Under the pieces are notes generated by a model. The model worked only from the letters and a program-made list of their open reading frames with translations. It made no database searches and was not told where the DNA came from. Below are positions 1 through 64,000 of a stretch of 64,000 nt of DNA, one piece after another. A program made the position numbers and the translations under genes. Numbering within the stretch: position 1 is the first letter of the stretch; each line of letters opens with the position of its first letter. The stretch covers positions 124,001 to 188,000 of the IMG/VR virus record IMGVR_UViG_3300033182_000980. The stretch is one strand, 5' to 3'.

Positions 1-1338
1 GCGGCAGGTGGTGTGACCTTTAGTGTGACCACAGCAGGTGCTGTCACCTCAATTGGAGGTATTACTGATACCACCGTTGCTTCATCTTTCGCATCGGGAA
101 CTACCCTTGGTAATGTGACTTACAGCAATAATGAGATTGCTGGGGCAGACAATCAAGACTTGACGATTAAATCCGAGCAAGACTTAATCTTCCAAGTAGA
201 CTCCGATCAAGTGGGCGATGTTGCTGGTAATAACTCATTCTTCTTTAAGAATGGTGGTGCTGGTACGATTCTTACTCTTGCAGAGTCGGGTGATCTCACC
301 ACAACAGGTAATCTTACTGTTGCGACCGCTAAGAGCATTACGCTTAATAGTGGTGCGGCAGGTGCAGATGCTGACATCATTGTAGATCGTACAGATGGAA
401 ATAATGCTATCTTACGATGGGTTGAAGCCAATGACCGATTTGAGGTGGATAACGCTACGGGTGCTTTCTACAAGCTCTTAACCGAGAACGATACGCTCTT
501 TAACATTGATGTAGACGGTGATAATAACACCCTTGCAATATCGCAAGACCCCACACACACAATCCTCTTCAAAGGTTCTAATGTTGCGGACAATCAAGGT
601 CTTATCTTTACACTCGATGGGGATACGATTGAGCTTGGTTTTGAAGCTACTGTAAAGATGCCTGGTGCTTTGACACTTGGTGCAGGTGATGTGACTGCTG
701 TCAATGTGGTTGCAACCACTCAATTCTACGGACCAGAAGCGGTATTGACAAATGATCTTCAGATTAGATCGTCTGCTGATAATAGCTCTGCTAAGACTGC
801 AATCCTTCTCAATAGCAATCAAGCAGGCAACCCTGCCGCTACCGAGGATGTTTCGATTGAGGTGGAGCGTGGTGATGACCCTAATGCCAAGTTTACTTGG
901 GATGAGGGTGATTTGCGTTGGACTTTGACTCAAGGTCCAGATGCTTCTCAATATACGAAGGCGATTGTCACAACACAGCGTTCAGAGGGTGCTAGACCAG
1001 AGACTGTTGGCACTTCTAACAATGGAGGTGGTGGTGATCTTGAGTTCGGTACAGCGGTAGCGAATCGTCTTGACCTTACTGCTCAACAGCCTACTGCTAA
1101 TGAGAACGAGCATATCTACTTCCTAGATAACAATGGCACAAGTGGTACTGTTGATCTCTTTACTCTCGCAGGTACAACCTACAATGGCTACAAGATCAAC
1201 TTTGTGAACATTGATACAGTTGATATGGTCATTGACGCTAATGCGGCTCAAACCATTAATGGTCAGCTCACTCAAACCATTCCAGCAGGTGGAAATCTCA
1301 CCATCGTTGCCTTTGGTACTTCTTGGTATATCCTTTAA
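1..1338 (+). CDS. Tail fibre / virion structural protein, 5'-partial
   Basis: Frame is open from base 1. G/A/T/N/D-rich beta-type sequence; C-terminus TINGQLTQTIPAGGNLTIVAFGTSWYIL resembles phage fibre C-terminal domains. Confidence 0.6.
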   Translation, partial: AAGGVTFSVTTAGAVTSIGGITDTTVASSFASGTTLGNVTYSNNEIAGADNQDLTIKSEQDLIFQVDSDQVGDVAGNNSFFFKNGGAGTILTLAESGDLTTTGNLTVATAKSITLNSGAAGADADIIVDRTDGNNAILRWVEANDRFEVDNATGAFYKLLTENDTLFNIDVDGDNNTLAISQDPTHTILFKGSNVADNQGLIFTLDGDTIELGFEATVKMPGALTLGAGDVTAVNVVATTQFYGPEAVLTNDLQIRSSADNSSAKTAILLNSNQAGNPAATEDVSIEVERGDDPNAKFTWDEGDLRWTLTQGPDASQYTKAIVTTQRSEGARPETVGTSNNGGGGDLEFGTAVANRLDLTAQQPTANENEHIYFLDNNGTSGTVDLFTLAGTTYNGYKINFVNIDTVDMVIDANAAQTINGQLTQTIPAGGNLTIVAFGTSWYIL

Positions 1339-1366
1339 GCAACGATTTAGAATAGGAGGTTGAGAC

Positions 1367-1702
1367 ATGACTTTTTTAATAGATAACAGTCGCATTTCAG
1401 TATCAGAAGTGACCGATGACTATACTTTAGCATTGGGCGATGAGGGTAGTTTGATTCAGATCAACGCAGGTGTCGCTAAGACGATCACTATCCCTCTGAA
1501 CGCTAATGTGGCTTTCCCTATCGGCACTCAGATTAGGTTCTCACGAAAAGGTGCTGGGCAACCGATTATTTCGGGGGGTGGTGTTGTCACCGTAAACTCT
1601 GACGGAAGTCAAAATCAGATTTCTCCACAACACGCAGTAGCGACAATCGTAAAGGTCGATACTGATGAGTGGATCTTGTTTGGCTCTCTAACAGGAGCGT
1701 GA
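1367..1702 (+). CDS. Tail-fibre-associated small domain protein (paralog 1)
   Basis: DYTLALGDEG...ITIPLNANVAFPIGTQI...GAG...ATIVKVDTDEWILFGSL is a recurrent phage fibre module; RBS GGAGG. Confidence 0.65.
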   Translation: MTFLIDNSRISVSEVTDDYTLALGDEGSLIQINAGVAKTITIPLNANVAFPIGTQIRFSRKGAGQPIISGGGVVTVNSDGSQNQISPQHAVATIVKVDTDEWILFGSLTGA

Positions 1703-1705
1703 TAG

Positions 1706-2041
1706 ATGACTTACTTAGTTGAAAAAGAGCGAGTCTCTACCAATACCCAGACTGAAAACTATACCCTTGCCCTCTCTGATGGTGGGGGTTTGGTTGATAT
1801 GAACAATGGTGCGGCTCGGACGATTACTGTTCCTGCTAATGGTACTGTTGCGTTCCCTCTCGGCACTCAGATTATTCTTGTGCGTAAGGGTGATGGTACA
1901 CTTCAAGTGGTGGCGGCAGGTGGAGTGACCATTAACTCTGTAAGTAATAATACTTATATATCTACTCGATATGGAGCGGCAACGCTTGTAAAGATTGCAA
2001 CAAACGAGTGGTACTTATTTGGCGATTTAACTGGAGCGTAA
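1706..2041 (+). CDS. Tail-fibre-associated small domain protein (paralog 2)
   Basis: Same length (111 aa) as 1367..1702 and aligns with it: YTLAL.D.G, VAFP.GTQI, AT.VK..T.EW.LFG.LTGA. Confidence 0.65.
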   Translation: MTYLVEKERVSTNTQTENYTLALSDGGGLVDMNNGAARTITVPANGTVAFPLGTQIILVRKGDGTLQVVAAGGVTINSVSNNTYISTRYGAATLVKIATNEWYLFGDLTGA

Positions 2042-2078
2042 TGCCTATAAGCTGAAACCACTATAAAGGATACTGAAT

Positions 2079-2795
2079 ATGATTAAAACATTTCATGGCG
2101 TAGTGGTTTCAGCGAGAGGTAGTTTTAGGGGCATAGTGACGGATAACCTAGTCCTCCACTATAACACCTTTAACACCGACTCATATCAAGACGGAGACGG
2201 TGCTGTCATCACCGACATCTCTGGTAATGGGTTGAATGGGTCGATCTCTGGAGCTCCCAACTTTAGTGGAAGCTATTTCACCTTTGTAAACGACTACATC
2301 ACCACAGCGAATCTGAACACTTCTCTGACAGAGGTTCACTCCACAGAGCTATGGATTTACCCTACGAACAATGGGGTAGTCATGCAAGCCAACGCTCAAG
2401 CCGCACCCAATCAAAACTACCACCACACCTCAATAGAAATCGTGGCTGGTAATCTTGAGTTTGGTTTGTGGAATGGAGTAGGGATAACCTCAACAGGTGC
2501 TACGGATGCGATAGCGTTTAATCAATGGCATCAAGTAGTCTTGACTTATAATGGGGCAACAGTAAAGGGCTACCTTAATGGTGAGTTCTCTGGGTCTGTA
2601 AATGTAGCTTGGGACTCACCCGAAGAAGATACAGGGAACTTCTACTACAACTTTGGTTATCAAGACGCAACTAACCAAGGTGACGGTACGCATTTCGATG
2701 GACGATTTGGGATTATGAGAGTTTACAGCGTGGAACTAACAGCCTCCCAAATTGCTCAAAACTACAACTCGGCCACAGACAATGTGATCGTTTAA
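2079..2795 (+). CDS. LamG/concanavalin-A-like domain protein, putative receptor-binding
   Basis: NLVLHY, DISGNG.NG, S.ELWIYP, NQWHQVVLTYNG, YLNG, G.FGIMRVYS.ELT..QI.QNY. Confidence 0.75.
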   Translation: MIKTFHGVVVSARGSFRGIVTDNLVLHYNTFNTDSYQDGDGAVITDISGNGLNGSISGAPNFSGSYFTFVNDYITTANLNTSLTEVHSTELWIYPTNNGVVMQANAQAAPNQNYHHTSIEIVAGNLEFGLWNGVGITSTGATDAIAFNQWHQVVLTYNGATVKGYLNGEFSGSVNVAWDSPEEDTGNFYYNFGYQDATNQGDGTHFDGRFGIMRVYSVELTASQIAQNYNSATDNVIV

Positions 2796-2807
2796 GGGGT
2801 TATAGAT

Positions 2808-3389
2808 ATGATAAAATCATTACATGGGGTTGTTGCAGTCAGAACACCTTTAACGAACAATGTGACCAATGTGCGTATCTTTAGCACTCACGCAGGAAAT
2901 GGTGCGACTAACCTATATGCAGATTACCCTAATACGACAAACGCCTTTAATAATCTCTTTGACGCAAACAATGCGAACACGAGCTTACATTGGTCGGGTA
3001 GCTTGAGTGGGTCTACCTCTTTGAACTGGAATATCTTCACCACCTTAACAAATGCGGGTGCGAATGTACCAAACGCAGGAAGCTACTTTTCGGTTGAGGT
3101 GACTTTCATCTTCGTCCCTAAAGAGACAGGTACTTACTCTTTCTCGATTGACTCGGATGATGGGTCGGACTTATTTATAGATGGGAATGTGGTAGCCACC
3201 TATTATGGGGGTCATGGTACAGGACAAGGGTTGGGTACAGGCAACTACGCTGTGGTAGCTGGTGAGCGATATACTGTTGTAGCTAGGGCACAGGAGTATG
3301 AAGGTGGGGAAGGTTTGATCGTACAATGGCAACGCCCTTCACAGGGGGCGAGGTCATTACAGACAAGCGAGATATATCAGCCCACTTAA
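2808..3389 (+). CDS. PA14-domain protein, putative carbohydrate-binding
   Basis: FVPKETGTYSFSIDSDDGSDLFIDGNVV...GGHG...QEYEGGEGLIVQW is the PA14 signature. Confidence 0.75.
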   Translation: MIKSLHGVVAVRTPLTNNVTNVRIFSTHAGNGATNLYADYPNTTNAFNNLFDANNANTSLHWSGSLSGSTSLNWNIFTTLTNAGANVPNAGSYFSVEVTFIFVPKETGTYSFSIDSDDGSDLFIDGNVVATYYGGHGTGQGLGTGNYAVVAGERYTVVARAQEYEGGEGLIVQWQRPSQGARSLQTSEIYQPT

Positions 3390-3815
3390 AGCGACACATG
3401 AGAGCTGGACGATAGTGAGGTGTTTGGTTTCTAATCCCCATGCTTCGCTGTATCTCTTGATGTCGCTTGTAGGGCTAAAGACAAATGAGCCTCTGATCGT
3501 ATCAACCAGCCCTCCCCCGACCAAGATGACCCAGAACAGATCGAGGTCATGGGTGAATGGGAAGAGGATTAAGGCGAGGGCATCTGGTATTCGTGGTGCA
3601 AAAGAAATCCATGCCTTTTGATCTAGGGTCATGGTTTCTTTTTCATACTCGTAGCTCACAGAGGCGAACACAAAGCCGAGTCTTGGGTGGTTATGAGGAT
3701 AGATCCTCATGGTGTAAGACTTGACCCCTACGAGCTTTTTAGCTGTTAGTAGGTGAGCGTACTCGTGTATATAAGCCCAGACGAAATAGGATAGGATAGC
3801 GTACAAAACGAACAT
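3357..3815 (-). CDS. Membrane zinc metallopeptidase-like protein (M50/zincin-like)
   Basis: HEYAH (HExxH) at the end of a hydrophobic helix, plus further TM segments. Start reassigned to ATG 3815, which has a GGAG RBS. Confidence 0.55.
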   Translation of the reverse strand: MFVLYAILSYFVWAYIHEYAHLLTAKKLVGVKSYTMRIYPHNHPRLGFVFASVSYEYEKETMTLDQKAWISFAPRIPDALALILFPFTHDLDLFWVILVGGGLVDTIRGSFVFSPTSDIKRYSEAWGLETKHLTIVQLSCVALSGLIYLACL

Positions 3816-3872
3816 GGGATCTCCTTTTTGTTTGGTTTTGCAGATATGATGGTAATATGGGGGTGCGATTTT

Positions 3873-3884
3873 TAGTTTGTTTAT
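3873..3884 (+). promoter_or_regulatory. Motif B (TAGTTTNTTTAT), putative late promoter
   Basis: TAGTTTGTTTAT upstream of ORF 3933; one of 8 exact-consensus copies. Confidence 0.55.
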
Positions 3885-3932
3885 AGGTAGAGTATAGACA
3901 ACACTAATACTACACCAATGGAGTATAAATAA

Positions 3933-4889
3933 ATGAGTGACTTTACATTCAAAAAAGGAACATTCGTCCAACTCAAGGCAAACTCAACCATCCATCTTGG
4001 TCGCCTTGAGAGGAACATCTATGAGGGAGACATCGTTGAGTTTGACGGCTTCTCTTTGAAGTTCAATGGTCAGCAGACAGATATGCCAGAGCTTAAGGCA
4101 GGCTTAAAGAGAGGGTGGCTTGCTCTTGTTGAAGAAGGTGCAAGCGAGCCTGTTGCGGAAGTTGCTCCTACTCCTGTCGCTCCAGCTAAGAAGGAGATGC
4201 CTGTTCAGACTGTTTACGATGAGGAAAGGGCTGTTGCAGAGGTCAACCCACAGACAGAGGAAGCACCTAAGAAGTTCCCTCTTGTTGTTGAGAGCCAAGA
4301 TGACGACATCCGACCTGTGGCTAAGGTAGAGAATAAGTCTGGAGCAGACATCGCTGGAGCTTCTAGTGCAGGTGATGGTGTTGCCGAGTCTCAAGGGGCA
4401 GAGTCTGTGAGTGCGATTAAGCTCAAGACAGCGGCGAACACCAAGACTGTAATCTCGGACGGATCACAAGCTAGTGCCGAGATTTCTAAGCTCGACAATA
4501 TGCAAGCATCAGTGACCAAGACTGCGGCTCAAGAGCCTGTCGTTGAGGAAGAAGTCGTTGAGGAGGAGGACGATCTCTTTGCTGACATGGAGATTGAGAT
4601 TGAGGAAGTAGATGAAGTAGATGAGCAAGATTTGGAAAACGCTCAAATCCTTCAAGCGATTGATGGGGATGTTGATCCTGCACAGGGAGCAGTCGCAGTC
4701 GGTAAGGACAACTCAAAGATCAAAGTCTTACCAGGTGGTATCGAGTGGGACACCTCTAAGCACTGGAGCAAGAGAGCTAAGATTGCCCTAGAGATGTACG
4801 GTGATGACCAAGCAACTCTTGATGCAATCATGGCTGTTGAGACTAAGGGTGTTATCACAGCGATCCAAAAGGGTCTTGAGGAGGGCTAA
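3933..4889 (+). CDS. Hypothetical acidic protein
   Basis: 318-aa ORF with globular ends and an E/D/A-rich low-complexity middle. Confidence 0.7.
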   Translation: MSDFTFKKGTFVQLKANSTIHLGRLERNIYEGDIVEFDGFSLKFNGQQTDMPELKAGLKRGWLALVEEGASEPVAEVAPTPVAPAKKEMPVQTVYDEERAVAEVNPQTEEAPKKFPLVVESQDDDIRPVAKVENKSGADIAGASSAGDGVAESQGAESVSAIKLKTAANTKTVISDGSQASAEISKLDNMQASVTKTAAQEPVVEEEVVEEEDDLFADMEIEIEEVDEVDEQDLENAQILQAIDGDVDPAQGAVAVGKDNSKIKVLPGGIEWDTSKHWSKRAKIALEMYGDDQATLDAIMAVETKGVITAIQKGLEEG

Positions 4890-5284
4890 GGCTTTCCATT
4901 CTGTTCGTACCATACTTTCCTTAAGTTTATTAAAAACTCTTGGAAGTAAGGTATGAATAGATCATCAACACGCATTTGGTAATGTATCCAGTCATGCTTG
5001 GCTGTTGGGTAGCATACCATATGCGTTTTGATCTCTGTTGAAGCAGAGGTACACACCTTTACTATGGTGGCTTGAACACCATGTATTGAACACGCAAACT
5101 CTTCTGTTGGGGGTTCGTTGTTCGGTTGGGGTATGAGGTTATATGTCGGGTCATATTGTGATCCACATTCCTCGCTGATCTTTATCAGAACCTCTCTAAA
5201 AGAGGGGTTCTTCATTTGCCACCAGCGATAATAGGAATGTTCACATATTACTCGCTTGTTGTCCTCTACTGTGGTTATATCCAT
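4886..5284 (-). CDS. Hypothetical protein
   Basis: ORF track only; start uncertain. Confidence 0.45.
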   Translation of the reverse strand: MDITTVEDNKRVICEHSYYRWWQMKNPSFREVLIKISEECGSQYDPTYNLIPQPNNEPPTEEFACSIHGVQATIVKVCTSASTEIKTHMVCYPTAKHDWIHYQMRVDDLFIPYFQEFLINLRKVWYEQNGKP

Positions 5285-5591
5285 TCCACTCTTTCCTATA
5301 TGTGTCTATAAAGTCATTTAGGGTATCTTTCATTGAACCCTTATATGACACACGCTTGCCAAAGACACTTAGGGTGAGGTTTTCGTAGGCATTGTAGGTC
5401 GCAGAGACATGGACACCGTGTAGATCACCTTTGATGTACCAAGGGTCATCTCCCCTTAGAGGTTCAACCCCCTCGGACTCTTCCATACCTAGCTCATAAA
5501 AGAGCTGATCTGTATAGGCATATTTGAAGTGATTGCTGTCAAGCAAATCATTGTCTACCAGTGTTTTTCCATTTTTCTTCGTGGTAATCAT
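5241..5591 (-). CDS. Hypothetical protein
   Basis: RBS AAGGAGG; motif A upstream. Confidence 0.65.
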   Translation of the reverse strand: MITTKKNGKTLVDNDLLDSNHFKYAYTDQLFYELGMEESEGVEPLRGDDPWYIKGDLHGVHVSATYNAYENLTLSVFGKRVSYKGSMKDTLNDFIDTYRKEWNGYNHSRGQQASNM

Positions 5592-5616
5592 AAATCGTTC
5601 CTCCTTATGGTTTCAT

Positions 5617-5633
5617 TATAGATAAAGGGTTAC
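5617..5633 (-). promoter_or_regulatory. Motif A variant (GTAACCCTTTATCTATA)
   Basis: One mismatch to GTAACCCCTTATCTATA; upstream of ORF starting at 5591. Confidence 0.55.
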
Positions 5634-5637
5634 ACAC

Positions 5638-6912
5638 ATGATAGCTCGATATGCTTGTCCCCAGATTGAAAGTATCTTCAGCCCGATCCATCGTTTGAGG
5701 ATCTTTGTCGAAATCGAGAGACTTTTTTGTTCGAGTCAAGGATGTCCAGATTCAATCCTTGAGGATTTCTCGAAGGTAGACCTTGAACTGCTCCTTAAAG
5801 ATTTGGCTGTTAAGGAAAAAGAAACCCGACATGAGACGGTCGCTTTCATACAGGCTCTAGGGCTTCAGATGAGTAAGGAGTCCTTGCCTTATCTTCATAA
5901 GGGGGCAACCTCGTCTGACATCCTTGACACTTGTCTTGCAACACAGATGATGAACGCTTCTGATGTTGTCATTCAAAAGATTGAGTATCTTCTTGAAACG
6001 CTCAAGAAGAAGGCGATTGAATATAAAGACACTCCCATCTTAGGACGCTCTCATGGGATGTCGGGTGAGATCACGAGCTTTGGGGTTATCTTGCTTGGGT
6101 TTTATTCAGAGTGGACTCGAAACTTAGAACGCATGAAGAGAGCACAAGAAGAAATCTCTGTCGGGAAAGTATCTGGTGCTATGGGGAACTATGTTCATAT
6201 AGACCCTCAAATCGAGAAAACAATATGCAAGGCTCTAGGGCTTGATTTTGAGCCTGTTTCGACTCAAGTAATACCAAGAGATAGACACGCATACTTTATG
6301 AGCGTATTGGGCATTTTAGGGGCATCTATGGAACGCTTATCCATAGAGGTGAGAAACTTATCACAGTCTCTCATACAAGAAGTGGCAGAAGGGTTCGGTA
6401 AAGATCAAACAGGATCATCAGCTATGCCCCATAAAAGAAATCCAATCCTGTCCGAGAACCTAACTGGACTAGCTCGTATGATCCGATCTTATGTTCAGCC
6501 TAGCCTTGAGAATGTATCTCTTTGGTATGAACGAGATATGAGTCATTCATCTGTAGAGCGTATTGCCATAGAGGACTCCCTACATCTCGTTTGCTTTGGT
6601 CTAAGCAGACTTAATGGGGTTATCAAGAACCTTTATGTAGACGCAGACAGGATGGCTCATAATATAGACCAAGTTAAAGGGTCTTATTTGAGTCAGACTT
6701 GTCTCTTGTTCCTCATGGACAAGGGGTACGCTAGAGATGATGCGTATAAGGTAGTCCAAGAGATGACCCTTTATGGTCAGAAAGATCTCCTTGATGTTTT
6801 ACAAGGGGTCAAAGAGGCGGGTCATTTGACGCAAGAGGAGTTAGATCAGATCACTTCGAGAGATCGCTTTTTAGCTCGGACGAGCTTGATCTTCTCTAGG
6901 TTCGGTCTTTGA
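5638..6912 (+). CDS. purB: Adenylosuccinate lyase
   Basis: Fumarase-superfamily signature GSSAMPHKRNP, plus H.GATSSDI.DT, GRSHG and ERDMSHSSVER; full length at 424 aa. Confidence 0.95.
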   Translation: MIARYACPQIESIFSPIHRLRIFVEIERLFCSSQGCPDSILEDFSKVDLELLLKDLAVKEKETRHETVAFIQALGLQMSKESLPYLHKGATSSDILDTCLATQMMNASDVVIQKIEYLLETLKKKAIEYKDTPILGRSHGMSGEITSFGVILLGFYSEWTRNLERMKRAQEEISVGKVSGAMGNYVHIDPQIEKTICKALGLDFEPVSTQVIPRDRHAYFMSVLGILGASMERLSIEVRNLSQSLIQEVAEGFGKDQTGSSAMPHKRNPILSENLTGLARMIRSYVQPSLENVSLWYERDMSHSSVERIAIEDSLHLVCFGLSRLNGVIKNLYVDADRMAHNIDQVKGSYLSQTCLLFLMDKGYARDDAYKVVQEMTLYGQKDLLDVLQGVKEAGHLTQEELDQITSRDRFLARTSLIFSRFGL

Positions 6913-7006
6913 TCCACCCTCTTGGTCTGGCTTCTCTTCTTTTTTGGGTTTGTTCATGTGTTTGATTACTTCAAGACACCACATAAGGCATTTCCTTTCC
7001 GAAAGG

Positions 7007-7750
7007 TTATTTTCCCTTGCCCCCATTACGAGAGTCAAAGACCGAAGCCATAGCTGATCCTAATATACCTGTTAAGACCAATAAAACACGCTCAATCATA
7101 GCCAGAGAGTCTTTCGCTTCATTATTGCCTGTAATCCATGAGGTGATGATGAGCAAACCTAGCATGGTGACTAATCCCACTGTGCCATTGAACAACTGAC
7201 GCAATAGGGTGATCTGTCCAGTCAGCTTCTTCTCTTGTAGTAGGGCATACTCGGCTTTGGATTTATCTTCTTCAGCTTTCTTCTTCATCTCCTCAAGCTC
7301 AAGAAGCGTAGCCTTGTTCTCTTCAATGATCTGCTCAAGCTCGCTTTGTGTCTTTAACTCCTCTGATCTGTCTGCAAAGACAGCGACAAAGTATCTCTCC
7401 TCGCTGTTTTTTATGTCGGCCACATTCGCTTTAACAGGAACAACAGAACCATCTTTTTTGACTGCTTCGAGATTTCTCCAGTTACCCATGATGCCATGAC
7501 GCTTACCATTGGTCGCTCCCTTGTAGCTCTTAACATACCCCCTATGGTTATCCCCTATGTTAGAGGGCATAAGACTTCTAACATCTAAGCCGACCATCTC
7601 TTGATGTAGATAACCGAACATCATTGAAGCTGGTAGGTTAGCGTATCTAATAAATAGATCACCATTGCCCTCTTCTTGAGGATAATCACAAACGACAATA
7701 GCGATCTGTAAACGATCTCCCATCATCTCAAGTGTTTCGATAACTTTCAT
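7007..7750 (-). CDS. PAS-domain protein with coiled coil and two C-terminal TM helices
   Basis: MFGY...EMVG.DV..LMP...H.GY...KDGSVVPV...YFVAVF.D is a FixL-like PAS pattern; E/K-rich helix; two hydrophobic segments; RBS GGAG. Confidence 0.8.
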   Translation of the reverse strand: MKVIETLEMMGDRLQIAIVVCDYPQEEGNGDLFIRYANLPASMMFGYLHQEMVGLDVRSLMPSNIGDNHRGYVKSYKGATNGKRHGIMGNWRNLEAVKKDGSVVPVKANVADIKNSEERYFVAVFADRSEELKTQSELEQIIEENKATLLELEEMKKKAEEDKSKAEYALLQEKKLTGQITLLRQLFNGTVGLVTMLGLLIITSWITGNNEAKDSLAMIERVLLVLTGILGSAMASVFDSRNGGKGK

Positions 7751-7798
7751 TTGAAGCTCCCTTTGTTTTTTCTAACAAGGGGAGGCTTCATAAACGAG

Positions 7799-8443
7799 TT
7801 ATGAAAGACCTAACACCCCTTCAAGATTAGCACCCTCAAATACCACACCCTCTAAGATAGCACCCTTAAAACTCGTACCCTCTGATTGATAGTCATAATC
7901 CTCTGGACTAGAGCTAAGGTCACAGTCTTTGAAACTCGCCCCTGTAAGATCAGCATCCTCAAACTGTGCATGGGTAAGAGTTAATCCGTCAAACTTAGCA
8001 CCTCGAAGATTACACCCATCAAATAGAAGTCTAGGGTCTTGTAGATAACCATTCATACACTCGGACTCTGACTCCTCAAAGTCGTATACAATCCGAGTGT
8101 AGTCTACATCCTCAATAGTTGACCTTATGAAGTTTCCACCGTTGAACGCTGTCTGATTGAGCTTTACTCCTCTAAGATTACACCCTTCCATAATCGGCTC
8201 ATGGAACTTGGCATTATCAAAGGTTGCTCCTGTGAAGTCAGATCCTGTGAAGTCAACATCTTCTATGATGCAATCATCAAACCTAGCTCCCTTGAGGTTT
8301 AATCCTTTAAGACAGCATCCGATGAATGTTGAACCTCTTAGATCAGCACCCTCAAGGTTGGTATTTACAAAGTCTACATTTCTAAAAGTGCCTTTTCTTA
8401 AGTCAGCCCCTTTAAGATTGAGATTTTCAATCGTGTTGCTCAT
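7799..8443 (-). CDS. Pentapeptide repeat protein
   Basis: Tandem A(D/N)L/F-x-x pentapeptides (GADLR, GADLT, GANLE). Confidence 0.9.
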   Translation of the reverse strand: MSNTIENLNLKGADLRKGTFRNVDFVNTNLEGADLRGSTFIGCCLKGLNLKGARFDDCIIEDVDFTGSDFTGATFDNAKFHEPIMEGCNLRGVKLNQTAFNGGNFIRSTIEDVDYTRIVYDFEESESECMNGYLQDPRLLFDGCNLRGAKFDGLTLTHAQFEDADLTGASFKDCDLSSSPEDYDYQSEGTSFKGAILEGVVFEGANLEGVLGLS

Positions 8444-8735
8444 CTTTCCTCCAATGTGCTTTCATCTTTTCACGCACATTGGTTATATGTTTTAGTAGCT
8501 CGTCCATTTCTTTAAGTGTCTCAAATAACTCACCACGAGCCATTATGTGTAGAGGAAATACCACTAACCAAATACCTATCAAACAAGGTGCTAGGGTGAT
8601 CGGCACATAGTTCCCCTCGGAGAAAAAATAACACTCAATGAATAAGACAGCACTTAAAAAAACCCAAGCCATCTCCAACTTGAAGATGCGAGACTCGATT
8701 TCTTTTCGTTTACGGTAGAGCTGTTGTAAGGTCAT
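8427..8735 (-). CDS. Hypothetical membrane protein
   Basis: Two hydrophobic segments; overlaps both neighbours. Confidence 0.6.
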   Translation of the reverse strand: MTLQQLYRKRKEIESRIFKLEMAWVFLSAVLFIECYFFSEGNYVPITLAPCLIGIWLVVFPLHIMARGELFETLKEMDELLKHITNVREKMKAHWRKDEQHD

Positions 8736-9178
8736 ATTCCATCCTCCTCATAGTGTATCATTGGAGGCGGAATAACTTTTGGCTTTCTTATCCTTCGCTT
8801 TTGAGCGTGATTGATTATCGCCCAGTTGCCTTCCCCTACAAGTATCTCGATCTTTTCCCACTTGAAAAACGACTTTCGATCACCAGCTCTCATACTCGTG
8901 TTCGTAGTCTCGGTTCGTACTCTTAGGTCTTTTAAAGCTGTGATGCGAATGAGGCTACCTACAACTTTTTTAGTATAAAAAGACTTAACCCATTCTTCCC
9001 TTAACTTCCTTGCTGTCTCTTCTGGAAACACCACGACAGGTGGGTGTTCAAGGACAGGCATAGAGGTGTTGTCGGGTAGCTTAGGTAGCTCAAGTGGGGG
9101 CGGACAATACTCTTGAGCGAACGCTGTATTCATCATAAATAGCAAAGCAAATAGGTATCTCATTGTATATAATCCCAT
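8732..9178 (-). CDS. Hypothetical secreted protein
   Basis: Signal-peptide-like MRYLFALLFMMNTAFA. Confidence 0.55.
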   Translation of the reverse strand: MGLYTMRYLFALLFMMNTAFAQEYCPPPLELPKLPDNTSMPVLEHPPVVVFPEETARKLREEWVKSFYTKKVVGSLIRITALKDLRVRTETTNTSMRAGDRKSFFKWEKIEILVGEGNWAIINHAQKRRIRKPKVIPPPMIHYEEDGI

Positions 9179-9510
9179 AGGTTGATGAGGTCTTTGACTT
9201 CCATTTCTTTATCGTTAATAAATAAATAAAACTCTGGATGACCCATCCTTACTAAAAGAGTGAAGCTGTCTTTAGTCCATTCATAGCGAGTAAGACCACC
9301 CTCGGTCTTAATCGGTCTATTCAGACTGATGCCGACTTCCTTGAATGACCTGTTTATGAACCAAACCATCTCCATGAGAGTCCATCCACATTCCTCTTCA
9401 AGCAAGTTATTAAAGTGGTCAATGCCAGCTTTGTTCCATACCCTTTTCCCCTCATCATTGATCTCGGTAAGGGCATATTTAGGTAGTCTTAACTCTCTAC
9501 AGAAATCCAT
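9160..9510 (-). CDS. Hypothetical protein
   Basis: ORF packed in a same-strand gene run. Confidence 0.55.
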   Translation of the reverse strand: MDFCRELRLPKYALTEINDEGKRVWNKAGIDHFNNLLEEECGWTLMEMVWFINRSFKEVGISLNRPIKTEGGLTRYEWTKDSFTLLVRMGHPEFYLFINDKEMEVKDLINLWDYIQ

Positions 9511-9524
9511 TAAATAAATCCGTC

Positions 9525-10112
9525 TTAGGCTGTTCGATCAATGATGTCTCTTTGTGTTGGTGTGGGTACAAAATCAAAGACCTCTTTTGCGGGTATAGAC
9601 GGTGGTCTAAAATCATCTATTGTAGGTCGCTCCACAGGTTTAGACTTACGCTTAGGTTTGCTCTTGCGTTTTACCCTTCTCTTAACAGGTCGTGGCTTCG
9701 GTCGAGATACAGGTGTGAACCTTTTTTGAGCTTCGGTAACACCCTTATTAAGAAGTCTCTCAACCTCTTTTGTTTCAACAGACCTTCTGATTACTGCTCT
9801 TGTCTCTTTATCAAGTTCTCTTTTGATCTTCTCTTGCATAAACTTCTCAGTGTTTTTGATCAGTGTAGAGGACGCTAGGGTGATGATCTGACCCTTGGGA
9901 GTCTTTACACCACCCCTCGTTGATAAGATCGCAATCGCCACTTCCTTTGCGACTCTGACTGCCACCCTTTTTATGTAGGCTTTCTCTTCTTTTGTTAACT
10001 GCTTAGTCTCACCTTGTTGAGCTAAACGATTAAAACGACCCATTGGGGTGTCTTGAGCAAACCCTACATTGGTAGCAAATAACACAGTAAAGGCGATGAG
10101 CAAGTGTCTCAT
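9525..10112 (-). CDS. Hypothetical secreted protein
   Basis: Signal-peptide-like N-terminus; RBS AAGGA. Confidence 0.6.
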   Translation of the reverse strand: MRHLLIAFTVLFATNVGFAQDTPMGRFNRLAQQGETKQLTKEEKAYIKRVAVRVAKEVAIAILSTRGGVKTPKGQIITLASSTLIKNTEKFMQEKIKRELDKETRAVIRRSVETKEVERLLNKGVTEAQKRFTPVSRPKPRPVKRRVKRKSKPKRKSKPVERPTIDDFRPPSIPAKEVFDFVPTPTQRDIIDRTA

Positions 10113-10210
10113 ATAAGTCCTTTCGCTAAGGTTAAGTCATGGCAATCCTTATAACTGCCACCTACCTAATCTTATACGAAACGACTTTTATTCACTCGGT
10201 GAAATATGTT

Positions 10211-11488
10211 TCACCCTAAGAACCTTCCTACCTTAACAATCACTGACTCCTCATCCGAACGAATGTCTCCCTCCCAAATCACAAGGCAATCCAGCCCCAC
10301 CTCCGCATAAGCCTCTATCGTATTACGCTCATGCTCCTCTTTACTCATTCCTGTTAACGCTTGTGAGTGCCAATACCTACCAAAACACTCGACCACCTTT
10401 GTAGCACCCCTATAAGGATGTTCGGGATCATCACTCACACAAACTACAAAGTCTGGGTTCTTAAAGCCACCAATCGAACCGTCAAAGTTCTTCTTGCTTG
10501 GAAGAAATCTCCAATATGCCCCATTACCTGTAAAGGTGAGATTGTCGCTATATGAAGCTACCCTCGACTCAAACTTGTTCATCTCTTTCTGACTCATAAG
10601 CAAGATAGGGAACTCCACACCATACCTTGCTTTTAGAGTATCTTGAACCTTACCCCAATGTCCCTCAATAGCACCTGGAAACTCAACCCCATAACGATCC
10701 ATCATCGTAGCCCTAATCTCCCCCTTGCCTTGCTCGGACGCAAAGTAGTGGCTTCCATAGTTTTCAATCATCGTCTTGAGTTGTTTCTGCCTAAACTCCT
10801 CCACAGCACTCGTGTAAGGCACACCGTATCGCTCCATGTTAGTCGCTACAACCTTCTCCATGACTTCTTCACTCATGCTAGGGATCGGCACTCCATAACG
10901 CTCTATATTCGTTGCCTCAATCTTAGCCCTTAGCTCTGCTGACCCGAATAGCGTCCCACCATACCTCTCAAGATTAGTAGCCAATGTCTTAGCCTTGACC
11001 CCATCATTCTGTTGAGGGTTGACTACACCATATTTCTCAAGGTTCGTCTGCTTGATCTTATCCTGTACGCTCTCCCAAGCAAAAGGGTTATCCTTACCCT
11101 TTAAGATTGGACGCTTACCATCAAGAGCCTCTTGCACCTTTTCAAAGACACTACTCTCCTTTGAGAAAGGGTTCTCTGCACCATAACGCTTGAGGTTAGT
11201 CTGTTTACGCTTCTCCACAGACTCTTTGCTGTGGGCAGGATTCTCAACCCCATAACGATTTAACATAGTTTGTTTGCGTCTAAACTTTGAGATCGCTTTC
11301 TTATCTCGACTTTGCCATACCCCACATCCACTCTTATGTCTTTTCATCTGTGAGTTTGAGGTAGATTCATGTCCACAGATACATGGTGTGATTGGTTCGG
11401 GTTTCCAGTTAGGCCAGCACTTTGCCATGTGGCGGCTATTGATTCGATCCCCTTTGAACTCTCTTTTACAGTGAGGGCAAGTAGCCAT
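10211..11488 (-). CDS. Putative homing endonuclease (Zn fingers, YG repeats, Vsr/DUF559-like nuclease)
   Basis: N-terminal CPHC and C.CGH motifs; nine (R/K/N)YG repeats; C-terminal NPDFV...VVECFGRYWH...CLVIWE. Confidence 0.8.
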   Translation of the reverse strand: MATCPHCKREFKGDRINSRHMAKCWPNWKPEPITPCICGHESTSNSQMKRHKSGCGVWQSRDKKAISKFRRKQTMLNRYGVENPAHSKESVEKRKQTNLKRYGAENPFSKESSVFEKVQEALDGKRPILKGKDNPFAWESVQDKIKQTNLEKYGVVNPQQNDGVKAKTLATNLERYGGTLFGSAELRAKIEATNIERYGVPIPSMSEEVMEKVVATNMERYGVPYTSAVEEFRQKQLKTMIENYGSHYFASEQGKGEIRATMMDRYGVEFPGAIEGHWGKVQDTLKARYGVEFPILLMSQKEMNKFESRVASYSDNLTFTGNGAYWRFLPSKKNFDGSIGGFKNPDFVVCVSDDPEHPYRGATKVVECFGRYWHSQALTGMSKEEHERNTIEAYAEVGLDCLVIWEGDIRSDEESVIVKVGRFLG

Positions 11489-11661
11489 AAGTAAATCCTT
11501 TCTGCTTGAGTTAGGGTTTACTTATATGAAAAGTAAGCAATCGGTCAAGACTTTTTGTCCTACCCCACAGCCCACATAGGGTTCAAAATATACCCTCAAA
11601 GTACAGATACCAACACCATACTTTCGTTGCTTACCTCAATACGCCTCTGCCTACATAGGGA

Positions 11662-12546
11662 TCAAAGAAAGTTTCGAGGTGCTAAAACGCCCCGACCCAC
11701 ATGGGGTCCGAAGGCGGAGCGGATACCCACACCGTACTTGGGCTGTTTTAACCCACGCATATATTTTGTAGTGCGAGCTTTTGCTTCGACAGACATCGAC
11801 CACATTTGCTCGGCAGAGGATTTGAGTCCTTCATACTTGCTTGATCTGTCGATGTTGAGTGAGATGCCACCTATCGAATAGTCAAACTCGTCCACGATCC
11901 AGTTTGCTTGTAGAGCCATAGCCGCAAACTGTATAGCACCTTGAAGGATAGGGGTTCTCCAAGCAGGTTTTTGGTTTACGAGAGCATCGAGGTTTTGGAG
12001 TTCTTCAGTTTCGGGTGGTTGCATATTCCACCAGTCTAAAGCTCGCTCTAGGTACTCTAGGAACTCCTCGTCCTCCCACACTTGACCAAAGACTCGGTTG
12101 TACGAACCGATATTCGCTTCATGCTCTGGTGGTCTGAAGTGATAATACTTGTCTGGGCAGTTGTGGACAACCACATCAGAACCTTCGAGTACAAGGTTAT
12201 GGTTCTCCTCAACAGTAAGGTCGAACATAAAGGGTCTGTTTTCGATGACCTCGATATTGGAAATCTTAGTTGTTCCTTGTGATGTCTGTAAGCTAAGTCC
12301 TACGGACAGCTCTTCTGCTGGAACACAAAGGTTAGGAGACATATAGACTCGGTGTCCACCTGTGATAGTGAGATGTTTACCTTGCTCTGTGGTGATTTTA
12401 TAAATGGGTTCAATAGGTGTAGGGTTCTTATGGGCTTTAGAGATCTGCTTCCAAGAGAAATCACCTTGAGTGTCCATAGATTTGATTGATAGCTTCCCTT
12501 TTTTGAAAGCGTCTTTAATCTTCTGTGTTTGTTCTTGAGATGTCAT
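11662..12546 (-). CDS. C-half of fractured gene: IntC (aa 1-129) plus 165-aa C-extein, putative virion neck/head-completion protein
   Basis: Intein block B ITGGH, block F MFDLTVEENHNL, block G VVHN followed by +1 Cys. Own RBS AAGGAG; ATGA overlap with the upstream stop. Confidence 0.9.
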   Translation of the reverse strand: MTSQEQTQKIKDAFKKGKLSIKSMDTQGDFSWKQISKAHKNPTPIEPIYKITTEQGKHLTITGGHRVYMSPNLCVPAEELSVGLSLQTSQGTTKISNIEVIENRPFMFDLTVEENHNLVLEGSDVVVHNCPDKYYHFRPPEHEANIGSYNRVFGQVWEDEEFLEYLERALDWWNMQPPETEELQNLDALVNQKPAWRTPILQGAIQFAAMALQANWIVDEFDYSIGGISLNIDRSSKYEGLKSSAEQMWSMSVEAKARTTKYMRGLKQPKYGVGIRSAFGPHVGRGVLAPRNFL

Positions 12547-13418
12547 AGTCCCAACTCCTTTTCAGTCCATGTTTGGTAAGACCAACCATTATCTTCAGCA
12601 ACTTTTTGAGACAGGGCTAACCTAGCGATAACATCTTCTCGGTTTAAAGCCCATTGTGGTTTAACTTCAACAAGAGTAGTAGATCCATCTTGATAGTGGA
12701 CAACAAAGTCGGGGAGTATTGTTCTTCCAGCAACTTTGTATATTGGCTCATAGGTATAGCTTTTGACATTAGGGTCTGACTCTAAGATGGAGATTGTCTT
12801 TGCTTCATAGCTTGAGCGAACACGAACCTCATCTTTATTGCCTTTAGGAGTAGCCTCTATTGAGGTTTTGCCTCTAAGGTAAGGTGTTGGGTTCTCTTTC
12901 ATTCTAATCGCTTGATCGTTCGATCTCCTTGCTCTTTCTTCGGGATCGTGGTGAAAGTCCATGAGCTTCTGCTTCACATCTGGATTTCCCCACACATCCT
13001 CTAAACTGTGGGCAGAAGCCTTTGCTTTGGAAATCGGATTGTCCCACCCCTTTTTAAGATTATCACGCTCATGTTGTGGTCGAACTCTCCCCCGATGGAA
13101 GTCAAAGTCTCCTTTAGCCCATTGTTTTTTTAGTTGCTCAGACCTATCCATACCTTTGGTAGATCGACCTGCATTAGCACCTAGCTTCTTGCGTTTGTCT
13201 TGAACTGCTTTACAGCCTTTCGCTTTGGTCAGCCTCTGAATAGACCCGTTGGAAAGACCTGTGATTTCGGTCATCTCTTTCCAAGAGAACCCTTGCTTAT
13301 GGAGATGTGAAACAAGAGCAGAACGCTTTTCTACAATCTCTTTAGCTACTCGACCTTTTTTGTTCAGTTGCTCTATTGTGAGGTCAAACTTAACTAGCAG
13401 TTCTTCAAGCATTTTCAT
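12543..13418 (-). CDS. Free-standing endonuclease (HTH plus TnsA-like PD-(D/E)XK domain) lying between the intein halves
   Basis: N-terminal HTH GFSWKEMTEITGLSNGSIQR; C-terminal RSSYE...DPNV..Y.YEP...PDFVV.Y.DG...LVEVKP; RBS AGGAG. Confidence 0.8.
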   Translation of the reverse strand: MKMLEELLVKFDLTIEQLNKKGRVAKEIVEKRSALVSHLHKQGFSWKEMTEITGLSNGSIQRLTKAKGCKAVQDKRKKLGANAGRSTKGMDRSEQLKKQWAKGDFDFHRGRVRPQHERDNLKKGWDNPISKAKASAHSLEDVWGNPDVKQKLMDFHHDPEERARRSNDQAIRMKENPTPYLRGKTSIEATPKGNKDEVRVRSSYEAKTISILESDPNVKSYTYEPIYKVAGRTILPDFVVHYQDGSTTLVEVKPQWALNREDVIARLALSQKVAEDNGWSYQTWTEKELGL

Positions 13419-13905
13419 CTCCTATGATGTCATATAGTTCTTCGATAGGGAGTGTGATCTTTTCACCGTCAGCATCAACAGTGACGAGTTCTTCTCCAGC
13501 AAGGCACTGATCTCTAAGGAGCATACGCAACTTATAGATCATTTGTTTTTGACCCTCGGTGAGTTGTAATCCGAGTACAGCGTTCTCTGCGACTACCCCG
13601 AACTCTTGGACAACCGTTTGGGGTTGGCTGTTGACCAACTCTTTGAGCGTCCATCGTATGCGATAGCGACCATAGGTAGCTGTGGTGGGTATGCGTACAG
13701 AGGCATAGTATTCACCAACAGATGGGTTTTCTGGTATGCGAGCAGGATCACCAATGAGTACATCAGTTTCGGGTGGTCCAGGATCAACATAATAAAGTGC
13801 GTAAGTGATCTCGGCGGCGTTTGCGACATTCCCATTTGAGTTTGTGAGGAAGATGTCGAGGTCGCCACGAGAGAGGATTTGATTTCTTTTAAATGCTACA
13901 GCCAT
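13405..13905 (-). CDS. N-half of fractured gene: 133-aa N-extein plus 33-aa IntN
   Basis: Ends LRDQ/CLAGEELVTVDADGEKITLPIEELYDIIGDENA, i.e. intein block A; Cys codon at 13506-13504; RBS AAGGAGG. Confidence 0.9.
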   Translation of the reverse strand: MAVAFKRNQILSRGDLDIFLTNSNGNVANAAEITYALYYVDPGPPETDVLIGDPARIPENPSVGEYYASVRIPTTATYGRYRIRWTLKELVNSQPQTVVQEFGVVAENAVLGLQLTEGQKQMIYKLRMLLRDQCLAGEELVTVDADGEKITLPIEELYDIIGDENA

Positions 13906-14017
13906 GATGTGAGCCTCCTTTAATAAAGGTTGGGTTATAAACGAGCTAAAAATCCTCTTAATATCTTTTATATTGTAGGGGTTTAGTAAGTTATACCAAT
14001 TACAAAGGAGATACCTT

Positions 14018-14545
14018 ATGTGTGTGATTACAGAGGGGATTACAGCTCAACTGCTTAAAGGGGGTCTAGTCCGACTCAATGACGGATCTGTTTATAGGTT
14101 AGAAGACTGCAAGCTAGAAGCAGGGGGTCGTCTTGTTCTTGCTGTGGGTATTAAAAGGGAGAAGCCTAGACCGAAGCCTAGACTAAAAATAGTGGGGGAA
14201 GTGAACCTTGAGGGAGTAGAGGTGAGTTTGGGTGATTTCTCTTTGGAGACACAAGAGATCATCTTACACCCACCTAAAGAGCCACCACCTCCATTTGAAC
14301 CTCCAGCTACTCTTATTCCTTTTAGTGTTGTGGGAGCGACTTTGCTTTATCTGCTCAAGAAGGTGTCTGGTCTTGATCGTAAGTTAAAGCATGGTTCATG
14401 TGAAGTAAGACATCAAGAAGCGATTACTCGTATTGCGAAGTTAGAGGGTAAGGTCTTGAGGAAGCAGGTTGTGGACGGGGGTAAAGCAGTTAAAGCTAAA
14501 CTTGATGAGAGGAAGGCGAATAAGGGTAATGATGGGGGAGTCTAA
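14018..14545 (+). CDS. Membrane protein, possibly holin-like
   Basis: One TM segment followed by a coiled coil (CEVRHQEAITRIAKLEG); directly upstream of a CHAP-containing gene. Confidence 0.45.
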   Translation: MCVITEGITAQLLKGGLVRLNDGSVYRLEDCKLEAGGRLVLAVGIKREKPRPKPRLKIVGEVNLEGVEVSLGDFSLETQEIILHPPKEPPPPFEPPATLIPFSVVGATLLYLLKKVSGLDRKLKHGSCEVRHQEAITRIAKLEGKVLRKQVVDGGKAVKAKLDERKANKGNDGGV

Positions 14546-14601
14546 AGGGCTTAATACTTTTTTTATACTCGTCCATGTAGGTAAACGAAGGAGAACGACT
14601 T

Positions 14602-15987
14602 ATGAAAATACTTGTAGGTGGAGATGTCAGCTTTGGAAGAATCTATGAAGATGAGAGGATTTCTTATTCAGCACCTTTGTGTTTAGCTTCCATAGGCGAG
14701 TTGGAGCGAGATTATTGTATCTTTAATCTTGAGAGCCTTTTTTGCGATGACTGGAAGGCAAATAAAAGAGATGTAGATGAGAAGTGGGGTACGAGCTACA
14801 CCCATGCTAATCCAGAAGATGTGAAGCATCTCATTGAGTGTGATGTAGATCATGTTTCCTTAGCTAACAACCATACACTTGATTGGGGTGAGGCAGGGGT
14901 CGAACAGACCTGTAAAGTCCTCAACAAGTTTGGCATCTCACATTCTGGATGTGGTTCTAATGATAGGACTCACATAGATAAAGAGAAGAAAATAATAGTG
15001 TTCTCGATAGATACGGTTGAGTGCCACTACAAAAAAGAAGATCCTTTAAACTGCAAAGAGGACATCAAAGACTTCTTTAAAGAGGTTAAAGAGCTTAGAG
15101 CAAAGCACGAGGATTACCTTCTGATTTGTTGTGTTCATTGGGGTCGGTTTAGGGTGAGTCCGAACAAGGGTCAGAAATCTATGGGTCGGAAGCTCATCGA
15201 CTGTGGCATTGATGTTGTTTTAGGTAATCATTCACATAAGGTGCAATACTTCGAGATGTACAAGGGTAAGCCTCTGTTTTACTCATTAGGGAACTTGTAC
15301 TTCACTCATAGAAATCCAGAATACAATAAGCCACCAAATGTTCATTACGCTTACCTCTCAACTCTTAACTTTGAGGGGCGAGATTTTAAAGGTGTAGACC
15401 ACCATCAAACTTGGTGTGACGATAAGAAGGTGGTTCTTAAAGAGGAGAAGCCCTCTAATCTTGGATTAGAAGCGTTGAGGTTTGCTCGGAGCTATATTGG
15501 CTTTGGGGAGTCCGAGCATACGACTAATGTTGGTTGGTTTATGAAGCACATAGACGCACCCAATAAGGAGACAGCGGCGTGGTGTGCGAGGTTTGTATTT
15601 TACTGTATTAAGAAAGCCTGTGAAGAGAATGGTATTGATCCAGTCCTAGAGAAGAATGACAAGACTGGATATGCTAAAGAGCTTTATAAGCAGATTGCAG
15701 AGATCGGGTATGTCTCATTAAATCCTATGCCTGGAGACATTATCGTTTGGGACAGGAAAGAGGAAGGAAACAAGAACGGACATATCGGGATAATAGAGTA
15801 TGTAGAGGGAGATAAGATCACAGCCATTGAAGGAAACAGAGCACCAAATCCTGGTTCAAAGGTTGATCGTTTTACTTACTCTTTGAACGAGCTTTTAAAC
15901 TACAAAGAGTGGGATGACGAAGATAAGCATTTCCATCTTTTTGAAGGGTTTGCTCGCCTACCTCATCTTAAAAAGTTGGACAAGTAA
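14602..15987 (+). CDS. CapA-family metallophosphoesterase fused to a CHAP amidase/peptidase
   Basis: CapA motifs GD, NLES, LANNHTLDWG, HWG, GNHSH, YSLGN. CHAP motifs AWCARFV, PGDIIVW, GHIGIIE, IEGN. Confidence 0.85.
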   Translation: MKILVGGDVSFGRIYEDERISYSAPLCLASIGELERDYCIFNLESLFCDDWKANKRDVDEKWGTSYTHANPEDVKHLIECDVDHVSLANNHTLDWGEAGVEQTCKVLNKFGISHSGCGSNDRTHIDKEKKIIVFSIDTVECHYKKEDPLNCKEDIKDFFKEVKELRAKHEDYLLICCVHWGRFRVSPNKGQKSMGRKLIDCGIDVVLGNHSHKVQYFEMYKGKPLFYSLGNLYFTHRNPEYNKPPNVHYAYLSTLNFEGRDFKGVDHHQTWCDDKKVVLKEEKPSNLGLEALRFARSYIGFGESEHTTNVGWFMKHIDAPNKETAAWCARFVFYCIKKACEENGIDPVLEKNDKTGYAKELYKQIAEIGYVSLNPMPGDIIVWDRKEEGNKNGHIGIIEYVEGDKITAIEGNRAPNPGSKVDRFTYSLNELLNYKEWDDEDKHFHLFEGFARLPHLKKLDK

Positions 15988-16826
15988 TGAAGATACTAGT
16001 TGGAGGAGACATATCCTTTGGTCGTATTTACAAAGGAAAAGAAATCCATTATGGCACTGATGGGTGTCTAACCGAGCTTGCTTTGATCCCTAGAGATTAT
16101 TCTATTTTCAATCTTGAGAGTCCTCTCACAAGGAAACCAAGAGTGAAACTACCTAAGCCACACGCTGGTGTTTATTTGTATGGTGAGATCAGTGATGTTA
16201 GGCATCTTTTAGACTCAGATGTGGACTATCTCTCTCTAGCCAACAATCACGCTATGGACTTTGCTTCAAGTGTCGAAGATACAATCTCCACTCTTGATAA
16301 GGTTGGCATCTCACATTCGGGTACAGGCACAGACTATTTGAAGCCCCATATAGATCACGATCTTGGGTTGGCGATTTTCTCAGCCGACTTAATCGGTAAG
16401 TATGCGTATGAAGATCCTGTCTGTTGTGGCCCTTACTTTCTTGACTTGTTGGTAAAAAAAGTCATCCCTCATTATCGAAAGCTAATTCCCGATTATGCGT
16501 TCCTATGTTGCGTACATTGGGGAGCTGAATATGAAATGCCAACTGAGGAGCAAAAGAGGGTCGGTAAAAGGCTCATTGATTGTGGTGTGGATATGGTTAT
16601 CGGTCATCACCCTCATGTAATACAGCCTATGGAAGTCTATAAAGGTAAGCCTATTTTTTATTCTTTAGGCAACTTGTACTTTACTCATCACAGGAAAGAC
16701 TTAGAAGCGAGGGATGATACACATCTTGGTTGCTTATCTTTAGTTGAAATGAATGGTAGAGAGTATGTAGGGCATACCGATTACCATACATGGACGATAA
16801 GTGGAGAGAGAGTGTTTTTGTTATGA
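15987..16826 (+). CDS. CapA-family metallophosphoesterase (standalone paralog)
   Basis: GDISFGR, NLES, LANNHAMDF, HWG.EY, GHHPHVIQP, YSLGN. Confidence 0.9.
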   Translation: MKILVGGDISFGRIYKGKEIHYGTDGCLTELALIPRDYSIFNLESPLTRKPRVKLPKPHAGVYLYGEISDVRHLLDSDVDYLSLANNHAMDFASSVEDTISTLDKVGISHSGTGTDYLKPHIDHDLGLAIFSADLIGKYAYEDPVCCGPYFLDLLVKKVIPHYRKLIPDYAFLCCVHWGAEYEMPTEEQKRVGKRLIDCGVDMVIGHHPHVIQPMEVYKGKPIFYSLGNLYFTHHRKDLEARDDTHLGCLSLVEMNGREYVGHTDYHTWTISGERVFLL

Positions 16827-17047
16827 GCAAGAAAAAGTACGAGAAGATAGACCACCCCGACCATTATCAAGCAAAGGGGATGGAAGCCATAGATGTGATT
16901 GAGGCTTACAACCTCAACTTTTCGCTTGGGTCTGCGATCAAGTACATCTTGAGAGCTGGAAAGAAACCAGGTGAGAGTTCTATTGAGGACTTGAACAAAG
17001 CGATCTGGTATCTTCAACGAGAGGTAGAGAGACACCAAGAGAGTTGA
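16823..17047 (+). CDS. DUF3310-like phage protein
   Basis: IDHPDHY...EAIDVI...GSAIKYILRAGKK...EDLNKAIWYL. Confidence 0.85.
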   Translation: MSKKKYEKIDHPDHYQAKGMEAIDVIEAYNLNFSLGSAIKYILRAGKKPGESSIEDLNKAIWYLQREVERHQES

Positions 17048-17080
17048 TTTCATATAAGGGGTTATTATCTGACCTCTTTT

Positions 17081-17548
17081 ATGAAAGGACTGCTCATGTC
17101 TAATATGGAGACTTCTCGTGAAGCACTTGAGTCCATTGAGCCTCAAATCACAAACATAACAGATCGGGTTTACCGACACATCCTCTCTAAAGGCGATCAA
17201 GGCATAACAGACGATGAGGGCTTTAGGGCGTTGGGTATGAACCCAAATACATATCGTCCATGTCGGATCAATCTCATGGATAAAGGTCTTGTTCTTAACA
17301 CGAATACTAAGGGCATCACCGAGTCGGGTCGAAAGGCTTGGCGATGGAAGGCTGTGCCAGAGTCTGAAGCTGTGCCTCCAAAGCGAGTAAAAAAGAGACA
17401 ACGAAAGACGCTCCCCTCTGTTGATCCTGTACCTTTGCCCGAAGGATATGACATCAGCCTCAAAGATGCGAGAAATCGTATGCTCGCTAAGTTAGATGTG
17501 GCAGACGAGTGCCGTTGTCCGTGTTGTGGGGTCAGCGTCAGTAAGTAG
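17081..17548 (+). CDS. Putative winged-helix DNA-binding protein with C-terminal CPCC
   Basis: GITDDE...LGMNPNT.RP.RINL.DKGLV......TESGRKA pattern. Confidence 0.55.
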   Translation: MKGLLMSNMETSREALESIEPQITNITDRVYRHILSKGDQGITDDEGFRALGMNPNTYRPCRINLMDKGLVLNTNTKGITESGRKAWRWKAVPESEAVPPKRVKKRQRKTLPSVDPVPLPEGYDISLKDARNRMLAKLDVADECRCPCCGVSVSK

Positions 17549-17782
17549 TGTCATTTATTGATGGGTAGTAAGGTATAACCTTTAAATTAAATCCAGAATA
17601 AAGACACTTGAAATGAACCGACAACTTTATTGTGCCTTAGTCAGCCTAGCTTGCTTCTTCTATGCCCGATACCTCAACTCAAAGTCCTCGGAGGGAATGA
17701 GTGATGAAGAGTATCGGGATAGGCTCAATGACATCACATTCTATTCTCTGTTTGGAACGACTGCGTTGTTGTTGAGCTTCTT

Positions 17783-18328
17783 TTAGCGTTTGATAGAGAT
17801 GACGAGATCACTGCCCCCTCTAGCTGTGAAGTCAATGCCCCTAGCTAACTTCTCTGCGTCAATGTAATCAACCTCATCGCCTTCATCATAGTTAGCATTT
17901 TGTTCAGCAACCCCTAAGTTATATTCATTAATCCATTCACTATTTTTAAACCCATTAATGAAGGCTGTCTGAAATCGTCCGTCCACTGCAATAAACTTTC
18001 CTGTTTTTGAACAAACAAGCCCAGCCCACCAGCGAGCACTAGGTTTAGTTGCAGGTAAAACATCTACGCCAGAAAGGACAATCTCTCCATGACGCAAAAG
18101 AAAACCTGCCCAGTTATCCCCAAGAGCACGACCAACCTTATTTGAGAGGGTCATTACTTCTTTACGCTTCATACCCTTAGCTTCTTCCCATAAGGGGAGT
18201 TTGATTCTTAGCTGACTAAGAATCTTTACAACCTCGGTGGACTTGATGTGGTTTTCAGACGCTTGTCTTTCGAGCCGAGCGACTCTCATTTCAAGGCTTC
18301 TGATTACTTCACTTGCTGATTTTCTCAT
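17783..18328 (-). CDS. Leader-tagged protein 1 (MRKSASEVIRSLEMRVARLERQAS)
   Basis: Start reassigned to ATG 18328 (GGAG RBS); shared leader; motif B upstream. Confidence 0.8.
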   Translation of the reverse strand: MRKSASEVIRSLEMRVARLERQASENHIKSTEVVKILSQLRIKLPLWEEAKGMKRKEVMTLSNKVGRALGDNWAGFLLRHGEIVLSGVDVLPATKPSARWWAGLVCSKTGKFIAVDGRFQTAFINGFKNSEWINEYNLGVAEQNANYDEGDEVDYIDAEKLARGIDFTARGGSDLVISIKR

Positions 18329-18379
18329 GGTTTTTTCTCCATTCAAGGTTAAGGTTAAAGAGATCACCAATGAGAAGAT

Positions 18380-18391
18380 ATAAACAAACTA
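18380..18391 (-). promoter_or_regulatory. Motif B (TAGTTTGTTTAT)
   Basis: Upstream of leader-tagged ORF 18328. Confidence 0.55.
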
Positions 18392-19135
18392 TTGGTCTAG
18401 GGGTGGGATCTTCCCATGCTTGACGAAGTTAGCGTGGGCGAGAGGCCATAGCTTTTGGATTTGCCGAGAAATCTCTCTAGCGAGTAGTTTGATCTCCCAT
18501 TGAGCGTCAGCGTGATCTCGTTTAGCAATAAAGCTATTAACCCAGTTGTGGAGAGAACCTGTCGCCCAATAAGTTGTGTATAGGTTCTGTGGAAGAACCA
18601 TACGAGCTTGATCTCTTGCGACCCCTTTTTCGACTAACTGATTATAGAGTCGGATAGATTCAGTCGCATGGTTCTTGATAGCAGAGACAGCATCTAGCTT
18701 GAGGAACTTAGGGAAGTCATTGGGGTCGAACTCAACTACAGGGTTGAAGGTTTCGTCAAGGCTGGCTTGCCTGTTCTTAGTGTCTTGCTTACGCATCTCA
18801 CTTGGGAAGTAAAACTCGATGTCCGAGCTTGTGTATCGCCTAGAAATCTCGTTGTAAGAAAATGTTCTGTGTCTCATCTGTTGTCGTGCAACGAAGAGGG
18901 GGGCTTTGATCCAAAACGATACGACATTATGTTCTGTGGTTGAGGTGTGCCCTTCTTTGATGAGGAAGTTGCAGAGTCGTTCCTCACGCTCACCCATCTC
19001 TGTGCTGACTTGCCCTAGACTCGCCCTAGCACTGTTGACGATTGTGAGGTCATCGCCCATAGCTTGAATGAGGGCTACTCCTCCGATACCGTCATCATAA
19101 ATACTGACCATCTCAGATCTAAAGTCATTCGTCAT
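18389..19135 (-). CDS. thyX: FAD-dependent thymidylate synthase
   Basis: ThyX motif RHRTFSYNEISRRY, plus GH.STTEH and ARDQARMVLPQ. Confidence 0.95.
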   Translation of the reverse strand: MTNDFRSEMVSIYDDGIGGVALIQAMGDDLTIVNSARASLGQVSTEMGEREERLCNFLIKEGHTSTTEHNVVSFWIKAPLFVARQQMRHRTFSYNEISRRYTSSDIEFYFPSEMRKQDTKNRQASLDETFNPVVEFDPNDFPKFLKLDAVSAIKNHATESIRLYNQLVEKGVARDQARMVLPQNLYTTYWATGSLHNWVNSFIAKRDHADAQWEIKLLAREISRQIQKLWPLAHANFVKHGKIPPLDQ

Positions 19136-19318
19136 AAGTCCACGATCCTTTCGCTATTTGTGGTATTGTTATCTATACCGACAGACCATAAAAAGGAAAG
19201 TGAATAATGCCCTGTTTCCATCCAGATTTAGACAAACAGAATATAGAGCTTAAATGTAAGAGGTGCGATTCACCTTTGCCTTCCGAGGGAGATTCTGCTA
19301 TTTGCCACGAGAGTGGTT

Positions 19319-19564
19319 TTACCCTTCCTTGTGTGTCTCGATGCAATCGAACACATCAGAGGGGAAAGCAGGCAGAGTAGGTTTGAGGATGCTCTTGACA
19401 GCCGACAGTCTTTTTTCATAGAGCTTCTTGTATTGTACCTTTGATAGAGGTACAGGAGTCTTTCTCTCTCGACTTGTGGGAGAACATTCAATGCAAATGT
19501 TTTCGTTAAAATCTTGAGTCAAGTAGTACAATTTGCAAGACGCACAACGCTCATAGCCAAACAT
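19319..19564 (-). CDS. Hypothetical protein with CxxC pairs
   Basis: CASC...CIEC; RBS GGAG. Confidence 0.5.
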   Translation of the reverse strand: MFGYERCASCKLYYLTQDFNENICIECSPTSRERKTPVPLSKVQYKKLYEKRLSAVKSILKPTLPAFPSDVFDCIETHKEG

Positions 19565-19587
19565 ATAAAAACTCCAGAGGACAAATA

Positions 19588-20172
19588 ATGCGAAGAGATG
19601 GAACAGGGAAGTGTCCTGTAAAGTGGTATATAGACGATCTAGGGAAAAAGAGGTGGGTGTGTTTTGCCCATCTCGCCCCTTATACTAGACATTATGAGTC
19701 CTCTGACCAGTGCTGGTATTCCACCTGTCCTGGCAGGAGCATGGTTGGCTACCCTTTGAGCGATCAAGAGCTTGAGGATCAAAAAGCCGAGCAAGCCCGA
19801 AAGACGATCAAAGAGGTCGAGGAGGTCATTCAGATTGATGAACCTAAGAAATCGACTAAGGAGTGCGACAACTATGGATGCACAAACGAGGTCGCTTTAG
19901 GTCGCAAGAGGTACTGCTCGGACAAGTGTCGTATGCAAAAGGCTCGTGCTGACTATGAGGCACGAAACCCTAATCGAACTCGCACTCGTAAGGTGGAGAC
20001 ATCAGAGAAGAAGCAAACTCCGATCACTCCACCTAAGCCGATTGCTCCAGAGCCGAGCAGTATCTGCACCTCGATCACTTGCTCGAACGAAGTACCTAAG
20101 AACCGAAAGGCTTATTGCTCTGATCCATGTAGGAAAAGAGCATATGTGCAGAGGAAGAGAGGACTAATCTAA
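19588..20172 (+). CDS. Zinc-ribbon repeat protein
   Basis: Two C....C.N......RK.YCSD.CR repeats; RBS GAGG. Confidence 0.65.
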   Translation: MRRDGTGKCPVKWYIDDLGKKRWVCFAHLAPYTRHYESSDQCWYSTCPGRSMVGYPLSDQELEDQKAEQARKTIKEVEEVIQIDEPKKSTKECDNYGCTNEVALGRKRYCSDKCRMQKARADYEARNPNRTRTRKVETSEKKQTPITPPKPIAPEPSSICTSITCSNEVPKNRKAYCSDPCRKRAYVQRKRGLI

Positions 20173-20360
20173 CCAAGGTTTTGGTCTTTGAGACTCATCC
20201 CCCCTTTTGTATGCTTTATAGGCTTCTATAAAGTAAACTGAATAGATAAGAGTGGTACAAGAGATAGCAAGAACTGTCATTTTAAGCTCCTTTGGTGTAT
20301 TTAAGGGTGCGTATATACCACCGACAGTAGCCCCTAGCAAAAAAAATTTGGGTAAAAACT

Positions 20361-21242
20361 ATGCTTCATCTCTTAGACCCCTTTACAGCTCATAAAATAG
20401 CTATTTCTTTACTAAAAAGATCTTTTCCGTATCCGAAAATCCATGACCCACATAATGTATTTGGGTTAGATTTCCCTAATCGGTTAGGTCTTAGTGCTGG
20501 CTTCGATAAAGACGCGGTTGCTTTGAGGGGCTTAAAGTCTTTCGGCTTCGGTCATGTGGAGGTAGGTACAGTCACTCTTGCTATGCAGAGAGGGCACACC
20601 CCTCAGTATATAGAGAGGCAACCAAACGCACTTATCAATAAGCTCGGACTCCCTAATGTCGGGGTGAACCAGATGGTTCAAAACATCAAAAAATGCCGAC
20701 CTAAAGGATTAGTCCTTGGAGGCTCTATCGCTTATGGCGATATGGGAAATCCTGGATATTGTCTCACCGAGATTTATGAGACATTCTCCCGACTGCGTAA
20801 GAGTGTAGATTACATCGTCCTAAATGGGTCTTGTCCGAATGTAGAGACACCAGAGAACATATATAAATGCTTAAACCTCATAGACCATACTGACACCCCT
20901 GTTCTTGTTAAGCTCCACATCATGGAGGACAAGATGAAGTTGATTCACACTTTAAATGTTCTCAAGGAGAGCGGGGTTAAGGGAGTGATCTGTAGCAATA
21001 CGCTCCCCACAGTAAAAGGGGGGTTGTCGGGCAAGCCTCTAACACATATCGGGCATCAGCAGTTAGAATGGGTGAAAGAGAACAGCGACTACCCTGTGAT
21101 TTCTAGTGGAGGTGTGATGACCCCTCAAGATGCTGTTGATCGTATTCGTCTTGGGGCTGATCTCGTACAGGTATATACAGGCTTCGTTTACGGAGGGATA
21201 ACCTTCCCTTATCGAGTGGCTAAGGCGATGAGGGGTTTGTAG
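20361..21242 (+). CDS. pyrD: Dihydroorotate dehydrogenase (class-2-like, compact)
   Basis: LDP..AH, GLSAGFDKD, GFGHVEVGTVT, N.LGLPN.G, SCPN, GGLSGKPL, ISSGGV, GADLVQVYTGFVY.G. Confidence 0.92.
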   Translation: MLHLLDPFTAHKIAISLLKRSFPYPKIHDPHNVFGLDFPNRLGLSAGFDKDAVALRGLKSFGFGHVEVGTVTLAMQRGHTPQYIERQPNALINKLGLPNVGVNQMVQNIKKCRPKGLVLGGSIAYGDMGNPGYCLTEIYETFSRLRKSVDYIVLNGSCPNVETPENIYKCLNLIDHTDTPVLVKLHIMEDKMKLIHTLNVLKESGVKGVICSNTLPTVKGGLSGKPLTHIGHQQLEWVKENSDYPVISSGGVMTPQDAVDRIRLGADLVQVYTGFVYGGITFPYRVAKAMRGL

Positions 21243-21286
21243 TTTCTTTATGCCACTACATAAGTGATCTCTTTAACCCTTAACCA
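21236..21286 (+). repeat. 51-bp direct repeat, copy 1 (contains motif B at 21240-21251)
   Basis: TTTGTAGTTTCTTTATGCCACTACATAAGTGATCTCTTTAACCCTTAACCA, identical to 21892-21942. Confidence 0.95.
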
Positions 21287-21302
21287 TGATGGAGAATGAC
21301 CT

Positions 21303-21884
21303 ATGAGAAGATCAGCCAGTGAGATTATTAACGGCCTTGAAATGAGAATCGCTCGCCTTGAGCGTCAAATGCGTGTGGCGGCTAACTACAACCCAAATGA
21401 CACCTTTGAGATCGTAAAGGGGAAGGGTTTTATTCGTATCTATGTTGGCGGTAAGTATAACGACAAACGCACAATTTTGGATCTCAAAGAGACTTTCAAA
21501 GAGGTCTTTGCCAAGGAGTTCATGGACAGTAATGGTCTACCACCAGATTTTACAGTCGAAAGATGTGTTGAGGATGCCTTTGACAGCTCTAACTTGATTG
21601 AAGATTTGAACCGAGTTGCTCCAGGGAGAGGTGAAAGAGCTATCAATTTTAATCTTTACAACACAGATAAGTTTCTTAAAAATGTTGTGGGAGAGCTTGA
21701 GGATAGCCGAGGTGAATTCGATAATCCAGATCACGGTAATCCGGAATGGGAAGATTATTTTCTTGAATGGTCTGATGAATATGAAGCAGACACTGCTGTT
21801 AAGAAAGCTGTAAAAGCACTTATGGATAAGTATGGGAAAGTCAATCCAAACAGGATCGACCCTCGCACTTATCGCCTGTCCTAA
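21303..21884 (+). CDS. Leader-tagged protein 2 (MRRSASEIINGLEMRIARLERQ)
   Basis: Shared leader; RBS GGAG. Confidence 0.85.
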   Translation: MRRSASEIINGLEMRIARLERQMRVAANYNPNDTFEIVKGKGFIRIYVGGKYNDKRTILDLKETFKEVFAKEFMDSNGLPPDFTVERCVEDAFDSSNLIEDLNRVAPGRGERAINFNLYNTDKFLKNVVGELEDSRGEFDNPDHGNPEWEDYFLEWSDEYEADTAVKKAVKALMDKYGKVNPNRIDPRTYRLS

Positions 21885-21891
21885 GACAGTA

Positions 21892-21942
21892 TTTGTAGTT
21901 TCTTTATGCCACTACATAAGTGATCTCTTTAACCCTTAACCA
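21892..21942 (+). repeat. 51-bp direct repeat, copy 2 (contains motif B at 21896-21907)
   Basis: Identical to 21236-21286. Confidence 0.95.
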
Positions 21943-21957
21943 AATGGAGAACATACC

Positions 21958-22773
21958 ATGAGAAGATCAGCAAGTGAGGTCATCAGCGACCTTGAAATGA
22001 GAATCGCTCGCCTTGAGAAATCAGCGGCTCGCCATGAGCTACCTAAAAAAGTGTTGGCAGAGCTTGAAGATCTGCTTAGTGAAGATCCCTTCTATGAGAA
22101 TGACATGGAGGATTATTGGTTTACTATTAAGGTAAACAAAGCTAAAGAGATTGGCTACAGGGAAGAAATGAGTTCATACTCGGAAAACTTTCATGTATAC
22201 GAGTATGAGGTCGAAGCTACAGTCACTCTCAATGACTTGATCGTTGATGACGCTACGATTGAGGATCCTCGTTCAAGGCTATACCACTTTGTTTATGAGG
22301 CACTTGAACAGGCTGACTTTTCTGGTGTGCGAGTGTTGAAAGACGCTGGTTTTGATGTCAAAAAGGTTGGGACTCCCAAACTTACCACTAGAAGTGGTTA
22401 TCCTTCTAAGCTAGAAGTTCCTGTTAAAATCGTTTGTGTTGCGGACGGTAGGTCTGATTTTTTTCTAGTTAATAGAAGGGCAAACAGCCGTCTTGCTTCT
22501 ACTCGTAAGGTTGCTGGACACATAGTTCTCGCAGGTACTGTAAATGTTCGTCAGCTTAGACGAGATCTTGAGGACACCTTCGGCATTGAGGACATCGAGA
22601 TTGAAGATGGTGTTCTTACTTTCCTCATGTCAACAATGGATAACAAGCAGGTGGAGAAGCAAGTTAAATCACTTGCTAAGAAGCATGATGTGAAGTTTGA
22701 AAAGGGTGAGTTCACCGATGGTCTTGGAATGATCTACACCAAGAACGCTTCACGCAGAAATCGTATGCGTTAA
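21958..22773 (+). CDS. Leader-tagged protein 3 (MRRSASEVISDLEMRIARLEKSAA)
   Basis: Shared leader; RBS GGAG. Confidence 0.85.
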   Translation: MRRSASEVISDLEMRIARLEKSAARHELPKKVLAELEDLLSEDPFYENDMEDYWFTIKVNKAKEIGYREEMSSYSENFHVYEYEVEATVTLNDLIVDDATIEDPRSRLYHFVYEALEQADFSGVRVLKDAGFDVKKVGTPKLTTRSGYPSKLEVPVKIVCVADGRSDFFLVNRRANSRLASTRKVAGHIVLAGTVNVRQLRRDLEDTFGIEDIEIEDGVLTFLMSTMDNKQVEKQVKSLAKKHDVKFEKGEFTDGLGMIYTKNASRRNRMR

Positions 22774-23153
22774 GTCTTGATGACTAATACAAGCGTGTCA
22801 TTACCCTCAACCTTATGAGACAAGACACGCTTACCCCCGACCACCTTTAACAAAGTAAACCCAGCGTACTCTAACAGACTTACATTGGGGCTTACTTGAA
22901 TGTGGTCTTGGTTTATATATGAACCATATAGACGCACCTCTAAGACACCTCTAAGTGCCTTAGAGGTGATCTCTATACCTTTGGGTGCATCTATACTTAA
23001 ACGCACAATGAGGGTGTCTTTAAGACGCTCTGTGGTTGCTGTATGGATTTGAGTGTATCCTTCAGCGTCTATACAGCCATAGACCTCTGCATATGAAGGT
23101 GTGGAAAAGAACAACAGACTAGCTAAGGCCAGCTTCCTTTTTATATCGAGCAT
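22770..23153 (-). CDS. Hypothetical secreted protein
   Basis: Signal-peptide-like LALASLLFFSTPSYA. Confidence 0.55.
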   Translation of the reverse strand: MLDIKRKLALASLLFFSTPSYAEVYGCIDAEGYTQIHTATTERLKDTLIVRLSIDAPKGIEITSKALRGVLEVRLYGSYINQDHIQVSPNVSLLEYAGFTLLKVVGGKRVLSHKVEGNDTLVLVIKT

Positions 23154-23736
23154 ATCGTTTCCTTACTGAACTCTCGGTGCGTGATAGTTTCTTTGCAATA
23201 GCTTTATATGACATACCATTTAGTCTGCCCTCATGTAGTAGCTTTAAATCTTTAGTTGTCCAATCTCTCCTCTGTTCAAGATTAAGCCCAAGTTCACTCG
23301 CTTTCTTCCGACAAGCGTCCTCGGTTCTACCTACCTTTTCGGCTATCTCTTCCCAGTCGCATAGATGAAGGGATTTCTCAAGCCTTTCCATCTCGCCCTC
23401 TGTCCATAAACGATACTTTTTTGTTCTTAGACTCACACCCATCCGAGCGGCTTTGAGCTTCACTCTGTTGACAGGCATCTTTAACAGGCGAGCTATAGAT
23501 TTTGTGCTTTGATTTCCAGCCTTCATCTTTAAGAGTTTTTCCATCTCCTTTGTCCACACTCGGTTAGGGTATATGTTCTTCTTCTTGATCCCTAGCGTTT
23601 GGAGTCTGGACTTAACGCTCCCCACAGACCTATTAAGTCTCTCGGCTAACTGTTCGCATGATTCTTGATCGCACCAGACCCTAAGTATCGTATCTTCCAC
23701 ATGATCCCATCGCTTATATCCCATAATCAGATCCAT
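23119..23736 (-). CDS. Tandem Myb/SANT-like HTH repeat protein
   Basis: Four W(T/D)..E...L...HTH repeats (WDHVED, WTKEME, WTEGEM, WTTKDL). Confidence 0.7.
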   Translation of the reverse strand: MDLIMGYKRWDHVEDTILRVWCDQESCEQLAERLNRSVGSVKSRLQTLGIKKKNIYPNRVWTKEMEKLLKMKAGNQSTKSIARLLKMPVNRVKLKAARMGVSLRTKKYRLWTEGEMERLEKSLHLCDWEEIAEKVGRTEDACRKKASELGLNLEQRRDWTTKDLKLLHEGRLNGMSYKAIAKKLSRTESSVRKRYARYKKEAGLS

Positions 23737-23742
23737 ATTTTT

Positions 23743-23754
23743 TAGTTTGTTTAT
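23743..23754 (+). promoter_or_regulatory. Motif B (TAGTTTGTTTAT)
   Basis: Upstream of leader-tagged ORF 23797. Confidence 0.55.
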
Positions 23755-23796
23755 AACTACCTTGTAGTGTCTTACTTATATGAATGGAGAACTGTA

Positions 23797-24489
23797 ATGA
23801 GAAGATCAGCATCAGAAGTCATTAGCGACCTTGAAGCTCGTGTAGCTCGCCTTGAAAAGCAGGCTAAAAAGGTAACGATTGCAAGCGAAGAAAAGCTAGT
23901 TGAGCGATATATTAAATCAACAAGGGGTGTTCTTGATGTTTCTGTCGATTTATCGAAGCGAGACAGGATAACAATGGATATAGACTTTCATGGAACAGTT
24001 TTCCATTTCGAGGGGGAGTGCGATCAAGACATGGAAAGGATCTATGGAGGGTCTAAGACTGCAAATCCTGGAGCTTTGGGTGCATTTTTTATGATGAATG
24101 CCTTAAGACCACGAAGGAGAGGTCGTGGTCGAAGTCGTCATGTTGGAAACACATACACATTCAGACACCCTCATCCTTTTCCTCGCTCAAGGTGGGATTC
24201 TCCAACTATTTATGTCTTTACTCAGTTTGGTGATCTCTATGGTGGTGGTGGCACTAAAGATATTTATGAAACGCTTAAGGATTTGCATAATAACACAATG
24301 AAGAAAAAGCAAATGGATGAGGAGCAAAGGCAAAGAGACGAAGAACTTCGTATCGAGCGTAAAAGGAGTGAGGAGGCTCAAGCTCATGGGGAAAGGATCA
24401 GATTAGAGCGTGAAGAGAGGAAGCGTAAGAAAAGGGAGATGTATGAGGCGAACCGAGCTAGGAATGAAGAAAGACGAAGAAATAGGTGA
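23797..24489 (+). CDS. Leader-tagged protein 4 (MRRSASEVISDLEARVARLEKQA)
   Basis: Start reassigned to ATG 23797 (GGAG RBS); charged coiled-coil C-terminus. Confidence 0.85.
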   Translation: MRRSASEVISDLEARVARLEKQAKKVTIASEEKLVERYIKSTRGVLDVSVDLSKRDRITMDIDFHGTVFHFEGECDQDMERIYGGSKTANPGALGAFFMMNALRPRRRGRGRSRHVGNTYTFRHPHPFPRSRWDSPTIYVFTQFGDLYGGGGTKDIYETLKDLHNNTMKKKQMDEEQRQRDEELRIERKRSEEAQAHGERIRLEREERKRKKREMYEANRARNEERRRNR

Positions 24490-24554
24490 GTAGGAGGCTC
24501 GGCAACAGGGTCTGAAATCATATAACTCTGTATAAACGACTATATGGAGTAAAT

Positions 24555-25085
24555 ATGCACTATGCTGGAATAGGTAGTAGGAAAACACCACAAGCCTGTC
24601 TTGACTTTATGACTAAGGTAGGTCGAGTCTGTACTAAGAAAGACTTGATCCTACGCTCTGGTGGAGCTGTCGGTGCTGACCAAGCCTTTGAGCGAGGGTG
24701 CGATCTTGAAGGTGGCCAGAAAGAAATCTTTACACCCAAGAGCCAATACATCGTTGAGCATGAATGGGCTGTCGAGAAAGCTAAGGCTGTGTGTTGGGAA
24801 TACCCTTTACACAAGATGAAGCCTTACACACGCTCTCTCATTATACGCAATATGTATCAGATCTTTGGTGATGACCCAGAACACCTCAAGCCTGTTAAGT
24901 TTGTGGTGTTCTATTGTGAGGGCGATCCACTTATGCAAGGAAAGTTATCGGGGGGTACGAGGTATGCAGTAAGGGCGGCTCATAACTACAACATCCCTCA
25001 TTACAACCTACGCACCCATCAAGTACACTTTGCGAATGTGCTTAAAGCGTTCCCCGATGTTTGGGATGACCCCAACCCATTTTAG
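24555..25085 (+). CDS. SLOG-superfamily (DprA/Smf-like) protein
   Basis: YAGIGSRKTP, LRSGGAVGADQAFERG, SGGTRYAVR.A. Confidence 0.8.
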   Translation: MHYAGIGSRKTPQACLDFMTKVGRVCTKKDLILRSGGAVGADQAFERGCDLEGGQKEIFTPKSQYIVEHEWAVEKAKAVCWEYPLHKMKPYTRSLIIRNMYQIFGDDPEHLKPVKFVVFYCEGDPLMQGKLSGGTRYAVRAAHNYNIPHYNLRTHQVHFANVLKAFPDVWDDPNPF

Positions 25086-25648
25086 CGTTTTACAACCCTT
25101 CTGGTATCTACATTCACTTCGTAGGTATTGACCCAAGAGCCACCTTCGGCACTCTCCCATTTCACCTCAAAAGTGAGTGTGTTTCCGTTGATGCCTTTGT
25201 ATCTCATATCATCAGTATAACGCATTTCACCGTCCCACCACTCATTCCTCTCGGCAAGGTCGCTAAGGTATTGACTAAGCACACCCTCCCCAATCGGAAT
25301 AAGTTGATTACGAGCTTCATTTGGGTTCGGTTGGCTTTTGAGGAGTCTTTGAACCTCTCCCTTAAAACTGACACCTGATGGTAGAGAAGGGACAGCGTGT
25401 TCGTAGTCATTATGCTTTCTGTAGATGATCTTACGAAGGGTACGAGATTGCTTCTCGCTCAACGCAGTAGCTGGCTCAATTCCTCTGCGTCTGTTGAGTA
25501 TTCTTAGCATATCACTGACAAACCCACGCTCAAACTTGTTGAGTGTTTCGCAGTTATCGAGGATGATTCTCAAAAGGTGAGAGATCTTACCTTGACGATC
25601 ACTCGCCTTTTCGTTTCTTGGTGGCCATTGTGTAGCTGTTCTTCTCAT
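25082..25648 (-). CDS. Hypothetical protein (begins MRRTA; partial leader only)
   Basis: RBS GGAG; motif A variant upstream. Confidence 0.7.
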   Translation of the reverse strand: MRRTATQWPPRNEKASDRQGKISHLLRIILDNCETLNKFERGFVSDMLRILNRRRGIEPATALSEKQSRTLRKIIYRKHNDYEHAVPSLPSGVSFKGEVQRLLKSQPNPNEARNQLIPIGEGVLSQYLSDLAERNEWWDGEMRYTDDMRYKGINGNTLTFEVKWESAEGGSWVNTYEVNVDTRRVVKR

Positions 25649-25671
25649 GGTTCATTCTCCTTACATGATGT

Positions 25672-25688
25672 AATAAATAAGGGGTTAC
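25672..25688 (-). promoter_or_regulatory. Motif A variant (GTAACCCCTTATTTATT)
   Basis: Upstream of ORF 25648. Confidence 0.5.
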
Positions 25689-25719
25689 ACTAGGTCGTCC
25701 ATAAATGTGCTACAAATCT

Positions 25720-25953
25720 TTATCTAATGTTTTCTACAAGCACTTCACAAGACATCTCTAGTATCTTATCCGCGTATGATTGAGAGCAACTAACGAAAGG
25801 TGCTATTCGTACCCCTTTTCGTTCGTATGCACATTCGTTCAAATAACGATGAGCTAGATCGCATGAGTCTTTCCTTATGCGTTCTAACTTTTCCTCTTTC
25901 GTTTCAAACTTACAACCACTAAACAGGATGGTAATAATAATCAACGCTCTCAT
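25720..25953 (-). CDS. Putative lipoprotein
   Basis: Lipobox-like ILFSGC. Confidence 0.55.
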   Translation of the reverse strand: MRALIIITILFSGCKFETKEEKLERIRKDSCDLAHRYLNECAYERKGVRIAPFVSCSQSYADKILEMSCEVLVENIR

Positions 25954-25976
25954 GTTAAACTCCTCAAGGGATTACA

Positions 25977-27158
25977 ATGTTTTTTAAAAACTTAAAGTCA
26001 TTAGCTAGGTCAAAGAAATCTAGCCTCTGTGTTGGTCTTGACGATCCGAATGAAAGCCAAAGGGTAGAGAGAGTCTGCTCAATCATAGATCAGACTGAAC
26101 CTTATGTGGTCTGCTACAAGTTAAACCCAGCTTTCTATCATGGTAATGCAGAGCATATAAAAGCTATTACAGATTACATGAATGAGAGAGGTCTACTCTG
26201 GATCTACGATGGGAAGCTCGGAGATGTGCCTCATACAAACACCGAGTATGCCAAGTATGTTTATGATGTCTTAGGGGCGAGTGCCATGACAGCCCACCCT
26301 TATTGTGGATATGACTCCCTCACTCACCTCATTCGTAAAGATAAAGGTCTATTCGTCTTAGCGAGGACTACAAACCCTTATGCGTATAAGATACAGAGTC
26401 GGGTTCAAGATCACCTCTATGAGTGGTGTAGTCGTTCTAAAGAGATGGGTCTTGTTGTAGCTGGTAATAAAGAGGCTTTCCTACATGAGATTAGAAAGAA
26501 CCTTCCGAACACTTGGTTCTTATCACCAGGCATCGGGGCACAAGGTGGGGGGATCAGATATGCTGTTCCAAACACTCTGTATTCAATGAGTCGGACGATC
26601 CTAAACGCATCCAATCCTGCTGAAGTGGCGAAGGAATATGGTAGGCAGTCTTACTTTGATTTAGAGATTGAGCTTGAACACCACGAACTCATCAAGAGGG
26701 GAGAGTTCACATTAGCGAGTGGTCAGAAATCTAACCTGTATATTGACCTCAAGGGAGTGAGTGGAGTACCCGAACTATTTGATCGCATCGTTCACGAGCT
26801 GATTGAACTTCTCCCCACATCACATCAGATTGTGGGGATGGCAACTGCGGGTATCTCTTTCGCTTCTGTAATGGGTTCTTACCTCAATCGACCTTTTGGG
26901 TATGCGAGATCAGAGATCAAGTCGCATGGTACAGGGAAGATCATTGAGGGTAATGTTCAAAAGGGAGTGCCGATTGTCCTCATTGAAGATGTGGTATCGA
27001 CAGGGGGTTCATTGATTAAGGCTATCCTTGCCCTTAGAGAGCAAGGATATGAGGTTAATCAAGCGATTTCTGTAGTGGACAGGGGTATGGGTGGGTCAGA
27101 GGCATTAAAGGCAATAGGGGTTGATTTAAAGAGCCTTCTTAGTATGCACGATGTTTAA
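25977..27158 (+). CDS. pyrFE: Bifunctional OMP decarboxylase / orotate phosphoribosyltransferase (PyrF-PyrE fusion)
   Basis: N-terminal half: LCVGLD, YKLNPAFY, DGKLGDV, SPGIGAQGG. C-terminal half: FTLASGQKSNLYID, VLIEDVVSTGGS. Confidence 0.93.
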   Translation: MFFKNLKSLARSKKSSLCVGLDDPNESQRVERVCSIIDQTEPYVVCYKLNPAFYHGNAEHIKAITDYMNERGLLWIYDGKLGDVPHTNTEYAKYVYDVLGASAMTAHPYCGYDSLTHLIRKDKGLFVLARTTNPYAYKIQSRVQDHLYEWCSRSKEMGLVVAGNKEAFLHEIRKNLPNTWFLSPGIGAQGGGIRYAVPNTLYSMSRTILNASNPAEVAKEYGRQSYFDLEIELEHHELIKRGEFTLASGQKSNLYIDLKGVSGVPELFDRIVHELIELLPTSHQIVGMATAGISFASVMGSYLNRPFGYARSEIKSHGTGKIIEGNVQKGVPIVLIEDVVSTGGSLIKAILALREQGYEVNQAISVVDRGMGGSEALKAIGVDLKSLLSMHDV

Positions 27159-29679
27159 GTACATAATGGATATGTAAAGACTCGGTAGTACCTGAACCAT
27201 TCACATCAATACCTTGTGTACCAGTGTCTGAAAATACAAGCCTTAAATAAGGTGTGCCGCCGAGTGTTGCTATATCAACATTTAAGATTGGGAACTTCCA
27301 ATAGTCGTAATCTGTAAACGGTGCAGAAGAGTTTACGGTTAGTTCCACAGATACACTAAGGTTTGTGGGGGTTATCCAACTTTGGAGATTTGCACCACTC
27401 CAAATGTTCTTTCCACTATAGCTCTCGTATAAGCTCGCATAAGTCTCTCCAGTACCTATTGTAAGATCAAGATCAGAACCCCCCACATTAGTTTCTTCAT
27501 CTTTAAAGAAAAGAGGGATATAGCTTATTTCATCTCCAGCTGATGGTGTGCCGATTACAACGGTTCCATACCCAAGAGTTTGAATGTTAAGAGTGCTTAT
27601 AGTCCCAGTTCCATTTAGCCCAAAAAACCTGTTGTAAGTTGTTGGGTTAGAAATCTTTGTGGCTGAACTATCGTCAATTTCTATGTTTCCACCAGGAGCA
27701 CTTATGGCCATGTTGCCCCCACTAGTTGAGTATTCGTGATCTCCTGGTGCAACAGAGCTGAACTTGTCGGTCGCAGAGTCGATATGTACATAGGTAGTAT
27801 TTTTTAATGTGCCATCTGCTTTTGCTAAAAGCATCCGATCTTCTGTGCCAGCATAAGTTGGGGTTGAATTGGAAACAACCTTGACCTCACCCCTTGTGGT
27901 AGTTCCTGTTCCTGTTGTGAGGTTGATGTCTCCAGAGTTGTTTGCGTTCCCTGTACTAATGCTGACATTACCACTATCTTGACCGCCCGCATTTCCAGAT
28001 TTAAGGTAGGTATCACCACTCGCACCCGCTGATGTGTTTCCACTTTGGATACCAAGCTCGCCCGAACCAGAGGAAGCGTCCGAGTTTCCTGTAGAGATAT
28101 AAATAGCTCCACTCGTTCCCACAGCTCCACCATTCAAGCCTGTGTAGATCATTATCTCGCCAGTAGAACCTGTGTCTGTGCCAGATGTGTAAAGGTCAAT
28201 GCCTCCACTATTTCCATTTGTAGGTTCACTTGTGGAAATGGAAATGCCCCCTGTGGAAGTACCAGTCCCACTTTTAATCACTACTCCACCACTACCCCCA
28301 CCTGCGTTATTGCCTGTTGCTATGGTGATAATGCCACTTGTTAATCCATCTGTAGTGCCTGTGCTAATAGAAATCTCACCACTAGGCCCCGAACTGCCAC
28401 TTGCACCCGTGTTATTTCCTGTACTTAGTGTAAGATCTCCCGACCTTACATTACTTGTTTCTGTTTTAAGGGTAGCATCACCACTAGCCCCTCCTGTGCC
28501 AACACCCGACTTGAGAGAAACATTACCACTAGCTCCATTAGTGGCTGTACCAGAGTAGAGGTTTAAAGCACCCGATGTCGTGTGCCCTTGGCCACTGTAA
28601 ATAGAAATCGCACCACTCGAATGAGTGTTGTTCGTGGCATTGCCTGTGTAGAGGTTAATTGCTCCACTATCCCCATTGATAGTAGAGATGCCTGTTCTCA
28701 TCTCAAGATCACCTGTATTTCTCCCTGCATTTGAGGAGAATAAATACACAGTACCACTATCTACTGTAGCCGAAGAACCAGACTTTATAAAGACTGAACC
28801 ACTACTACCTGTTGACGCTTGCCCCGACTCTAATAGTAGTGATCCACTATCTCCACTACCTTGTGGGTTGCCACTCTTTAAGGTTACATTACCACTAGTT
28901 GCTTCTTCTGATTCACCGCTTTGAATCGTGACTGCTCCACTAATGTTTGCAAGTCTAGTAGAACCAGAACTCATTGTGATCGAACCCGTATTGCCTTCAG
29001 TTGAATCACCTGTAAACAAAACAAGTGTGCCAGAAGTAGCAGTTGTAGTTGAACCTGTGTTGACGAGGACATTCCCACTTGGTGCAGTGCTTGTCTCACC
29101 TGTTCTCATCGTTATTCGGCCTGACTCGTCAGTACCTCCAGACCCTGTGTATAGAAATAAGTTGCCCGAATGTCCTGCGTTTGCAGTCGAGCTTGTACCT
29201 CCACTTTCAATCCTTATATTTCCACTATAAGAGTTAGTATGGTCATGTGGTGTGCCTGTTTGAATGGTGATTGGGCCAGAGTATTTTTCAGCAGTGACCC
29301 CTCCTGTGTTGATAACCACAGCCCCTGTATGCTCGGAACTAGATTGACTCTCACCCCCTGTGGATATAAGCACATTCCCATATAAGTTGGGGGCAGGGTC
29401 AGTTAAACTCTCTCCCCCAAAGATGGTTATTGACCCTCCAAAATCACCATCTCCAGACCTTATGGTGACATCTCCACCTCGTTTGCCATGACCACTATCG
29501 CCAGCCTCAACAGTAACAGACCCCGAATAGACACCTGTTGTTCCATTTGATCCAGATACGAGGACTCCGACTTCTCTTTCATCAACGAGAGAGGTGTCGG
29601 CAGAGTTAGGCTCAACTTTGACAGCTTTTGCTTTGTTTTGAGCTTCTATAGTTTTTTGTATCGCAGAAATCGTAGACAT
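27139..29679 (-). CDS. G/S/T-rich repeat protein, putative beta-solenoid fibre/adhesin
   Basis: About 35-40 tandem ~15-aa repeats of form SG-x-(I/V/L)-x-(I/L)-x-(T/S)G; RBS AGGAG. Confidence 0.7.
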   Translation of the reverse strand: MSTISAIQKTIEAQNKAKAVKVEPNSADTSLVDEREVGVLVSGSNGTTGVYSGSVTVEAGDSGHGKRGGDVTIRSGDGDFGGSITIFGGESLTDPAPNLYGNVLISTGGESQSSSEHTGAVVINTGGVTAEKYSGPITIQTGTPHDHTNSYSGNIRIESGGTSSTANAGHSGNLFLYTGSGGTDESGRITMRTGETSTAPSGNVLVNTGSTTTATSGTLVLFTGDSTEGNTGSITMSSGSTRLANISGAVTIQSGESEEATSGNVTLKSGNPQGSGDSGSLLLESGQASTGSSGSVFIKSGSSATVDSGTVYLFSSNAGRNTGDLEMRTGISTINGDSGAINLYTGNATNNTHSSGAISIYSGQGHTTSGALNLYSGTATNGASGNVSLKSGVGTGGASGDATLKTETSNVRSGDLTLSTGNNTGASGSSGPSGEISISTGTTDGLTSGIITIATGNNAGGGSGGVVIKSGTGTSTGGISISTSEPTNGNSGGIDLYTSGTDTGSTGEIMIYTGLNGGAVGTSGAIYISTGNSDASSGSGELGIQSGNTSAGASGDTYLKSGNAGGQDSGNVSISTGNANNSGDINLTTGTGTTTRGEVKVVSNSTPTYAGTEDRMLLAKADGTLKNTTYVHIDSATDKFSSVAPGDHEYSTSGGNMAISAPGGNIEIDDSSATKISNPTTYNRFFGLNGTGTISTLNIQTLGYGTVVIGTPSAGDEISYIPLFFKDEETNVGGSDLDLTIGTGETYASLYESYSGKNIWSGANLQSWITPTNLSVSVELTVNSSAPFTDYDYWKFPILNVDIATLGGTPYLRLVFSDTGTQGIDVNGSGTTESLHIHYVLKHRAY

Positions 29680-29731
29680 GATGTACTCTCCTTAAAAGGT
29701 GATCTTTACATCATACTACACAATAAAAGAT

Positions 29732-30034
29732 TTATGAGAGTACAGCCTCTACGATTTCTTCTGTAATTTGAGAGACATTCTTACTCCGACCTTTTTCGAT
29801 AAAGGCTTTTCTTTTGTTTACTTGGACGACCCACACATCTTGTTTGATAGCATAGCTATAGGAGAAGTTAACCACACCTTTGTCGAGATGTACCTTAAAG
29901 GATCTGTTAGAGACTCTTTGGAAAGTAGAACTCTCTGGTCTGTTCTTAAAGAACACCATGACTTCGTGTGCAATAAGAGCGTGGATCTCCCCCAATCCTT
30001 CAAGGATATATTCATTTAGGTTTACATTATTCAT
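29732..30034 (-). CDS. Hypothetical protein
   Basis: ORF in a same-strand gene run. Confidence 0.55.
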   Translation of the reverse strand: MNNVNLNEYILEGLGEIHALIAHEVMVFFKNRPESSTFQRVSNRSFKVHLDKGVVNFSYSYAIKQDVWVVQVNKRKAFIEKGRSKNVSQITEEIVEAVLS

Positions 30035-30037
30035 TTT

Positions 30038-30604
30038 TTAAACACCGTCTAAAGGATGTCGGAAGTCGTATTCTTTCATCTGCTCGTACTCCATCACAGC
30101 TTGTACGATCTGTACCATATCCTTATTCGTCCAAGGTATGTTTGTGTTATTCTCTATGGGATCAAGATCAGTCTCCTCATCTGGAGGAGGCATATTGATG
30201 ATGACCCTTGCCTTGATTGTCTTTTGGTTTTTAGCGAGTGCTTTGATTGTTCGGTGACAGCCGTCAATGACTGCACCGTCCCAAACCAATATCGGATATG
30301 ACAAGTCCGCGTTAAGGCAACGCTCCAAATGATTTGAGGGGTGTGTCTGACCCCAATTCCATTCTTCCTTAAATGACTCTGGTATTTCCCAATCCACGGA
30401 CTCAAGAGACTCAAACTCGACCCATAGCTTCTCTACATCCCAAGCCATTCTTATATCATCAACATTCACACTAAACTTTGAACTATTCATATCTTCATAC
30501 CCTGTAAACTCAAGTGCTTCGCTTCCATAAACGACAACAGGCTTTGGTGTTAGAATATACCTAAAAAGGAATACACTTATGATACCGAGAAGATATGAGA
30601 TCAT
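30038..30604 (-). CDS. ParB/Srx-like domain protein with N-terminal TM segment
   Basis: ADLSYPILV...VIDGCHR..KA. Confidence 0.65.
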   Translation of the reverse strand: MISYLLGIISVFLFRYILTPKPVVVYGSEALEFTGYEDMNSSKFSVNVDDIRMAWDVEKLWVEFESLESVDWEIPESFKEEWNWGQTHPSNHLERCLNADLSYPILVWDGAVIDGCHRTIKALAKNQKTIKARVIINMPPPDEETDLDPIENNTNIPWTNKDMVQIVQAVMEYEQMKEYDFRHPLDGV

Positions 30605-30606
30605 AT

Positions 30607-32031
30607 TCAGACCCTTATTTTGTAATGCTTGATGAGATCTTCTCTAATCTTAGTCACATAAGCATCATCACAGGTTTCATTGATAAGTGCGTTTCTTAGA
30701 CTTCTAAGGTATTTAACTATCCTATCGTCCTCGTGCTTTTTACTAAGCTCTTTTAAGAGTGCATGGTGATCCCACTCACCTGTGTATTTTTTGCTCTCTT
30801 CATTCGTAAGATACACGACACATAAGACACCATAAGGGTATTTCTCGGAGTAAGCTCTCATAACGCTTCGTATGTAGGTGTTTTCTTCGCTAGGTCTGCC
30901 ATGCTTGTAGCCTTCTCGCTTGTCCAATGTCTTTAGGACTTTTTCAAGAGACTCCACAGGGTACTCAAGCACTAAACCTTGCATAGACCCACCTGGTTTA
31001 GTTCCTATGACTAAGTGTCCGTTATTTTCTGACACTACATTGAAAGACCTAGAAATTGAGTTAATATGTCCTTTCCAACTGTTTGTGATGAGATCCTCAT
31101 GTTCTGGATCACTCATAAGCGTTCCGTAAGCAAAGACCCTAAACACTTTTTCATTCGGAGGAGGTGTTTCTACCACTTCCTCTTTGACTTCAATCTCTTC
31201 AATGACGACTTTGTTTTCCTTGTTCGAGGTGACTCGTTTGACTTCGAGCTTGCATCTCGCAGGCTTCTTGAAGTGCTTTTCATACCCTACAAACTCGGAG
31301 TCGTGATCGACTAAGTACATAGTCATTGTTCGTGTTTTTGCATCGAACAGGAACTGATTTGATGTGAACATATTGTCGGTTTTACGGACAACATTGTTAG
31401 GGTTCGGCACATCTTTGAGCCTAAGAGCGAAGAGTTTCTTGATGATGTCCTCTGATTTCTTGGGGCCACTTTCAAGGACTTTCATCATGGTTTCATATCG
31501 TGTTTCGGAGGACTCACGATCATCACCAGATATATAACCTGCGTCTGAATAGAAGATCCCATGATTTGTCCGAACAAAGTTCTTTTCTAGGATCTCGTCT
31601 ACTTTAGCCTCGTGTTTTGAGGTTTGCTCTATAACGAAAGCGTGTCTCTCATCCGAGATCATCGTATGCCCTTTAACACCTGTTTTGAGGTGTGTGAGGA
31701 TATGCAACGCTTGTAAGAGGGAGGTACATTCTAAAGCAGAGATGATCCGATGGGCATCTTGGGAAAATCGGATCGCTTTAGATTTCTTTTTTGTACCCTC
31801 TTTTTCATCTTCGAGAACCATTAGGGCCGCGTTAGATACAACAATCCCATGCTCATTGATGCCTTCAACCCAACCTGTACGCTCATCTTTGAAATACAGG
31901 ATCTCAACCCCATTCTCAGAGATGATGTGGTGTACTCGAATGTCGGGGATATAGTTTCTGTCTCTATTTTTAAAGACCCACTTTTTATCGCCAATATGGG
32001 TGATAGCGATTACACAGGATTGCTTTTTCAT
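30607..32031 (-). CDS. Ntn-hydrolase (C45/C59-like) fused to gamma-glutamylcyclotransferase (ChaC-like)
   Basis: N-terminal part: Cys6, KNRDR, GINEHG, RTNH, S..R. C-terminal part: VFAYGTLM, LDKREGY. Confidence 0.7.
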   Translation of the reverse strand: MKKQSCVIAITHIGDKKWVFKNRDRNYIPDIRVHHIISENGVEILYFKDERTGWVEGINEHGIVVSNAALMVLEDEKEGTKKKSKAIRFSQDAHRIISALECTSLLQALHILTHLKTGVKGHTMISDERHAFVIEQTSKHEAKVDEILEKNFVRTNHGIFYSDAGYISGDDRESSETRYETMMKVLESGPKKSEDIIKKLFALRLKDVPNPNNVVRKTDNMFTSNQFLFDAKTRTMTMYLVDHDSEFVGYEKHFKKPARCKLEVKRVTSNKENKVVIEEIEVKEEVVETPPPNEKVFRVFAYGTLMSDPEHEDLITNSWKGHINSISRSFNVVSENNGHLVIGTKPGGSMQGLVLEYPVESLEKVLKTLDKREGYKHGRPSEENTYIRSVMRAYSEKYPYGVLCVVYLTNEESKKYTGEWDHHALLKELSKKHEDDRIVKYLRSLRNALINETCDDAYVTKIREDLIKHYKIRV

Positions 32032-32043
32032 AACTAAACCTCT

Positions 32044-33495
32044 TTATACATGAGCGAGCGAGTAGGCTCGCCTAAACCTAGTATTTTCACGAAGCATTTG
32101 TTGGATCTGTCGTACAGCCGCTCGCCTAAAGAGCTTCTTGAAGAGTGATCTACCACCCTCCCATATGCTCTTTGCGATCCCACCCAAGAACTTGAAGCTC
32201 CGAGCAAGGTCTTTAAATACAGCCGGAGCGAGAGCGGCTGCTGAAACACCTAACTTACGCACAATCTGTGCTGTGGCTTTTGTGTCTGTGAGGATACAGA
32301 TCAGTAAGATCACAGCGAGGACTTTAACAATCCCTGCTCCGACAACAGCGAGTCCTGTTTTCATCAACAATGCTAGAGCAGAAACCTTAAGGATAGAAAG
32401 ACCGAGCTTAACTACGATGAGTTTATGGTCTGGTATGCCCTTTGCAATGTAGTTATTGAGATCTTCCCATTTAGTTAATCCCCAGTTAGCGAGAGTGACA
32501 TCTTTAGGGTCAATCCCCATCATGTCTCTTAGGTCATCAATCCCAACTCCCGCTACCTTTGCGACTTGGTGTGGTGTTCTAGCAGATATTAACTGACCCA
32601 TCATTTTAAGGGTTGCACTAAAGTTTCCAGCCTTTTGCAGACGGCTCTGGATCAAACGCTCATATTCAGTCTTAGGCTTAGTACCTGCGTCTACAAGAAC
32701 ATGGAGCTTATTTGTTAGACCTTTTGCTTTAAGGACATTCCCAATGAGAGTGAACTCACCTTTATGGATGCCAAATAGCTTCTCTTTAAAGTTATTGATG
32801 ATCTCGGAGAAATAGCTCAAACCTACTTGGTCTTTGACCTTTGGGTCATCGAGCTGATCCATCATATCGTCCATTGGGACAGCACCAGCGAAGGCAGTCT
32901 TTGAGTTGCTAAGGATCGCAGAGTAAACCCTACGCATACGCTCAAACTCTCTAGCGTTCCCTGTGGCTAAGATAGCCCTACGGATCATCTGATTCTGCTG
33001 ATGTGCTACCAATACATTATGGATGCTTGCTTGACGATTTCTCATTCGAGAACCTTCTTTCTTCTTAGTGTGTTTCTTTTTCCATGCCTTCCACTTAGCG
33101 TGTTGAGGGCTTGATTTGAGTGAGGGGTCATGCCCCCAGTTGCGTAGGCTGATTTCCCACTTGGACATACCCGATCCACCGATAGGATCTCCTGGCTTCC
33201 CTCCGAGCATACGAGAGTTAAAGCCATTTTCTTGAGAAGCATTGTCGAAGTCGTCTGCTGACCAGTCCTCGAACTTTTTCGCCTTTCGCCTTTTGATACG
33301 ATGGAATGAGTCATACCCCGACTGTATTCCACCTTCTTCTTTAGCTTTGCTACGATTAATAGATGCTAGAAGTCGGTGGTCATTAACAGCCCATTCGTCA
33401 AGTGCCTTCTGACTCATGTTAATGAGTTTATGCCACTTGTCGTATATCTCTTTTTTTTCCTCGTCCGAGCGAGGTTTTGCGTATCTATAAGGCAT
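32044..33495 (-). CDS. DUF3140-like domain fused to a helical/hydrophobic C-terminal region
   Basis: INMS...L.EW...SKWEISLRNWGHDP resembles DUF3140. Confidence 0.6.
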   Translation of the reverse strand: MPYRYAKPRSDEEKKEIYDKWHKLINMSQKALDEWAVNDHRLLASINRSKAKEEGGIQSGYDSFHRIKRRKAKKFEDWSADDFDNASQENGFNSRMLGGKPGDPIGGSGMSKWEISLRNWGHDPSLKSSPQHAKWKAWKKKHTKKKEGSRMRNRQASIHNVLVAHQQNQMIRRAILATGNAREFERMRRVYSAILSNSKTAFAGAVPMDDMMDQLDDPKVKDQVGLSYFSEIINNFKEKLFGIHKGEFTLIGNVLKAKGLTNKLHVLVDAGTKPKTEYERLIQSRLQKAGNFSATLKMMGQLISARTPHQVAKVAGVGIDDLRDMMGIDPKDVTLANWGLTKWEDLNNYIAKGIPDHKLIVVKLGLSILKVSALALLMKTGLAVVGAGIVKVLAVILLICILTDTKATAQIVRKLGVSAAALAPAVFKDLARSFKFLGGIAKSIWEGGRSLFKKLFRRAAVRQIQQMLRENTRFRRAYSLAHV

Positions 33496-33530
33496 TACGA
33501 TAACTCCTGTTCTTCCATATAGTTTGGTCG

Positions 33531-33542
33531 ATAAATAAACTA
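33531..33542 (-). promoter_or_regulatory. Motif B (TAGTTTATTTAT)
   Basis: Upstream of ORF 33495. Confidence 0.55.
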
Positions 33543-33555
33543 TAACAGAGAGATC

Positions 33556-33572
33556 GTAACCCCTTATCTATA
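33556..33572 (+). promoter_or_regulatory. Motif A (GTAACCCCTTATCTATA), putative early promoter
   Basis: Exact copy; divergent from the motif B copy. Confidence 0.65.
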
Positions 33573-33607
33573 GACCTATGTAATCGACACTCTTAAAGGA
33601 GAACACT

Positions 33608-33835
33608 ATGTCTCGAACACACAATCACCGAAAACCAGCTTACGAAGGGGGAGTGCCTAAGTCATGGCACTCTCGATGGACTTGCCCTCGCCTTGTAAGC
33701 TCGGCTCGTAAGCAAGACCAAAACAAGACTCGCTCTATGTGGAAGGTCGCTCTTGAGCAACTTCCTACAGAGGCTTGGGAGGACGGTGTCGTCCTCAAGT
33801 TTGGTCGTCCAAACTTTCCTGGTCATATCCACTAA
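33608..33835 (+). CDS. Hypothetical basic protein
   Basis: RBS AAAGGAG behind motif A. Confidence 0.6.
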   Translation: MSRTHNHRKPAYEGGVPKSWHSRWTCPRLVSSARKQDQNKTRSMWKVALEQLPTEAWEDGVVLKFGRPNFPGHIH

Positions 33836-33846
33836 GGGGGTGCTGT

Positions 33847-34053
33847 ATGAAAACTTGTGATCGCTGTGGTGTTGCCACCAAGACATGGACTTGTTCTATG
33901 TTCAATACGCAAGAGATCTGTCTTGTATGCAAAGAACAAGAGCGTAAGCACCCTCGCTACCAAGAGGCTTGCGAAGCAGACAGAGAAGCCATTAAGCGAG
34001 GCGACTACAACTTTAAGGGCATCGGTTGGACTGCCCCACACTCAAGTAAGTAG
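33847..34053 (+). CDS. Small CxxC zinc-binding protein
   Basis: CDRC...SMFNTQEICLVC...HPRY..A..A. Confidence 0.65.
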   Translation: MKTCDRCGVATKTWTCSMFNTQEICLVCKEQERKHPRYQEACEADREAIKRGDYNFKGIGWTAPHSSK

Positions 34054-34134
34054 GAGCGAGGGGGGGGTGAAACCCGAACCTTATAATGAGGGGTTGATAT
34101 GACCCTCGACTAACATCTCTTGAAAGGAGAACCA

Positions 34135-34641
34135 ATGAAGATCAAAGGATCAATGAAAACAGGGATCAGTAAGCCAGCTATTAGAGCGTGGCTGAGAGCT
34201 TCGGAGACTGTTCTTCGATACCACAACCGAGATGTCAACCTTGATGATTGGACAATCGAGATCAAGGATCTGTCTAAGCGAAAGCTCAAGAAAGCCCAAG
34301 GAAATGTTTGGGGTACTTGTAATAGAAGCAGTAAGACTATCAAGCTACATGAGGGCATCCCTACCATCGACCAGCTAGGTACTGTCATTTTGCATGAGGT
34401 CGTTCATGCAGGGTTCTCGTGGGCTGATCAAACGGATGAGAAGTGTACCTCGACCCTCACAGGAAAGCTCAAGCCTACAGTAGCTATCCTTGCTCAAGCT
34501 ATGCTTGATAATACCTTCAAGAATGCGGCTCACATCGCCCATACTCGTGAGGGAATGGCATACGAGAACACAGAGGGAGATGACTACTACGACAAAGACC
34601 AGTGGGGCAAAGTCGGTGCTACCGACAAATATGCCCGATAA
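34135..34641 (+). CDS. SprT-like zinc metallopeptidase-fold protein
   Basis: WGTC...I.L...TVILHEVVHA (HExxH). Confidence 0.6.
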   Translation: MKIKGSMKTGISKPAIRAWLRASETVLRYHNRDVNLDDWTIEIKDLSKRKLKKAQGNVWGTCNRSSKTIKLHEGIPTIDQLGTVILHEVVHAGFSWADQTDEKCTSTLTGKLKPTVAILAQAMLDNTFKNAAHIAHTREGMAYENTEGDDYYDKDQWGKVGATDKYAR

Positions 34642-34698
34642 ATGTAAGCCTTTGACAAGAAACATATAACCCCACCTGTCTCTTGAAAGGAGAACCCA

Positions 34699-35073
34699 AT
34701 GACTACAACCTCAACCTCAACCTCAACATCAACCTCAACCCCCCTTTGGCCCCACAATCCGAATGGTGAGACTCACCCAGACAAGATCGACTGGAAGTCA
34801 GACTCCGTTGAAAACCTCAACATCAACTGGAGCAAGATCGACTTTCTTGTCGCTACAAAGCGAGATGATGGAACGGTTGTTGTTCATCGCCACCCCAAAG
34901 TGCCCCAGATCGGGGGGCTAGGGGCGATCATCGCTTATCAGTCCAACCTCGTTCGCTTCATGCAAGATAAGGTAGGGGGAGGTGATGAGTTTATCAAGGA
35001 AGCAGAGAAGCATGGAGTCCTCTTTAACATCGCTCATATGCTTACCAATGGTGGTGAGCTACCCCTTAACTAA
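34699..35073 (+). CDS. Hypothetical protein with N-terminal (TS)n tract
   Basis: RBS AAAGGAG. Confidence 0.65.
   Translation: MTTTSTSTSTSTSTPLWPHNPNGETHPDKIDWKSDSVENLNINWSKIDFLVATKRDDGTVVVHRHPKVPQIGGLGAIIAYQSNLVRFMQDKVGGGDEFIKEAEKHGVLFNIAHMLTNGGELPLN
34707..34740 (+). repeat. (AACCTC)n microsatellite, about 5.7 units
   Basis: Read directly from the sequence; one unit is AACATC. Confidence 0.85.
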
Positions 35074-35096
35074 AGTCTCTTGAAAGGAGAACTGTA

Positions 35097-35906
35097 ATGG
35101 CAACGACAGCAATCGAATGGGCTACTCATACAATGAACCATCAAGCAGGGTGTACGAAGGCTTCGCCAGCCTGTAAACACTGCTACGCTATCCCCTTGAG
35201 CGTTCGTATCAAGAACATGGGGAACAGCACTCGCTATGACGGAGTGACGAACAATGACTTGAAGAACCCGAAATGGACAGGGGTGGTCAAAGCAGACTTG
35301 ACTAAGCTGAAGTCAAACTTTGCCGAGATCAAGAACGCTACTAAGTCTCGTAGGACTTTCTATGGGTCTATGACTGACCTGTTCCATGAGTCTCTTGAGG
35401 TGGAGAGTGATGAGCTTAAGGCTCTTGCTGATGAGGTGCGAGGGCTTGACGGAAACTGTAAGGCAGACCAAGTGGTGATGATCTTGACTAAGCGTCCTCA
35501 GAAGCTCTTAGATTGGCAACAACACTACTTCCCTCAAGGTTTGCCGAAAGAGGTGTGGGTTGGGGCTACAATCGAGGATCAGAAGCGAGCTGATGAGCGT
35601 ATGCCTATCTTGACTAAAGTTAAGGCTAGTGTGCGTTATCTGTCTTGTGAGCCTCTTTTTGAGCGTGTTGTCCTCAAGGATGAGTGGTTGACGAATACCG
35701 AGTGGATCATCGCTGGTGGTGAGTCGGGTCATCATGCTCGTGTAGCCGATCCCGATTGGTTTAGATCGTTGCGAGATCAGTCGGTCAACGCTGGTATCCC
35801 ATTCCACTTTAAGCAGTGGGGAGAGTGGGACGAGCGTATGGTGCGTATCGGCAAAAAGAAGGCTGGTCGTGTGCTTGATGGTCGTACTTGGGATGAGCAT
35901 CCTTAG
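35097..35906 (+). CDS. DUF5131 (phage Gp37/Gp68, three-Cys motif) protein
   Basis: IEW...GCTKASPACKHCYA, SMTDLFH, LTKRP, LSCEPL, IAGGESG..AR, FHFKQWG. Confidence 0.9.
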   Translation: MATTAIEWATHTMNHQAGCTKASPACKHCYAIPLSVRIKNMGNSTRYDGVTNNDLKNPKWTGVVKADLTKLKSNFAEIKNATKSRRTFYGSMTDLFHESLEVESDELKALADEVRGLDGNCKADQVVMILTKRPQKLLDWQQHYFPQGLPKEVWVGATIEDQKRADERMPILTKVKASVRYLSCEPLFERVVLKDEWLTNTEWIIAGGESGHHARVADPDWFRSLRDQSVNAGIPFHFKQWGEWDERMVRIGKKKAGRVLDGRTWDEHP

Positions 35907-35909
35907 ACC

Positions 35910-35926
35910 GTAACCCCTTATCTATA
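35910..35926 (+). promoter_or_regulatory. Motif A
   Basis: Exact copy. Confidence 0.65.
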
Positions 35927-35963
35927 GGTTCATATAAGCCAATACTCTTGAAAGGAGAATGAC

Positions 35964-36371
35964 ATGGCATACGAAACAATCACACAACTCGCGGGTAAGG
36001 TCCTTTCTCGTGTAGAGAAACAAGACAAGTATGATGATCAGTTGTGGTTCTACACCACAGACAACAAGGCTGTGAAGATGTATCACAGCCAAGACTGTTG
36101 TGAGAGCGTCTATATCGAGGACATCACAGGTGATCTCAATGACCTTGTAGGTAGTCCGATCCTCCGAGCAGAGGTTCGTACAGAGGACGGTGAGGCTGAC
36201 TATGGAGATCTGACCTACACCTACTATGAGCTGGCTACCATTAAGGGTAGCGTGACGATCCGATGGTATGGCTCATCAAATGGCTACTACTCTACTAGAG
36301 TCTACCTTGCCGAGTACGATGTAGATGAAGATGGTGATATTGTTTGGTCTAGTGAAGATATAGACTGGTGA
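35964..36371 (+). CDS. Conserved phage hypothetical protein
   Basis: H.QDCCESV.IEDI.GDL.DL.G...WYG.SNGYYS is a motif typical of large phages. Confidence 0.75.
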   Translation: MAYETITQLAGKVLSRVEKQDKYDDQLWFYTTDNKAVKMYHSQDCCESVYIEDITGDLNDLVGSPILRAEVRTEDGEADYGDLTYTYYELATIKGSVTIRWYGSSNGYYSTRVYLAEYDVDEDGDIVWSSEDIDW

Positions 36372-36374
36372 TCT

Positions 36375-38006
36375 ATGAGTTATAAAGACATACACCCACA
36401 CAATCCTCAGAAAAGGAGTTTACATCGACTTGTTTTAGGTCGGAAGATAAAGAACTCTAGGAATACAGATCCTTGCATTGCTGTTTGTATGCCAGGTAAA
36501 AGCTGTTGGGATATAGGCTTCTTATCTAAGTATGATTACAGGACTAACTCAAAGCCTTATGGACGCAGGTTCAAGAAGATCATTGCTATTGAGCGAGATG
36601 AAGGTACAGCAGATTTAATACGAGAAAAAACGAAGGATAACGATTTAGTTGAAGTTCATTGCTGTACAGTAGCAGAGTTTTTTAACGCTTATGAGGGCGA
36701 GAAGATCGGCTTTGTCTTTTTAGACTACTATTCTTCATTATCTCCTGTGATGATGCAAGACATTGAAGTGATTATTGAGCGTGGACTCTTAGAAAATGGT
36801 GCTAATCTCATACTTAATTTTTTTGGTGGTCGTGAAATAAAAGTTAATCAAATACGACAACAACGGCTTTTTAGGGCTTTGATTAAATCAATGGGTTCTG
36901 ATGAGACTTGGGAGAAAGCTGGTAAGGACAGGAGAAGGTGTCTCGCATTCAATGGGTTTTTAAGGAAAACAGCGAACAGTTTAACAGAGCAAGGAACATA
37001 CTCATCAGTCATGCCCCCTACTTGGTATAGGTATAAGACGCTCAAGGGTTTAACTATGCTCACTTGTGCCTTTTCGTTTTTGAAGCAAAGAGGCCACAAA
37101 AAGACCTCGACTAAAGCTACAGAAAAATGGCTCTTACTTGGTTCAGATGGGCTAAAAGAACATAAGACGAATGTAGTTTGTAGAGATATGTTTGAAGTGG
37201 AATACTTGGTGAGTAGCTTTTATGATAAGTATCATTATACACCACAGCCAAGAAACTTGGGGGTAGCTTCGGATACGAGACTTGGGATTGCAATAGACAA
37301 TCTTGGTCTTTGTCCTCGATCACTCCCAACTATAGATCAAATCAAAGGTGAGCTTGGACGCATCTATCAAAGGGAGGGTTATATCTCAATGCACTTTCTG
37401 TACAAGGCAAAGTTGCCTGTGACTTGGAAGGCTTTTAAGGTGGCAGATTATGCTTCTTTGTGTGATGAGATGAACATCCCACATCGCCTCTATGTTCAGT
37501 TAGTGAACAAAATGAGAACTAGGTATGAAACCTTTGTGGAGTATCTTGACCACAGGAAAAGGGGAGGTCGTATCACAGACTTTAAGAGAGATAATCTTCG
37601 TAAGCAGATTGGGGGTCGCAAACTTAAATCTACCCCTCTTTCATACTTTGAAGATGAGCTTACAGATATGCAGTCCTGGTTCCAACAAAGAGGTCTTAAC
37701 TTGGATGGTAGCTTACCTTTTTCGTATTCCGAGGACGAGATAAAGCAACGATACTTGGAGGGAGAAGCTGTGAAAAGCCTCGCCTCTTATTACATCTTGA
37801 CCGAGAGAAGGGTGAAGGAGGTCTTGAAAAGTCTGTCTGTAGATCGGTTGACTAGATCTGATCGCATCTACGAGATGACGGAAGATATACTTTTTGACTA
37901 CGAGCTTGGTTTTACTATCAATCAGTTAGGGGCAAAATACGATTTGCCTTTTGCTACTGTAAAGAGTGTTTTGGGTTCAAATCATATAAGTAACCTAACC
38001 CACTAA
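36375..38006 (+). CDS. SAM-methyltransferase-fold protein with C-terminal HTH repeats
   Basis: IIAIERD, FVFLDYY, LILNFFGGRE; two C-terminal HTH-like units. Confidence 0.55.
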   Translation: MSYKDIHPHNPQKRSLHRLVLGRKIKNSRNTDPCIAVCMPGKSCWDIGFLSKYDYRTNSKPYGRRFKKIIAIERDEGTADLIREKTKDNDLVEVHCCTVAEFFNAYEGEKIGFVFLDYYSSLSPVMMQDIEVIIERGLLENGANLILNFFGGREIKVNQIRQQRLFRALIKSMGSDETWEKAGKDRRRCLAFNGFLRKTANSLTEQGTYSSVMPPTWYRYKTLKGLTMLTCAFSFLKQRGHKKTSTKATEKWLLLGSDGLKEHKTNVVCRDMFEVEYLVSSFYDKYHYTPQPRNLGVASDTRLGIAIDNLGLCPRSLPTIDQIKGELGRIYQREGYISMHFLYKAKLPVTWKAFKVADYASLCDEMNIPHRLYVQLVNKMRTRYETFVEYLDHRKRGGRITDFKRDNLRKQIGGRKLKSTPLSYFEDELTDMQSWFQQRGLNLDGSLPFSYSEDEIKQRYLEGEAVKSLASYYILTERRVKEVLKSLSVDRLTRSDRIYEMTEDILFDYELGFTINQLGAKYDLPFATVKSVLGSNHISNLTH

Positions 38007-38021
38007 GGTTAGGAGAACCCT

Positions 38022-38426
38022 ATGAAAATACCCCCTTGGAAAGATGCCTTTCACCAATACTTGAACTCAATTGAGGAGCGTGAGCGAGAGGCTTATTCCA
38101 CCATATTCAACTCGGAGCTTGGACTAAGGGTTGATCTATCACACCCACTCAAAGGCGTGACTTCTATTAAGTTTGAAGGCACTCCAGAGAGCATTGAGAA
38201 GATTGAGGGCATCTGTGATGTGGTTAAAAACTATGTCCGAGTCTATACGATCACAAATCGTGGTAGAAATCTGTTAGATACCATGCCCATTTACGACTTT
38301 GATAACATCGTCTGTGATAAAGACACGCTCAAGGCTTTTATTGCCGAGAACAAGACGAGGTATCCAAACTACAATCACTTGGTAGACTTTTATCAAGTGG
38401 TCATTTCTGGGTTGAGAGGATATTGA
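38022..38426 (+). CDS. Hypothetical protein
   Basis: RBS AGGAG. Confidence 0.6.
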   Translation: MKIPPWKDAFHQYLNSIEEREREAYSTIFNSELGLRVDLSHPLKGVTSIKFEGTPESIEKIEGICDVVKNYVRVYTITNRGRNLLDTMPIYDFDNIVCDKDTLKAFIAENKTRYPNYNHLVDFYQVVISGLRGY

Positions 38427-38427
38427 T

Positions 38428-38781
38428 ATGTATACGACTGATAAATGTGTTGAGGACGAGGTTTACTGCAATGTCAGTATGCTCATGGCAGAAATCTTAA
38501 AGAACTCCGATGCTGTGGAGTCCGAGTGGTATGAGGAGCTGTTCTATGTCCTTCAAGACATGGAGGAGGTGGAGTCCATGCGTGAGAATGGGGATTGCTA
38601 TGTTGAGCCATTGAGCTTCTGGGCGATCTCGGAGCGTCTAGCCGTGTTCTTGAAGCTAGAGGGCCATCCTGTCACGAACTACTTTGGTACATGGATTTGG
38701 GGTCGCCCCACACATGGACAGTTGATTAAGTGCGATGGTGTGATTGAGAAGTTTGTTGAGGAGGTCAACGCTTCTCTTTAA
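38428..38781 (+). CDS. Hypothetical protein
   Basis: Coupled to the upstream ORF. Confidence 0.6.
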   Translation: MYTTDKCVEDEVYCNVSMLMAEILKNSDAVESEWYEELFYVLQDMEEVESMRENGDCYVEPLSFWAISERLAVFLKLEGHPVTNYFGTWIWGRPTHGQLIKCDGVIEKFVEEVNASL

Positions 38782-38793
38782 TAGTTTCTTTAT
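38782..38793 (+). promoter_or_regulatory. Motif B (TAGTTTCTTTAT)
   Basis: Upstream of leader-tagged ORF 38831. Confidence 0.55.
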
Positions 38794-38830
38794 AGGCTTC
38801 TCATAAGTAATCGACAAAGGAGAATGACTT

Positions 38831-39253
38831 ATGAAGAGAAACGCATCTGAACTGATAAGAAATCTTGAACAACGAGTAGCTAGACTTGAGCAAACAAAAA
38901 CTGCTGGTGGTCTGCCTCTTGAGTTACACTTTTACGAGGGCAAGGTAGGAGTTGCTGTGGACTCGGACACCCCCGCTTCTACCGAACTTAAAAGCCTCTA
39001 CCATTCTGATGTTAAAGAGCAATCACTAGGGTATGAGATTGTTTATTTCAAAGAGCCACGACTTACTACACAGGGCGTTGATACACTTCGGATATGGGGT
39101 GGTGGAAAAACCATATCGAGAGGGAAGCTGACTCCCAAAAACAGCTCGGTAGATCAAAGGGATCTCGTTCTAAAGTTGTACTTGAACCCTATGCTTTATA
39201 CATACCTCAAAAAGCTATTTGATCTTACTACGACCGAGATTACTATCTACTAA
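38831..39253 (+). CDS. Leader-tagged protein 5 (MKRNASELIRNLEQRVARLEQTKTAG)
   Basis: Shared leader; RBS AAAGGAG. Confidence 0.85.
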   Translation: MKRNASELIRNLEQRVARLEQTKTAGGLPLELHFYEGKVGVAVDSDTPASTELKSLYHSDVKEQSLGYEIVYFKEPRLTTQGVDTLRIWGGGKTISRGKLTPKNSSVDQRDLVLKLYLNPMLYTYLKKLFDLTTTEITIY

Positions 39254-39257
39254 AGGT

Positions 39258-39752
39258 CTACCTCAGCCATGAGGGGATTCTCTTGGTGTACTTATCTGCT
39301 AACTTAGAAGCACACCAAGCGTTCGGTTTAACCTCTACACTATCGTAGCCATACCCTCTCACCATAGCGACAAGAGAACGAGAGAACCTACCTGTTTTGT
39401 GGCTTGTGTTCTCATGGCTAACATCTAGGTGGATAGAGATGTTAGCGTGTGGGATTGCCTCTGTGATCTGACAAGCGATTTCTATTGTTGATTGAGCTTC
39501 GGAGAACACACGCTCATAGAGGCTGTGATGCTTTGGGCGTTCTTTATGTTCTAGGTAAAAGTATCGGCAGTGGTATTCTGGATCATCGCAGAGGACTGCG
39601 ATCACAGAGACTAAAAAAGTACCAGAGTTGAATGGCTGGCTATCAGTTCCTAAAACGATCTCGTGTTCGTGCCGAGATGCTTTTTTTAGGAACTGGATAA
39701 TACAGTCATACTCTATGATTTTTTTAGTGCCTGTTTTCCACATCACCTCCAC
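39258..39752 (-). CDS. RNase H-like YkuK-family protein
   Basis: IVLGTDSQ, R.F.EA..TI..A, IHLDV, VKP.AW.AS..AD. Confidence 0.8.
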   Translation of the reverse strand: MEVMWKTGTKKIIEYDCIIQFLKKASRHEHEIVLGTDSQPFNSGTFLVSVIAVLCDDPEYHCRYFYLEHKERPKHHSLYERVFSEAQSTIEIACQITEAIPHANISIHLDVSHENTSHKTGRFSRSLVAMVRGYGYDSVEVKPNAWCASKLADKYTKRIPSWLR

Positions 39753-39802
39753 CTTTCATTATTTGTTTATAGTTAATCATACCATATAAAGGAGGGCTAC
39801 TT

Positions 39803-40909
39803 ATGTTTCACCATTTAACCTTAGCTGTAAGAGACAGAATGATCAAAGAGCTACAAGAGTATTGGCAGGATCACCCTCGATACAAGACTCTTGCTCAAAA
39901 CATCCAAGGGAAATATGCCTTTGATGAGCGACCCCAGTTTGGGATGGTGGTCAAGACAGGGGGTGCTAGTAATGTTGTCCTTAGTCCAGATAACTTTATA
40001 GCCACCGTCAAAGGTTCAGTTGTTTTAGCGAGTGTGCTTGGCAAGAAAAGCGTAGCGATTGAGTGGGTGAGGGAGTCCACTTTTGAGACACCGAGAAAAG
40101 GGGTGTATCATTTTAAGTTTGCTAAAGCACAAGGCACAGACCCTAATAAATATGTCATCACACAGGATATATATCAGTACCAAAAAGAGGATGTGCTGAT
40201 CTTTACGAACCCGACTACGATTGAGCTACTTGAAGAACCAGTAGCTAACTCGTTTAGGTTGATAGAAGATCCTTCAGGTCGTCTGTTGGAATCAACAGAG
40301 TATACTCGTAATGGCACAACAGTCACTTTGGCTGAAGAAGTACCTAGAGGCTTAAGTCTAAGAGCACAATACACATATAAAGAGGCAGATGCTCCCGACC
40401 CTTACACAGTATATCCCGATCAAGTGTATCGAGAAATCATACCTGGTTGCCTTATAGCGATTGGGAGATGGATTGAAGATGGAGATGAACAGATCATAGT
40501 GGTAGAGGAATCACAGCAAGCTACCTATCACGAGTACGGAGGTCGCTGGGATATAAGCGTAGACATTGATCTTGTGACTAGGGATGTTCATAGCCAAGCC
40601 GACATAGCCGATAGGACTGTTGTTTGGCTTTGGTCTAGCCTTAGACCTAAGCTCGCCAATCTAGGGTTAGAGGTTTCGGATGTGAGCTTGGGTGGTGAGG
40701 GTGAAGAGGTATATGACGATAACGCTGACGATTATTTTTACACAGCGAGCATGAGTCTATCTATCCAAGCGGATTGGTTTGTTCACTTCCCACTGGTCAT
40801 ACCTTTGTTGAGGTATAACTTAGAGGGCGTTGTGCCTGTTAAAGAGATTATCACCTCACCCGTAGCTGGTATCGGGTCTGATACTGATTTCTTACAGAGG
40901 CTTCTTTAA
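39803..40909 (+). CDS. Putative tail completion/terminator-type structural protein
   Basis: Upstream of the sheath gene; Ig-like insert VTLAEEVPRGLSLRAQY; C-terminal fold inferred only. Confidence 0.5.
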   Translation: MFHHLTLAVRDRMIKELQEYWQDHPRYKTLAQNIQGKYAFDERPQFGMVVKTGGASNVVLSPDNFIATVKGSVVLASVLGKKSVAIEWVRESTFETPRKGVYHFKFAKAQGTDPNKYVITQDIYQYQKEDVLIFTNPTTIELLEEPVANSFRLIEDPSGRLLESTEYTRNGTTVTLAEEVPRGLSLRAQYTYKEADAPDPYTVYPDQVYREIIPGCLIAIGRWIEDGDEQIIVVEESQQATYHEYGGRWDISVDIDLVTRDVHSQADIADRTVVWLWSSLRPKLANLGLEVSDVSLGGEGEEVYDDNADDYFYTASMSLSIQADWFVHFPLVIPLLRYNLEGVVPVKEIITSPVAGIGSDTDFLQRLL

Positions 40910-40921
40910 TAGTTTATTTAT
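40910..40921 (+). promoter_or_regulatory. Motif B (TAGTTTATTTAT)
   Basis: Upstream of ORF 40954 and the sheath gene. Confidence 0.55.
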
Positions 40922-40953
40922 GAATCAACTTATACAAGAGAAAGGGTCTATTT

Positions 40954-41385
40954 ATGCCTATCCTAAAGTTCCAATGCACAAGTTGTGGTTTCTCACAGCG
41001 TAAAAGAGTCTCACGAGGTACTGATAGTATATCATGTACTTGTGGGGAAAGTGCATTTGCTGAAGGCTCTCCTAACCTCACAGTTGGCTTTCAAGCTGAT
41101 GTCTCTCAATCAATGCGTGTTCAAGACTCTGGAATAGAGTCTTTCGACATGGATTATGATCGAGTCATCGGTGAAGATGCCAAAGCGAAGTGGGATATAG
41201 TCTATAGGAGAAATCGGGATAAATGGGACATCTTACATTCTACGGGTGACTCTGGGAATGACATAATGAGATTACCCGATGGGTCATACGATTCTTTGCC
41301 AGATCCAGCGAAGGTTTATCGTGAGACTCGTCTGGATGGAATGAATAAACTTGAACAACAAAGATCATCCTCAACTAAGGAGTAA
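40954..41385 (+). CDS. FmdB-like zinc-ribbon protein
   Basis: MP..KFQCTSCG...CTCG. Confidence 0.7.
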   Translation: MPILKFQCTSCGFSQRKRVSRGTDSISCTCGESAFAEGSPNLTVGFQADVSQSMRVQDSGIESFDMDYDRVIGEDAKAKWDIVYRRNRDKWDILHSTGDSGNDIMRLPDGSYDSLPDPAKVYRETRLDGMNKLEQQRSSSTKE

Positions 41386-41390
41386 AGCTC

Positions 41391-44300
41391 ATGGCTATTG
41401 AAGGCGGCTACGCACCACCTGGTGTTTACACCCGAACAATTTTTGAAGATACCAATACTAATCTCGCTCAGCTACAAGGGAAAGTACCTACCCTCATTGG
41501 TGTAGGTAAACAAACCTTTTCTGTGACTGGTAGTGAGTTAGTGAGGGGGTCTTCTGCAACCATAGATCAAAGGATTGTAGAAGAAGATCCTACAGGTCGA
41601 ATGATTGCTGACACAAACCCCGATGGTTCTTTTGTCCTCTCTGACTTTGATGGTGTCTTGACAGAAGTATATGTGAGACACTTCCCAATCGTAACTGGAG
41701 ACGGATCGGGAACTACCTCAAATACCCCTAGCTCTGTATCAGCGACTATCAATGGCAACGCTACTGTTATCCTTGAGGTTGATGGTGCGAATGGGAAAAT
41801 TCGTCTCGCAGAAGCACCGAGTCAAGGTGATGATGTTAGGATTTCTTACTTCTTCAATCGTACAGATACTTTTGTTGAAGATGAGGTTTTAACCTCACAG
41901 GTTTCTGATTTCCAAACAGAGATCAGAGGTTCTGCTTCTACTTTTGTGATCACTGCCGAGACTAATACTCTTATCCTCACTTGTGACGGTGAGACTCAAG
42001 TCCTCACACTTGGTGTTGAAGCAAATAGAGCCGACTCTCTCGATAAGGTTCAGAACATCATTAATGGTGCGAGTATTGGATCACTTGAGGCAAGCACCTA
42101 TGTAGACCAAGACGGCTCGGAGAACCTTCTTCTTTCTGCTGATGGCGAAATCATCGTAGGTGCAGGTTCTGCTAACCTCGCTCTTGGTATTTACACCAAT
42201 CAGAGAGGCACAGCTAGAAATCGTACCTTCTTCACCACGAACGGACCGATTGTTGACGGAACAAACGCTGGTGTCATCACTACTGATGTTAGCCTCATCA
42301 CAGTTAAAGTAAATAACGCTGTCGTTCAAGCCGAGTCTGTTGACGGTGCAAATGGGTCGTTTACTCTTGCGAGTCCTCCATCGGTTGGCTCGACAGTAAG
42401 TGTTTCTTACTACCACAACACATTCCGAGATCAGTTCGATTACATCCCTGGTCGTGATGTTAAATCACTTGATCGTGTTTCACTTGTTGCGAGTGGTGGA
42501 GGAGCGGCAGCTCAGTTCATTCAAGATGTAGATTTCGTACTACATGACGATAAGATCGTTTGGGGTACTGCTTCAATCGTATCTCAAGGTGATATCCAGA
42601 CTGGTAATACTGCATTCGGCACTACTCAAGTTTCAGCCCTTCTTCGTGATGAGCGTGGGTATCTCTTAGAGTGTTCTCCTGTTGTTAACACTAGCGTGAT
42701 CCCACCAAGAGTCCTAGCAAATACCTTTAAACTCCCTTATCAGCCTGTGGACGGTACAGGGTCGGGTATTCCTAGCTCTAATCCAGCTCTTATCCAAGTA
42801 CGCACAGGCGTTTCATTTGCTGACGCACTAGAAAACCCTGTAGCGACTGTGACTAGAGTTGATCCAGCTACTTCACAGATTACTCTTGCGACAGCACCAC
42901 CTACAAACCACAAGGTGTTCGCTACATTCTTCTATAGCATCCTCCAAGATCGCTTTGATCTTAATGCTTATAATGTGGCAGTTGAAACCGTTGGTGCAAG
43001 TGGTATTGGTACATACACCCTTACTTCTGGTACGACATCATTCTTCGGAGCAGAGCTTACAGCTAAGGGGGCTGATCTCTCCGAGGTTGTGGTCGAGTTC
43101 CCAAGTGGTTCAGAAGCTCTTATCGGCACTCGTTTCTCTGGTGGTGTTCCTGTAGAGGAGACTATCACACTTGAGTTTGGTGATTTTGAGGCTACTCCAG
43201 CAGTCTTCTTTGCCGAGGGGTCAGCTTCTTATTACCTTGTTCAAGGTCAGAGCGACACTCTTAATATCACAGTAGATGCACAGCCTGTGGTTGTTGAGTT
43301 CGATCAGCCTACCGAGGGTGGTCGTACAGGACACATCACACACCAAGTTGGTGAGGTTCTTCCTTACACAGCAGAGTCAAACAACGCTGATCTTGGTACA
43401 GGGATTTCTACTTCGGTTGATCTCGTTGTTGATGGTAAGGCACTTGCTTCGGCTACTGTTGCTGGTGATGACAAGACTGTCGATCACCTTATCACAGAAA
43501 TCAACACACAGGCAGAGGCTGTTCCAGCTTCTTACACTGCCATGTCCCCATTCGGATCATGGGAGGCTAAGAACAACACCTTTAAGTCGTTCGAGTTTAG
43601 GTATGTAGGTTCTACGAGTGGGCCTTCTGCAACTTTGACAGCTACCATTGCCGAAGCAGTTTATGGTAATGCGTCTGCTCTTGCAGGTGACTCTGACCTA
43701 GCTGATGTAAATAACTCGACAGGTGTCAATAAAGCGATTCAGACAGCGATTGAGACTTATGTTGCAGGTGCAGGAGCCGCTGTCTTTGATGGTCTTGAGA
43801 TCACAGTAAGTGCTGATACAAGCAACCGTCTTGTTTTCTCACTTGTTGGCGTTCCTAATGTTGCAGATGGTGCAGGTGGGGATGACGATTTCGGATATGT
43901 GGAGTTCATTGGTGCTGATGATGATACCTTCCTATCAGTAGCTGGTATCGACTATGATGTTGCAGGTGGTACTCAGTCTAAGTGGGGTCAGCTACCTGTA
44001 GCTTCTAAGGTTTCCACAGCTCTTGGTGGTGGTGCTCTTAGAGATCGTTTGATTCTCAAGAACCGAACCTTTGTAGGTAATAACTACTACCCACCTGTTG
44101 ATCTTGGCTTGAGCGTCACCACTGGTACTAACCTTGATCTTATGGGTATTTCACCTACCCTTAATGTTGTAGGCACTCGTACCTCAATCCTCGATAAACC
44201 TTCTATCCGACTTACAGTTGGATGGGACGAGGTTGACGCTAACGGTATTCCAGCTAAGATTCTTTACAATGGTGATACAGAGGATGCTAATAACATCCTT

Positions 44301-46250
44301 TCATTGACCATTGATGGCACACCGATTTCTGTGAACTTGCTTCACACTCAACTTAACGCTTATGTAGATGGTGACACTCTTGATGTGGCTGACATTGTAG
44401 ATCAGTTAAACGATGGAGTGGAAGGTCTTATCCATGCGACAGCGTATGTTGAGGGTCAGTACATTCGTATCGTGAGCAACAAAAACACCACTACCTCTTA
44501 CATTAAGGTTGGTTCAGGTTCAGCTAACACAGCCTTTGGGTTGACCGAGAATACTGTTGTAGCGACTAAGGGTCTTTCAGCTCAGTCGCTATCAGATGCT
44601 CTTATGAGTAGTCTTGAGGCTAATGCTGATATTAAGGACGCTCTATTCTCCACAGATCAGACTGGTGGTGCGGCTGATAAGTTTGGTACTAACGCTGTAG
44701 CTCTTATCCACACAGATGCTGTTGGGAAACAGTATCTTGGATTCGAGTCTCTTTCAGTAGGTGTGGCGAGTATTCTTGATGTGACTGGTGGTAATGTTGC
44801 CACCACTAAGGGTACAGGTCTAAAGATCACCGCCGATTCGGGTGCTGTTGGGGAAGCCTCTTATCAAGGCTATAACCTCTCATCAAACAATCCTAATGGT
44901 ACAGGTTCAGCAGGCACTTCTACCCTCAAGGATGGTGTAGGTGCAGACGGTCGTATCAGTCAGACTTATGTTGACTCTGTGACAGGGTTCTCAATCACTA
45001 TCCTCCCTAGAGAGGGTGGTATAGAGTACCCGACAGGTGCAGATGCGACTATGACCTTTAATGTAAGCTCTAGCCTTAAGACTAATGCGAACATTCCACA
45101 GTACGCTATTCCAGGTGTCTCATTGGTTGTTTCTAACACCCTTGATACAGCGATTGGTGATAACGCACTTGTAGAGACTTTCTACAAGGGTGGTAAAGAG
45201 CCTACTATCGGTCAGACTTATTACATCGACTTCACTAGAGATCGCTCGAACTTCAACACTCGTACCTTCTCTAACCTTGCCGATGTGGTTCGCACTTATG
45301 GTGAGATTTCTCTTGAGAACACCTTATCAATGGGTGCATTCCTTGCGTTCTCGAATGGGGCGACAGCACTTGCTTGTAAGCAGATCCAACTTGATGTTAA
45401 TCAGACTGCCCCTACCGAAGATCAGATGGTGACAGCACTTCAAGAGATTGAGGGTGAGATTGTGCCAGGTCTTTCACCAAGTGTGGTCGTACCTCTCATG
45501 CCTGCTTCGACAGCCCTTCTCTCAGCGATTTCTAATCACTGTGATGTTCAGTCCTCGCTTCGTTATCGTTCAGAGCGTAGAGCTGTTCTCGGTTGTGCAG
45601 TTGGTACTCAACCTCGTGATGCTCAAGCTCTCGCTCAAGCGACAGGGAACTCTCGTGTATGTTTGATTTATCCAGACATTGCAAACATTCGTTTCACCGA
45701 CTCTCAAGGTGTGTCTCAGAGCTACTTCGTAGGTGGTGAGATGATCGCAGTTGCAGTTGCGATGGCTACTTCTAATCCAGCACTAGACTCGGCTACTCCT
45801 TGGACTAACCGATCTGTTAATGGGTTCACTGATCTTGGTCGTATCCTTGATGATGTTGATGCGAATACCACAGCGAATGCAGGTATTACTGTCCTCAAGC
45901 AGACTCCACAAGGCATCCAGGTTCGTCATGGTCTAACCACCAATATGACTTCTGTGTTGACCAAGACCCCGACAGTCGTTCAGATCGCTGACGATGTTCA
46001 CTTGCGAGTACGCAATCTCTGTAATCGTTATATCGGTCAAAAGTTTGTTCCGAATACGATTTCTCAGATTGAGGGTCGTGTGAATGGACTCTTTAAGCAG
46101 TTGGTTCGAGATCAGATCATCTCGACTTACACAGGTCTTACTGTAGCGACTGACCCGAATGACCCAACAGGTCTTTTGGTTGATGTGTTCTACAAGCCTG
46201 TATATCCTCTCCTTTACATTCAGTTTACCTTTACTGTTCAAGGTAGCTGA
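41391..46250 (+). CDS. Contractile tail sheath protein (1619 aa, with inserted domains)
   Basis: N-terminal YAPPGVYTRT; sheath C-terminal domain (R.CLIYP, G.TVL, VRHGL.T, YIGQKF, V.Y.PVYPL.YI.F.F). Confidence 0.85.
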   Translation: MAIEGGYAPPGVYTRTIFEDTNTNLAQLQGKVPTLIGVGKQTFSVTGSELVRGSSATIDQRIVEEDPTGRMIADTNPDGSFVLSDFDGVLTEVYVRHFPIVTGDGSGTTSNTPSSVSATINGNATVILEVDGANGKIRLAEAPSQGDDVRISYFFNRTDTFVEDEVLTSQVSDFQTEIRGSASTFVITAETNTLILTCDGETQVLTLGVEANRADSLDKVQNIINGASIGSLEASTYVDQDGSENLLLSADGEIIVGAGSANLALGIYTNQRGTARNRTFFTTNGPIVDGTNAGVITTDVSLITVKVNNAVVQAESVDGANGSFTLASPPSVGSTVSVSYYHNTFRDQFDYIPGRDVKSLDRVSLVASGGGAAAQFIQDVDFVLHDDKIVWGTASIVSQGDIQTGNTAFGTTQVSALLRDERGYLLECSPVVNTSVIPPRVLANTFKLPYQPVDGTGSGIPSSNPALIQVRTGVSFADALENPVATVTRVDPATSQITLATAPPTNHKVFATFFYSILQDRFDLNAYNVAVETVGASGIGTYTLTSGTTSFFGAELTAKGADLSEVVVEFPSGSEALIGTRFSGGVPVEETITLEFGDFEATPAVFFAEGSASYYLVQGQSDTLNITVDAQPVVVEFDQPTEGGRTGHITHQVGEVLPYTAESNNADLGTGISTSVDLVVDGKALASATVAGDDKTVDHLITEINTQAEAVPASYTAMSPFGSWEAKNNTFKSFEFRYVGSTSGPSATLTATIAEAVYGNASALAGDSDLADVNNSTGVNKAIQTAIETYVAGAGAAVFDGLEITVSADTSNRLVFSLVGVPNVADGAGGDDDFGYVEFIGADDDTFLSVAGIDYDVAGGTQSKWGQLPVASKVSTALGGGALRDRLILKNRTFVGNNYYPPVDLGLSVTTGTNLDLMGISPTLNVVGTRTSILDKPSIRLTVGWDEVDANGIPAKILYNGDTEDANNILSLTIDGTPISVNLLHTQLNAYVDGDTLDVADIVDQLNDGVEGLIHATAYVEGQYIRIVSNKNTTTSYIKVGSGSANTAFGLTENTVVATKGLSAQSLSDALMSSLEANADIKDALFSTDQTGGAADKFGTNAVALIHTDAVGKQYLGFESLSVGVASILDVTGGNVATTKGTGLKITADSGAVGEASYQGYNLSSNNPNGTGSAGTSTLKDGVGADGRISQTYVDSVTGFSITILPREGGIEYPTGADATMTFNVSSSLKTNANIPQYAIPGVSLVVSNTLDTAIGDNALVETFYKGGKEPTIGQTYYIDFTRDRSNFNTRTFSNLADVVRTYGEISLENTLSMGAFLAFSNGATALACKQIQLDVNQTAPTEDQMVTALQEIEGEIVPGLSPSVVVPLMPASTALLSAISNHCDVQSSLRYRSERRAVLGCAVGTQPRDAQALAQATGNSRVCLIYPDIANIRFTDSQGVSQSYFVGGEMIAVAVAMATSNPALDSATPWTNRSVNGFTDLGRILDDVDANTTANAGITVLKQTPQGIQVRHGLTTNMTSVLTKTPTVVQIADDVHLRVRNLCNRYIGQKFVPNTISQIEGRVNGLFKQLVRDQIISTYTGLTVATDPNDPTGLLVDVFYKPVYPLLYIQFTFTVQGS

Positions 46251-46259
46251 TTAAAGGAA

Positions 46260-46301
46260 AGTCCTCTCTAAGAGCCATTCTCGCAACTCTTAGAGAGGAC
46301 T
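46260..46301. terminator. Perfect 15-bp hairpin between convergent genes
   Basis: AGTCCTCTCTAAGAG / CTCTTAGAGAGGACT with a 12-nt loop. Confidence 0.8.
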
Positions 46302-46304
46302 AGG

Positions 46305-46565
46305 TTAGGCGAACTTCCTGTTCACTATTGCTGATGCTAGGGTTTGGGCGAAGGACTCTTGGGTCGCAAGGTTCTGCCGAACAAAGTCCTTTGCTTCCTT
46401 GAGTGATGGTGGTGCGGAGACTGTGATGCCACAGTCTTTGTAGTAGTCGATCTCAAGAGCCACATGGTAGTTGCTCCCGTACTTCTTGATGAACCCCAAT
46501 GGAGTGTCGTCAAGGTAGATGTTCCATCGTCCTCTGCGATTTTTTGTTTCGATCTTAAGAGTCAT
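46305..46565 (-). CDS. Hypothetical protein
   Basis: RBS AAGGAG. Confidence 0.65.
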   Translation of the reverse strand: MTLKIETKNRRGRWNIYLDDTPLGFIKKYGSNYHVALEIDYYKDCGITVSAPPSLKEAKDFVRQNLATQESFAQTLASAIVNRKFA

Positions 46566-46746
46566 GCTGGTTCTCCTTCCAAGCGTTCATAGCGGCCATA
46601 GCCTCCTCTTCTGTCATGTGTGCCGAGAGGATGTCTCCACCTACCTCGAACACCCACACATCAGAGCCATCAATGTCCAGCCCTTCCCAATAGACTGAAC
46701 AAACACATCGTAAAGTATCTTTCATCTTATTCTCCTTTAGTTTCGA

Positions 46747-47211
46747 TTATCGGTGGCGTAGACCCATGAGGTCAGCCTCTTGAGCCTCCCACTCAAGCCA
46801 GAGGTCATTCTTGGCTCGCTCCTCTGTGGAGATCCAATGGGGGTTGCCACACCACACTTGCCATGCCTCCTCCTCTGCCTCAAGTGCCTCCACACGCTTA
46901 CGCTCCTCTTCCTCAAGACGATCCTCTTCCTCAAGAGCCTTTTGAAGCTCCTCTCCCTCAAGGTGAGCAAGGTGTTGGTGGTTAGCCCAGAAGATTTGCT
47001 CATCCTTCAACCTCTCACTCTCGTCTTGAGCAAAGCGTAGCTCTTGGTAATAAGCGAGGTACGCCTCCTCGCTCTCAAAGAGCGTAGGCACGGGGGTCTT
47101 TCGTGCCTCAAGACGATCCTGCCAGCTCGCATACTGAACCCGTGCGTTCATCTCGCACTGAAAGACTGAAGTGAAGTCAGAGAAGGTGTTGTGAGTAGTA
47201 GCGTTGAACAT
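46747..47211 (-). CDS. Hypothetical Glu-rich coiled-coil protein
   Basis: RBS AAAGGAG; motif A upstream. Confidence 0.65.
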   Translation of the reverse strand: MFNATTHNTFSDFTSVFQCEMNARVQYASWQDRLEARKTPVPTLFESEEAYLAYYQELRFAQDESERLKDEQIFWANHQHLAHLEGEELQKALEEEDRLEEEERKRVEALEAEEEAWQVWCGNPHWISTEERAKNDLWLEWEAQEADLMGLRHR

Positions 47212-47274
47212 GGCTTGTCTCCTTTGGAAGTGATTTGGGGGGGGTCGTGAGGTTATCTGCTCCTCACACTAGGG

Positions 47275-47291
47275 TATAGATAAGGGGTTAC
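47275..47291 (-). promoter_or_regulatory. Motif A
   Basis: Exact copy, back-to-back with the copy at 47345. Confidence 0.65.
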
Positions 47292-47344
47292 AAGATCGGC
47301 AAGTTTGTCGGGAAGCTCAAGAAAAGCAATACTTTAAGCGAGCT

Positions 47345-47361
47345 GTAACCCCTTATCTATA
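47345..47361 (+). promoter_or_regulatory. Motif A
   Basis: Exact copy. Confidence 0.65.
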
Positions 47362-47402
47362 GTGATTGTGTAGCCCGATCAACTCTTGAAAGGAGAACAA
47401 CA

Positions 47403-47576
47403 ATGGCTCGCAAGAACAAAGCACGAAACCTCCACACCGAAACCAAAGCTGCCGCTCGTAAGGCTCACTTCGAGTCGGGTGGGTCTGCTTCCAAGTGGAT
47501 GGGTAAGGGTGCTCGCCACAAGGATAACAAGAAGCAAGCTAACAAGAAGGCTTGCCGAAGAAAGGTACAGTGGTAA
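47403..47576 (+). CDS. Small basic protein (57 aa), absent from the ORF track
   Basis: MARKNKARNLHTETKAAARKAHFESGGSASKWMGKGARHKDNKKQANKKACRRKVQW; motif A plus CTCTTGAAAGGAG RBS. Confidence 0.7.
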   Translation: MARKNKARNLHTETKAAARKAHFESGGSASKWMGKGARHKDNKKQANKKACRRKVQW

Positions 47577-47587
47577 TCTCTGACCCT

Positions 47588-47604
47588 GTAACCCCTAATC
47601 TATA
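47588..47604 (+). promoter_or_regulatory. Motif A variant (GTAACCCCTAATCTATA)
   Basis: One mismatch; upstream of the ligase gene. Confidence 0.55.
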
Positions 47605-47645
47605 ACACTACATCAATCACACTCACTCTCTGAAAGGAGAACATC

Positions 47646-48593
47646 ATGCCAAAGGCAATCAATCTAACAAGCCCATGCGGTACTTTTAACTTCCTTCGCC
47701 CCCAGTTAGCTAAGGGCAGTCATAAGGGCAAGAATGTCCTAGAGAATATCGCTGGTTCATCTCAATGGGTGGGCGAGATGAAGCTCGATGGACACCGTAT
47801 GCTCGTATCGTCAACTTGTGCTTGGAGTCGGATCGGAAAGGACATCGCTCGTATGGATCACATCCAAAACGAGTGTCCTGTGGGTACGCTCTTGGACGGT
47901 GAGATCCTTCCAAAGCAAGGTGCAGAGGGATCAGATCGTGTCTCTAACCTCCGAGCAGATGACCCTACAGCGTTGGGCTTTGTTGCCTTTGACATCCTCT
48001 ACCATGAGGGTCAGTATGTCGGAGATCTCTCTTGGGATAAGCGTAGGGCTATCCTTGAGTCTGTCATCGAGGACAGCATGGAGCATATCAGCTTGAGTCA
48101 GCTCTACTACATGAACGAGTGGACTACGGAACAGCTCATGGAGATCGCTTCTGATAGAGGGCATGAGGGTATCATGCTCAAGAAGGTAAACGCTCCATAC
48201 AAGGCAAACTCACGCTCTGCATGGGTGAAGCACAAGTTCACCGACACCCATGATGTGGTGATCGTGGACGCAAACGCAAAGCCTAGTGAGTGGCGAGTCC
48301 GACCAGGTGAGGTCTATCGTCAAGATGGGAAGCTCTATCCCGAAGGTCTGCATACCGATCCTTGGCTCAAGGGATATGTCGGGCTTAACTATGGCTTCTA
48401 TGATCAGAATGGAACGCTCCGTATCGTAGGCTCTCTTGGTGAGACTGGTCCTCGTGAAGATATGGAAAAGTTTGTCGGTAGGGTAGCCGAGATCAAGGCT
48501 TATGGACAATACCCTACAGGAGCGTTGCGACACCCTGTCCTAGAGCGTTGGCGAGAGGACAAGCTACCAGAGGACTGTACCTTTGACTTTTAA
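47646..48593 (+). CDS. ATP-dependent DNA ligase
   Basis: Motifs KLDG, LDGEI, FVAFDIL, EGIMLK, WVKHK, LRHP...R.R.DK. Confidence 0.92.
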   Translation: MPKAINLTSPCGTFNFLRPQLAKGSHKGKNVLENIAGSSQWVGEMKLDGHRMLVSSTCAWSRIGKDIARMDHIQNECPVGTLLDGEILPKQGAEGSDRVSNLRADDPTALGFVAFDILYHEGQYVGDLSWDKRRAILESVIEDSMEHISLSQLYYMNEWTTEQLMEIASDRGHEGIMLKKVNAPYKANSRSAWVKHKFTDTHDVVIVDANAKPSEWRVRPGEVYRQDGKLYPEGLHTDPWLKGYVGLNYGFYDQNGTLRIVGSLGETGPREDMEKFVGRVAEIKAYGQYPTGALRHPVLERWREDKLPEDCTFDF

Positions 48594-48604
48594 GGAGACT
48601 ATAT

Positions 48605-48904
48605 ATGAAGAAGCCAGGACTTTTAGTCGTGAAGAGCCGAGTAAAGATCGACCCGACACTTGAGAACCATGTCGGGTATATCGACTTCAGCTTCGCTAAC
48701 CGAGAATACAAAAAGTTTGAGAACATCTATCTCAAGTCTTTTAATCGTAAGAAGAACCCGCCACCAACATTTAGAGCGAGTCTAACTCAAAGTAAGACAA
48801 AGCTCACGAATACCATCTCAATGAGTTTATCCGACTACTCTGGCTTTGATGTAAACTCATTCCTTGAGAGCTTAGAGTCAGTTTTCAATGTGGTCGAGGG
48901 ATGA
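48605..48904 (+). CDS. Hypothetical protein
   Basis: RBS AAGGAG. Confidence 0.6.
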   Translation: MKKPGLLVVKSRVKIDPTLENHVGYIDFSFANREYKKFENIYLKSFNRKKNPPPTFRASLTQSKTKLTNTISMSLSDYSGFDVNSFLESLESVFNVVEG

Positions 48905-49141
48905 CTTAGAGACATATAGGGGAGTGTTCTCACCGAGATATGAACCGAGTACATTGTATTCGTACCACTCCCAAGCCATCTCCGAGGCTCGTTCTTCATC
49001 AGTATCGCAGTCTTGAAACTCTTTGGTCCAGTAAGAAATCATGGCATCGAGGTCATATACTATGGCGTAAGGTCTTGAAGCTACACCGATAATCATTTCA
49101 TCAAAGACATTTCTTGGTTCGAGGTAGATAAGTTCGTCCAT
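48878..49141 (-). CDS. Conserved phage hypothetical protein
   Basis: FDEMIIGV...VYD......A.EW.EYN..G.Y.GE.TP; start reassigned to 49141. Confidence 0.7.
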   Translation of the reverse strand: MDELIYLEPRNVFDEMIIGVASRPYAIVYDLDAMISYWTKEFQDCDTDEERASEMAWEWYEYNVLGSYLGENTPLYVSKSSLDHIEN

Positions 49142-49238
49142 TTTTTTGTTCCTTTCGAGTGTGCTTTTGTATAATACCCATGTGAGCGTCAATGGACGCT
49201 TGACATTCATCTTTGAAAACTCGTGTGATCTTAACTTG

Positions 49239-49302
49239 AGTCAAGTCGTTTAACGGCAAGACACCATTTGGTGATGTGAGGTTCGAGTCCTCGCCTTGGC
49301 TT
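49239..49302 (+). ncRNA. tRNA-like RNA with truncated anticodon arm
   Basis: Acceptor AGTCAAG/CTTGGCT, D-stem GTTT/AGAC, T-arm TGAGG-TTCGAGT-CCTCG; anticodon arm only CCATTTGG. Confidence 0.6.
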
Positions 49303-49375
49303 TATGATCTCCCCTATCTACCTCTTTTACTGGGTGTGTAGGTAAGCGTTGCTGGACAAGGGGAAGATCAGCTTT

Positions 49376-49449
49376 GCACCCATAGCTCAGCTGGATAGAG
49401 CACCACTTTCCTAAAGTGGGTGTCGCAGGTTCGAGTCCTGCTGGGTGTA
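49376..49449 (+). tRNA. tRNA-Arg(CCT)
   Basis: Cloverleaf; anticodon arm CCACT-TTCCTAA-AGTGG. Confidence 0.93.
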
Positions 49450-49692
49450 CTAGGTTCTCCCACCATTCCTTTATTTTAACTAGGGGAAATTAGGCTTACA
49501 ATGGTGGGAGGGTCTTATCCTAGACAATAACCTTAGAAAATAAAGAACTGCTTACAAGTCTAGGAGTAAGCCTGTAATCCCTCAAAATCTACCATGTGGG
49601 GGGTCGCCGTGAGATAATGTGGTGGGGTGATTCTCTCTGACCTAGTTAGTCCAAACTTGAGAGATTTCTATTGATAATCATGGAGTATAGTC

Positions 49693-49770
49693 ATGGGAAA
49701 CCCTAACTATCCATCCAAGTCCGGAAACCCAAGTGGTGGTGGACGCGGAAATACCCCGAAGTCTAAATGA
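49693..49770 (+). CDS. 25-aa G/P/N-rich peptide
   Basis: MGNPNYPSKSGNPSGGGRGNTPKSK with a GGAG RBS 7 nt upstream. Confidence 0.45.
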   Translation: MGNPNYPSKSGNPSGGGRGNTPKSK

Positions 49771-50097
49771 GACTTGACAAGATCAACCTTGACCTCTTAA
49801 ATGAGGTCGTGTTGAACAATGCCTTGTGTCTTACCCAGACATTCCTTACCCTTTGATCTGTGGGGTAGGCAAATCAGATCAGCTCTTTCTTCTTTGGAAG
49901 ATACTCCCCCTAGTTGTTCCGTAGGGTAGAGCGAAAACGGAACGCTTAATATGTCTGACTCCTCTTGGTGGAGCTTGTCGGGTTCGACTCCCACAGATGT
50001 ACTAGACCCTCATATCTTTTTCATTCTACATATTAACTTAGCTTTTATGTTGAATGGTGTATTGGGATAAAGTATGAGTTTTTGAGGGTCTAACTTT

Positions 50098-50171
50098 GCA
50101 CCAGTAGCTCAGTTGGATAGAGCAGTGGCCTTCTAAGCCATTGGTCGTAGGTTCGAGTCCTACCTGGTGCG
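50098..50171 (+). tRNA. tRNA-Arg(TCT)
   Basis: Cloverleaf; GTGGC-CTTCTAA-GCCAT. Confidence 0.95.
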
Positions 50172-50173
50172 TT

Positions 50174-50275
50174 TGCTTGATTGGTATTCAACCTCTTATT
50201 GGAGAGTCATCTCTAATAGGGTTGGTGCTTCTTTAAGAGGTTCAAACTCTGGTTCGATTCCAGATCAAGCAACCA
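50174..50275 (+). ncRNA. tRNA-like RNA with encoded CCA and non-canonical core
   Basis: Acceptor TGCTTGA/TCAAGCA plus ACCA; T-arm TCTGG-TTCGATT-CCAGA; 67-nt interior with a long hairpin. Confidence 0.6.
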
Positions 50276-50599
50276 CTCCCTGTTCCTAATAGGAACTCTT
50301 CAAACGGACGCATAGAGGGAATGGGGAAACAGACAAGCGTTTGCCGAAAGGGTCTTGTCTGGGGGATGCTTACGCTTCTGATTGCCACCGTAGATGAAGA
50401 TGTAGCTCTTGGGGAACTATGGTTTCGCAACATAACCTAACCAAGAGGGGAGTATTCCAAAAATGTTTAAAGGTGAAGCGAGGGCATTACACCAATGCGA
50501 ATACGGTATCGGGGAAGTCTGCTCATTCCTCTCGTTCACATCTCATCTATCTTTGGTAGAAGGGGTGTGAGCCAATCTTATGTCAAAAAGGAATGTGTC

Positions 50600-50872
50600 A
50601 TGTCTAAGAGAGTAGAAGATCTAAGAATTCTTGTGAACAAGAAAATGAAGCTCGATAAATACTTGAGTATCTGTGAGGGGCTTCATTATGTTTGTTTTTT
50701 CATGCTCATCTTCTATGTAGTCACATTCAAGAATGGAGACACACCTTATTTGATTTCTTGGGCGTTTCTTGCACTTATTGGTTGGGTAGCTACAACGATA
50801 CTTGAGAAGAAGATAGTCCAAGTGAAACTAGAAATGACATCAGAGTTGTTTGAAAGTAAATCGCAAGAGTAG
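50600..50872 (+). CDS. Small two-TM membrane protein
   Basis: Two hydrophobic segments; start reassigned to 50600. Confidence 0.55.
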   Translation: MSKRVEDLRILVNKKMKLDKYLSICEGLHYVCFFMLIFYVVTFKNGDTPYLISWAFLALIGWVATTILEKKIVQVKLEMTSELFESKSQE

Positions 50873-50935
50873 CTCAGTCGGTAGAGCGTCAGCCTTCCAA
50901 GCTGAATGTCGCGGGTTCGAGACCCGTCTCTTGCT
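50863..50935 (+). tRNA. tRNA-Gly(TCC)
   Basis: Cloverleaf; TCAGC-CTTCCAA-GCTGA. Confidence 0.95.
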
Positions 50936-51005
50936 TTGACCCCAAGTTCATTTCCTTTTTCGATTTGAGCGTTGACCTTTGGGTTATGGTCTTGGGGTTT
51001 CTTTT

Positions 51006-51079
51006 GCTCACTTAGCTCAGTTGGTTAGAGCAACGGACTGTTAATCCGTGGGTCCAAGGTTCAAATCCTTGAGTGAGCG
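51006..51079 (+). tRNA. tRNA-Asn(GTT)
   Basis: Cloverleaf; ACGGA-CTGTTAA-TCCGT. Confidence 0.95.
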
Positions 51080-51187
51080 TACCTCCTTTGGTTGGTGGTT
51101 AAGAGCAACCATGATCCCTCATGTAAATGGGTTGTGCAAAGATAGCTTCTAGGTTGTTGGTCGCTTCTTTGTTTAGGGATCGCTTAT

Positions 51188-51259
51188 GTACCTGTAGCTC
51201 AACGAACAGAGCCTCATCGTTGTAGATGAGAGGTCTAGGTGTAAGTCCTAGTGGGTACA
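51188..51259 (+). pseudogene. Degenerate tRNA-Thr-like element
   Basis: All stems pair, but the anticodon loop is 8 nt (CGTTGTAG), the T-loop is TGTAAGT and the D-loop lacks GG. Confidence 0.6.
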
Positions 51260-51659
51260 AGTTGGAGTTAAGTAAGTGTCTGCTGTCGGGGGTTCGTTAA
51301 CATTTCCCTTCCGACAGAAGTCTCCCCATTACTAAGCTAGTCGAAACCCACCACATGGGGTGGCGTAAATGACATATTACTTAACTTGAGTAGTGATACT
51401 CTACATATACCAGCAAATGGTATATGTAGAATCCTACCCTTACAGGAGAAATCCTGTAAGCAGTTATACTAATGAAAATGTTAGCATTGGGCTTTACGCT
51501 GATGGTGGTATGCACTTGGAGGGTCTAAGCCTACCCTACCCTGAGACTCATTCAACCCTTATTCGTTTAAGGGGAGTGTACTCATAGTAGAAATGACTAG
51601 AACTGGTCTAGGATTTCCCTAGACCTTACTACTATGGGTAGATTAGGTCTACCCGCTTT

Positions 51660-51742
51660 GGACAGGTGGCCGAGTGGTTAAAGGCATCAGACTGTAAATC
51701 TGACCTCGTGAGAGTACGCAGGTTCAAATCCTGCCCTGTCCA
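51660..51742 (+). tRNA. tRNA-Tyr(GTA)
   Basis: Class II cloverleaf; TCAGA-CTGTAAA-TCTGA. Confidence 0.95.
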
Positions 51743-51762
51743 CTATCAAGGAGTTTCAACAC

Positions 51763-52023
51763 ATGAGTACAAAAGCTACCATCGCACATGGTGATGATTT
51801 CCATGTCTACCAGGAGATGTTTGAGGGTGATGCAGTCTACCTCCAAATAGATAAGCATGGTGGGTTCGTTCAGATCATTGGCGATAGAGTCACTATAAGC
51901 CTACCTCCAGAGCTTTTAGACAAGATCGCAAGGGGTTGGCTAGAGAACCGAGAAAAGTTCGATACAGAGCCAAATACAGAGCTTAATCTTGAGGGGTTGA
52001 AGAAGCTACGATCAGAGTCGTAA
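51763..52023 (+). CDS. Hypothetical protein
   Basis: RBS AAGGAG. Confidence 0.65.
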   Translation: MSTKATIAHGDDFHVYQEMFEGDAVYLQIDKHGGFVQIIGDRVTISLPPELLDKIARGWLENREKFDTEPNTELNLEGLKKLRSES

Positions 52024-52036
52024 CCCCTTATTTATA
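52020..52036 (+). promoter_or_regulatory. Motif A variant (GTAACCCCTTATTTATA)
   Basis: One mismatch. Confidence 0.55.
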
Positions 52037-52148
52037 GCCTAGTGTATCAACAACCACTAGGAGCAAGAATGAGCTTTGTAATCATGTCCGTCATCTTCGC
52101 TATGGTGTTCGCACCAGCGTTTGATTTACACCTCTACTTGAACAAGGT

Positions 52149-52165
52149 GTAACCCCTTATCTATA
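52149..52165 (+). promoter_or_regulatory. Motif A
   Basis: Exact copy. Confidence 0.65.
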
Positions 52166-52188
52166 TCACTTCGTAAAGGAGAACAAAA

Positions 52189-52398
52189 ATGCCATACGAC
52201 TTAAACTACAACCACTTCAACTATGTCCGGTCTTTTGAGCGTGAGATCAAGTCTCACCTTGAGAACCCCGACCTCCCCTTCCTTGCTCGGCAGTTTGCCA
52301 TGATGGGCTGTGGGAGAAACTACCTCGATGGGACTCTCGTCTGGCCCCATGAGAGCCTTGATCGGTCCATCATCTCCTCAAAGAGTATAAGCTCTTAG
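52189..52398 (+). CDS. Hypothetical protein
   Basis: Motif A plus AAAGGAG RBS. Confidence 0.65.
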   Translation: MPYDLNYNHFNYVRSFEREIKSHLENPDLPFLARQFAMMGCGRNYLDGTLVWPHESLDRSIISSKSISS

Positions 52399-52597
52399 AC
52401 ACGCTTCGAGGCTTCTTCGAGTATGACTGTCGGTTGTCCGAGGAGAGCGATCTCAAGGTGCTTAGTAAGGGGGCTGATGAGGACATCGTGGCTTTCCTTG
52501 TGGAGAACCCCGATCCACGCTACTTCACACTCCCCGACTAAAAAAACTTGCAAGGTAGCCTTTAGATCATATAAAAGACTCACCCCACCACACTTAC

Positions 52598-52669
52598 GGT
52601 CCATTCGTCTAGTGGTAAGGACTCCGGCCTTTCACGCCGGCAACACGGGTTCAAATCCCGTATGGATCA
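52598..52669 (+). tRNA. tRNA-Glu(TTC)
   Basis: Cloverleaf; CCGGC-CTTTCAC-GCCGG. Confidence 0.95.
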
Positions 52670-52756
52670 TTAGGTGGGTTAAGCCAAGCAGATAGGGTAG
52701 TTTGAATACCTATACTGACTGGCCCCTAATGCGTTTAACCCTTATGTGAGTCCATT

Positions 52757-52972
52757 ATGAAAAAAGTTAAGTTCACCAAGAAAGACGGCAAGAAATCGTA
52801 CATTGAGGTCGATCAGTCTTTGCTCAAGAATAAGATCATTTCCCTGTATGCTGATAACAAGCCCTATTCATTGCAGAGCTTTCTAAGCAATCCCATGTCC
52901 TTTTCAGTAGAGCGTGTTAACTATCAGAGGTTCAACTATTCGGACGGGAGTTTTGAATACAAGGAGATGTGA
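52757..52972 (+). CDS. Hypothetical protein
   Basis: Coupled small-ORF run. Confidence 0.55.
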   Translation: MKKVKFTKKDGKKSYIEVDQSLLKNKIISLYADNKPYSLQSFLSNPMSFSVERVNYQRFNYSDGSFEYKEM

Positions 52973-53190
52973 TGTTTAAAGACAAGTGGGTTGAAAAGAG
53001 GGATAAAGCTCGTGCGTATAAGGTCTTGTCTTTGAACCACCTCACCGACAAGGTGGCAGACCCTGTAGATAAAGCTAAACTTAAAGAGCTGATCTCAGTT
53101 TATTTAGATGCCCATGACTTTACGACTAGGGTAGGTTTAGAGATCGCTAAGTATGAAGATAAATACTCTGTTAAAAAGGAGAAAGAATGA
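52969..53190 (+). CDS. Hypothetical protein
   Basis: RBS AAGGAG; overlaps the upstream stop. Confidence 0.6.
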   Translation: MMFKDKWVEKRDKARAYKVLSLNHLTDKVADPVDKAKLKELISVYLDAHDFTTRVGLEIAKYEDKYSVKKEKE

Positions 53191-53320
53191 TGTTTGGAGA
53201 CAGAACGATTTACTGTCCTCGATGTAAGCGAGAGACTTGGGACGGAGCTTCTTGTCCAGCGACCAACAGGACTAAAAAGTGTCAAGACTCCGAGGTTGAA
53301 AAGACTCGGAAGCCTAAGAC

Positions 53321-53554
53321 ATGAAGTGGTGGTACTTTCAGAGGGTGGGCGAGAAACTGAAACTTGCACCTTTAGATTTCTTTACATATCGCCCCTCTGA
53401 TGCTACCCCTTCGGATAACCCTATGACCCCTTGGTATGACCTCTACAATCACATTGATGAGGTTCATGTTCATGTGCAAGCAGAAACCTACGAAATCGCC
53501 TTAGCTTTAGCCTACCTCATGGTTAAGGAAAAAGAGGCTTCAATCGAGGTATAA
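53321..53554 (+). CDS. Hypothetical protein
   Basis: ATGA overlap with an unlisted 45-aa CxxC ORF at 53187-53324. Confidence 0.55.
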   Translation: MKWWYFQRVGEKLKLAPLDFFTYRPSDATPSDNPMTPWYDLYNHIDEVHVHVQAETYEIALALAYLMVKEKEASIEV

Positions 53555-53585
53555 AGAGACTCCCAATCATATAAGAGTGGCATGA

Positions 53586-53658
53586 GGGCTGTTAGCTCAA
53601 TCGGTAGAGCACCGGACTTTTAATCCGTTGGTTCTGGGTTCGAGTCCCAGACGGCCCA
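53586..53658 (+). tRNA. tRNA-Lys(TTT)
   Basis: Cloverleaf; CCGGA-CTTTTAA-TCCGT. Confidence 0.93.
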
Positions 53659-53680
53659 TTATTTAAACACTCTTGTATGA

Positions 53681-54013
53681 TTGGAGATGTCAGTGATCTA
53701 TGACAAGACTAAACTAGATGGGCATTGGTATTGCTCTACCCAGTTTCAAAAGGTGGGGGAGTTTGTGTTCTCCCTCCTCCATAATGACTTTGACCCCGAA
53801 GAAGCAGGTCGGGTGATCTATTGGGCGATTTGTAATCTTGCCGATACTGGATATGTGCGAAAGGGTATGTTGACCACCCTTGATGGGATGCTCGCAGACG
53901 AGGGCATATCTGTTGAAGATAAAAGGTATGCTCGGCTCGTAAGGGGGTATGTGGACAACTATGACTTTGGTTTGGAGCGTACCCCTAAGAACTGGCATAG
54001 GAGTACAAAATGA
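53681..54013 (+). CDS. Hypothetical protein
   Basis: ORF track; ATG at 53687 has a GGAG RBS. Confidence 0.6.
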   Translation: MEMSVIYDKTKLDGHWYCSTQFQKVGEFVFSLLHNDFDPEEAGRVIYWAICNLADTGYVRKGMLTTLDGMLADEGISVEDKRYARLVRGYVDNYDFGLERTPKNWHRSTK

Positions 54014-54585
54014 GTGATAAATCTGATCTTAAAATGCTGGTCAAGGTGGTGAACACCTTACAAGAGGAATCCGACAATCGTTTCATCAAGGGCATGATTA
54101 CTCGGATACAGGGATTGATTGAGACAATGGAGCAAGACCTTAACCTCAAGGTTGAGACTACAGACACCTATGCTCGTAAGGAATACTTTAAGGACTATGT
54201 GGTCAACAGATATAGCCCTATCATCAACCAAGAGGTTTATGCCTATGAGTTTGTGCGTGGGAAGATCCGAAAGAAGTTTCCAATCGTATTGAAAGAAATC
54301 ACTAAGGAGATCATTAGGGTGAGTCGTGATGGCTACCTTGCTTCCGAGCTACCTCAACACAGCTCTTATTGGAGGGATTGTCATTGTGTAGCTGGAGAAG
54401 ATCCTTATGAGAACCTTGATAACTGTCGTGCTCATTATTGGCGTGAATATCGTACAGATAAAGACCCAGTAGAGTGGTGGAGTAAAGAGCCATTCTTAGG
54501 TCGTAAGGTTCGAGTATGGAAGAAAGATTTAGCTCTGCCAGAGCCTTCATTAAGTGAAAAAATGCAGTCAGTTAAGAAGGCATAA
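54010..54585 (+). CDS. Hypothetical protein
   Basis: ATGA overlap; RBS AGGAG. Confidence 0.65.
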   Translation: MSDKSDLKMLVKVVNTLQEESDNRFIKGMITRIQGLIETMEQDLNLKVETTDTYARKEYFKDYVVNRYSPIINQEVYAYEFVRGKIRKKFPIVLKEITKEIIRVSRDGYLASELPQHSSYWRDCHCVAGEDPYENLDNCRAHYWREYRTDKDPVEWWSKEPFLGRKVRVWKKDLALPEPSLSEKMQSVKKA

Positions 54586-54799
54586 TCATATAATAGATAT
54601 GTGTTCTTAACGAGTGTCATAAGGAGTTGAATATGACCCTACAACTATTTGTAACCTTCGCTATCTGCTTCATGTCTGGTGGCATACACTTTTCAAACTA
54701 CAAGCTGTCGAGATCAACTTGGACCTGGTATGTGATTGCAGTCCTGTTCTCAATCCCAGCTTTTACTAAAGTCATCACAATGGCTCAAGGATAAGAATA

Positions 54800-55105
54800 A
54801 TGAGCGAGAAAAAAGTCTATACGATAAGAAGAAAATATGGTTGGGATGTCTATTCTTACTATGAGGGTTGGAAAGAGATTGAGCTAACCGAGGAGCAAAT
54901 CGCAGAGGTTCGTGCTAACCCAGACTTGCTTGATGATGATGAATGGTTAAATAAAGCCTTTGATTGGGTGGATATGGATGAGGAGGAGCTGGTCACAGAC
55001 TCTTGGTGTAAGGGTAGTGTTGACCAAATGCCCCTAGAGACTGAGTTTGATTTCTACATTGAGGATCTTACAGGAGAAGAGGATGAGTCGGAAGATCAAG
55101 GTTAA
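54800..55105 (+). CDS. Acidic hypothetical protein (paralog A)
   Basis: KY.W....YEG.KEI...LV.D.WCKG is shared with the next ORF. Confidence 0.7.
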   Translation: MSEKKVYTIRRKYGWDVYSYYEGWKEIELTEEQIAEVRANPDLLDDDEWLNKAFDWVDMDEEELVTDSWCKGSVDQMPLETEFDFYIEDLTGEEDESEDQG

Positions 55106-55398
55106 ATACGAGTGGACAATCTGGGCTCACTACGAAGGGTATAAAGAGATTGATGTTGATGAACACCCAGAGCTTTTAGAGAAGATCAAAGACAACTTTG
55201 AATCTGTCGAGGACTTACAAACTGACATGAATACATGGGACTATGTATGTGAGGATATTTGTGAGATCGAAGGTGAACATCTTGTATCTGATGAGTGGTG
55301 TAAGGGTGGGGGTTAATCAGATGCCATTCAAGATTGAACTGACAAACATTGAGTTTGATGAACTGTTGCATCCAGAGGAGGATGAAGAAGATGAGTAA
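55083..55398 (+). pseudogene. Acidic paralog B, frameshifted at a G5 run
   Basis: Stops at 55316; removing one G at 55308-55312 restores ...WCKGGVNQMPFKIE...EEDE, collinear with paralog A. Confidence 0.65.
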
Positions 55399-55573
55399 TG
55401 AAGTAAACCTATACGCTATCTTGTCGGATAAGGGAGAGGTGATTAAGACCTCACATGGATTGTACTACTTTACGAGGTCAAAGGCTCGTGAAGCTCGGAA
55501 AGAGGTTGAGGGTAAGGCTCGCATTGTGAAGCGTTCTTATAATGCCAACAGCACATGGGTGACAGCAAAATGA
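55391..55573 (+). CDS. Hypothetical protein
   Basis: MSNEVNLY start overlapping the upstream stop. Confidence 0.55.
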   Translation: MSNEVNLYAILSDKGEVIKTSHGLYYFTRSKAREARKEVEGKARIVKRSYNANSTWVTAK

Positions 55574-55797
55574 GAGCACTTGAGCGACAACATCTAGGTC
55601 AGCTTTTCATTTACTGCATCAACAATGATGTACCTAAAGAAGAAATCGGTGCAATCATGTGGTGGGTGTGTGAGAACAACTTGTTCTTAAAGAGAGACAT
55701 TCAGAGCAAGCTCTCCAAAGAGCCTTTGAAAGACCACCCTTATGCCTTGATTGTGCGTGAAGCAGAAGATTGCAACGCATTTGGTATAAGAGGGTAG
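55570..55797 (+). CDS. Hypothetical protein
   Basis: ATGA overlap. Confidence 0.55.
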   Translation: MRALERQHLGQLFIYCINNDVPKEEIGAIMWWVCENNLFLKRDIQSKLSKEPLKDHPYALIVREAEDCNAFGIRG

Positions 55798-55840
55798 TAG
55801 ACAAGCCACATTGTCTTGTATAGTGTGGCATTCAAGCGAT

Positions 55841-55922
55841 GCCTAGATGGTGGAATCGGTATACACAGGAGACTTAAAATCTCCCGACTTCGGTCTTGTG
55901 GGTTCGAGTCCCACTCTAGGTA
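55841..55922 (+). tRNA. tRNA-Leu(TAA)
   Basis: Class II cloverleaf; GGAGA-CTTAAAA-TCTCC. Confidence 0.95.
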
Positions 55923-55927
55923 TTTAA

Positions 55928-56000
55928 GGGCCTGTAGCTCAGTGGTCAGAGCGACCGTCTCATAAACGGTTGGTCATGGGTTCAATCCCCATCGGGCCCA
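55928..56000 (+). tRNA. tRNA with CAT anticodon (elongator Met or Ile2)
   Basis: ACCGT-CTCATAA-ACGGT; G1:C72 is paired, so not an initiator. Confidence 0.9.
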
Positions 56001-56059
56001 CTATTTATCTACTCGCTAAATGCTAATCATATAAAGGTGGGTGTAAAAAAAACTACAAG

Positions 56060-56812
56060 ATGAAAGGTGATTGTATGAGGGTCTTATTTTTCTCTGTTCT
56101 ACTTATGGCGTGTGGCGAGATTGAGGAGAACGAACCTCCTGTCATAGAGGGGGATAGGTACTTTACAGCTCCCTTCTGTTTGGACACTGACGGGTACTAC
56201 CCACCCGCAGATTTCGTTAGCGGACGGGGCTACAATTGTGAAGCCACTCGTATTGAGCTTGTTAGCCCATGTAAAGGGGACGAGATCTATACATTCGCCA
56301 CAACACAGGACACCCCTTATTTGAACCAGTTTGTCTATTGTGAATATGACGCACAAGGTAGACCTACTAGGGAAGTAGGTCTTGGTTTCTCAGCGGCATA
56401 TTCGGGGTTTGGTCTTTGGGAATACTATCCTTCTTCCTATAATGACGAGAGGGAACGACAACGCCCGTCATTCAAGGATTACCTTGATTATCGTTGGGAT
56501 TATGAGTGCGTGTCTCAATGCTATACAGATGACCTTTCTAGGCAAGATTACCGAGGTTGTATTGCAGATTGGGCAGAGGCTGATGTGTCCTGGTCTTTAG
56601 ATCGTATTGACGGTTGTGGTGTGGGTACTGCTTACTACCTCTATGACTATGATTGGTATGATGACAAGGTGGTTAGACACCTAAGAAACTACAACATCGA
56701 CCGTAGTATCGTAGATGATATGGGTAATATCGTCTTGGAGTATGGTGCTATTAACTATGATCTACCGTATGGTTCTGGAACTAACCTACCCGTAGCATTT
56801 TATAAGGAGTAA
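56060..56812 (+). CDS. Putative Cys/Tyr-rich lipoprotein
   Basis: Lipobox-like LLMAC. Confidence 0.6.
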   Translation: MKGDCMRVLFFSVLLMACGEIEENEPPVIEGDRYFTAPFCLDTDGYYPPADFVSGRGYNCEATRIELVSPCKGDEIYTFATTQDTPYLNQFVYCEYDAQGRPTREVGLGFSAAYSGFGLWEYYPSSYNDERERQRPSFKDYLDYRWDYECVSQCYTDDLSRQDYRGCIADWAEADVSWSLDRIDGCGVGTAYYLYDYDWYDDKVVRHLRNYNIDRSIVDDMGNIVLEYGAINYDLPYGSGTNLPVAFYKE

Positions 56813-56815
56813 AAC

Positions 56816-57253
56816 ATGAATAAGTTCGTATCAAAGCTAGGTCGCTTTAACTTCACAATCCACAATGTTGTCGCTCACCCCTTAATGGAGGTTTTACACC
56901 TTGTAGGTCTTACGGAGTGGGGGGATAAGGTACATGACGCTACTTACCCCATTCGTGAGGAAGATGATGAACCTCTAACAGCGATTGAGGCAGTGGTCAT
57001 TGAGAATCCAGAAGAAATCGAGTCAGCTCAACCCAAGCCACAATCAGAGGTTTCTGTTGATCACCATGAGACTATTCGTTTGTTCTCGGAGTGGTGTCAA
57101 TGTATGGGTGTAGAAATCCCATTTGACTGGCAGAAGACCCCACATCAGATCAACGAACAGATGCAACAGCTTGTGATCGAGTATAAGACAATGGTGGAGC
57201 GAGGGACAATCATGGAGGCTCGCCAAGCGTTCAAGGACTCTATTAGTCTTTAA
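56816..57253 (+). CDS. Hypothetical protein
   Basis: W(T/I)HN.VAHPL.E pattern; RBS AAGGAG. Confidence 0.65.
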   Translation: MNKFVSKLGRFNFTIHNVVAHPLMEVLHLVGLTEWGDKVHDATYPIREEDDEPLTAIEAVVIENPEEIESAQPKPQSEVSVDHHETIRLFSEWCQCMGVEIPFDWQKTPHQINEQMQQLVIEYKTMVERGTIMEARQAFKDSISL

Positions 57254-57744
57254 TCGACACAGATAAGACCGAAGAAGAAGCAAACAGGAATGCCTTGTGC
57301 TCGTTGTGGTTGATCTTGGTAGGGTTGACCACCTTGTCGTTGTTGCTGTCGTTGCTGGATCTGTTGTTGCATTTGGATTCTTTGATTTAGTTTTTGAAGG
57401 CAAGCCACATCACCTCTACAAGCGAGTCTTTCAGCTTCTTCGTCTGTCAGCTCGCATTGGGGGCTGACATAGCTTTCGGGGGGTAAAACCTTTGGCTCAT
57501 GCTCGTATGGGAAACGCTCTGGTGGAATCACTTCATACCCATCCTCGTAAAGATCCCAAGGATCATCCGACAGCAAGATTTCTAATAGCTCATCGTTTGT
57601 AGGCTTCATTTCAAATCTGCATAGGGGGTTTGGGTCATATTCAACTGTCTTACATCCCCAAGCATCACAAGGTAGTTTTTGAGGATTAGCCCCACAAGAT
57701 GAAAGGGTTAGAGCTAAAAGCGTAAGAGTTATGACTTTTTGCAT
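57250..57744 (-). CDS. Putative lipoprotein with Gln-rich tract
   Basis: Lipobox-like LSSCG. Confidence 0.6.
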   Translation of the reverse strand: MQKVITLTLLALTLSSCGANPQKLPCDAWGCKTVEYDPNPLCRFEMKPTNDELLEILLSDDPWDLYEDGYEVIPPERFPYEHEPKVLPPESYVSPQCELTDEEAERLACRGDVACLQKLNQRIQMQQQIQQRQQQRQGGQPYQDQPQRAQGIPVCFFFGLICVD

Positions 57745-57804
57745 GACATTTCCTTTATTGTAGTATCTACTGTTTTATACCCAATAGGTTATAAAGGAAC
57801 TACA

Positions 57805-58074
57805 ATGAAACCAGACTACGATCATGGTGACATCTTAATCAAGCGAGTAGCTAACGGATGGCTTGTCGTATCCGGATCAGAACACGAAGAGGGTGCTACA
57901 CAAGTCTTTGTTTATGAGGACAAAGAGAACCCTAATTGGATAGCCGAGTCTCTTTATAATCTCTTACTTGATCAGTTCGCCCCTTATATGCAATCAAAGA
58001 GGTCGGCTGGTATTAAAATGAGCTTTTCGCATAAAACGAAGGAGGAAGAAGATGGAGATAACGAGACAACTTGA
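57805..58074 (+). CDS. Hypothetical protein
   Basis: IKRVANGWLV pattern; RBS AAAGGA. Confidence 0.6.
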   Translation: MKPDYDHGDILIKRVANGWLVVSGSEHEEGATQVFVYEDKENPNWIAESLYNLLLDQFAPYMQSKRSAGIKMSFSHKTKEEEDGDNETT

Positions 58075-58309
58075 AGAGTTTGAGGCTGTACAATACATAG
58101 GTGATAACGCGGATGAGGTGATCACCTTTATCGGCCTTGAAGCTAAGGTCAATGACAACTGCATTACAGTCATTGACCCTACAGGGGAATGGTCAGTTTT
58201 CGTTGACCAATGGGTCTTGAGAACCCTCGACCAAGAAATCTTAGGTACTGTGGATAAAGATCACTTTTGGGAGAGCTTCGCTACAGTAGATGAGCCTTTA
58301 GAAGATTAG
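58052..58309 (+). CDS. Hypothetical protein
   Basis: EAVQY.GDN..EV..F pattern common in phage small proteins. Confidence 0.6.
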   Translation: MEITRQLEEFEAVQYIGDNADEVITFIGLEAKVNDNCITVIDPTGEWSVFVDQWVLRTLDQEILGTVDKDHFWESFATVDEPLED

Positions 58310-59088
58310 TAAGTCTTGCTAGAAAGGTTCATTAAAGCTCTCTCTCTGTTAAGTCGATCAAGTCTATTATCGAGCTTCTTGATCTCTTTTTTTAGAGCGT
58401 TCAGTCCAAGATCCTTCCATCTTGAATACTCACCCTCATCTGGTTCGAAGATTTCGATCTCCTCATAGAGTTTGGAGTATTGATCGTATGCTTTATCAAA
58501 CTCCCTCTCGGCATAAGAGTCCATTTCTCTCATCTTGTGATACTCTTCGGGATCTTCCCACTCGGTTCTACCGTAGTCTCGGCTTTCAAGGTAAGACATA
58601 TCAAGATCCTCTTCTCGGAGATCCTTTTTCAAAGCACGATCATTAAAGTGATTGAACCCTCGTGGGTTTAAGTGCTTCTTTAAGAGGTCGATCTTTGTGT
58701 CCGACTTATCACCTACGATGAACCTTTCAACTTGAGGTCGTCTACCCGACATATCTACAAGAGCGAAAGCGTTATTGATGTAGCTACCTCCTGGAGACTC
58801 GTACATATCGGGAGCTTCGACCTCATATGTAGCACCTACACCAAAGACAACCACATATCCTTGCCCCTGTGAAACAGCGACAATTTGAGGGTCTATTAAG
58901 TCCTCAAATGGTTTTGGTGCGAAGTGCTCCATCTCATCCATTTCCGACATTTTAAAGTGATCTAGCAAGCGATCAAGTCCAAGAACTTGAAGTTGCTTGA
59001 GTTCGCTTCGCTTGTACACATGGTCATAAAATGACTCAAGAGCACTGATGATTTGTTTTACGGTTTTACGGTTGATGTTCATATTCAT
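58306..59088 (-). CDS. Hypothetical protein with C-terminal coiled coil
   Basis: RBS AAGGAG. Confidence 0.7.
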   Translation of the reverse strand: MNMNINRKTVKQIISALESFYDHVYKRSELKQLQVLGLDRLLDHFKMSEMDEMEHFAPKPFEDLIDPQIVAVSQGQGYVVVFGVGATYEVEAPDMYESPGGSYINNAFALVDMSGRRPQVERFIVGDKSDTKIDLLKKHLNPRGFNHFNDRALKKDLREEDLDMSYLESRDYGRTEWEDPEEYHKMREMDSYAEREFDKAYDQYSKLYEEIEIFEPDEGEYSRWKDLGLNALKKEIKKLDNRLDRLNRERALMNLSSKTY

Positions 59089-59094
59089 CTCCTT

Positions 59095-59814
59095 TTAGAT
59101 TCGGTACTGCAAACGCAAAGCGTTGTAGGTTCGTTGTTCTTGTTTTGAGGGTGCAATACCATCACGAGCTTTTAGACCTAAGTCTTTGATTGTTTCCATG
59201 TCATCACGATTGCCCTCAGATCGTGCCTTGCGATAGAGATCACGCAACTTCTCTACATCGAGTGCGTTTGAGGTTGTAGAGGTAGATCGAGTACGATTAG
59301 CTTTGACAGCCTCAAGGATATAACGCTCTTGGTTAGCCCATAGAACGCTTCCACCTTCAAGGGCATCTCGGCTTTTGATGATCTCCCTATCAGAACCACC
59401 GTTCGGGAGAGAGTCGATCATGCCGAGCCACTTGGCTTTATATCCAGCTCGGTCAGCGATCTTCTCATAAAACTCGTCTTTGTCCTCATAGATTGAGATC
59501 CAATGATCGACACCTTTCTTCCAAGTCACTTTCCAGTTCTTGGTGCGTTGGAAGTATTTGCGATCACGAGCCTTACGGTTCAACAAAGACCCATCCACAC
59601 GAGAGACAAGACTAAGGTTCATTGAAGCATTACCTTTAGATACTGAACCACCTGTATCTTTTTGTGTTGATGAGAGCTTCACAGCTACACGATCTGACAG
59701 GTGGATTAGATATACACCTGCTCTGCCTGCAACTCGACTCCATGAGCCGAAGCTAGATGAGAGCCAACCTTCAAGGTCTTGTCTGCTGATATTTACATAG
59801 TCTTGCCGAGCCAT
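59095..59814 (-). CDS. Hypothetical protein
   Basis: RBS AGGAG; both motif A and a motif-B variant upstream. Confidence 0.7.
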   Translation of the reverse strand: MARQDYVNISRQDLEGWLSSSFGSWSRVAGRAGVYLIHLSDRVAVKLSSTQKDTGGSVSKGNASMNLSLVSRVDGSLLNRKARDRKYFQRTKNWKVTWKKGVDHWISIYEDKDEFYEKIADRAGYKAKWLGMIDSLPNGGSDREIIKSRDALEGGSVLWANQERYILEAVKANRTRSTSTTSNALDVEKLRDLYRKARSEGNRDDMETIKDLGLKARDGIAPSKQEQRTYNALRLQYRI

Positions 59815-59853
59815 ACTCTGTTCTCCTAAGTTTATTCGTTGGTGGGACTAGTC

Positions 59854-59870
59854 TATAGATAAGGGGTTAC
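59854..59870 (-). promoter_or_regulatory. Motif A
   Basis: Exact copy. Confidence 0.65.
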
Positions 59871-59942
59871 GACTATAATCCGACTATAAATAAGTTATTA
59901 AAGTTGTTCGGGGGGTAGAGTAAGGGCAGAAGAAGTCATATA

Positions 59943-60674
59943 ATGTACATAGTTCAATCTTTTACGGAGCTACTTATGGTTCACTACTTGTTTTCTTTTA
60001 TCTTCCTTTTAACGAGCGTTTCAGCCTATGCACTAGAGTGTGCAGAAGATGTTGAAGTGTTAAATGCCACATCGTCTTGTCAGACCTCGTACTATAAGTA
60101 TGCACCTACCTGTAAGTTTGGTGACGGTCTTTGTCTCTCGCTTGTCCTTCAAGGTCTTGTGTCCAAAAATCTTTTCGACTACCGACCCGACATACGAAGG
60201 GTCTACAACACACCTTTGAAAAGAAAGGTGTTCTCAAGGACAGAGGAGTACAAAAGGCTTTACCGAGCTATGCTTTCTGACTTGAGAGAGGCATCTTCAG
60301 CCGAGTTTTGTTCAACAATGAATACTTACTGGCTTTATGATGTGAACTTTGGCGGATTTACTTTCTTGCCGAACACACTCATACCTAAAGGCAGACTTTA
60401 TCGACTGACCAATATCTCAAAAGTGGCGAACTACGATATTATTAGGACATCCGAGTCCACAGCGACAGACATAGAGTCTTGGGAAACACAGGCTTCAATG
60501 AAGCTGGCTTTCTTCAAGCTGAGTAAGCAAACGAGTGGTTATGTAGATGTTGCTTTAACTCACTTTGTATGGCTTATTCCTACTGTCTCTTATGATTATG
60601 AGGGTGAGATACAGATTTCTTATGAGGAGGGTTGTAGATCACCCTCTTATTATCTTTTTAAGGTAGGTCAATGA
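59943..60674 (+). CDS. Putative secreted Cys-containing protein
   Basis: Signal-peptide-like LFSFIFLLTSVSAYA. Confidence 0.55.
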   Translation: MYIVQSFTELLMVHYLFSFIFLLTSVSAYALECAEDVEVLNATSSCQTSYYKYAPTCKFGDGLCLSLVLQGLVSKNLFDYRPDIRRVYNTPLKRKVFSRTEEYKRLYRAMLSDLREASSAEFCSTMNTYWLYDVNFGGFTFLPNTLIPKGRLYRLTNISKVANYDIIRTSESTATDIESWETQASMKLAFFKLSKQTSGYVDVALTHFVWLIPTVSYDYEGEIQISYEEGCRSPSYYLFKVGQ

Positions 60675-61066
60675 AGAACCAGAATGCAGTCTTTGCAGTT
60701 ATGATGTTGCTTTTGATGTCTATGTTATTCTTTCTAACGAAGAATAACGCACCTAAATATAAGGTAGCTTTATGGAACATACCTTTGTCAAAAGGCTGTG
60801 TGTGGCCTATAAGACAAGTCAAGCACACTAAGACCGAGATCAAGCATATTGTGCCAGTGGCTCAAATCTACAAGTGCTCTTATGATAAGATCCATCGCTT
60901 AGTAAAGGTGAGCACCTTTGACTTTGAGCGAGGGTATCAAATGAAGATACCTACCGAAGAGGTTTTATACGAGTGGGATAAACTTAGGTTAACCCAGTAT
61001 TCTATTCGGAAGGCATCTCATGGTAATGGAGAGGTTGATGTAGAAATCTACACACTCCATCGCTGA
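60671..61066 (+). CDS. Membrane-anchored hypothetical protein
   Basis: N-terminal TM segment; ATGA overlap. Confidence 0.55.
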   Translation: MKNQNAVFAVMMLLLMSMLFFLTKNNAPKYKVALWNIPLSKGCVWPIRQVKHTKTEIKHIVPVAQIYKCSYDKIHRLVKVSTFDFERGYQMKIPTEEVLYEWDKLRLTQYSIRKASHGNGEVDVEIYTLHR

Positions 61067-61540
61067 TTACTTACGATTGCAAGGACCTCTTCCGCCACCT
61101 GGCTTTGGGCAGATTTTTCTCTTGTAAGTGGGTGAGTCCATGAAGTTTTCACGATACTTTTTATTGTACTTAGCTCTTTCGGGAGAACCTGGTTTTCCTG
61201 AATTTGCTTCTCCGTACTCATGGTGGAGTCGGTAGCAAGTCACACCATCACCAGGCTTGCCAAGACCTTCAAGGTTATCTTTGGTGTAGCAGTCTGCTTG
61301 GTTCTTGGGAGCAGGTGGGCTGTTATAATCGTTTTGGTTTTTGCTGTCCCCACCCCAAGGATTTCTCCCTGCTACTATGTCATCAGCCATGAACATACCA
61401 GCATCAATGTCGGCTTGTAGTTCAGCTAAGAAGGGGTCTGCATAGCGACTTGAGGCACTACGATTTGAGGGTGCTTGCCTCTCAAGGCGAGCCACACGAG
61501 CTTCAAGCTCACGAATAACTTCTGATGCTAATCTTCTCAT
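61067..61540 (-). CDS. Leader-tagged protein 6 (MRRLASEVIRELEARVARLERQA)
   Basis: Shared leader; RBS AAAGGAG; motif-B variant TAACTTATTTAT at 61583-61594. Confidence 0.85.
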   Translation of the reverse strand: MRRLASEVIRELEARVARLERQAPSNRSASSRYADPFLAELQADIDAGMFMADDIVAGRNPWGGDSKNQNDYNSPPAPKNQADCYTKDNLEGLGKPGDGVTCYRLHHEYGEANSGKPGSPERAKYNKKYRENFMDSPTYKRKICPKPGGGRGPCNRK

Positions 61541-61594
61541 AGCAATCTCCTTTGTGTGAATATGGACACAATAAGATTAAGTATAAATAAGTTA

Positions 61595-61855
61595 TTAAAA
61601 ATCTTCTTTCGCCATATAAGTCAGAGATTTCATTGATCTTATCTCATCTACAAAGGTCAGAGCTGGTACTCTTGAGGTACGATTAAAGTATTCTCTTTTA
61701 AGGTCTTTGAATGTGTGGTGCTTTTCAAAGACGAAGATCACTTTACGCCCCTCAAGCTCTGTTTTTAATAGCTCCATACCTGTGGTCTTTAAGTAAGCCG
61801 CAAAGTATAGATCAGAAGTCTTGTAAAGAGGTTCTGGCTTTATATCGGTATCCAT
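61595..61855 (-). CDS. DUF5659-like small phage protein
   Basis: Y.TSDLYFAAYL..G.......GRKV.FVF pattern. Confidence 0.6.
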   Translation of the reverse strand: MDTDIKPEPLYKTSDLYFAAYLKTTGMELLKTELEGRKVIFVFEKHHTFKDLKREYFNRTSRVPALTFVDEIRSMKSLTYMAKEDF

Positions 61856-61909
61856 AGTGTACGCCTTTGGTATTAAGGGTGATTTAACGCAACCCTATGA
61901 TACCAAAGA

Positions 61910-62131
61910 CTACTCTAAAAGAGAGGATAAAGCTGTCTGTGCTTTACGAACACCCTTATCGCTTGAGGGGATTTGAATGAGCTTATCTTTCTTATCCCAT
62001 TTAGCGATAAGGGGTCGATCACCCCATGTACCTCTTAGTTCATCACCGTCTGTGGTAAGTACACGCCCCTCGAAAGAGGAACGCTTTAAGAAAGCACCGA
62101 GAACTTTTTTATCTGAAAGGGCGATCTTCAC
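61910..62131 (-). CDS. Hypothetical protein
   Basis: GTG start with an AGGAG RBS. Confidence 0.5.
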   Translation of the reverse strand: MKIALSDKKVLGAFLKRSSFEGRVLTTDGDELRGTWGDRPLIAKWDKKDKLIQIPSSDKGVRKAQTALSSLLE

Positions 62132-62159
62132 CTTATCTCATCTCCTATTGAGTTTATGA

Positions 62160-62837
62160 TTATTGTGCAACGCCTGCACCATCATATACTACCACATAAG
62201 GATCAAGAGTAACATTATCAACTACTCGACTGCTCTTAAGTCCGAGGAGATCACCCTGTGCGAGAGAAATCCAAAAGCTAGAATCCTCTTCAACGATTGG
62301 GTTGAAGAAAGCACTAAAGCTAGATGCTTGATCTTCAACAGAGAGCCACTGTGGGTTGTTAACATTGTCCTCAAGGTCATAACCTGCTGGTACTGTAAAG
62401 GTAGCACCACCAAGAATCTGAAGGATGTTATTTACAGTAGCAGTTGAAGCTCCAAGACCAATGCCTGTACCTGCAAGACCTGGTAAAGCTGTGATGATTG
62501 GGTTGATGTCGCCAACTTCAAGATCGTTGCCTGCTCTCATCTCGGAAATCAAAGCCTCTGCAATAAGAACAGACTCGGCAGGTGTGATGTTTGCACCTAA
62601 AGCACCTTGGTCAAAAGTGACCAAGCAATAAGCGGCAAGACCACTTACAGTGCGAGAAACTACAGTACCATTAAGTACAGGTAGGGTAGGTGTCTCTACA
62701 ACACGAAGGTAGCGAGGACCTTGTGGTGCAGGGTCAACTACAGGGTTCGCCTGTGATCTGTTAGGCCACATATCTTTAACGATGAGTTGACCATTTGAAA
62801 TAGCTGTATCACGAATACAAATTACTGGACTAGCCAT
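62160..62837 (-). CDS. Putative virion structural protein (paralog 3)
   Basis: D.(W/F)P...Q...QGP.YL, GL.AY, IL.IL.G, V.Y..DG are shared across the trio. Confidence 0.6.
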   Translation of the reverse strand: MASPVICIRDTAISNGQLIVKDMWPNRSQANPVVDPAPQGPRYLRVVETPTLPVLNGTVVSRTVSGLAAYCLVTFDQGALGANITPAESVLIAEALISEMRAGNDLEVGDINPIITALPGLAGTGIGLGASTATVNNILQILGGATFTVPAGYDLEDNVNNPQWLSVEDQASSFSAFFNPIVEEDSSFWISLAQGDLLGLKSSRVVDNVTLDPYVVVYDGAGVAQ

Positions 62838-62849
62838 GAGTTAATCTCC

Positions 62850-63569
62850 TTATTGAATGAGTGAACCATCGTCTGCATAGCAAACAACGATTGGGTCTGG
62901 GTTGCCGTCTGAGTCCACAGCGGTTTGAGCCTTCTTGAGCTGACCCTTACGAGCAGAGATATAGAAGGAATCATAGAACTTGTTAAACAAGCTACTCGCA
63001 TCTGCTGGGTCAGAGAACCCATTGGCTACAGGTGCCGCAAGATCAGCTTCGGTAAATGCACCTGCGGCTGTCTCCACACGAGTGTTAGCAGGCAAGGTGA
63101 AAACCTTGTAACCCGAAACGATCTGCAAGATTTCTAATACAGTTGCAAAGGAATCCCCGTTACTTAGACCAGCACCAGCATCAACACCGTTAATGATGGC
63201 ATTGATGTCTTCTGCTGTAAGGCTTTGACCACTCCGAGTACGAGCGATGATCTGTGTAGCCATGTTGCTTGCGTCAGCAACAGCAGTAGCACCACCAGCC
63301 GCTGACTCAATAGTGCCAAGAAGGTAAGCCGCTAGACCTTGATACTCTGCGTCAGTCTCAACATCGTTATTTCCACGAAGCTGTGTGGCAACATCTTCGG
63401 TCACATCACGACCATGTGCGTAGAGGTACTGTGGTCCTTGGAAGTTAGGAGTGTAAACAGCACTTGATTGAGTCTTGTGAGGGAACAGATCGGTGATCTG
63501 AACAGCAACACGATGTTGACGCTCACCAGCAACCGAGTTAAGAACTTTATTAGCGATAAGAAATGGCAT
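62850..63569 (-). CDS. Putative virion structural protein (paralog 2)
   Basis: Same shared motifs; RBS AGGAG. Confidence 0.6.
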   Translation of the reverse strand: MPFLIANKVLNSVAGERQHRVAVQITDLFPHKTQSSAVYTPNFQGPQYLYAHGRDVTEDVATQLRGNNDVETDAEYQGLAAYLLGTIESAAGGATAVADASNMATQIIARTRSGQSLTAEDINAIINGVDAGAGLSNGDSFATVLEILQIVSGYKVFTLPANTRVETAAGAFTEADLAAPVANGFSDPADASSLFNKFYDSFYISARKGQLKKAQTAVDSDGNPDPIVVCYADDGSLIQ

Positions 63570-63582
63570 GGTTTATCTCCTA

Positions 63583-63999
63583 TTATCCTGCGTAGATTGT
63601 ACCGTCATCATTGTAGACGGTAAGTAGAGGGGTAGCAGACTTAACACCTGCAAAAGCAAGGTTAGCGTTCTGAGCACCGACAAGACCTGAGAGTACACCC
63701 TCGGAGAAAGAAATCTTCCAAGAGCTATCTTGGGGAACAAGAGTTCTCATGGTTGTGCCAAGAGTACCAGGAGCGATGACAGGGGCAAAGACACCACCAG
63801 CAGTCTGAATAGCAACACCACCGTTGATGATGTAATCTTCACCTGCAAGGATAGCGAGGACTTCTACAAGTGATCCTGTAGAGTTTGAGTTTCCTGCCGC
63901 TCCATCGAGGTCAGTAGCTCCACCAGCAACTGCTGTGAGGTCAGCGTTTACATTAGCGAGAGTAACAGTCCCACCTGCTCGAACACGAGCGAGGATACG
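63583..63999 (-). CDS. Putative virion structural protein (paralog 1), 5'-partial
   Basis: Open to the window edge; RILARVRAGGTVT...EVLAILAG...TVYNDDGTIYAG*. Confidence 0.6.
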   Translation of the reverse strand, partial: RILARVRAGGTVTLANVNADLTAVAGGATDLDGAAGNSNSTGSLVEVLAILAGEDYIINGGVAIQTAGGVFAPVIAPGTLGTTMRTLVPQDSSWKISFSEGVLSGLVGAQNANLAFAGVKSATPLLTVYNDDGTIYAG

Positions 64000-64000
64000 A

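What the first reader, a model, noticed from the sequence alone, without database searches (positions are those of the whole stretch)
5617..59870. Motif A (GTAACCCCTTATCTATA, 10 copies) with a conserved CTCTTGAAAGGAGAA leader: phage-specific promoter class
Seen: exact copies at 33556, 35910, 47275(-), 47345, 52149 and 59854(-); variants at 5617(-), 25672(-), 47588 and 52020. All are intergenic and oriented toward small accessory or replication genes. CTCTT(G)AAAGGAGAA precedes several starts in 33590-35960 and 47380-47640. The motif is longer and more conserved than a sigma70 promoter. Inference: an early promoter read by a phage RNA polymerase or dedicated factor, or a regulator binding site.
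Basis: partly seen in the sequence, partly recalled or inferred. Interest (0 to 1): 0.6.

Follow-up and report, generated by a model that had tools for sequence, protein, structure and literature searches.

The report
Jumbo-phage promoter class with repeated cassettes
A 17-base motif repeated 67 times in an uncultured 376-kb marine phage is very probably one of three phage-specific promoter types, most likely read by the host RNA polymerase carrying a sigma factor that the phage encodes, and its copies also mark the points where gene cassettes have been swapped between related phages.

Summary
GTAACCCCTTATCTATA occurs 10 times in the window (0.11 expected) and 67 times in the 375,691-bp phage genome. 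It almost always lies 17-87 nt before a co-oriented SD+ATG (61/67, against 14/67 on the other side). Related phages (~84% nucleotide identity) keep positions 1-11 at 92-100% while flanks drift to 50-80%.

It behaves as a promoter. Six back-to-back divergent pairs, one only 8 nt apart, leave no room for another. Short leaders and 5' hairpins put the start about 6-8 nt after the motif.

It is one of three classes. Class C (TTAATAGTTTNTTTATA, ~63 copies, before structural operons) shares the frame TAA-NNNN-TTATYTATA and differs mainly in a central CCCC versus TAGT.

No phage RNA polymerase was found (T7-type search negative, with a positive control). The phage does encode an ECF-type sigma (201 aa, outside the window), a tandem sigma-4 protein and a NusG-like protein.

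The "leader" is real and class-A-specific: 62% of class A genes carry an anti-SD/SD pairing, against 5-7% of other genes.

Motif copies also sit at cassette swaps, an inversion and indels between relatives, like T4 PeSL cassettes.

The parts
5617..5633 (-). Motif A copy (GTAACCCTTTATCTATA, 1 mismatch). Short leader: ATG of the 116-aa gene 5241-5591(-) lies 25 nt downstream.
25672..25688 (-). Motif A copy (GTAACCCCTTATTTATT, 2 mismatches, C-type 3' half). Short leader: ATG of the 188-aa gene 25082-25648(-) lies 23 nt downstream.
33556..33572 (+). Exact Motif A heading the operon 33608-35906 (75, 81, 168, 124 and 269 aa). It is divergent from a class C promoter at 33531-33542(-).
35910..35926 (+). 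Exact Motif A starting 4 nt after the stop of the previous gene. It drives the 135-aa gene 35964-36371 (phrog_2650, unknown function) and the genes after it.
47275..47291 (-). Exact Motif A, left member of a back-to-back divergent pair (53-nt gap). It has a 63-nt leader with a GTGAGG/CCTCAC hairpin and drives the 154-aa gene 46747-47211(-).
47345..47361 (+). Exact Motif A, right member of the divergent pair. It drives the 57-aa gene 47403-47576.
47588..47604 (+). Motif A variant (GTAACCCCTAATCTATA) driving the ATP-dependent DNA ligase gene 47646-48593 (315 aa).
52020..52036 (+). Motif A variant (C-type 3' half TTATTTATA) before a 27-codon hydrophobic ORF (52069-52152). That ORF's TAA stop is bases 2-4 of the next motif copy.
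   Evidence: and direct reading of the sequence
52149..52165 (+). Exact Motif A with a short leader (ATG 23 nt downstream; gene 52189-52398, 69 aa), followed by tRNA-Glu. It lies inside the + strand tRNA cluster.
59854..59870 (-). Exact Motif A driving the 239-aa gene 59095-59814(-). A class C-like box (TAATAACTTATTTATA, 59882-59897) sits 15 nt upstream, making tandem promoters.
34117..34131 (+). Leader CTCTTGAAAGGAGAA (anti-SD CTCTT paired with SD AGGAG) before an internal gene of the class A operon.
34680..34694 (+). Leader CTCTTGAAAGGAGAA before the internal gene 34699-35073.
35077..35091 (+). Leader CTCTTGAAAGGAGAA before the internal gene 35097-35906.
35945..35959 (+). Leader CTCTTGAAAGGAGAA, 18 nt after the Motif A copy at 35910.
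47383..47397 (+). Leader CTCTTGAAAGGAGAA, 21 nt after the Motif A copy at 47345.
33531..33542 (-). Class C promoter core (TAGTTTATTTAT), the sister class of Motif A. It heads the minus-strand operon 33495-27139 (483, 474, 188, 100 and 846 aa).
40910..40921 (+). Class C promoter core heading the 143-aa gene and the 1619-aa tail-sheath-like gene (41391-46250).

Best explanation
Motif A is the recognition core of a phage-specific promoter class. The 17-mer sits immediately upstream of the transcription start, at roughly -24 to -8. Its near-invariant 5' half (tGTAACCCCTTA) abuts a -10-like 3' half (TCTATA). About 5 unconstrained bases follow, and then a constrained start region (GTRT, with Y24-R25). 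Many transcripts then begin with a GC-rich 5' hairpin, a C/A-rich linker and an SD (AAAGGAGAA) that can pair with an upstream CTCC/CTCTT. The class drives small accessory ORFs, a DNA ligase and part of the tRNA cluster, so it looks early or middle. A sister class (C, TTAATAGTTTNTTTATA) uses the same frame with TAGT in place of CCCC and drives structural operons. The enzyme is most likely the host RNA polymerase, redirected by a phage protein. The best candidate is the phage's own two-domain ECF-type sigma factor (201 aa, genome 218172-218777, outside the window), possibly with helpers (tandem sigma-4 protein, NusG-like protein). The precedent is phiEco32, where the sigma gp36 and its helper gp79 read a -10-proximal consensus. 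SHOWN: the copy number, orientation, position, conservation, shared frame and class-specific leader, and the presence and fold of the sigma. INFERRED: that transcription starts there, the exact start site, the timing, and which protein reads the motif.
For: Abundance: 10 copies in the window against 0.11 expected and 67 in the genome against 0 for the reversed control. Orientation: 61/67 sites have SD+start+ORF within 100 nt downstream against 14/67 on the other side, and 12 of those 14 belong to six divergent pairs with gaps of 8-66 nt. Nothing upstream of position 0 is conserved within the genome or between genomes. Footprint against relative G001 (84% identity): positions 1-11 at 92-100%, 13-17 at 84-92%, 18-22 at 52-72% (the minimum) and 23-30 at 80-96%. 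Start-site constraints: at seven sites the ATG is only 22-25 nt after the motif and the SD begins about 11 nt after it. Leader hairpins with different stem sequences begin at positions 23-30. Position 24 is a pyrimidine in 91% of copies and position 25 a purine in 85%. Shared frame: TAA-NNNN-TTNTNTAT occurs 77 times against 1-6 in shuffles, with the central 4-mer almost only CCCC-type (48) or TAGT-type (~24). Class C heads a baseplate wedge operon, the tail-lysozyme-like gene and the sheath neighbour. Sigma70-type consensus promoters are not enriched in the A-dense 20 kb (11 against 17.7 +/- 4.0). Sigma: the profile of its homologs hits a solved sigma-H at E=4.7e-9 across sigma2-sigma4. The AF2 model (pLDDT 78.8) matches ECF sigmas first, with probability up to 1.0, and phiEco32 gp36 at rank 41. 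JGI names homologs 'sigma24 family'. Its C-terminal HTH varies between clades, as expected for a reader of a lineage-specific motif. The sigma gene is preceded by TTGACA in this genome and in two diverged relatives, which fits early transcription by host sigma70 RNAP. Precedent: PMC12276001.
Against: There is no transcript evidence at all: no RNA run holds this phage. ECF sigmas normally need a -35 and a -10 element 16-17 bp apart, and a contiguous 17-mer ending about 7 nt before the start is not their usual architecture. The link between the sigma and class A, rather than class C or B, is not shown. Class C-like boxes seem to persist in more diverged relatives that keep the sigma, so the sigma might read class C instead. 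Near-invariance over 11-17 bases is more typical of single-subunit phage RNAP promoters than of sigma-dependent ones. Several giant orphan proteins (up to 3049 aa) remain uncharacterised.
Confidence: 0.55

Rival explanations
1. The same reader, but a classical ECF-type bipartite promoter. GTAAC (positions 1-5) would be the -35 element, GTRT (positions 23-26) the -10 element 17 bp away, and the start would lie at about position 32-34. The conserved CCCTTATCTATA would then be an unusually constrained spacer or a second factor's site.
For: The phage sigma is ECF-type. ECF promoters typically carry an 'AAC' -35 and a 'CGT/GT' -10 about 16-17 bp apart (established knowledge of sigmaE, sigmaW, sigmaX and Mtb sigmaH). 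Motif A reads tGTAAC-N17-(A/C)GT(G/A)T, and positions 23-26 are conserved between genomes.
Against: At the sites with leaders of 22-25 nt a start at position 32-34 would fall on or after a perfect SD. Leader hairpins that begin at positions 23-30 would be cut. In the six A/B hybrids (GTAACCCCTTA[A/T]TCATATAA) the downstream box moves +2 together with the TATA, not with GTAAC. Positions 23-26 are only 50-75% conserved within the genome, while the supposed spacer is 97-100% conserved.
Confidence: 0.13
2. A so far unrecognised phage RNA polymerase reads the motif as a compact T7-like promoter (-17 to -1, ending in CTATA) and starts at or just after position 18. It could be single-subunit, or carried in the virion within one of the giant orphan proteins.
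For: The motif is 17 nt and near-invariant, ends in CTATA as T7 promoters do, and has a TAACCC core as in T3 (established consensus sequences). Nothing upstream is needed: one divergent pair is only 8 nt apart. Giant orphan ORFs of 1.9-3.0 kaa have no assigned function.
Against: PF00940 finds nothing in this genome, in relatives G001 and G002, or in LR745208.1 even at E<=1-10, while T7 scores 1e-109 in the same search. There are no multisubunit RNAP domains, no DxDGD or D[FYW]DxD triad and no T7 motif B. The giants have no PDB or PHROG hit and the atlas gives no hit. Position 18 is not conserved (A21, G23, T17, C6), and positions 18-22 are the least conserved stretch, unlike the +1 to +6 region of T7-type promoters.
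Confidence: 0.12
3. Host sigma70 holoenzyme reads a weak core, and the 5' half GTAACCCCTTA is the binding site of a phage activator (a MotA/AsiA-like 'sigma appropriation' or class II activator). Candidates are the tandem sigma-4 protein or one of the multi-HTH proteins.
For: Class B (TCATATAA) and the A/B hybrids suggest a shared AT-rich core to which an upstream element is added. The phage encodes a tandem sigma-4 protein in an operon with a clamp loader and a NusG-like protein, and several multi-HTH proteins.
Against: The core lacks the key sigma70 -10 features: no A at -11 with T at -7 in any register. Both recognition helices of the tandem sigma-4 protein are invariant down to 49% identity, whereas Motif A is absent from the diverged contigs examined (sigma 37-57% identical). 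Sigma70-type promoters are not enriched.
Confidence: 0.12
4. It is not a promoter. The motif would be an RNA-level signal in 5' UTRs (a processing or translational-control site), an operator, or purely a recombination repeat.
For: The motif travels with a class-specific leader, with anti-SD/SD pairing in 62% of class A genes. Copies lie at rearrangement junctions. In 11/67 copies an upstream GGGG can pair with the motif's CCCC, making a terminator-like hairpin followed by TTATCTAT.
Against: In six divergent pairs the motif is the only conserved element between the two gene starts, with gaps as short as 8 nt, so any promoter would have to be the motif itself. The motif is asymmetric and strictly oriented. 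The sequence upstream of it is the least conserved in the region. A recombination role does not exclude promoter function, and T4 PeSLs have both.
Confidence: 0.08

Closest known systems
phiEco32 middle/late promoters read by the phage sigma gp36 with its helper gp79 (PMC12276001)
   Same: A phage-encoded two-domain (sigma2 + sigma4-like) sigma directs host RNAP to phage-specific promoters whose conserved sequence lies next to the -10 region and which have no -35 consensus. The core sequences resemble each other (AATGTA there, TATCTA at positions 10-15 here; my alignment). The phiEco32 register, with the consensus centred at -11.5, would place +1 at about position 24 here. gp36 appears among the structural matches of the sigma found here (rank 41).
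   Different: The consensus here is 17 nt rather than 6 and far more invariant. It comes in two or three classes that share a frame. No gp79-like helper was identified. Reading by the sigma is not shown here.
T4 late promoters (TATAAATA at about -13 to -6, read by gp55 with gp33 and the gp45 clamp) and T4 middle promoters (MotA box plus AsiA)
   Same: Host RNAP is reprogrammed by phage factors, with temporal classes defined by short AT-rich -10-proximal boxes (established T4 biology; PMC2988021 lists the classes). Class B (TCATATAA) and the 3' half of A and C (TTATYTATA) resemble the T4 late box in composition and position. A clamp-loader gene sits in the operon with the tandem sigma-4 protein.
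   Different: The sigma here has both sigma2 and sigma4 domains, whereas gp55 is sigma2-like only. The upstream element abuts the -10-like box instead of lying at -30. No MotA, AsiA, gp33 or gp55 homologs were identified, and they were not specifically searched for.
PeSL cassettes (promoter-early stem-loop) of T4-type phages (PMC2839356, PMC4122927)
   Same: A repeated intergenic unit of promoter, GC-rich stem-loop and SD lies in front of small ORFan genes, concentrated in a hyperplastic region (here 334-363 kb). Copies lie at the junctions of indels, swaps and an inversion between close relatives.
   Different: PeSL promoters are strong sigma70 consensus promoters with an AT-rich upstream region, and their stem-loops act as terminators. 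Here the promoter is not sigma70-like and most hairpins lie downstream in the leader without a T-run. Mini-circles and recombination were shown experimentally for PeSLs; here they are only inferred from two genomes.
T7/T3/SP6-type single-subunit RNAP promoters
   Same: A contiguous, highly conserved element of about 17 nt that ends in (C)TATA just before the transcribed region, needs no upstream sequence and occurs in many copies per genome.
   Different: No T7-like RNAP gene is present. Position +1 of that register is not conserved, and a 5-nt unconstrained gap follows the motif.

Membership tests
Phage-specific promoter class (functional category) | Over-represented motif confined to intergenic DNA and co-oriented with downstream genes | tested here: met
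   67 copies against 0 for the reversed control. 61/67 have SD+start+ORF downstream against 14/67 on the other side.
Phage-specific promoter class (functional category) | Purifying selection on the motif relative to its flanks in related genomes | tested here: met
   Positions 1-11 are 92-100% conserved while flanks are 50-84%, in a relative at 84% identity and in 62 site-relative pairs (that set carries some ascertainment bias).
Phage-specific promoter class (functional category) | RNA 5' ends map just downstream of the motif | not testable with these tools
   No RNA run holds this phage. Only DNA metagenomes hold it, with 5-10% of the sampled words.
Sigma70-type (housekeeping) promoter | -35 TTGACA-like and -10 TATAAT-like hexamers 16-18 bp apart, with A at -11 and T at -7 | tested here: not met
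   No register of the 17-mer gives A-11 with T-7. The only TAnnnT box (positions 21-26) is weakly conserved and lies too close to the SD at short-leader sites. Consensus sigma70 promoters are not enriched.
T7-like single-subunit RNAP promoter | A cognate T7-family RNAP encoded by the phage | tested here: not met
   PF00940 gives no match at E<=10 in this genome, while T7 scores 1e-109 in the same search. Relatives are also negative.
T7-like single-subunit RNAP promoter | Conservation continuous through +1 to about +6, with a conserved initiating purine | tested here: not met
   Position 18 reads A21, C6, G23, T17, and positions 18-22 are the least conserved stretch.
ECF sigma-dependent promoter | A cognate ECF-type sigma (sigma2 + sigma4) is available | tested here: met
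   The 201-aa protein's profile hits a sigma-H structure at E=4.7e-9, and its fold matches ECF sigmas with probability up to 1.0.
ECF sigma-dependent promoter | -35 'AAC' and -10 'CGT/GT' elements 16-17 bp apart, with the start about 6-8 nt after the -10 | tested here: inconclusive
   GTAAC-N17-GTRT can be read in the motif. However, short leaders, leader hairpins and the +2 shift in the hybrids argue that the start lies before that '-10' could serve.
PeSL-type mobile regulatory cassette | A repeated promoter + stem-loop + SD unit flanking ORFans in hyperplastic regions | tested here: met
   36/67 sites have a leader hairpin of <= -6 kcal/mol, with stems of differing sequence. 31 of the 67 copies lie at 334-363 kb, before small ORFs.
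PeSL-type mobile regulatory cassette | Copies coincide with recombination junctions between related genomes | tested here: met
   19 HSP ends lie within 40 nt of a copy against 5.6 +/- 2.4 (maximum 15 of 500 random sets). A cassette swap, an inversion between inverted copies and an insertion at a copy were found. Caveat: local alignments tend to end at conserved islands.
PeSL-type mobile regulatory cassette | The promoter is a strong sigma70 consensus early promoter, and the stem-loop is a terminator | tested here: not met
   The motif is not sigma70-like, and most hairpins lie in the leader without a T-run. Only 11/67 copies have an upstream GGGG that can pair with the motif's CCCC.

The most novel reading that the evidence does not exclude
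One ECF-type phage sigma reads a common extended -10-like core (TTATYTATA). The temporal programme of this huge-phage lineage would then be set by a binary 4-base discriminator just upstream: CCCC for accessory/early cassettes and TAGT for structural/late operons. A second phage factor, such as the tandem sigma-4 protein, would read or gate that discriminator. The same promoter cassettes would serve as the homologous-recombination points that shuffle accessory genes between relatives. That would be a contiguous, -35-independent promoter architecture for a two-domain sigma, and a PeSL-like system built on a phage-specific rather than a host-type promoter.
Probability: 0.22. Interest if true: 0.65.

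Novelty: new variant of a known kind. Interest (0 to 1): 0.45.

Why it matters
Huge phages known only from metagenomes have almost no experimentally grounded gene regulation. Here the sequence alone yields a testable regulatory map. It gives three promoter classes with about 160 sites, a predicted start site, a class-specific leader design, and named candidate factors (an ECF-type sigma, a tandem sigma-4 protein and a NusG-like protein), all of which can be expressed and tested in vitro without culturing the phage. If the CCCC/TAGT discriminator model holds, it would show how a single compact sigma system can encode a temporal switch. It would also provide orthogonal promoter/sigma pairs of very high specificity. 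The cassette rearrangements at motif copies extend the PeSL idea of promoters doubling as recombination modules beyond T4-like phages. Even on the conservative reading, the motif is a practical marker. It classifies accessory against structural genes and delimits operons in this clade, and a more distant relative (LR745208.1) has its own equivalent motif.

Tried and rejected
- Nucleotide search of window 33-48 kb against GenBank phages found no match. The nearest record by Pol A protein is the unannotated huge phage LR745208.1, at 45% identity.
- Pfam searches of the genome for T7-type RNAP, multisubunit RNAP domains and Sigma70_r2 were all negative.
- Motif scans for DxDGD, D[FYW]DxD, DxDxD and T7 motif B gave nothing plausible.
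- PHROGs, PDB sequence search and the ESM-atlas look-alike search on the giant orphan proteins (3049, 2368, 2176, 2060 and 1902 aa) gave nothing. They remain unassigned, which is not evidence that they lack polymerase activity.
- Public RNA data: none. The 24 listed runs are DNA metagenomes holding 5-10% of the sampled words; it could not show RNA starts.
- An exact 17-mer next to a T7-like RNAP domain on contig L057 looked exciting. It lies inside the RNAP ORF, encodes GNPLSIQGE, and recurs in the homologous gene of L060. Together with L032 and L049, these are taken as unrelated matches: none shares similarity with this genome, and about 10 random exact 17-mer hits are expected in a collection of that size (my estimate).
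- 'TAGTGT' as a sigma70 -10 box was rejected, because at short-leader sites the start would fall on or after the SD.
- Over-represented 9-mers in three contigs with diverged sigma homologs (TTATTTCTGA, TCTATTTTT) turned out to be mostly coding and unrelated to gene starts. Those 18-21 kb pieces are too short to define their promoters.
- Literature search for the motif string found only unrelated primers.
- Complex prediction was not used, since I do not claim that the sigma and the tandem sigma-4 protein bind each other.
- One script was killed without output and was rerun in leaner form.

Full report
**Setting.** The window is bases 124001-188000 of a 375,691-bp IMG/VR virus record (GC 44.9%; CheckV completeness 100%; ends classed linear). 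It is an uncultured marine or aquatic jumbo phage. Only DNA metagenomes labelled marine, seawater, aquatic, estuary and the like hold parts of it. It has no nucleotide match among GenBank phages. Its nearest record by Pol A protein is the unannotated 485-kb 'uncultured phage' LR745208.1, at 45% identity. Recognisable genes include:
- an intein-containing large terminase and ribonucleotide reductase, Pol A, a UvrD-like helicase and a CCA/poly(A) polymerase;
- a 1619-aa tail-sheath-like protein, a lysozyme/hub-like protein and a homing endonuclease in the window;
- nine tRNA genes at window 49376-56001.

**1. The observation.** There are six exact copies of GTAACCCCTTATCTATA and four variants, 10 matches at <=3 mismatches against 0.11 expected. 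The leader CTCTTGAAAGGAGAA is exact at five places. The whole genome holds 60 copies at <=2 mismatches, with 0 for the reversed-pattern control, and 67 at <=3 mismatches. The 5' half GTAACCCCTTA practically never occurs without the 3' half: 67 of its 71 near-matches are motif sites. Without relying on my gene calls, 61 of 67 copies are followed within 100 nt by an SD, a start codon and an open frame of at least 25 codons (median distance 42 nt, range 17-87). On the opposite side only 14 of 67 are, and 12 of those belong to six back-to-back divergent pairs.

**2. Anatomy.** A position table over the 67 sites shows the following:
- T at position 0 in 66% of copies;
- positions 1-11 (GTAACCCCTTA) at 97-100%;
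- positions 12-17 (T/C/T/A/T/A) at 66-100%, with position 13 reading C in 46 copies and T in 19;
- positions 18-20 barely constrained;
- a weaker box at positions 21-26 (T-A-G-T-R-T), with position 24 a pyrimidine in 91% and position 25 a purine in 85%.

Nothing upstream of position 0 is conserved. Copies fall into two kinds. Short-leader copies have the ATG 22-31 nt after the motif. Long-leader copies (50-66 nt) carry a GC-rich hairpin that begins at positions 23-30; 36 of 67 sites fold to <= -6 kcal/mol. The stems differ in sequence from copy to copy (GTGAGG/CCTCAC, GGGGCT/AGCCCC, CGTGGGTGGT/ACCACCCACG and others), which supports a real structure. After the hairpin come a C/A-rich linker (…ACCACTCACTCC…) and the SD AAAGGAGAA.

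**3. Conservation in relatives.** The exact 17-mer occurs in 55 stretches of IMG/VR contigs. Of these, 51 are homologous to this genome, mostly at 73-90% nucleotide identity and six at 97% or more. A 227-kb relative (G001) has 44 copies at <=3 mismatches and a 109-kb relative has 14. Across 62 site-relative pairs, positions 1-11 are 95-100% conserved against about 78% background, and the 15 nt just upstream are only 50-75% conserved. Those loci were chosen for holding an exact copy somewhere, which biases the result upward. I therefore repeated the footprint with the whole of G001 as the only comparator (84% mean identity, 25 sites spanned). Positions 1-11 are 92-100% conserved, positions 13-17 are 84-92%, positions 18-22 are 52-72% (the minimum of the whole profile), and positions 23-30 are 80-96%. 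The four non-homologous exact matches are taken as chance or unrelated. In two of them the 17-mer lies inside a T7-like RNAP ORF and encodes GNPLSIQGE.

**4. Why it is a promoter and where transcription should start (inference).**
- (a) In six divergent pairs the two copies point away from each other, with gaps of 8, 52, 52, 53, 64 and 66 nt. The motif is the only conserved element between the two gene starts, so it must itself be the promoter, and nothing upstream of it can be required.
- (b) At the short-leader sites a perfect SD begins about 11 nt after the motif. A start more than about 10 nt downstream would lose it.
- (c) The leader hairpins begin at positions 23-30. If they are RNA 5' hairpins, the start lies at or before about positions 23-25.
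- (d) Between genomes there is an unconstrained gap at positions 18-22, followed by a constrained block from position 23. That is the pattern of a -10 element, a discriminator and a start region. It is not the pattern of T7-type promoters, which are conserved continuously through +1 to +6.
- (e) Y24-R25 is a typical -1/+1 pair.

I therefore place the 17-mer at about -24 to -8, with the start at positions 23-25. This remains unverified, because no RNA run holds the phage.

**5. Motif A is one of three classes.** K-mer enrichment in upstream regions with Motif A masked, followed by a look at the contexts, revealed two more classes.
- **Class C** is TT(a/t)aTAGTTT(A/C/G)TTTATa, with 63 co-oriented intergenic copies 27-57 nt before ATGs.
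- **Class B** is aaTCATATAA, with 29 exact copies outside Motif A, 18-56 nt before ATGs. It precedes Pol A, the terminase and others.

Aligned at their 3' ends, A reads G-TAA-CCCC-TTAT-C-TATA and C reads T-TAA-TAGT-TTAT-T-TATA. The frame TAA-NNNN-TTNTNTAT occurs 77 times against 1-6 in Markov shuffles, and its central tetranucleotide is almost only CCCC/CCCT (48) or TAGT-like (about 24). Six A/B hybrids (GTAACCCCTTA[A/T]TCATATAA) exist, and in them the downstream box shifts by +2 together with the TATA. Classes B and C leave footprints in G001 as well.

Class C heads a baseplate-wedge operon with two giant genes, the lysozyme/hub-like gene, the gene before the sheath-like giant, and giants of 2176 and 2084 aa. 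Class A heads small ORFs of unknown function, conserved phage proteins of unknown role and an ATP-dependent DNA ligase, and it lies within the tRNA cluster. Of its 67 copies, 31 are packed into 334-363 kb. Taken together, C looks late and structural and A looks early or middle and accessory. This timing is inferred from gene content only.

**6. The leader.** An anti-SD-like CTYY placed 2-7 nt before RGGAG is found in 34 of 55 class A first genes (62%). It is found in only 3 of 63 class C genes, 3 of 45 class B genes and 17 of 319 other genes. Of the 11 genomic copies of CTCTTGAAAGGAG, six follow a Motif A copy within 70 nt. Among the rest, the three in the window at 34117, 34680 and 35077 precede internal genes of the class A operon that starts at 33556. 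So the leader is a class-A-specific translation-initiation design, a small SD-sequestering hairpin. It is not part of the promoter, and its function (timing, stability, or a target for a nuclease or repressor) is unknown.

**7. Who reads it.** No phage RNA polymerase was found.
- PF00940 is negative in this genome, in G001, in G002 and in LR745208.1, while T7 scores 1e-109 in the same search.
- PF00562 and PF00623 are negative while all 14 control genomes ring.
- No catalytic DxDGD-type triad or T7 motif B was found.
- The giant orphan proteins give nothing in PHROGs, in PDB sequence search or in the atlas.
- Sigma70-type consensus promoters are not enriched in the A-dense 20 kb (11 against 17.7 +/- 4.0).

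The phage does encode transcription factors, all outside the window.
- (i) **A 201-aa sigma70-family protein** at genome 218172-218777(-). I found it through its LR745208.1 homolog. JGI names several homologs 'sigma24 family'. The alignment shows sigma2.1-2.3 and sigma4.2 signatures. The profile hits a solved sigma-H at E=4.7e-9. The AF2 model (pLDDT 78.8) matches ECF sigmas first (Mtb sigmaH/L/K, E. coli sigmaE, B. subtilis sigmaW) and phiEco32 gp36 at rank 41. It is single-copy and syntenic with thymidine kinase across relatives. It is preceded by TTGACA here and in two diverged relatives, which suggests early transcription by host sigma70 RNAP.
- (ii) **A 188-aa protein** at genome 42275-42841(-) with an N-terminal sigma-4-like HTH (PF04545, 26.0 bits against a 24.1 cutoff) and a second sigma-4-like HTH that I read from the sequence and from the two matches in its LR745208.1 homolog. 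It is conserved on huge marine contigs, with two paralogs in LR745208.1. Both putative recognition helices are invariant down to 49% identity.
- (iii) **A 174-aa NusG-like ORF** with only a weak KOW hit (19.3 bits, below the 22.3 cutoff), and a DnaX-like clamp loader, in the same operon.

The sigma's C-terminal HTH varies between clades, which fits a lineage-specific motif. The invariant tandem sigma-4 protein more likely binds something conserved. phiEco32 gives the precedent: host RNAP with the phage sigma gp36 and the helper gp79 reads a consensus AATGTA centred at -11.5 (PMC12276001). That register would put +1 here at about position 24.

**8. Wider context.** LR745208.1 lacks Motif A. It has about 50 copies of its own bipartite motif, CGATTTCACTAAAAAGT followed about 10 nt later by CGTGCCGATAGGGT, placed directly before an SD and ATG. 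It also has homologs of both the sigma and the tandem sigma-4 protein. Long, near-invariant, lineage-specific promoter motifs therefore seem to be a trait of this huge-phage group. Contigs whose sigma is 57%, 39% or 37% identical have no Motif A in 18-21 kb. They show some class-C-like boxes (TAGTT…TCTAT…) by eye, but they are too short to define motifs.

**9. Cassette behaviour.** The ends of homology blocks between this genome and G001 lie within 40 nt of a Motif A copy 19 times, against 5.6 +/- 2.4 for random intergenic positions (maximum 15 in 500 trials). Class C shows 16 against 5.4 +/- 2.4. Concrete cases:
- Two adjacent cassettes bounded by the copies at 349999 and 350384 are in swapped order in G001.
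- The segment 357189-357569, flanked by oppositely oriented copies, is inverted in G001.
- About 750 bp are inserted in G001 at the copy at 362507.
- About 2 kb holding two copies is replaced in G001.

This parallels the PeSL cassettes of T4-type phages, which combine a sigma70 early promoter, a GC stem-loop and an SD, flank ORFans, and recombine to shuffle modules (PMC2839356, PMC4122927). There are two differences: the promoter here is not host-type, and most hairpins lie in the leader without a T-run. In 11 of 67 copies an upstream GGGG can pair with the motif's CCCC, giving a terminator-like hairpin followed by TTATCTAT. One caveat applies: local alignments tend to end at conserved islands, so part of the enrichment may be technical.

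**10. Verdict.** Motif A is very probably (about 0.85) a phage-specific promoter. It is most likely read by host RNAP with a phage-encoded factor, and the ECF-type sigma is the best candidate (about 0.5). A cryptic phage RNAP, a classical ECF -35/-10 register, a host sigma70 plus activator scheme, and non-promoter roles remain as rivals. The finding is a new variant of a known kind: phage-specific promoter classes combined with PeSL-like cassettes. What stands out is the contiguous 17-nt architecture, the binary CCCC/TAGT discriminator shared with a sister class, and the class-specific leader.

Noticed in passing
window 49376-56001 (+): Nine tRNA genes (Arg-CCT, Arg-TCT, Gly-TCC, Asn-GTT, Tyr-GTA, Glu-TTC, Lys-TTT, Leu-TAA, Met-CAT) are interleaved with small ORFs and with the co-oriented Motif A copies at 52020 and 52149. 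My crude gene caller had placed a false ORF over tRNA-Glu.
   Followed up: partly
window 3873, 14555, 21240, 21896, 23743, 38782, 40910 (+); 3925, 18380, 33531, 57791, 59886, 61583 (-): Class C promoter-like motif TT(a/t)aTAGTTTNTTTATa, with 63 copies genome-wide. It shares the frame of Motif A but has TAGT in place of CCCC, heads structural operons, and often begins with the double stop TAATAG of the preceding gene.
   Followed up: yes
window 11522(-), 24518(+), 35930(+), 53567(+), 54586(+), 56027(+), 59936(+) and elsewhere: Class B box TCATATAA, 18-56 nt before ATGs (it precedes Pol A outside the window). It is often followed 2-4 nt later by a TAtGTG-like box. Six hybrids join the 5' half of Motif A to this box.
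   Followed up: partly
window 21303-21884, 21958-22773, 25082-25648 and many genome sites (e.g. genome 95435, 95923, 107342, 191203-191916): A multi-copy paralogous gene family whose products start MRR(S/T)AS(E)… Its upstream regions are conserved: a class C box, then TTAACCCTTAACC, then ATGGAGAA. One member (25082-25648) is driven by a Motif A variant instead.
   Followed up: no
window 52069-52152 (+): A 27-codon hydrophobic mini-ORF (MSFVIMSVIFAMVFAPAFDLHLYLNKV) lies between two Motif A copies. Its TAA stop is formed by bases 2-4 of the second copy.
   Followed up: no
genome 218172-218777 (-), locus L019:18172-18777: A phage-encoded ECF-type sigma factor (201 aa). It is syntenic with thymidine kinase in all relatives examined and is preceded by a TTGACA hexamer here and in two diverged relatives.
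   Followed up: yes
genome 42027-44655 (-), locus L011:2027-4655: An operon of a DnaX-like clamp loader (397-421 aa), a NusG-like protein (174 aa, weak KOW hit below the Pfam cutoff), a tandem sigma-4/sigma-4 protein (188 aa) and an 83-aa ORF, followed by a 2176-aa giant gene that has its own class C box. The operon is preceded by a class-B-like box ATAGTATAA-N3-TATGTGT.
   Followed up: partly
genome 334-363 kb compared with relative G001 (84.8-112.7 kb): Cassette swap (own 349991-350400 / 350383-351026), inversion (own 357189-357569), a ~750-bp insertion in G001 at own 362507, and replacement of own 359850-361840. All have their junctions at Motif A copies, which is PeSL-like modular shuffling.
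   Followed up: yes
LR745208.1 (loci L096-L120), e.g. 1629, 12971, 15318: This distant 485-kb relative (GC 55%) has about 50 copies of its own bipartite promoter-like motif, CGATTTCACTAAAAAGT followed about 10 nt later by CGTGCCGATAGGGT, placed immediately before an SD and ATG. It has no Motif A.
   Followed up: partly
L057:826-842 and L060:1338-1354: The exact 17-mer occurs inside T7-like RNAP ORFs of two unrelated small viral contigs, where it encodes GNPLSIQGE. This is a coding match in homologous genes, not a promoter.
   Followed up: yes
genome 3255-6062 (-) and 86441-89101 (+); window 10211-11488 (-): Inteins with LAGLIDADG domains lie in the large terminase and in the ribonucleotide reductase large subunit. 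A free-standing homing endonuclease gene lies in the window.
   Followed up: no
genome 349991-350006, 350378-350391 and other copies (L026:9991-10006, 10378-10391): In 11 of 67 copies an upstream GGGG(TT) can pair with the motif's (AA)CCCC. The resulting hairpin, followed by TTATCTAT, scores as terminator-like, so it may be a composite terminator-promoter.
   Followed up: partly

What the first reader, a model, noticed from the sequence alone, without database searches (positions are those of the whole stretch)
7007..7750. FixL-like PAS domain with a retained heme-ligand-position His, fused to a coiled coil and two C-terminal TM helices, with no kinase
Seen: LMPSNIGDNHRGYVKSY...IMG...KKDG...YFVAVFADRSE, then an E/K helix and a TM hairpin ending the protein. 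Known: the FixL heme-PAS has LMP.....HD.YI..Y...IIG...R.DG, where this His is the proximal heme ligand. Normal sensors place TMs first and an output domain last. Inference: a phage-encoded O2/redox sensor whose only output is the membrane segment, e.g. a signal-gated holin/antiholin or a decoy for host histidine kinases.
Basis: partly seen in the sequence, partly recalled or inferred. Interest (0 to 1): 0.72.

Follow-up and report, generated by a model that had tools for sequence, protein, structure and literature searches.

The report
Phage heme-PAS sensor ending in membrane hairpin
A giant marine phage carries a small protein that looks like the oxygen-sensing haem domain of bacterial FixL, joined by a rigid coiled coil to two extremely conserved membrane helices instead of an enzyme; it belongs to a widespread, undescribed family found only in phages, and it may let phages tie membrane damage or lysis timing to oxygen or redox state.

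Summary
ORF 7007-7750 (-) encodes 247 aa: a PAS domain, a coiled coil and a C-terminal two-helix membrane hairpin, with no kinase. In sequence and in predicted fold, its best PDB matches are the haem-b PAS domains of FixL and then DosP. His69 aligns with the FixL proximal His and Arg92 with the O2-contacting Arg. Both are essentially invariant in more than 120 homologues.

The window lies in a 375-kb phage. Homologues are all about 240-270 aa and sit on phage-like contigs from marine and aquatic metagenomes (GC 36-68%). None was found in 50,697 GenBank phages or 185,579 prokaryote genomes, so this is not a truncated host kinase.

Three new findings:
- TM2 is the best-conserved part (91% pairwise identity, against 57% for the PAS core).
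- The PAS-to-membrane linker varies only in whole heptads (112 of 114 sequences).
- The hairpin is homologous to a stand-alone 134-aa protein that is the fourth gene of an endolysin/holin-like cassette in another phage lineage.

Best reading: a haem-ligand-gated membrane effector, probably acting on lysis timing or membrane permeability. Haem binding and the membrane function are inferred, not shown. I rate it a new variant of a known kind.

The parts
7007..7750 (-). Whole gene: 247-aa PAS / coiled-coil / 2-TM-hairpin protein (stop codon 7007-7009)
   Evidence: ORF list and translation; 166 homologue clusters of the same length and architecture
7367..7750 (-). N-cap helix plus PAS domain, residues 1-128, FixL haem-b class
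   Evidence: Pfam PAS_9 28.5 bits; PDB phmmer/hmmsearch hits are FixL, DosP and other haem PAS only; Foldseek top hits are FixL haem domains
7544..7546 (-). His69 codon, aligned with the proximal haem ligand (BjFixL His200 / RmFixL His194)
   Evidence: Alignment; His in 124 of 130 family members. The 6 exceptions are a subfamily with the F-alpha helix deleted
7475..7480 (-). Trp91-Arg92; Arg92 aligns with the O2-contacting Arg220 of BjFixL (start of G-beta)
   Evidence: Alignment; W in 130/130 and R in 126/130
7364..7372 (-). Asp127-Arg128-Ser129, a 'DxT'-type junction between the last PAS strand and the signalling helix (FixL has DLT here)
   Evidence: D 126/130, R 127/130, T/S 121/130; aligned with FixL 'RDLTE'
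7190..7366 (-). Coiled coil (residues 129-168, variable) plus conserved juxtamembrane helix (169-187)
   Evidence: Single predicted helix 129-207; a/d heptad pattern and 3.5-residue periodicity; linker length 42/49/56/63/70 residues, a multiple of 7 in 112 of 114 sequences
7130..7189 (-). TM1 (residues 188-207)
   Evidence: Hydropathy; pairwise identity 0.67
7100..7129 (-). Short extracytoplasmic loop (208-217)
   Evidence: Lies between the two hydrophobic segments
7034..7099 (-). TM2 (218-239) with a small-residue face (T227 G228 / G231 S232 / A235 S236); the most conserved stretch of the protein
   Evidence: Mean pairwise identity 0.91, entropy 0.21 bits; shared with the stand-alone short form
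7010..7033 (-). Short basic C-terminal tail (cytoplasmic by the positive-inside rule)
   Evidence: Sequence; variable in the family
7751..7798 (-). Intergenic spacer upstream of the gene; forms a stable stem-loop that pairs the Shine-Dalgarno
   Evidence: RNA fold -21 kcal/mol, z -5.55; variants break synteny here

Best explanation
The gene encodes a self-contained, phage-borne sensor-effector.

A cytoplasmic FixL-class PAS domain binds haem b through His69 and reads a diatomic ligand or redox state. O2 is the most likely ligand, because the FixL O2-contacting Arg is kept as Arg92.

The last PAS strand passes through a DxT-type junction into a parallel coiled coil, presumably a dimer. The length of this coiled coil is kept to whole heptads, and it runs in the same register straight into TM1.

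The state of the PAS domain is thereby passed mechanically (by rotation, piston or splaying) to an N-in/C-in two-helix hairpin in the inner membrane. Its TM2 has a glycine-zipper-like small-residue face and is nearly invariant.

The hairpin is the output. By changing its self-association, or its binding to a membrane partner, it alters membrane integrity. The most likely role is to set or veto the time of lysis in a holin/antiholin or pinholin-like manner, according to the oxygen or energy state of the infected cell.

Shown here: the fold class, residue conservation, heptad quantisation, hairpin conservation, phage-only distribution, and homology to a lysis-cassette protein. Inferred: haem binding, dimerisation, topology, ligand identity, and the link to lysis.
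For: Haem-PAS class:
- FixL is the best match in sequence and in predicted fold, and the family profile hits only haem PAS domains.
- Conserved pocket residues include His69 (124/130), Arg92 (126/130), Met61, Pro62, Val73, Tyr76, Ile87, Gly89 and Val110.

Output through the helix and hairpin:
- The distance from the DxT junction to the juxtamembrane motif is a multiple of 7 in 112 of 114 sequences.
- The a/d register continues into TM1, and the model shows one continuous helix 129-207.
- Pairwise identity is 0.91 for TM2 and 0.74 for the juxtamembrane segment, against 0.57 for the PAS core and 0.37 for the coiled coil. This holds across carriers with GC 0.36-0.68.
- Divergent members that have lost the F-alpha helix and its His still keep the hairpin.

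Link to lysis:
- The hairpin is homologous to a stand-alone 134-aa protein (hhalign probability 99%, E 2e-18).
- In all 11 loci of that other phage lineage, this protein follows an endolysin (PG_binding_1 + CHAP), an 82-aa 2-TM protein and a 1-TM coiled-coil protein.
- The first two membrane proteins mirror the 2-TM plus 1-TM holin-like pair described for mycobacteriophages (bioRxiv 10.64898/2025.12.04.692442).
- A glycine zipper in TMD2 drives pinhole formation in the phage 21 pinholin (as cited in PMC9025707).
- Holin genes unlinked to the endolysin gene are known (P1 LydA; PMC9025707).

Phage-only, single-gene unit:
- Homologue contigs carry phage genes.
- No neighbouring gene is conserved among PAS-form loci.
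- No relatives were found in GenBank phages or in GTDB genomes.
Against: - No cofactor or membrane phenotype can be tested here.
- The FixL propionate-binding residues (BjFixL Arg206 and His214) are not conserved in the family. The FG loop is longer and is modelled with less confidence.
- The PAS form is not in a recognisable lysis cassette in the window. A peptidoglycan-hydrolase-like gene lies within 4 kb in only 3 of 9 independent contexts, which is not significant.
- No holin family in Pfam or PHROGs matches the hairpin.
- The short-form cassette already has a holin-like 2-TM protein. The last position of a late operon is also where unrelated accessory genes sit (for example bor after the lambda lysis genes; from general knowledge).
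- Holins are normally very diverse. The 91% identity of TM2 fits binding to a conserved host target at least as well.
- All 11 short-form loci belong to one phage lineage, so they count as one observation.
Confidence: 0.4

Rival explanations
1. Same sensor, different target. The near-invariant hairpin docks onto a highly conserved host inner-membrane protein (for example a respiratory, transport, protease or cell-wall-precursor enzyme). It switches that protein on or off according to haem-ligand state. This would be host takeover or metabolic tuning rather than lysis control.
For: TM2 is 91% identical across carriers whose GC spans 0.36-0.68. That is unusual for holins and typical of an interface with a conserved partner. 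The gene travels alone, with no conserved phage neighbour, so any partner is more likely host-encoded. In the window it sits among accessory or metabolic genes (purB-like lyase, pentapeptide-repeat protein, PGA_cap/CHAP).
Against: No host target is identified. No similar hairpin exists in 185,579 prokaryote genomes that might suggest mimicry. The only informative context for the hairpin is a lysis cassette.
Confidence: 0.25
2. A membrane effector for conflicts between phages: superinfection exclusion or an abortive 'suicide' switch. The PAS domain senses a stress signal and the hairpin depolarises the cell or blocks DNA entry by competitors.
For: The 'sensor plus 2-TM effector' architecture is common in conflict systems (general knowledge). 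The gene behaves as a mobile cassette with variable flanks. In the short form it is the last gene of the late operon, a typical place for accessory genes.
Against: No match to defence-type 2-TM effectors; the SLATT hit at E 5.9 is noise. PADLOC was not searched. The carriers include T4-like and jumbo lytic-type genomes. A haem gas sensor is an odd trigger for superinfection.
Confidence: 0.1
3. Not a gas sensor. The PAS domain binds haem or another ligand only as cargo or as a structural element (haem capture or storage, or a membrane-anchored scaffold), or it has lost haem binding. The hairpin is just an anchor.
For: The propionate-binding Arg206/His214 equivalents are not conserved. A sister subfamily lacks the His altogether.
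Against: A mere anchor would not be the best-conserved segment. A passive tether would not need a linker quantised in heptads with a kept DxT junction. His69 and Arg92 are invariant within the haem-type subfamily.
Confidence: 0.1
4. A truncated or captured host FixL-like histidine kinase acting as a decoy that heterodimerises with host kinases.
For: The PAS domain and the following helix resemble the PAS/S-helix part of FixL-type kinases.
Against: All 166 homologue clusters have the same short architecture. None lies in a cellular genome. The nearest cellular PAS domains are only about 29% identical. The coiled coil, which would be the interface, is the least conserved part. No remnant of HisKA or HATPase is present.
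Confidence: 0.03

Closest known systems
FixL haem-b PAS oxygen sensor (Bradyrhizobium / Sinorhizobium), PDB 1drm, 1dp6, 1d06, 8js5
   Same: Same PAS fold. Best match in both sequence and predicted structure. Shares the proximal His on F-alpha, the LMP motif before it, the Ile/Gly of the FG loop, the O2-contacting Arg at the start of G-beta, and a DxT junction into a coiled-coil signalling helix.
   Different: No HisKA/HATPase kinase; the helix ends in a membrane hairpin instead. The propionate-binding Arg206 and His214 are not conserved. The FG loop is longer. It is encoded by phages, and identity is only about 25-29%.
E. coli DosP (EcDOS) and other haem-PAS enzymes
   Same: Second tier of sequence and structure matches (E 1e-7 to 5e-6). 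Haem-PAS at the N-terminus controlling a C-terminal output.
   Different: The output there is a c-di-GMP phosphodiesterase; here there is no enzyme domain.
Aer aerotaxis receptor (PAS-FAD, linker, membrane hairpin, HAMP, signalling domain)
   Same: Same unusual order: a cytoplasmic N-terminal PAS domain followed by an N-in/C-in membrane hairpin (general knowledge of Aer).
   Different: Aer binds FAD and continues after the hairpin with HAMP and kinase-control domains, and its hairpin is an anchor. Here the protein ends at the hairpin, which is the most conserved part. No sequence similarity was detected.
Class II holins / pinholin S21-68 of phage 21, and the actinophage LysF1a/LysF1b holin-like pair
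   Same: Two TM helices with predicted N-in/C-in topology, a short charged C-terminal tail, and a small-residue (glycine-zipper-like) face on TM2. A stand-alone homologue sits in an endolysin cassette next to a 2-TM and a 1-TM protein (PMC9025707; bioRxiv 10.64898/2025.12.04.692442).
   Different: No sequence match to any holin family. The protein carries a 185-residue cytoplasmic sensor, which no known holin has. In the window it is not next to an endolysin. Its conservation is far higher than is usual for holins.
VqmA-Phi of vibriophage VP882 (phage-encoded PAS-domain receptor; Silpe & Bassler 2019, listed as ref. 6 of PMC10468136)
   Same: A phage-encoded PAS-domain sensor that lets the phage base a lysis-related decision on a small-molecule cue (general knowledge).
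   Different: VqmA-Phi binds the autoinducer DPO and acts through a DNA-binding domain on transcription. The present protein is of the haem type and acts, if at all, directly in the membrane.

Membership tests
PAS domain (Pfam PAS_9 / PAS) | Profile match above the curated threshold and a PAS fold | tested here: met
   PAS_9 28.5 bits against a cut-off of 27; AF2 model with a five-strand sheet and helices; Foldseek matches hundreds of PAS structures
FixL/DosP-class haem-b PAS | Histidine on the F-alpha helix at the proximal haem-ligand position | tested here: met
   His69 aligns with the FixL proximal His; invariant in the haem-type subfamily, 124/130 overall
FixL/DosP-class haem-b PAS | Distal Arg at the start of G-beta that contacts bound O2 (BjFixL Arg220) | tested here: met
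   Arg92 aligned; 126/130
FixL/DosP-class haem-b PAS | Residues that hold the haem propionates (BjFixL Arg206, His214) | tested here: not met
   Position 75 is variable (G/S/D). Position 85 is mostly S/T/G in the family, though it is His in the window protein. Other basic residues nearby might substitute.
FixL/DosP-class haem-b PAS | Actual binding of haem b and of O2/CO/NO | not testable with these tools
   Needs spectroscopy. The haem docking job was not folded.
FixL-type sensor histidine kinase | HisKA (DHp) and HATPase_c domains after the PAS domain | tested here: not met
   No such Pfam hit; the protein ends 8 residues after TM2
Holins (class II / pinholin type) | Small membrane protein with two TM helices, N-in/C-in, and a charged C-terminal tail | tested here: inconclusive
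   Two TM helices and a basic tail are present. Topology is only inferred. At 247 aa, with a large sensor domain, it is outside the usual size. The short form (134 aa) fits better.
Holins (class II / pinholin type) | Gene next to the endolysin gene | tested here: not met
   Window neighbours are a pentapeptide-repeat protein and a purB-like lyase. The feature is met only for the stand-alone homologue in L026-L036.
Holins (class II / pinholin type) | Sequence membership in a described holin family | tested here: not met
   No PHROG or Pfam holin hit for the hairpin, even at E 10. The Atlas nearest named cluster scores 0.79, which is chance level.
Holins (class II / pinholin type) | Timed, lethal permeabilisation of the membrane that releases or activates the endolysin | not testable with these tools
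   Needs expression and complementation assays
Aer-type PAS receptors | HAMP and MCP signalling domains after the membrane hairpin | tested here: not met
   Nothing follows the hairpin
2-TM effectors of conflict systems (SLATT and similar) | Profile match to the effector family | tested here: not met
   Only a SLATT_fungal hit at E 5.9 in one distant member

The most novel reading that the evidence does not exclude
This is the first ligand-gated holin-type protein. In a single polypeptide, a haem gas sensor directly opens or blocks a pinholin-like membrane lesion through a heptad-locked coiled coil. Diverse marine phages would then time host killing and lysis by the oxygen or respiratory state of the cell. 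The sister subfamily without the His would use the same hairpin with another input.
Probability: 0.2. Interest if true: 0.9.

Novelty: new variant of a known kind. Interest (0 to 1): 0.72.

Why it matters
Haem-PAS gas sensors are known only in cells, and always drive an enzyme, a DNA-binding domain or a chemotaxis module. Here the same sensor is wired to nothing but a membrane hairpin, in a family that appears only in uncultured phages. The family is nonetheless common: at least 166 clusters at 90% identity, Tara Oceans scaffolds found in 31 data blocks, and seawater, wetland and lagoon samples.

If the sensor works as inferred, it would be the first haem-based gas sensor in a virus. It would also be a direct way for phages to read host respiration or ambient oxygen, which matters at oxic-anoxic interfaces and on marine particles.

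The heptad-locked linker and the tiny output make it an attractive minimal model of how a PAS signal crosses into a membrane. It could also serve as a compact O2-responsive membrane switch for synthetic biology.

The hairpin itself is a new, highly conserved phage membrane module with a probable link to lysis.

Tried and rejected
- Complex prediction with two copies of the protein plus two haems: the job was counted but NOT folded.
- PHROGs and Pfam on the hairpin alone, on the short form and on fragments: nothing above noise.
- ESM Atlas by features: only unnamed viral clusters. The nearest named clusters (DUF6450 and a GTA 3-TM holin) both score 0.79, which is chance level.
- megablast of 7 kb of the window, and tblastn of both protein forms, against 50,697 GenBank phages: no match.
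- Two scans of 185,579 GTDB genomes with hairpin patterns (PAS form and short form): motif hits, but no relative. No host or prophage clue was obtained.
- Search for a conserved neighbouring gene by all-against-all BLAST of ORFs from 35 loci: none for the PAS form. The only other recurring cluster among PAS-form loci was antisense ORFs of the gene itself.
- Enrichment of peptidoglycan hydrolase genes near the PAS form: 3 of 9 contexts within 4 kb, about what chance allows. Not used as evidence.
- P0244 (118 aa, DUF6104-like N-terminus plus hairpin) looked like a second fusion partner. It sits on a 562-bp contig and cannot be judged.
- Metatranscriptome contigs overlap the gene at 7008-7153 and 7383-7546. 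DNA carry-over cannot be excluded, so transcription is not claimed.
- Literature searches for a phage haem-PAS, PAS-holin or phage oxygen sensor found nothing relevant.
- The 'Thorarchaeota' and 'Euryarchaeota' MAG labels on two homologues were treated as probable mis-binned phage contigs, because their neighbours are phage genes.

Full report
**1. What is there**

The minus-strand ORF 7007..7750 encodes 247 residues. A GGGAG Shine-Dalgarno lies 6 nt before the ATG. The window is bases 124,001-188,000 of a 375,691-bp virus record rated complete. It carries nine tRNA genes, a 1,619-aa ORF with a tail-sheath-like C-terminus, homing endonucleases and other phage-type genes. 'Phage-encoded' is therefore correct, and this is a jumbo phage.

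The protein has four parts:
- An N-cap helix and PAS domain (residues 1-128).
- One continuous predicted helix (129-207), of which residues 129-187 form the cytoplasmic coiled coil and juxtamembrane segment and residues 188-207 are TM1.
- A second membrane helix after a loop of about 10 residues (AF2 helix 212-242; the hydrophobic segments are 186-204 and 216-234).
- An eight-residue basic tail.

Nothing else is present: no HisKA, HATPase, HAMP or DNA-binding domain.

**2. The PAS domain is of the FixL haem class**

- Pfam PAS_9 matches above its curated threshold.
- Against every PDB chain, the best sequence matches are the haem domains of RmFixL (E 2e-10) and BjFixL (about 1e-8), then EcDOS/DosP.
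- A profile of 26 homologues hits 14 distinct PDB sequences at E <= 1e-3, and all of them are haem-b PAS domains.
- The AF2 model (mean pLDDT 86) finds FixL haem domains first by Foldseek (target TM-score 0.84-0.87, E about 1e-10).

In the alignments, His69 lies under the proximal haem ligand. Met61, Pro62, Val57, Tyr76, Ile87 and Gly89 match FixL pocket and FG-loop residues. Arg92 lies under BjFixL Arg220, the residue that contacts bound O2.

In a 130-sequence family alignment, His69 is present in 124 sequences, Trp91 in 130 and Arg92 in 126.

Two FixL residues that hold the haem propionates (Arg206, His214) are not conserved in the family, and the FG loop is longer. Haem binding is therefore very likely but not certain, and ligand specificity is open.

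**3. It is a family, and a phage one**

A search of 5.8 billion proteins gave 166 clusters at E <= 1e-3. Nearly all are 241-265 aa and aligned over 98-100% of the query.

Every long contig examined is phage-like:
- T4-type portal and prohead protease;
- rIIA/rIIB-like genes two genes downstream of the PAS gene;
- Dam methylase and a denV-like gene;
- primase-helicase and tape measure on 75-kb Tara Oceans scaffolds, seen in 31 data blocks.

IMG/VR holds 27 related loci. tblastn found nothing in 50,697 GenBank phage records. Pattern scans found no relative in 185,579 prokaryote species genomes.

The nearest cellular PAS domains are tandem haem-type repeats in giant multi-PAS sensors with SpoIIE or kinase outputs, at only about 29% identity. 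The 'truncated host kinase' reading is thus refuted.

The samples are seawater, marine, wetland, lagoon and aquatic metagenomes. The GC content of carrier loci runs from 0.36 to 0.68, so the hosts must be diverse.

**4. Where the selection lies**

Among 119 full-length haem-type members, mean pairwise identity by region is:

| Region | Identity |
|---|---|
| TM2 | 0.91 |
| Juxtamembrane helix | 0.74 |
| TM1 | 0.67 |
| PAS core | 0.57 |
| Coiled coil | 0.37 |
| C-terminal tail | 0.37 |

A mere anchor would be the least conserved part, not the most. TM2 carries two adjacent small-xxx-small ladders (T227/G231/A235 and G228/S232/S236).

**5. The linker is a signalling helix**

The distance from the Asp of the DxT-type junction at the end of the PAS domain (D127-R-S/T; FixL has D-L-T there) to the conserved juxtamembrane L-T/S-G-Q motif is 42, 49, 56, 63 or 70 residues. 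It is a multiple of seven in 112 of 114 sequences. At least one of the two exceptions (an apparent distance of 3) is clearly a motif mis-call.

Family-averaged hydropathy shows a clean a/d pattern from 138 to 166 that resumes in the same register at 176/180/183/187, entering TM1. The strongest periodicity is at 3.5 residues.

The sequence of the coiled coil is free to vary, but its phase is fixed. This is what is expected if the PAS domain transmits a rotation or displacement to the membrane helices. It is hard to explain for a passive tether.

**6. The hairpin is a separable module with a link to lysis**

Six divergent members have lost the F-alpha helix, and with it the His, but keep the PAS fold and the hairpin. 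The sensor can change while the output stays.

Eleven IMG/VR contigs encode a stand-alone 134-aa protein. Where a larger contig is held these are GC-rich and about 30-46 kb. The protein consists of a short N-terminal helix plus the same hairpin, including a 17-residue stretch that differs at two positions from the window's TM2. Profile-profile comparison gives 99% probability and E 2e-18 over 71 columns.

In all eleven loci this is the last gene of the rightward operon, directly after:
- an endolysin (PG_binding_1 + CHAP above the Pfam thresholds, and several PHROG endolysin families);
- an 82-aa protein with a long, Gly/Ala-rich hydrophobic stretch, read here as two TM helices;
- a 1-TM coiled-coil protein.

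The first two membrane proteins mirror the LysF1a/LysF1b pair of mycobacteriophages (bioRxiv 10.64898/2025.12.04.692442).

This is the only functional context available for the hairpin, and it points to lysis. It has three limits. It comes from one phage lineage. The cassette already has a holin-like protein. The end of a late operon is also a common site for unrelated accessory genes.

**7. The PAS form travels alone**

All-against-all BLAST of ORFs from 35 loci found no neighbouring gene shared among PAS-form loci, even between phages whose PAS proteins are 71% identical.

Contigs from public runs that carry near-identical copies break synteny exactly at the stop codon (7007) and in the 48-nt spacer before the start (7770-7806). 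They carry 488-nt and 2,594-nt insertions there.

That spacer folds into a strong stem-loop that pairs the Shine-Dalgarno (-21 kcal/mol, z -5.55).

In the window, the gene is the last of a run of minus-strand genes for secreted or membrane proteins and a pentapeptide-repeat protein. It converges on a purB-like adenylosuccinate lyase. The nearest peptidoglycan-hydrolase-type domain (PGA_cap + CHAP) is 7 kb away on the other strand.

A hydrolase-like gene lies within 4 kb in 3 of 9 independent contexts, which chance can explain.

**8. Mechanism proposed**

A cytoplasmic haem-PAS, probably a dimer, reads O2 (or NO, CO or redox state). The change at the FG loop and G-beta (Arg92) is passed through the DxT junction and the phase-locked coiled coil into TM1. 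This alters how the near-invariant TM2 faces pack.

The effect would be one of two kinds. Self-association could produce a small lesion, as with the glycine-zipper TMD2 of the phage 21 pinholin (cited in PMC9025707). Alternatively, the hairpin could bind and block another membrane protein.

I favour an effect on lysis timing or membrane energisation. Holin genes unlinked to the endolysin gene are known (P1 LydA; PMC9025707).

My estimates:
- about 0.8 that the domain binds haem;
- about 0.75 that the hairpin is the output;
- about 0.35-0.4 that the output concerns lysis.

The main rival (0.25) is a conserved host membrane target, which the extreme conservation of TM2 across hosts suits well. 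Superinfection exclusion or abortive functions (0.1), a non-sensing haem-binding anchor protein (0.1) and a kinase decoy (0.03) follow.

**9. Novelty**

I found no paper describing a phage haem-PAS protein, a PAS-holin fusion or a phage oxygen sensor. No Pfam or PHROG family covers the hairpin.

The nearest known things are:
- FixL and DosP (same sensor, enzymatic output);
- Aer (same PAS-then-hairpin order, but FAD, with HAMP and MCP domains after it);
- class II holins and pinholins (same topology, no sensor);
- VqmA-Phi (a phage PAS sensor with a DNA-binding output).

I rate this a new variant of a known kind: a known sensor class with a new, minimal membrane output in a new biological setting. 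If the hairpin proves to be a ligand-gated lesion, it would merit a higher rating.

**10. Limits**

Everything functional is inferred from sequence, predicted structure and context. Presence in a metatranscriptome does not prove transcription.

Noticed in passing
window 7751-7798 (-): The 48-nt spacer between the pentapeptide-repeat gene and the PAS gene forms a stable stem-loop (-21 kcal/mol, z -5.55) that pairs the Shine-Dalgarno, with no U tract. It could control translation, or be a recombination joint of the cassette.
   Followed up: partly
window 6986-7007 and 7770-7806: Near-identical copies in public metagenome contigs carry a 488-nt insertion just after the stop codon and a 2,594-nt insertion just before the start. 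A metatranscriptome contig diverges exactly at 7008. The gene behaves as a discrete mobile cassette.
   Followed up: partly
window 5638-6912 (+): Phage-encoded adenylosuccinate lyase (purB-like; Lyase_1 + ADSL_C). It is an auxiliary purine-metabolism gene and converges on the PAS gene.
   Followed up: no
window 7799-8443 (-): A 214-aa pentapeptide-repeat protein immediately upstream of the PAS gene, with overlapping stop/start links to a 102-aa 2-TM protein (8427-8735) and a secreted 148-aa protein (8732-9178). This is a run of envelope-directed genes of unknown role. A related phage locus (L008) also has a pentapeptide-repeat gene about 10 kb away.
   Followed up: no
window 14602-16826 (+): Two adjacent PGA_cap (CapA-like, poly-gamma-glutamate) domain proteins, the first fused to a CHAP peptidase. 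This may be a capsule- or wall-degrading enzyme rather than the endolysin.
   Followed up: no
window 10211-13418 (-): A cluster of selfish-element genes: a homing endonuclease (PHROG 3339), an intein-splicing-domain protein and a TnsA-like endonuclease.
   Followed up: no
window 49376-56001 (+): Nine tRNA genes (Arg x2, Gly, Asn, Tyr, Glu, Lys, Leu, Met) interspersed with small ORFs.
   Followed up: no
window 41391-46250 (+): A 1,619-aa ORF in which only the last 330 or so residues match a tail-sheath PHROG, which would be an unusually long sheath-like protein. Also noted: a 474-aa ORF (30607-32031) with a gamma-glutamyl-cyclotransferase-like domain, and a 393-aa ORF (25977-27158) with a phosphoribosyltransferase-like domain.
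   Followed up: no
proteins P0193, P0197, P0215, P0223, P0234, P0255; loci L023, L040, L041: A sister subfamily keeps the PAS fold, the heptad-quantised linker and the hairpin, but has the F-alpha helix (and the haem His) deleted. It presumably senses something other than a haem ligand. In L040 a PG_binding_1 protein lies about 0.4 kb away.
   Followed up: partly
loci L026-L036 (e.g. L027 4669-6264): A conserved four-gene lysis cassette in GC-rich phage contigs (about 30-46 kb where a larger contig is held): PG_binding_1+CHAP endolysin, an 82-aa 2-TM protein, a 1-TM coiled-coil protein, and the 134-aa stand-alone hairpin protein. Convergent genes follow, including a DNA methylase.
   Followed up: yes
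proteins P0011 and P0279 (loci L008, L037): Two homologues are labelled in NCBI as coming from Thorarchaeota and Euryarchaeota MAGs, but their contigs carry phage genes (amidase, resolvase, primase-helicase, tape measure). These are probably phage contigs mis-binned into archaeal MAGs, though archaeal viruses are not excluded.
   Followed up: partly
proteins P0175, P0209: Two 271-272-aa members keep the haem-type PAS domain, but have a diverged and longer segment before the membrane helices and a weaker TM2 motif. They may be a variant output module.
   Followed up: no

Follow-up and report, generated by a model that had tools for sequence, protein, structure and literature searches.

How could a gene stay functional when its coding sequence is broken in two, when the break lies inside an intein and when an endonuclease gene occupies the gap? 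This question is raised by three coupled ORFs on the minus strand of the window, i.e. the whole stretch of 64,000 nucleotides analysed here, which encode, in this order, an N-extein with the first part of an intein (IntN), an endonuclease, and the rest of the intein (IntC) with a C-extein (Table 1). A sequence-only reading had previously described this locus, and a re-read of the ORFs and of the letters recovered all its coordinates and sequence features. The upstream piece (ORF 13905-13405, minus strand, 166 aa) comprises a 133-aa N-extein ending in LRDQ, followed by 33 residues running from CLAGEE to DENA and by a stop. The downstream piece (ORF 12546-11662, minus strand, 294 aa) comprises a 129-aa IntC carrying the motifs TGGH, FDLTVEENHN and VVHN, followed by a 165-aa C-extein that begins with CPDKYY, so that the two exteins (133 + 165) amount to 298 aa.

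Table 1. Positions in the window of the coding parts of the fractured gene, the endonuclease ORF and the ribosome-binding (SD) sequences.
Feature	Position	Strand	Description
N-extein	13507..13905	-	133 codons, MAVAFKRNQ...LRMLLRDQ
IntN	13408..13506	-	33 codons, CLAGEELVTVDADGEKITLPIEELYDIIGDENA; stop TGA at 13407-13405
Endonuclease ORF, free-standing	12543..13418	-	291 aa from ATG 13418; N-terminal HTH, C-terminal TnsA-like PD-(D/E)xK
IntC	12160..12546	-	129 codons, MTSQEQTQKIKDAF...TGGH...FDLTVEENHNLVLEGSDVVVHN; block B TxxH, blocks F and G, terminal His-Asn
C-extein	11662..12159	-	165 codons from the +1 Cys, CPDKYYHFRPP...PRNFL, plus stop
SD AAGGAGG, N piece	13914..13920	-	8 nt upstream of ATG 13905; read from sequence
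SD AGGAG, endonuclease	13419..13423	-	within the IntN coding sequence; read from sequence
SD AAGGAG, C piece	12555..12560	-	within the 3' end of the endonuclease ORF; 8 nt before ATG 12546

Each of the three ORFs has an SD of its own, as had been noticed, and the endonuclease ORF is indeed coupled to its neighbours by stop/start overlaps at both ends: it overlaps the stop of the N piece, and its own stop overlaps the start of the C piece (ATGA, 12546-12543). Its length of 291 aa, on the other hand, has to be revised. Since the AGGAG abuts ATG 13418 (0 nt) and lies 6 nt from ATG 13412, and since the endonuclease relatives P0272-P0275 are 289 aa long, translation probably starts at 13412, giving 289 aa. 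A scan for promoter-like and terminator-like signals stayed at chance level, and the location of the three ORFs on a single transcript is therefore only assumed. The identical sequence is present on a 375,691-bp IMG/VR contig, and the same three-part layout turns up again in assemblies made independently and in relatives whose exteins are as little as about 50% identical; such an arrangement is far beyond chance.

The identity of the two exteins as fragments of one protein is best judged from homologs devoid of the intein. In more than 100 relatives the protein is uninterrupted, measures about 298 aa and reads LRDQ-NPDKYYHFRPP across the junction, and the length of the intein-less homolog equals exactly that predicted for the spliced product, 298 aa. 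In the uninterrupted gene L011, the first 133 residues share 99% protein identity and about 90% nucleotide identity with the N-extein of the window, residues 135-298 are 98.8% identical to its C-extein, and the DNA alignment of the two loci breaks exactly at 13508 and 12156. Gp319 of the Tunturiibacter phage Tunturi_5 (283 aa) and gp165 of phage G span the junction as well. The latter, which covers the C-extein only, was considered as a possible proof that the exteins are independent proteins, and was rejected as such: it reads across the junction (LRVMLKD-LPQD) and is just devoid of the Ig-like domain. Instead of the independent proteins which the sequence-only reading had named as a possible refutation, the homologs thus point to a single one, and the exteins are, on this comparison, to be regarded as parts of one 298-aa protein.

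The two intein parts can likewise be recognized by comparison. Block A with Cys1, a beta-hairpin and helix alpha1 all lie in IntN. In four relatives with a cis mini-intein (P0043, L008, P0122 and P0127), the stretch that aligns with IntN is the initial ~31 residues, and L008 in turn provides an alignment to the N-terminus of 5bkh, the Pyrococcus PolII mini-intein (E 5.7e-5). IntC aligns with both cis and split relatives and matches the MJ0781 KlbA, NpuDnaB and Pho RadA mini-inteins among PDB sequences. The C piece passes the Pfam model Intein_splicing (PF14890) by a narrow margin, with 38.5 bits for a cut-off of 35.8, under which the cis allele P0043 falls with 31.4 bits. The split is located upstream of block B, leaving TGGH in IntC and dividing the intein into 33 and 129 aa. 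Cys1 directly follows LRDQ, a Cys being found at this position in eight of eight split IntN pieces and four of four cis alleles, and no split allele examined has lost Cys1, the block-B His or the terminal Asn. At position +1, 35 intein alleles have Cys or Ser (in the window, a Cys encoded by TGC at 12159-12157), whereas Asn stands there in 139 of 146 intein-less ones, the nucleophile being confined to intein-bearing alleles. The penultimate residue of the intein differs among relatives (His, Ser or Gly), and the alleles therefore need not all be equally active. Besides, the IntN of the window has a net charge of -9; this charge ranges from -7 to -9 in all eight split alleles, and that of the first 45 residues of IntC from +1 to +7. 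Judging from these features, the intein of the window is of class 1 with Cys1/Cys+1, and is naturally and atypically split.

Purifying selection acts strongly on the two exteins and the two intein halves alike (dN/dS 0.02-0.10). More precisely, dN/dS is 0.017 for the N-extein and 0.026 for the C-extein in comparison with L011, and 0.098 for IntN and 0.080 for IntC in comparison with the split allele L009, at a dS of about 0.8-1.2.

The same gene is found in the relatives in several states. The intein site is empty in L010-L038, the four cis alleles mentioned above carry at this very site a contiguous mini-intein of 152-159 aa, and the intein is split with an endonuclease in the window and in L002, L006, L051, L053 and L054. 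In L009, the intein is split and only a 33-codon remnant of the endonuclease is left. The break falls in the same loop in every split allele.

The endonuclease itself matches the TnsA-like family PF08722 (36.7 bits for a gathering score of 26.5, E 6.6e-9); its match to the NCBIfam model TnsA_like (NF033179; 7.4e-10), with 38.7 bits, stays under the cut-off of 110. The motifs vRSSYE, lPDF and EVK, with the catalytic residues E205, D237 and E251-x-K253, are kept in at least 90% of 86 relatives, across which the HTH is conserved too. Searching PDB sequences with the endonuclease revealed no relative, and neither Pfam nor NCBIfam gave a Vsr match. A locus search with the single endonuclease sequence returned near-identical copies only, the diverse contexts coming from a search of the encoding contigs. 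The ORF is missing from the empty and cis alleles and lies inside the split intein in every context examined, relatives of 38-45% identity occupying the same split intein. Its identity as a TnsA transposase subunit was considered and rejected: in view of the NF033179 score far under the cut-off, the absence of adjoining TnsB/TnsC partners (the neighbours being the intein pieces), the N-terminal HTH and the split-intein setting, it would rather be a homing-type relative. When the window and L006 are compared, identity reaches 95-100% over the intein-endonuclease unit and 69-82% over the flanking exteins, falling sharply at both splice junctions. As the unit is this much closer between the two genomes than the exteins that surround it, these sequences indicate that the composite moves horizontally as a unit.

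Taken together, these data argue, with considerable confidence on our side, for a 298-aa huge-phage gene fractured by an intein and an endonuclease and restored by protein trans-splicing. At the sequence level, they support the core of what had been proposed at the outset, namely an atypically split intein, a fractured gene, an intervening endonuclease and a 298-aa product. The history of the locus would have begun when a class-1 mini-intein settled in the 298-aa gene, after Gln133 and before residue 134. A free-standing TnsA-like PD-(D/E)xK homing-endonuclease gene would next have entered the loop that follows the first helix of the intein, giving the upstream piece a stop and the downstream piece an SD and an ATG. 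The locus would now make three proteins, probably from one transcript: the N-extein with its acidic 33-aa IntN, the endonuclease, and the 129-aa IntC with the C-extein. Docking of IntN on the nearly complete IntC would restore the HINT fold, in which Cys1, the block-B His, the terminal Asn and the +1 Cys would carry out trans-splicing, yielding a 298-aa protein with the junction LRDQ-CPDKYY. The endonuclease would have no part in splicing; it would keep the IntN-endonuclease-IntC unit mobile by cutting intein-less alleles in co-infection. Protein-level trans-splicing of the two pieces is regarded as very likely in the light of the purifying selection, the +1 nucleophile linked to the intein, the absence of any ribozyme match in Rfam and the mobility of the unit.

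The conservation of the catalytic residues bears most directly on the rival explanation that deserves the most attention, improbable as it appears, in which the two pieces form a non-covalent complex, like fractured genes whose products are held together by interaction domains, and the intein halves are only a dimerisation module that makes no peptide bond. Phage enzymes made in fragments and assembled without splicing are indeed known, Aeh1 NrdA being an example (PMC3045599), the charge complementarity of IntN and IntC would suit plain binding equally, and relatives differ in whether they keep the penultimate His. However, a pure docking module would have no need of Cys1, of the block-B His, of the terminal Asn and of the +1 Cys or Ser, which are all kept in the split alleles examined, nor would it call for a +1 nucleophile that is found only with the intein and gives way to Asn in the empty alleles. 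The values of dN/dS, at substantial dS, speak in turn against a decaying pseudogene, i.e. a gene killed by the selfish insertion in a phage that would do without the protein or use another copy. Although huge phages have many dispensable genes, and although a second, very distant match resembling the N-extein lies nearby in L008 and L039, every ORF is intact with its SD site, the same split is kept where the endonucleases have diverged to 38% identity, and it survives in L009 after loss of the endonuclease. We give this possibility very little credit.

Just as little credence is given to the removal or bypass, at the RNA or translation level, of the intervening 0.86 kb, which would yield a cis-intein precursor spliced in cis. 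Endonuclease-bearing group I introns are common in huge phages (PMC12880540), and Vsr-like endonucleases are found in introns and in fractured genes alike (PMC2677866). Nevertheless, a permissive Rfam search of positions 11400-14100 on both strands, with E up to 1, returned no family and no ribozyme, so that RNA-level removal, which the sequence-only reading had itself raised against its interpretation, gains no support from any RNA-family or intron signal. Moreover, nearly all of the insert codes for protein and is conserved at the protein level, stops and starts overlap with an SD for each piece, and L009, which keeps only about 90 nt between the pieces, still has a stop and a fresh ATG there. 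That the window derives from a metagenome assembly could also bring to mind an artefact, a frameshift or a chimera in a cis intein with a nested endonuclease domain. This can practically be dismissed, given that several independent assemblies and samples (L004, L005, L006, L007, P0001, P0004 and P0271-P0278) show the identical or near-identical layout, that diverged relatives show it too, and that the endonuclease ORF has a start and an SD of its own in another reading frame.

The gene family holds a further complication. Relatives, L009 and L042 among them, carry in the same gene a second atypically split intein with the residues Ser1/Ser+1, a pair used by cysteine-less split inteins, and in some of them, such as L009, the gene is in three pieces. 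The endonuclease of the second intein of L009 matches the vsr model TIGR00632 at 1.3e-7. It is tempting to propose, though we hold this tentatively and with slightly more doubt than belief, that endonucleases of two unrelated types, a TnsA-like one at the first site and a Vsr-like one at the second, each invaded the post-alpha1 loop of a different mini-intein, that both composites home as a whole, and that L009 needs two orthogonal trans-splicing reactions, one Cys-based and one of the Ser1/Ser+1 type, for a single, possibly virion, protein. If so, the post-alpha1 loop would be a second point of entry for endonucleases in inteins generally, and the family would offer dozens of ready-made orthogonal short-IntN pairs.

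As to the role of the host protein, the N-extein is predicted to form an Ig-like beta-sandwich and one helix, the AF2 model of P0003, a homolog without the intein, placing strands in residues 3-105 and a helix in 117-129. The C-extein would consist of a helical domain with a beta-hairpin and of a C-terminal tail that is extended and conserved (AF2 model m5e2edc213bb7, pLDDT 78.7). Pfam, PHROGs and NCBIfam gave no family for the N piece, the C-extein or P0003, a profile of 41 family members had chance matches only among PDB sequences, and Foldseek of the full-length model against PDB returned generic Ig-like matches only, all with E >1e-3. Against BFVD, Foldseek matched phage G gp165 together with phage proteins that are themselves uncharacterised. 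None of the ten neighbouring genes scanned against PHROGs supplied structural context, the gene lying outside any recognisable structural module. A literature search found nothing on gp165 or on an intein in this host-protein family, and Tunturi_5 gp319 is annotated by its depositors as a head-to-tail connector/adaptor. The neck or head-completion role suggested by the sequence-only reading is a tentative one. It draws weak support from phrog_17327 ('head-tail connector'), matched by seven of 41 relatives (best E 8.6e-6); P0003 and the pieces of the window do not match it, and the three top PDB matches of the C-extein in Foldseek, all connector, neck or adaptor chains (9cc7_C, 9c39_D and 8gtd_M), are non-significant (E 0.23-1.0, TM <=0.25). 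The host protein may therefore be a head-to-tail connector/adaptor, this being the weakest link of the explanation; if it is, these phages would need protein trans-splicing to assemble their virions.

The locus belongs to the fractured genes with atypically split inteins, with a new host protein and a new type of endonuclease. Natural split inteins with a short IntN are rare, the four lineages met in the literature covered being all in DNA enzymes, and they are sought after for semisynthesis and labelling because an IntN of 15-37 aa can be made synthetically. To these the locus would add an independent lineage, split 33/129 with Cys1/Cys+1, which has many natural orthologs and cis forms for comparison. 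In addition, one gene family displays all the stages of gene breaking, from the empty site through the cis mini-intein and the split intein with its endonuclease to the split left after endonuclease loss, and its sequences point to transfer of the composite element in its entirety from one genome to another. Fractured genes would thereby be extended to a TnsA-like endonuclease and to a host outside the nucleic-acid enzymes.

Comparison with known systems sets out what is shared and what is not. With phage connector/adaptor proteins, the host protein shares a helical core, a beta-hairpin and a long conserved C-terminal tail, but it has an extra N-terminal Ig-like domain, and the protein of the window has no significant match of its own. 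With TnsA of Tn7 and with the PD-(D/E)xK nucleases, including the homing endonuclease I-Ssp6803I, the endonuclease shares a C-terminal restriction-endonuclease-like domain, matching the Pfam model Tn7_TnsA-like_N above threshold with E/D/ExK conserved; it differs from TnsA in its N-terminal HTH and in having no TnsB/TnsC. The intein itself recalls the atypically split AceL-TerL (25/104), GOS-TerL (37/115), VidaL (PDB 6vgv) and PolB16 OarG (15/168) in its short IntN and long, nearly complete IntC, 33 aa being within the range described, and it has both Cys1 and Cys+1 like the class-1 TerL atypical inteins. Its host is neither a terminase nor a polymerase, and its splicing is predicted from sequence, whereas splicing rates have been measured for those inteins. 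Common descent with the TerL inteins finds no support in a search of PDB sequences, where VidaL was the only atypical intein to appear (E 0.57); the best N-terminal match is the Pyrococcus PolII mini-intein.

Finally, the closest parallel in organization is provided by the fractured genes of Dassa et al. 2009, who described 26 loci in enzymes of DNA synthesis, repair and packaging, split canonically into a long IntN and a short IntC, with GIY-YIG or Vsr-like endonucleases, the 3' end of which provides the start for the intein piece downstream (PMC2677866). The window departs from these in its non-enzymatic, possibly structural, host protein, in its split after helix alpha1 (33/129) and in its TnsA-like PD-(D/E)xK endonuclease, which has the E...PD...ExK signature and no Vsr match. 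It has in common with them the order of N-extein with IntN, endonuclease ORF and IntC with C-extein, as well as an endonuclease whose 3' end overlaps the IntC start; and in both cases the loci are mainly phage-borne and occur as empty, cis and split alleles, which support the gene-breaking model.

Positions 13905-11662 of the window (minus strand) hold three tightly coupled ORFs, encoding the N-extein followed by the N-terminal intein piece (IntN), an endonuclease, and the C-terminal intein piece (IntC) followed by the C-extein. Every detail that the sequence-only reading had put forward for this layout was confirmed, including the coordinates, the intein motifs and the Shine-Dalgarno sequence before each of the three ORFs. 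The scripted lengths are 133 aa for the N-extein, 33 aa for IntN, 129 aa for IntC and 165 aa for the C-extein, the two exteins adding up to 298 aa. ORF 3 displays the motifs TGGH and FDLTVEENHN, then ...VVHN/CPDKYYHFRPP... (slashes mark intein boundaries), and it scores 38.5 bits against the Pfam Intein_splicing cut-off of 35.8 and matches the solved mini-inteins MJ0781 KlbA (6e-4), NpuDnaB (0.016) and Pho RadA (0.02). The stop codon of ORF 1 lies inside the overlap with ORF 2, whose own stop overlaps the ATG of ORF 3 as ATGA (12546-12543). Given that the AGGAG of the endonuclease leaves no gap to the first ATG and 6 nt to the second, and that its relatives have 289 aa, its translation probably starts at 13412. 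Promoter-like and terminator-like sites occur at chance level, and a scan of the coding strand between the ORFs found no terminator-like site; a single transcript for the three ORFs is plausible.

Features of the fractured gene, of its relatives and of its surroundings
Feature	Sequence	Coordinates	Strand	Remarks
ORF 1 (N-extein + IntN)	window	13905-13405	-	166 aa; ends ...KLRMLLRDQ/CLAGEELVTVDADGEKITLPIEELYDIIGDENA, then stop
ORF 2 (endonuclease)	window	13418-12543	-	291 aa; TnsA-like endonuclease N-terminal domain PF08722, 6.6e-9, above threshold
ORF 3 (IntC + C-extein)	window	12546-11662	-	294 aa; starts MTSQEQTQKIKDAF...
Second intein, cis	L006	5001-6392		
Second intein, split	L009	5001-7344		
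Second intein, split	L042	4593-7158		
Second intein, split	L045	4701-7137		
DUF7487 / phrog_3339 homing-endonuclease-like gene	window	10211-11488	-	425 aa; directly downstream of fractured gene
Direct repeat, 27 nt	window	11561-11587; 11640-11666; 11686-11712		three imperfect copies (70-81%)
Inverted repeat, 13 nt	window	11487-11525		92% complementary, 13-nt loop
175-aa ORF	window	14018-14545	+	beside fractured gene
374-aa ORF	L002; L051	1405-2529; 1361-2485		directly upstream of N piece, overlapping its start
Adjacent paralogous ORFs	window	14602-15987; 15987-16826	+	near-identical N-terminus MKILVGGD(V/I)SFGRIY
Nine tRNA genes	window	49376-56001	+	Arg-CCT, Arg-TCT, Gly-TCC, Asn-GTT, Tyr-GTA, Glu-TTC, Lys-TTT, Leu-TAA, Met-CAT

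The possibility, raised in the sequence-only reading, that homologs would reveal the exteins to be independent proteins turned out the other way, as uninterrupted homologs span the junction. When each piece was compared with GenBank phages by tblastn, both were matched in order by gp319 of Tunturiibacter phage Tunturi_5, a single 283-aa ORF annotated by its depositors as "head-tail connector protein", which reads ...RELLSDE-DPDRNYHFRPP... uninterrupted at the point that in the window is ...MLLRDQ(intein)CPDKYYHFRPP.... The N-terminal domain is missing from phage G gp165 (179 aa), but this protein, too, spans the junction (LRVMLKD-LPQD). Querying 5.8 billion proteins with the C-extein returned 1161 relatives; most of the closest, devoid of any Pfam domain, are exactly 298 aa long, the length predicted for the joined exteins, and the junction reads LRDQ-NPDKYYHFRPP in the related proteins P0002, P0003 and P0010. 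Finally, the viral contig L011 carries an uninterrupted gene whose exteins are 99.2% and 98.8% identical to those of the window. Their DNA alignment is broken at window position 13508 and resumed at 12156, the insertion therefore being 13506-12160 (1347 nt), and the +1 codon, specifying Asn in L011, specifies Cys in the window.

At the identical position (site 1, after LRDQ, residues 133/134 of the host protein), other relatives carry a contiguous mini-intein of 152-159 aa, namely P0043 (450 aa, on a 350-kb contig), L008, P0122 and P0127. Split inteins with endonuclease are found in L002 (GenBank LR745208.1, a 485-kb uncultured phage; exteins 53-64% identical), in L006/L007, and in L051, L053 and L054, which were reached via endonuclease relatives of no more than 38-45% identity. 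L009 keeps just a 33-codon remnant of the endonuclease (4903-5001), with the IntN stop and a fresh IntC ATG retained. Aligned to the cis inteins, every split allele is broken in the same loop, directly after the helix IEELYDII and ahead of KIK.AF..G.L.I.S. Over its first 90 residues, the L008 cis intein can be aligned with the Pyrococcus PolII mini-intein 5bkh (E 5.7e-5) through C..G...IL....G....TL.ELY.L., so that the break falls behind the first hairpin and helix, well before block B. Besides, the split C piece P0047 shares about 90% identity in its intein part with the P0043 cis intein, pointing to a recent interconversion of cis and split forms in this lineage.

Regarding function, Nei-Gojobori estimates of dN/dS amount to 0.017 (N-extein) and 0.026 (C-extein) between the window and L011, and to 0.098 (IntN) and 0.080 (IntC) between the window and the split allele of L009 (dS 0.8-1.2). 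All split alleles examined keep Cys1, the block-B His and the terminal Asn. The net charge is -7 to -9 for IntN in 8/8 split alleles and +1 to +7 for the first 45 IntC residues, a pattern in agreement with electrostatic capture as known from other split inteins, though it would suit plain binding equally well. Across all the family proteins collected, the position ahead of PD(K/R) is occupied by Asn in 139 of the 146 intein-less alleles and, after an intein, by Cys (21) or Ser (14). Such a +1 nucleophile confined to intein-bearing alleles is a prediction of active splicing, whereas intein halves that served only for docking would have no use for it. A search of both strands of 11400-14100 for RNA families gave no match at E up to 1, and the insert is almost wholly conserved protein-coding sequence. 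With uninterrupted homologs, selection and catalytic residues in its favor, the main reading of an atypically split intein in a fractured gene stands, and it is quite likely that this intein is functional, splices in trans and is kept mobile by a TnsA-like homing endonuclease.

This endonuclease possesses a conserved N-terminal helix-turn-helix (iTGLS.G.iqRlT.A) and a C-terminal nuclease whose vRSSYE, lPDF and EVK motifs recur in at least 90% of 86 relatives and make up the E...PD...ExK signature that TnsA and other PD-(D/E)xK enzymes bear. A role as transposon subunit was rejected because its score is far under the NCBIfam TnsA cut-off and it is without transposase partners. In the four diverged contexts examined (L002, L051, L053, L054), it always lies inside the same site-1 split intein. 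Compared with L006, the window shows 69-82% nucleotide identity in the exteins, with saturated N-extein dS, whereas IntN, endonuclease and IntC are 95-100% identical (dS 0.05-0.13) except for one 100-nt patch, identity dropping sharply at both splice junctions. This contrast means that diverged genomes have recently exchanged the composite IntN-endonuclease-IntC unit, in the pattern that homing into an empty allele would produce.

The host gene is an intein hot spot. In a search of representative clusters (307 at E up to 1e-3; census aligned against the intein-less homolog P0003), relatives were found to carry a second intein at WIVDEF/(D)YSIGG, in a hairpin of the C-extein, a site that is empty in the window (11884-11879). 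It starts with Ser1 and is followed by Ser or Thr at +1. In L009, L042 and L045, a 315-aa Vsr-like endonuclease splits it atypically after about 35 aa, and it would be a further candidate for a Ser-based split intein with a short IntN. The L009 gene (4407-7344) consists of three ORFs (N-extein and IntN1; IntC1, middle extein and IntN2; IntC2 and C-extein), and one 298-aa protein would take two different trans-splicing reactions. In addition, P0200 (454 aa) shows a third insertion point six residues downstream of site 1 (LRDINPDRDY/SIAGEELLNV...ILAHN/SFSAPS), its intein N-terminus resembling site-1 inteins.

The proposal that the host protein is a neck or head-completion protein fared less clearly. 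An AlphaFold2 model of P0003 with 41 relatives (pLDDT 79.9) comprises an Ig-like beta-sandwich (residues 3-105), a helix (117-129) ending just before the intein site and, past the junction, a helical domain (helices at 163-179, 190-223 and 238-261), a hairpin at 227-234 and an extended, conserved tail. This helix, hairpin, helix and long-tail pattern is, as we take it, reminiscent of head-to-tail adaptors. With this model, Foldseek retrieved only Ig-like folds from the PDB, all at E >1e-3, and, from BFVD, phage G gp165 (6e-9, TMt 0.72) along with uncharacterised phage proteins. For the C-extein modelled alone (pLDDT 78.7), PhiTE connector, Sf14 neck and R4C portal-adaptor chains rank at the top, at E 0.23-1.0 and TM <=0.25. 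Seven of the 41 relatives match phrog_17327, "head-tail connector protein" (best 8.6e-6), nothing was found by Pfam, NCBIfam and PDB profile searches, and the neighbouring genes give no clue to the role. The chances of a connector are about even, and the dependence of virion assembly on trans-splicing inherits this uncertainty.

As to the surroundings, the DUF7487 gene is 89-97% identical to L006, the flanks beyond being about 50% identical, and has a homolog at the same place in L002, L051, L054 and the intein-less L011; it seems to be a further mobile endonuclease, independent of the first, that is tied to the host gene. The inverted repeat is located immediately upstream of its ORF start, and hairpins upstream of free-standing endonuclease genes were described by Dassa et al. 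2009 (PMC2677866). One copy of the direct repeat lies inside the last C-extein codons (FGPHVGRGV) and two in the 173-nt spacer before the DUF7487 gene; P0001, P0002 and L042 instead extend 23 aa beyond ...NFL. These repeats and this 3' end variation may be the scar of an endonuclease-gene insertion. The 175-aa ORF, without family match, is missing from the otherwise collinear L011 (alignment gap ~14550-13969) and represents an indel. The 374-aa ORF, without counterpart in the window, is HTH-rich at its N-terminus, contains the motif ...Y(L/T)PDFWVT... and may encode another PD-(D/E)xK endonuclease. The longer of the two paralogous ORFs has a C-terminal endolysin/CHAP-like region too (phrog_21357, 4e-9). 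The tRNA cluster fits a huge phage, and the window sequence is also present on a 375,691-bp IMG/VR contig.

The layout is the same as in the fractured genes of Dassa et al. 2009, including the endonuclease overlap that supplies the start of the IntC piece; the endonucleases of those genes are GIY-YIG and Vsr-like, whereas that of the window belongs to neither family (PMC2677866). The short-IntN/long-IntC geometry is shared with AceL-TerL (25/104), GOS-TerL (37/115), VidaL and PolB16 OarG (15/168), although there is no detectable sequence relationship to VidaL (E 0.57), and the window differs from these known systems in its host protein, which is not a DNA enzyme, and in its TnsA-like endonuclease. 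A literature search covering part of the journals found no paper on an intein in this host-protein family. Taken together, the intein is not a new principle, but adds a new, well-supported lineage to a class both rare and useful, surrounded by an unusually complete evolutionary series.
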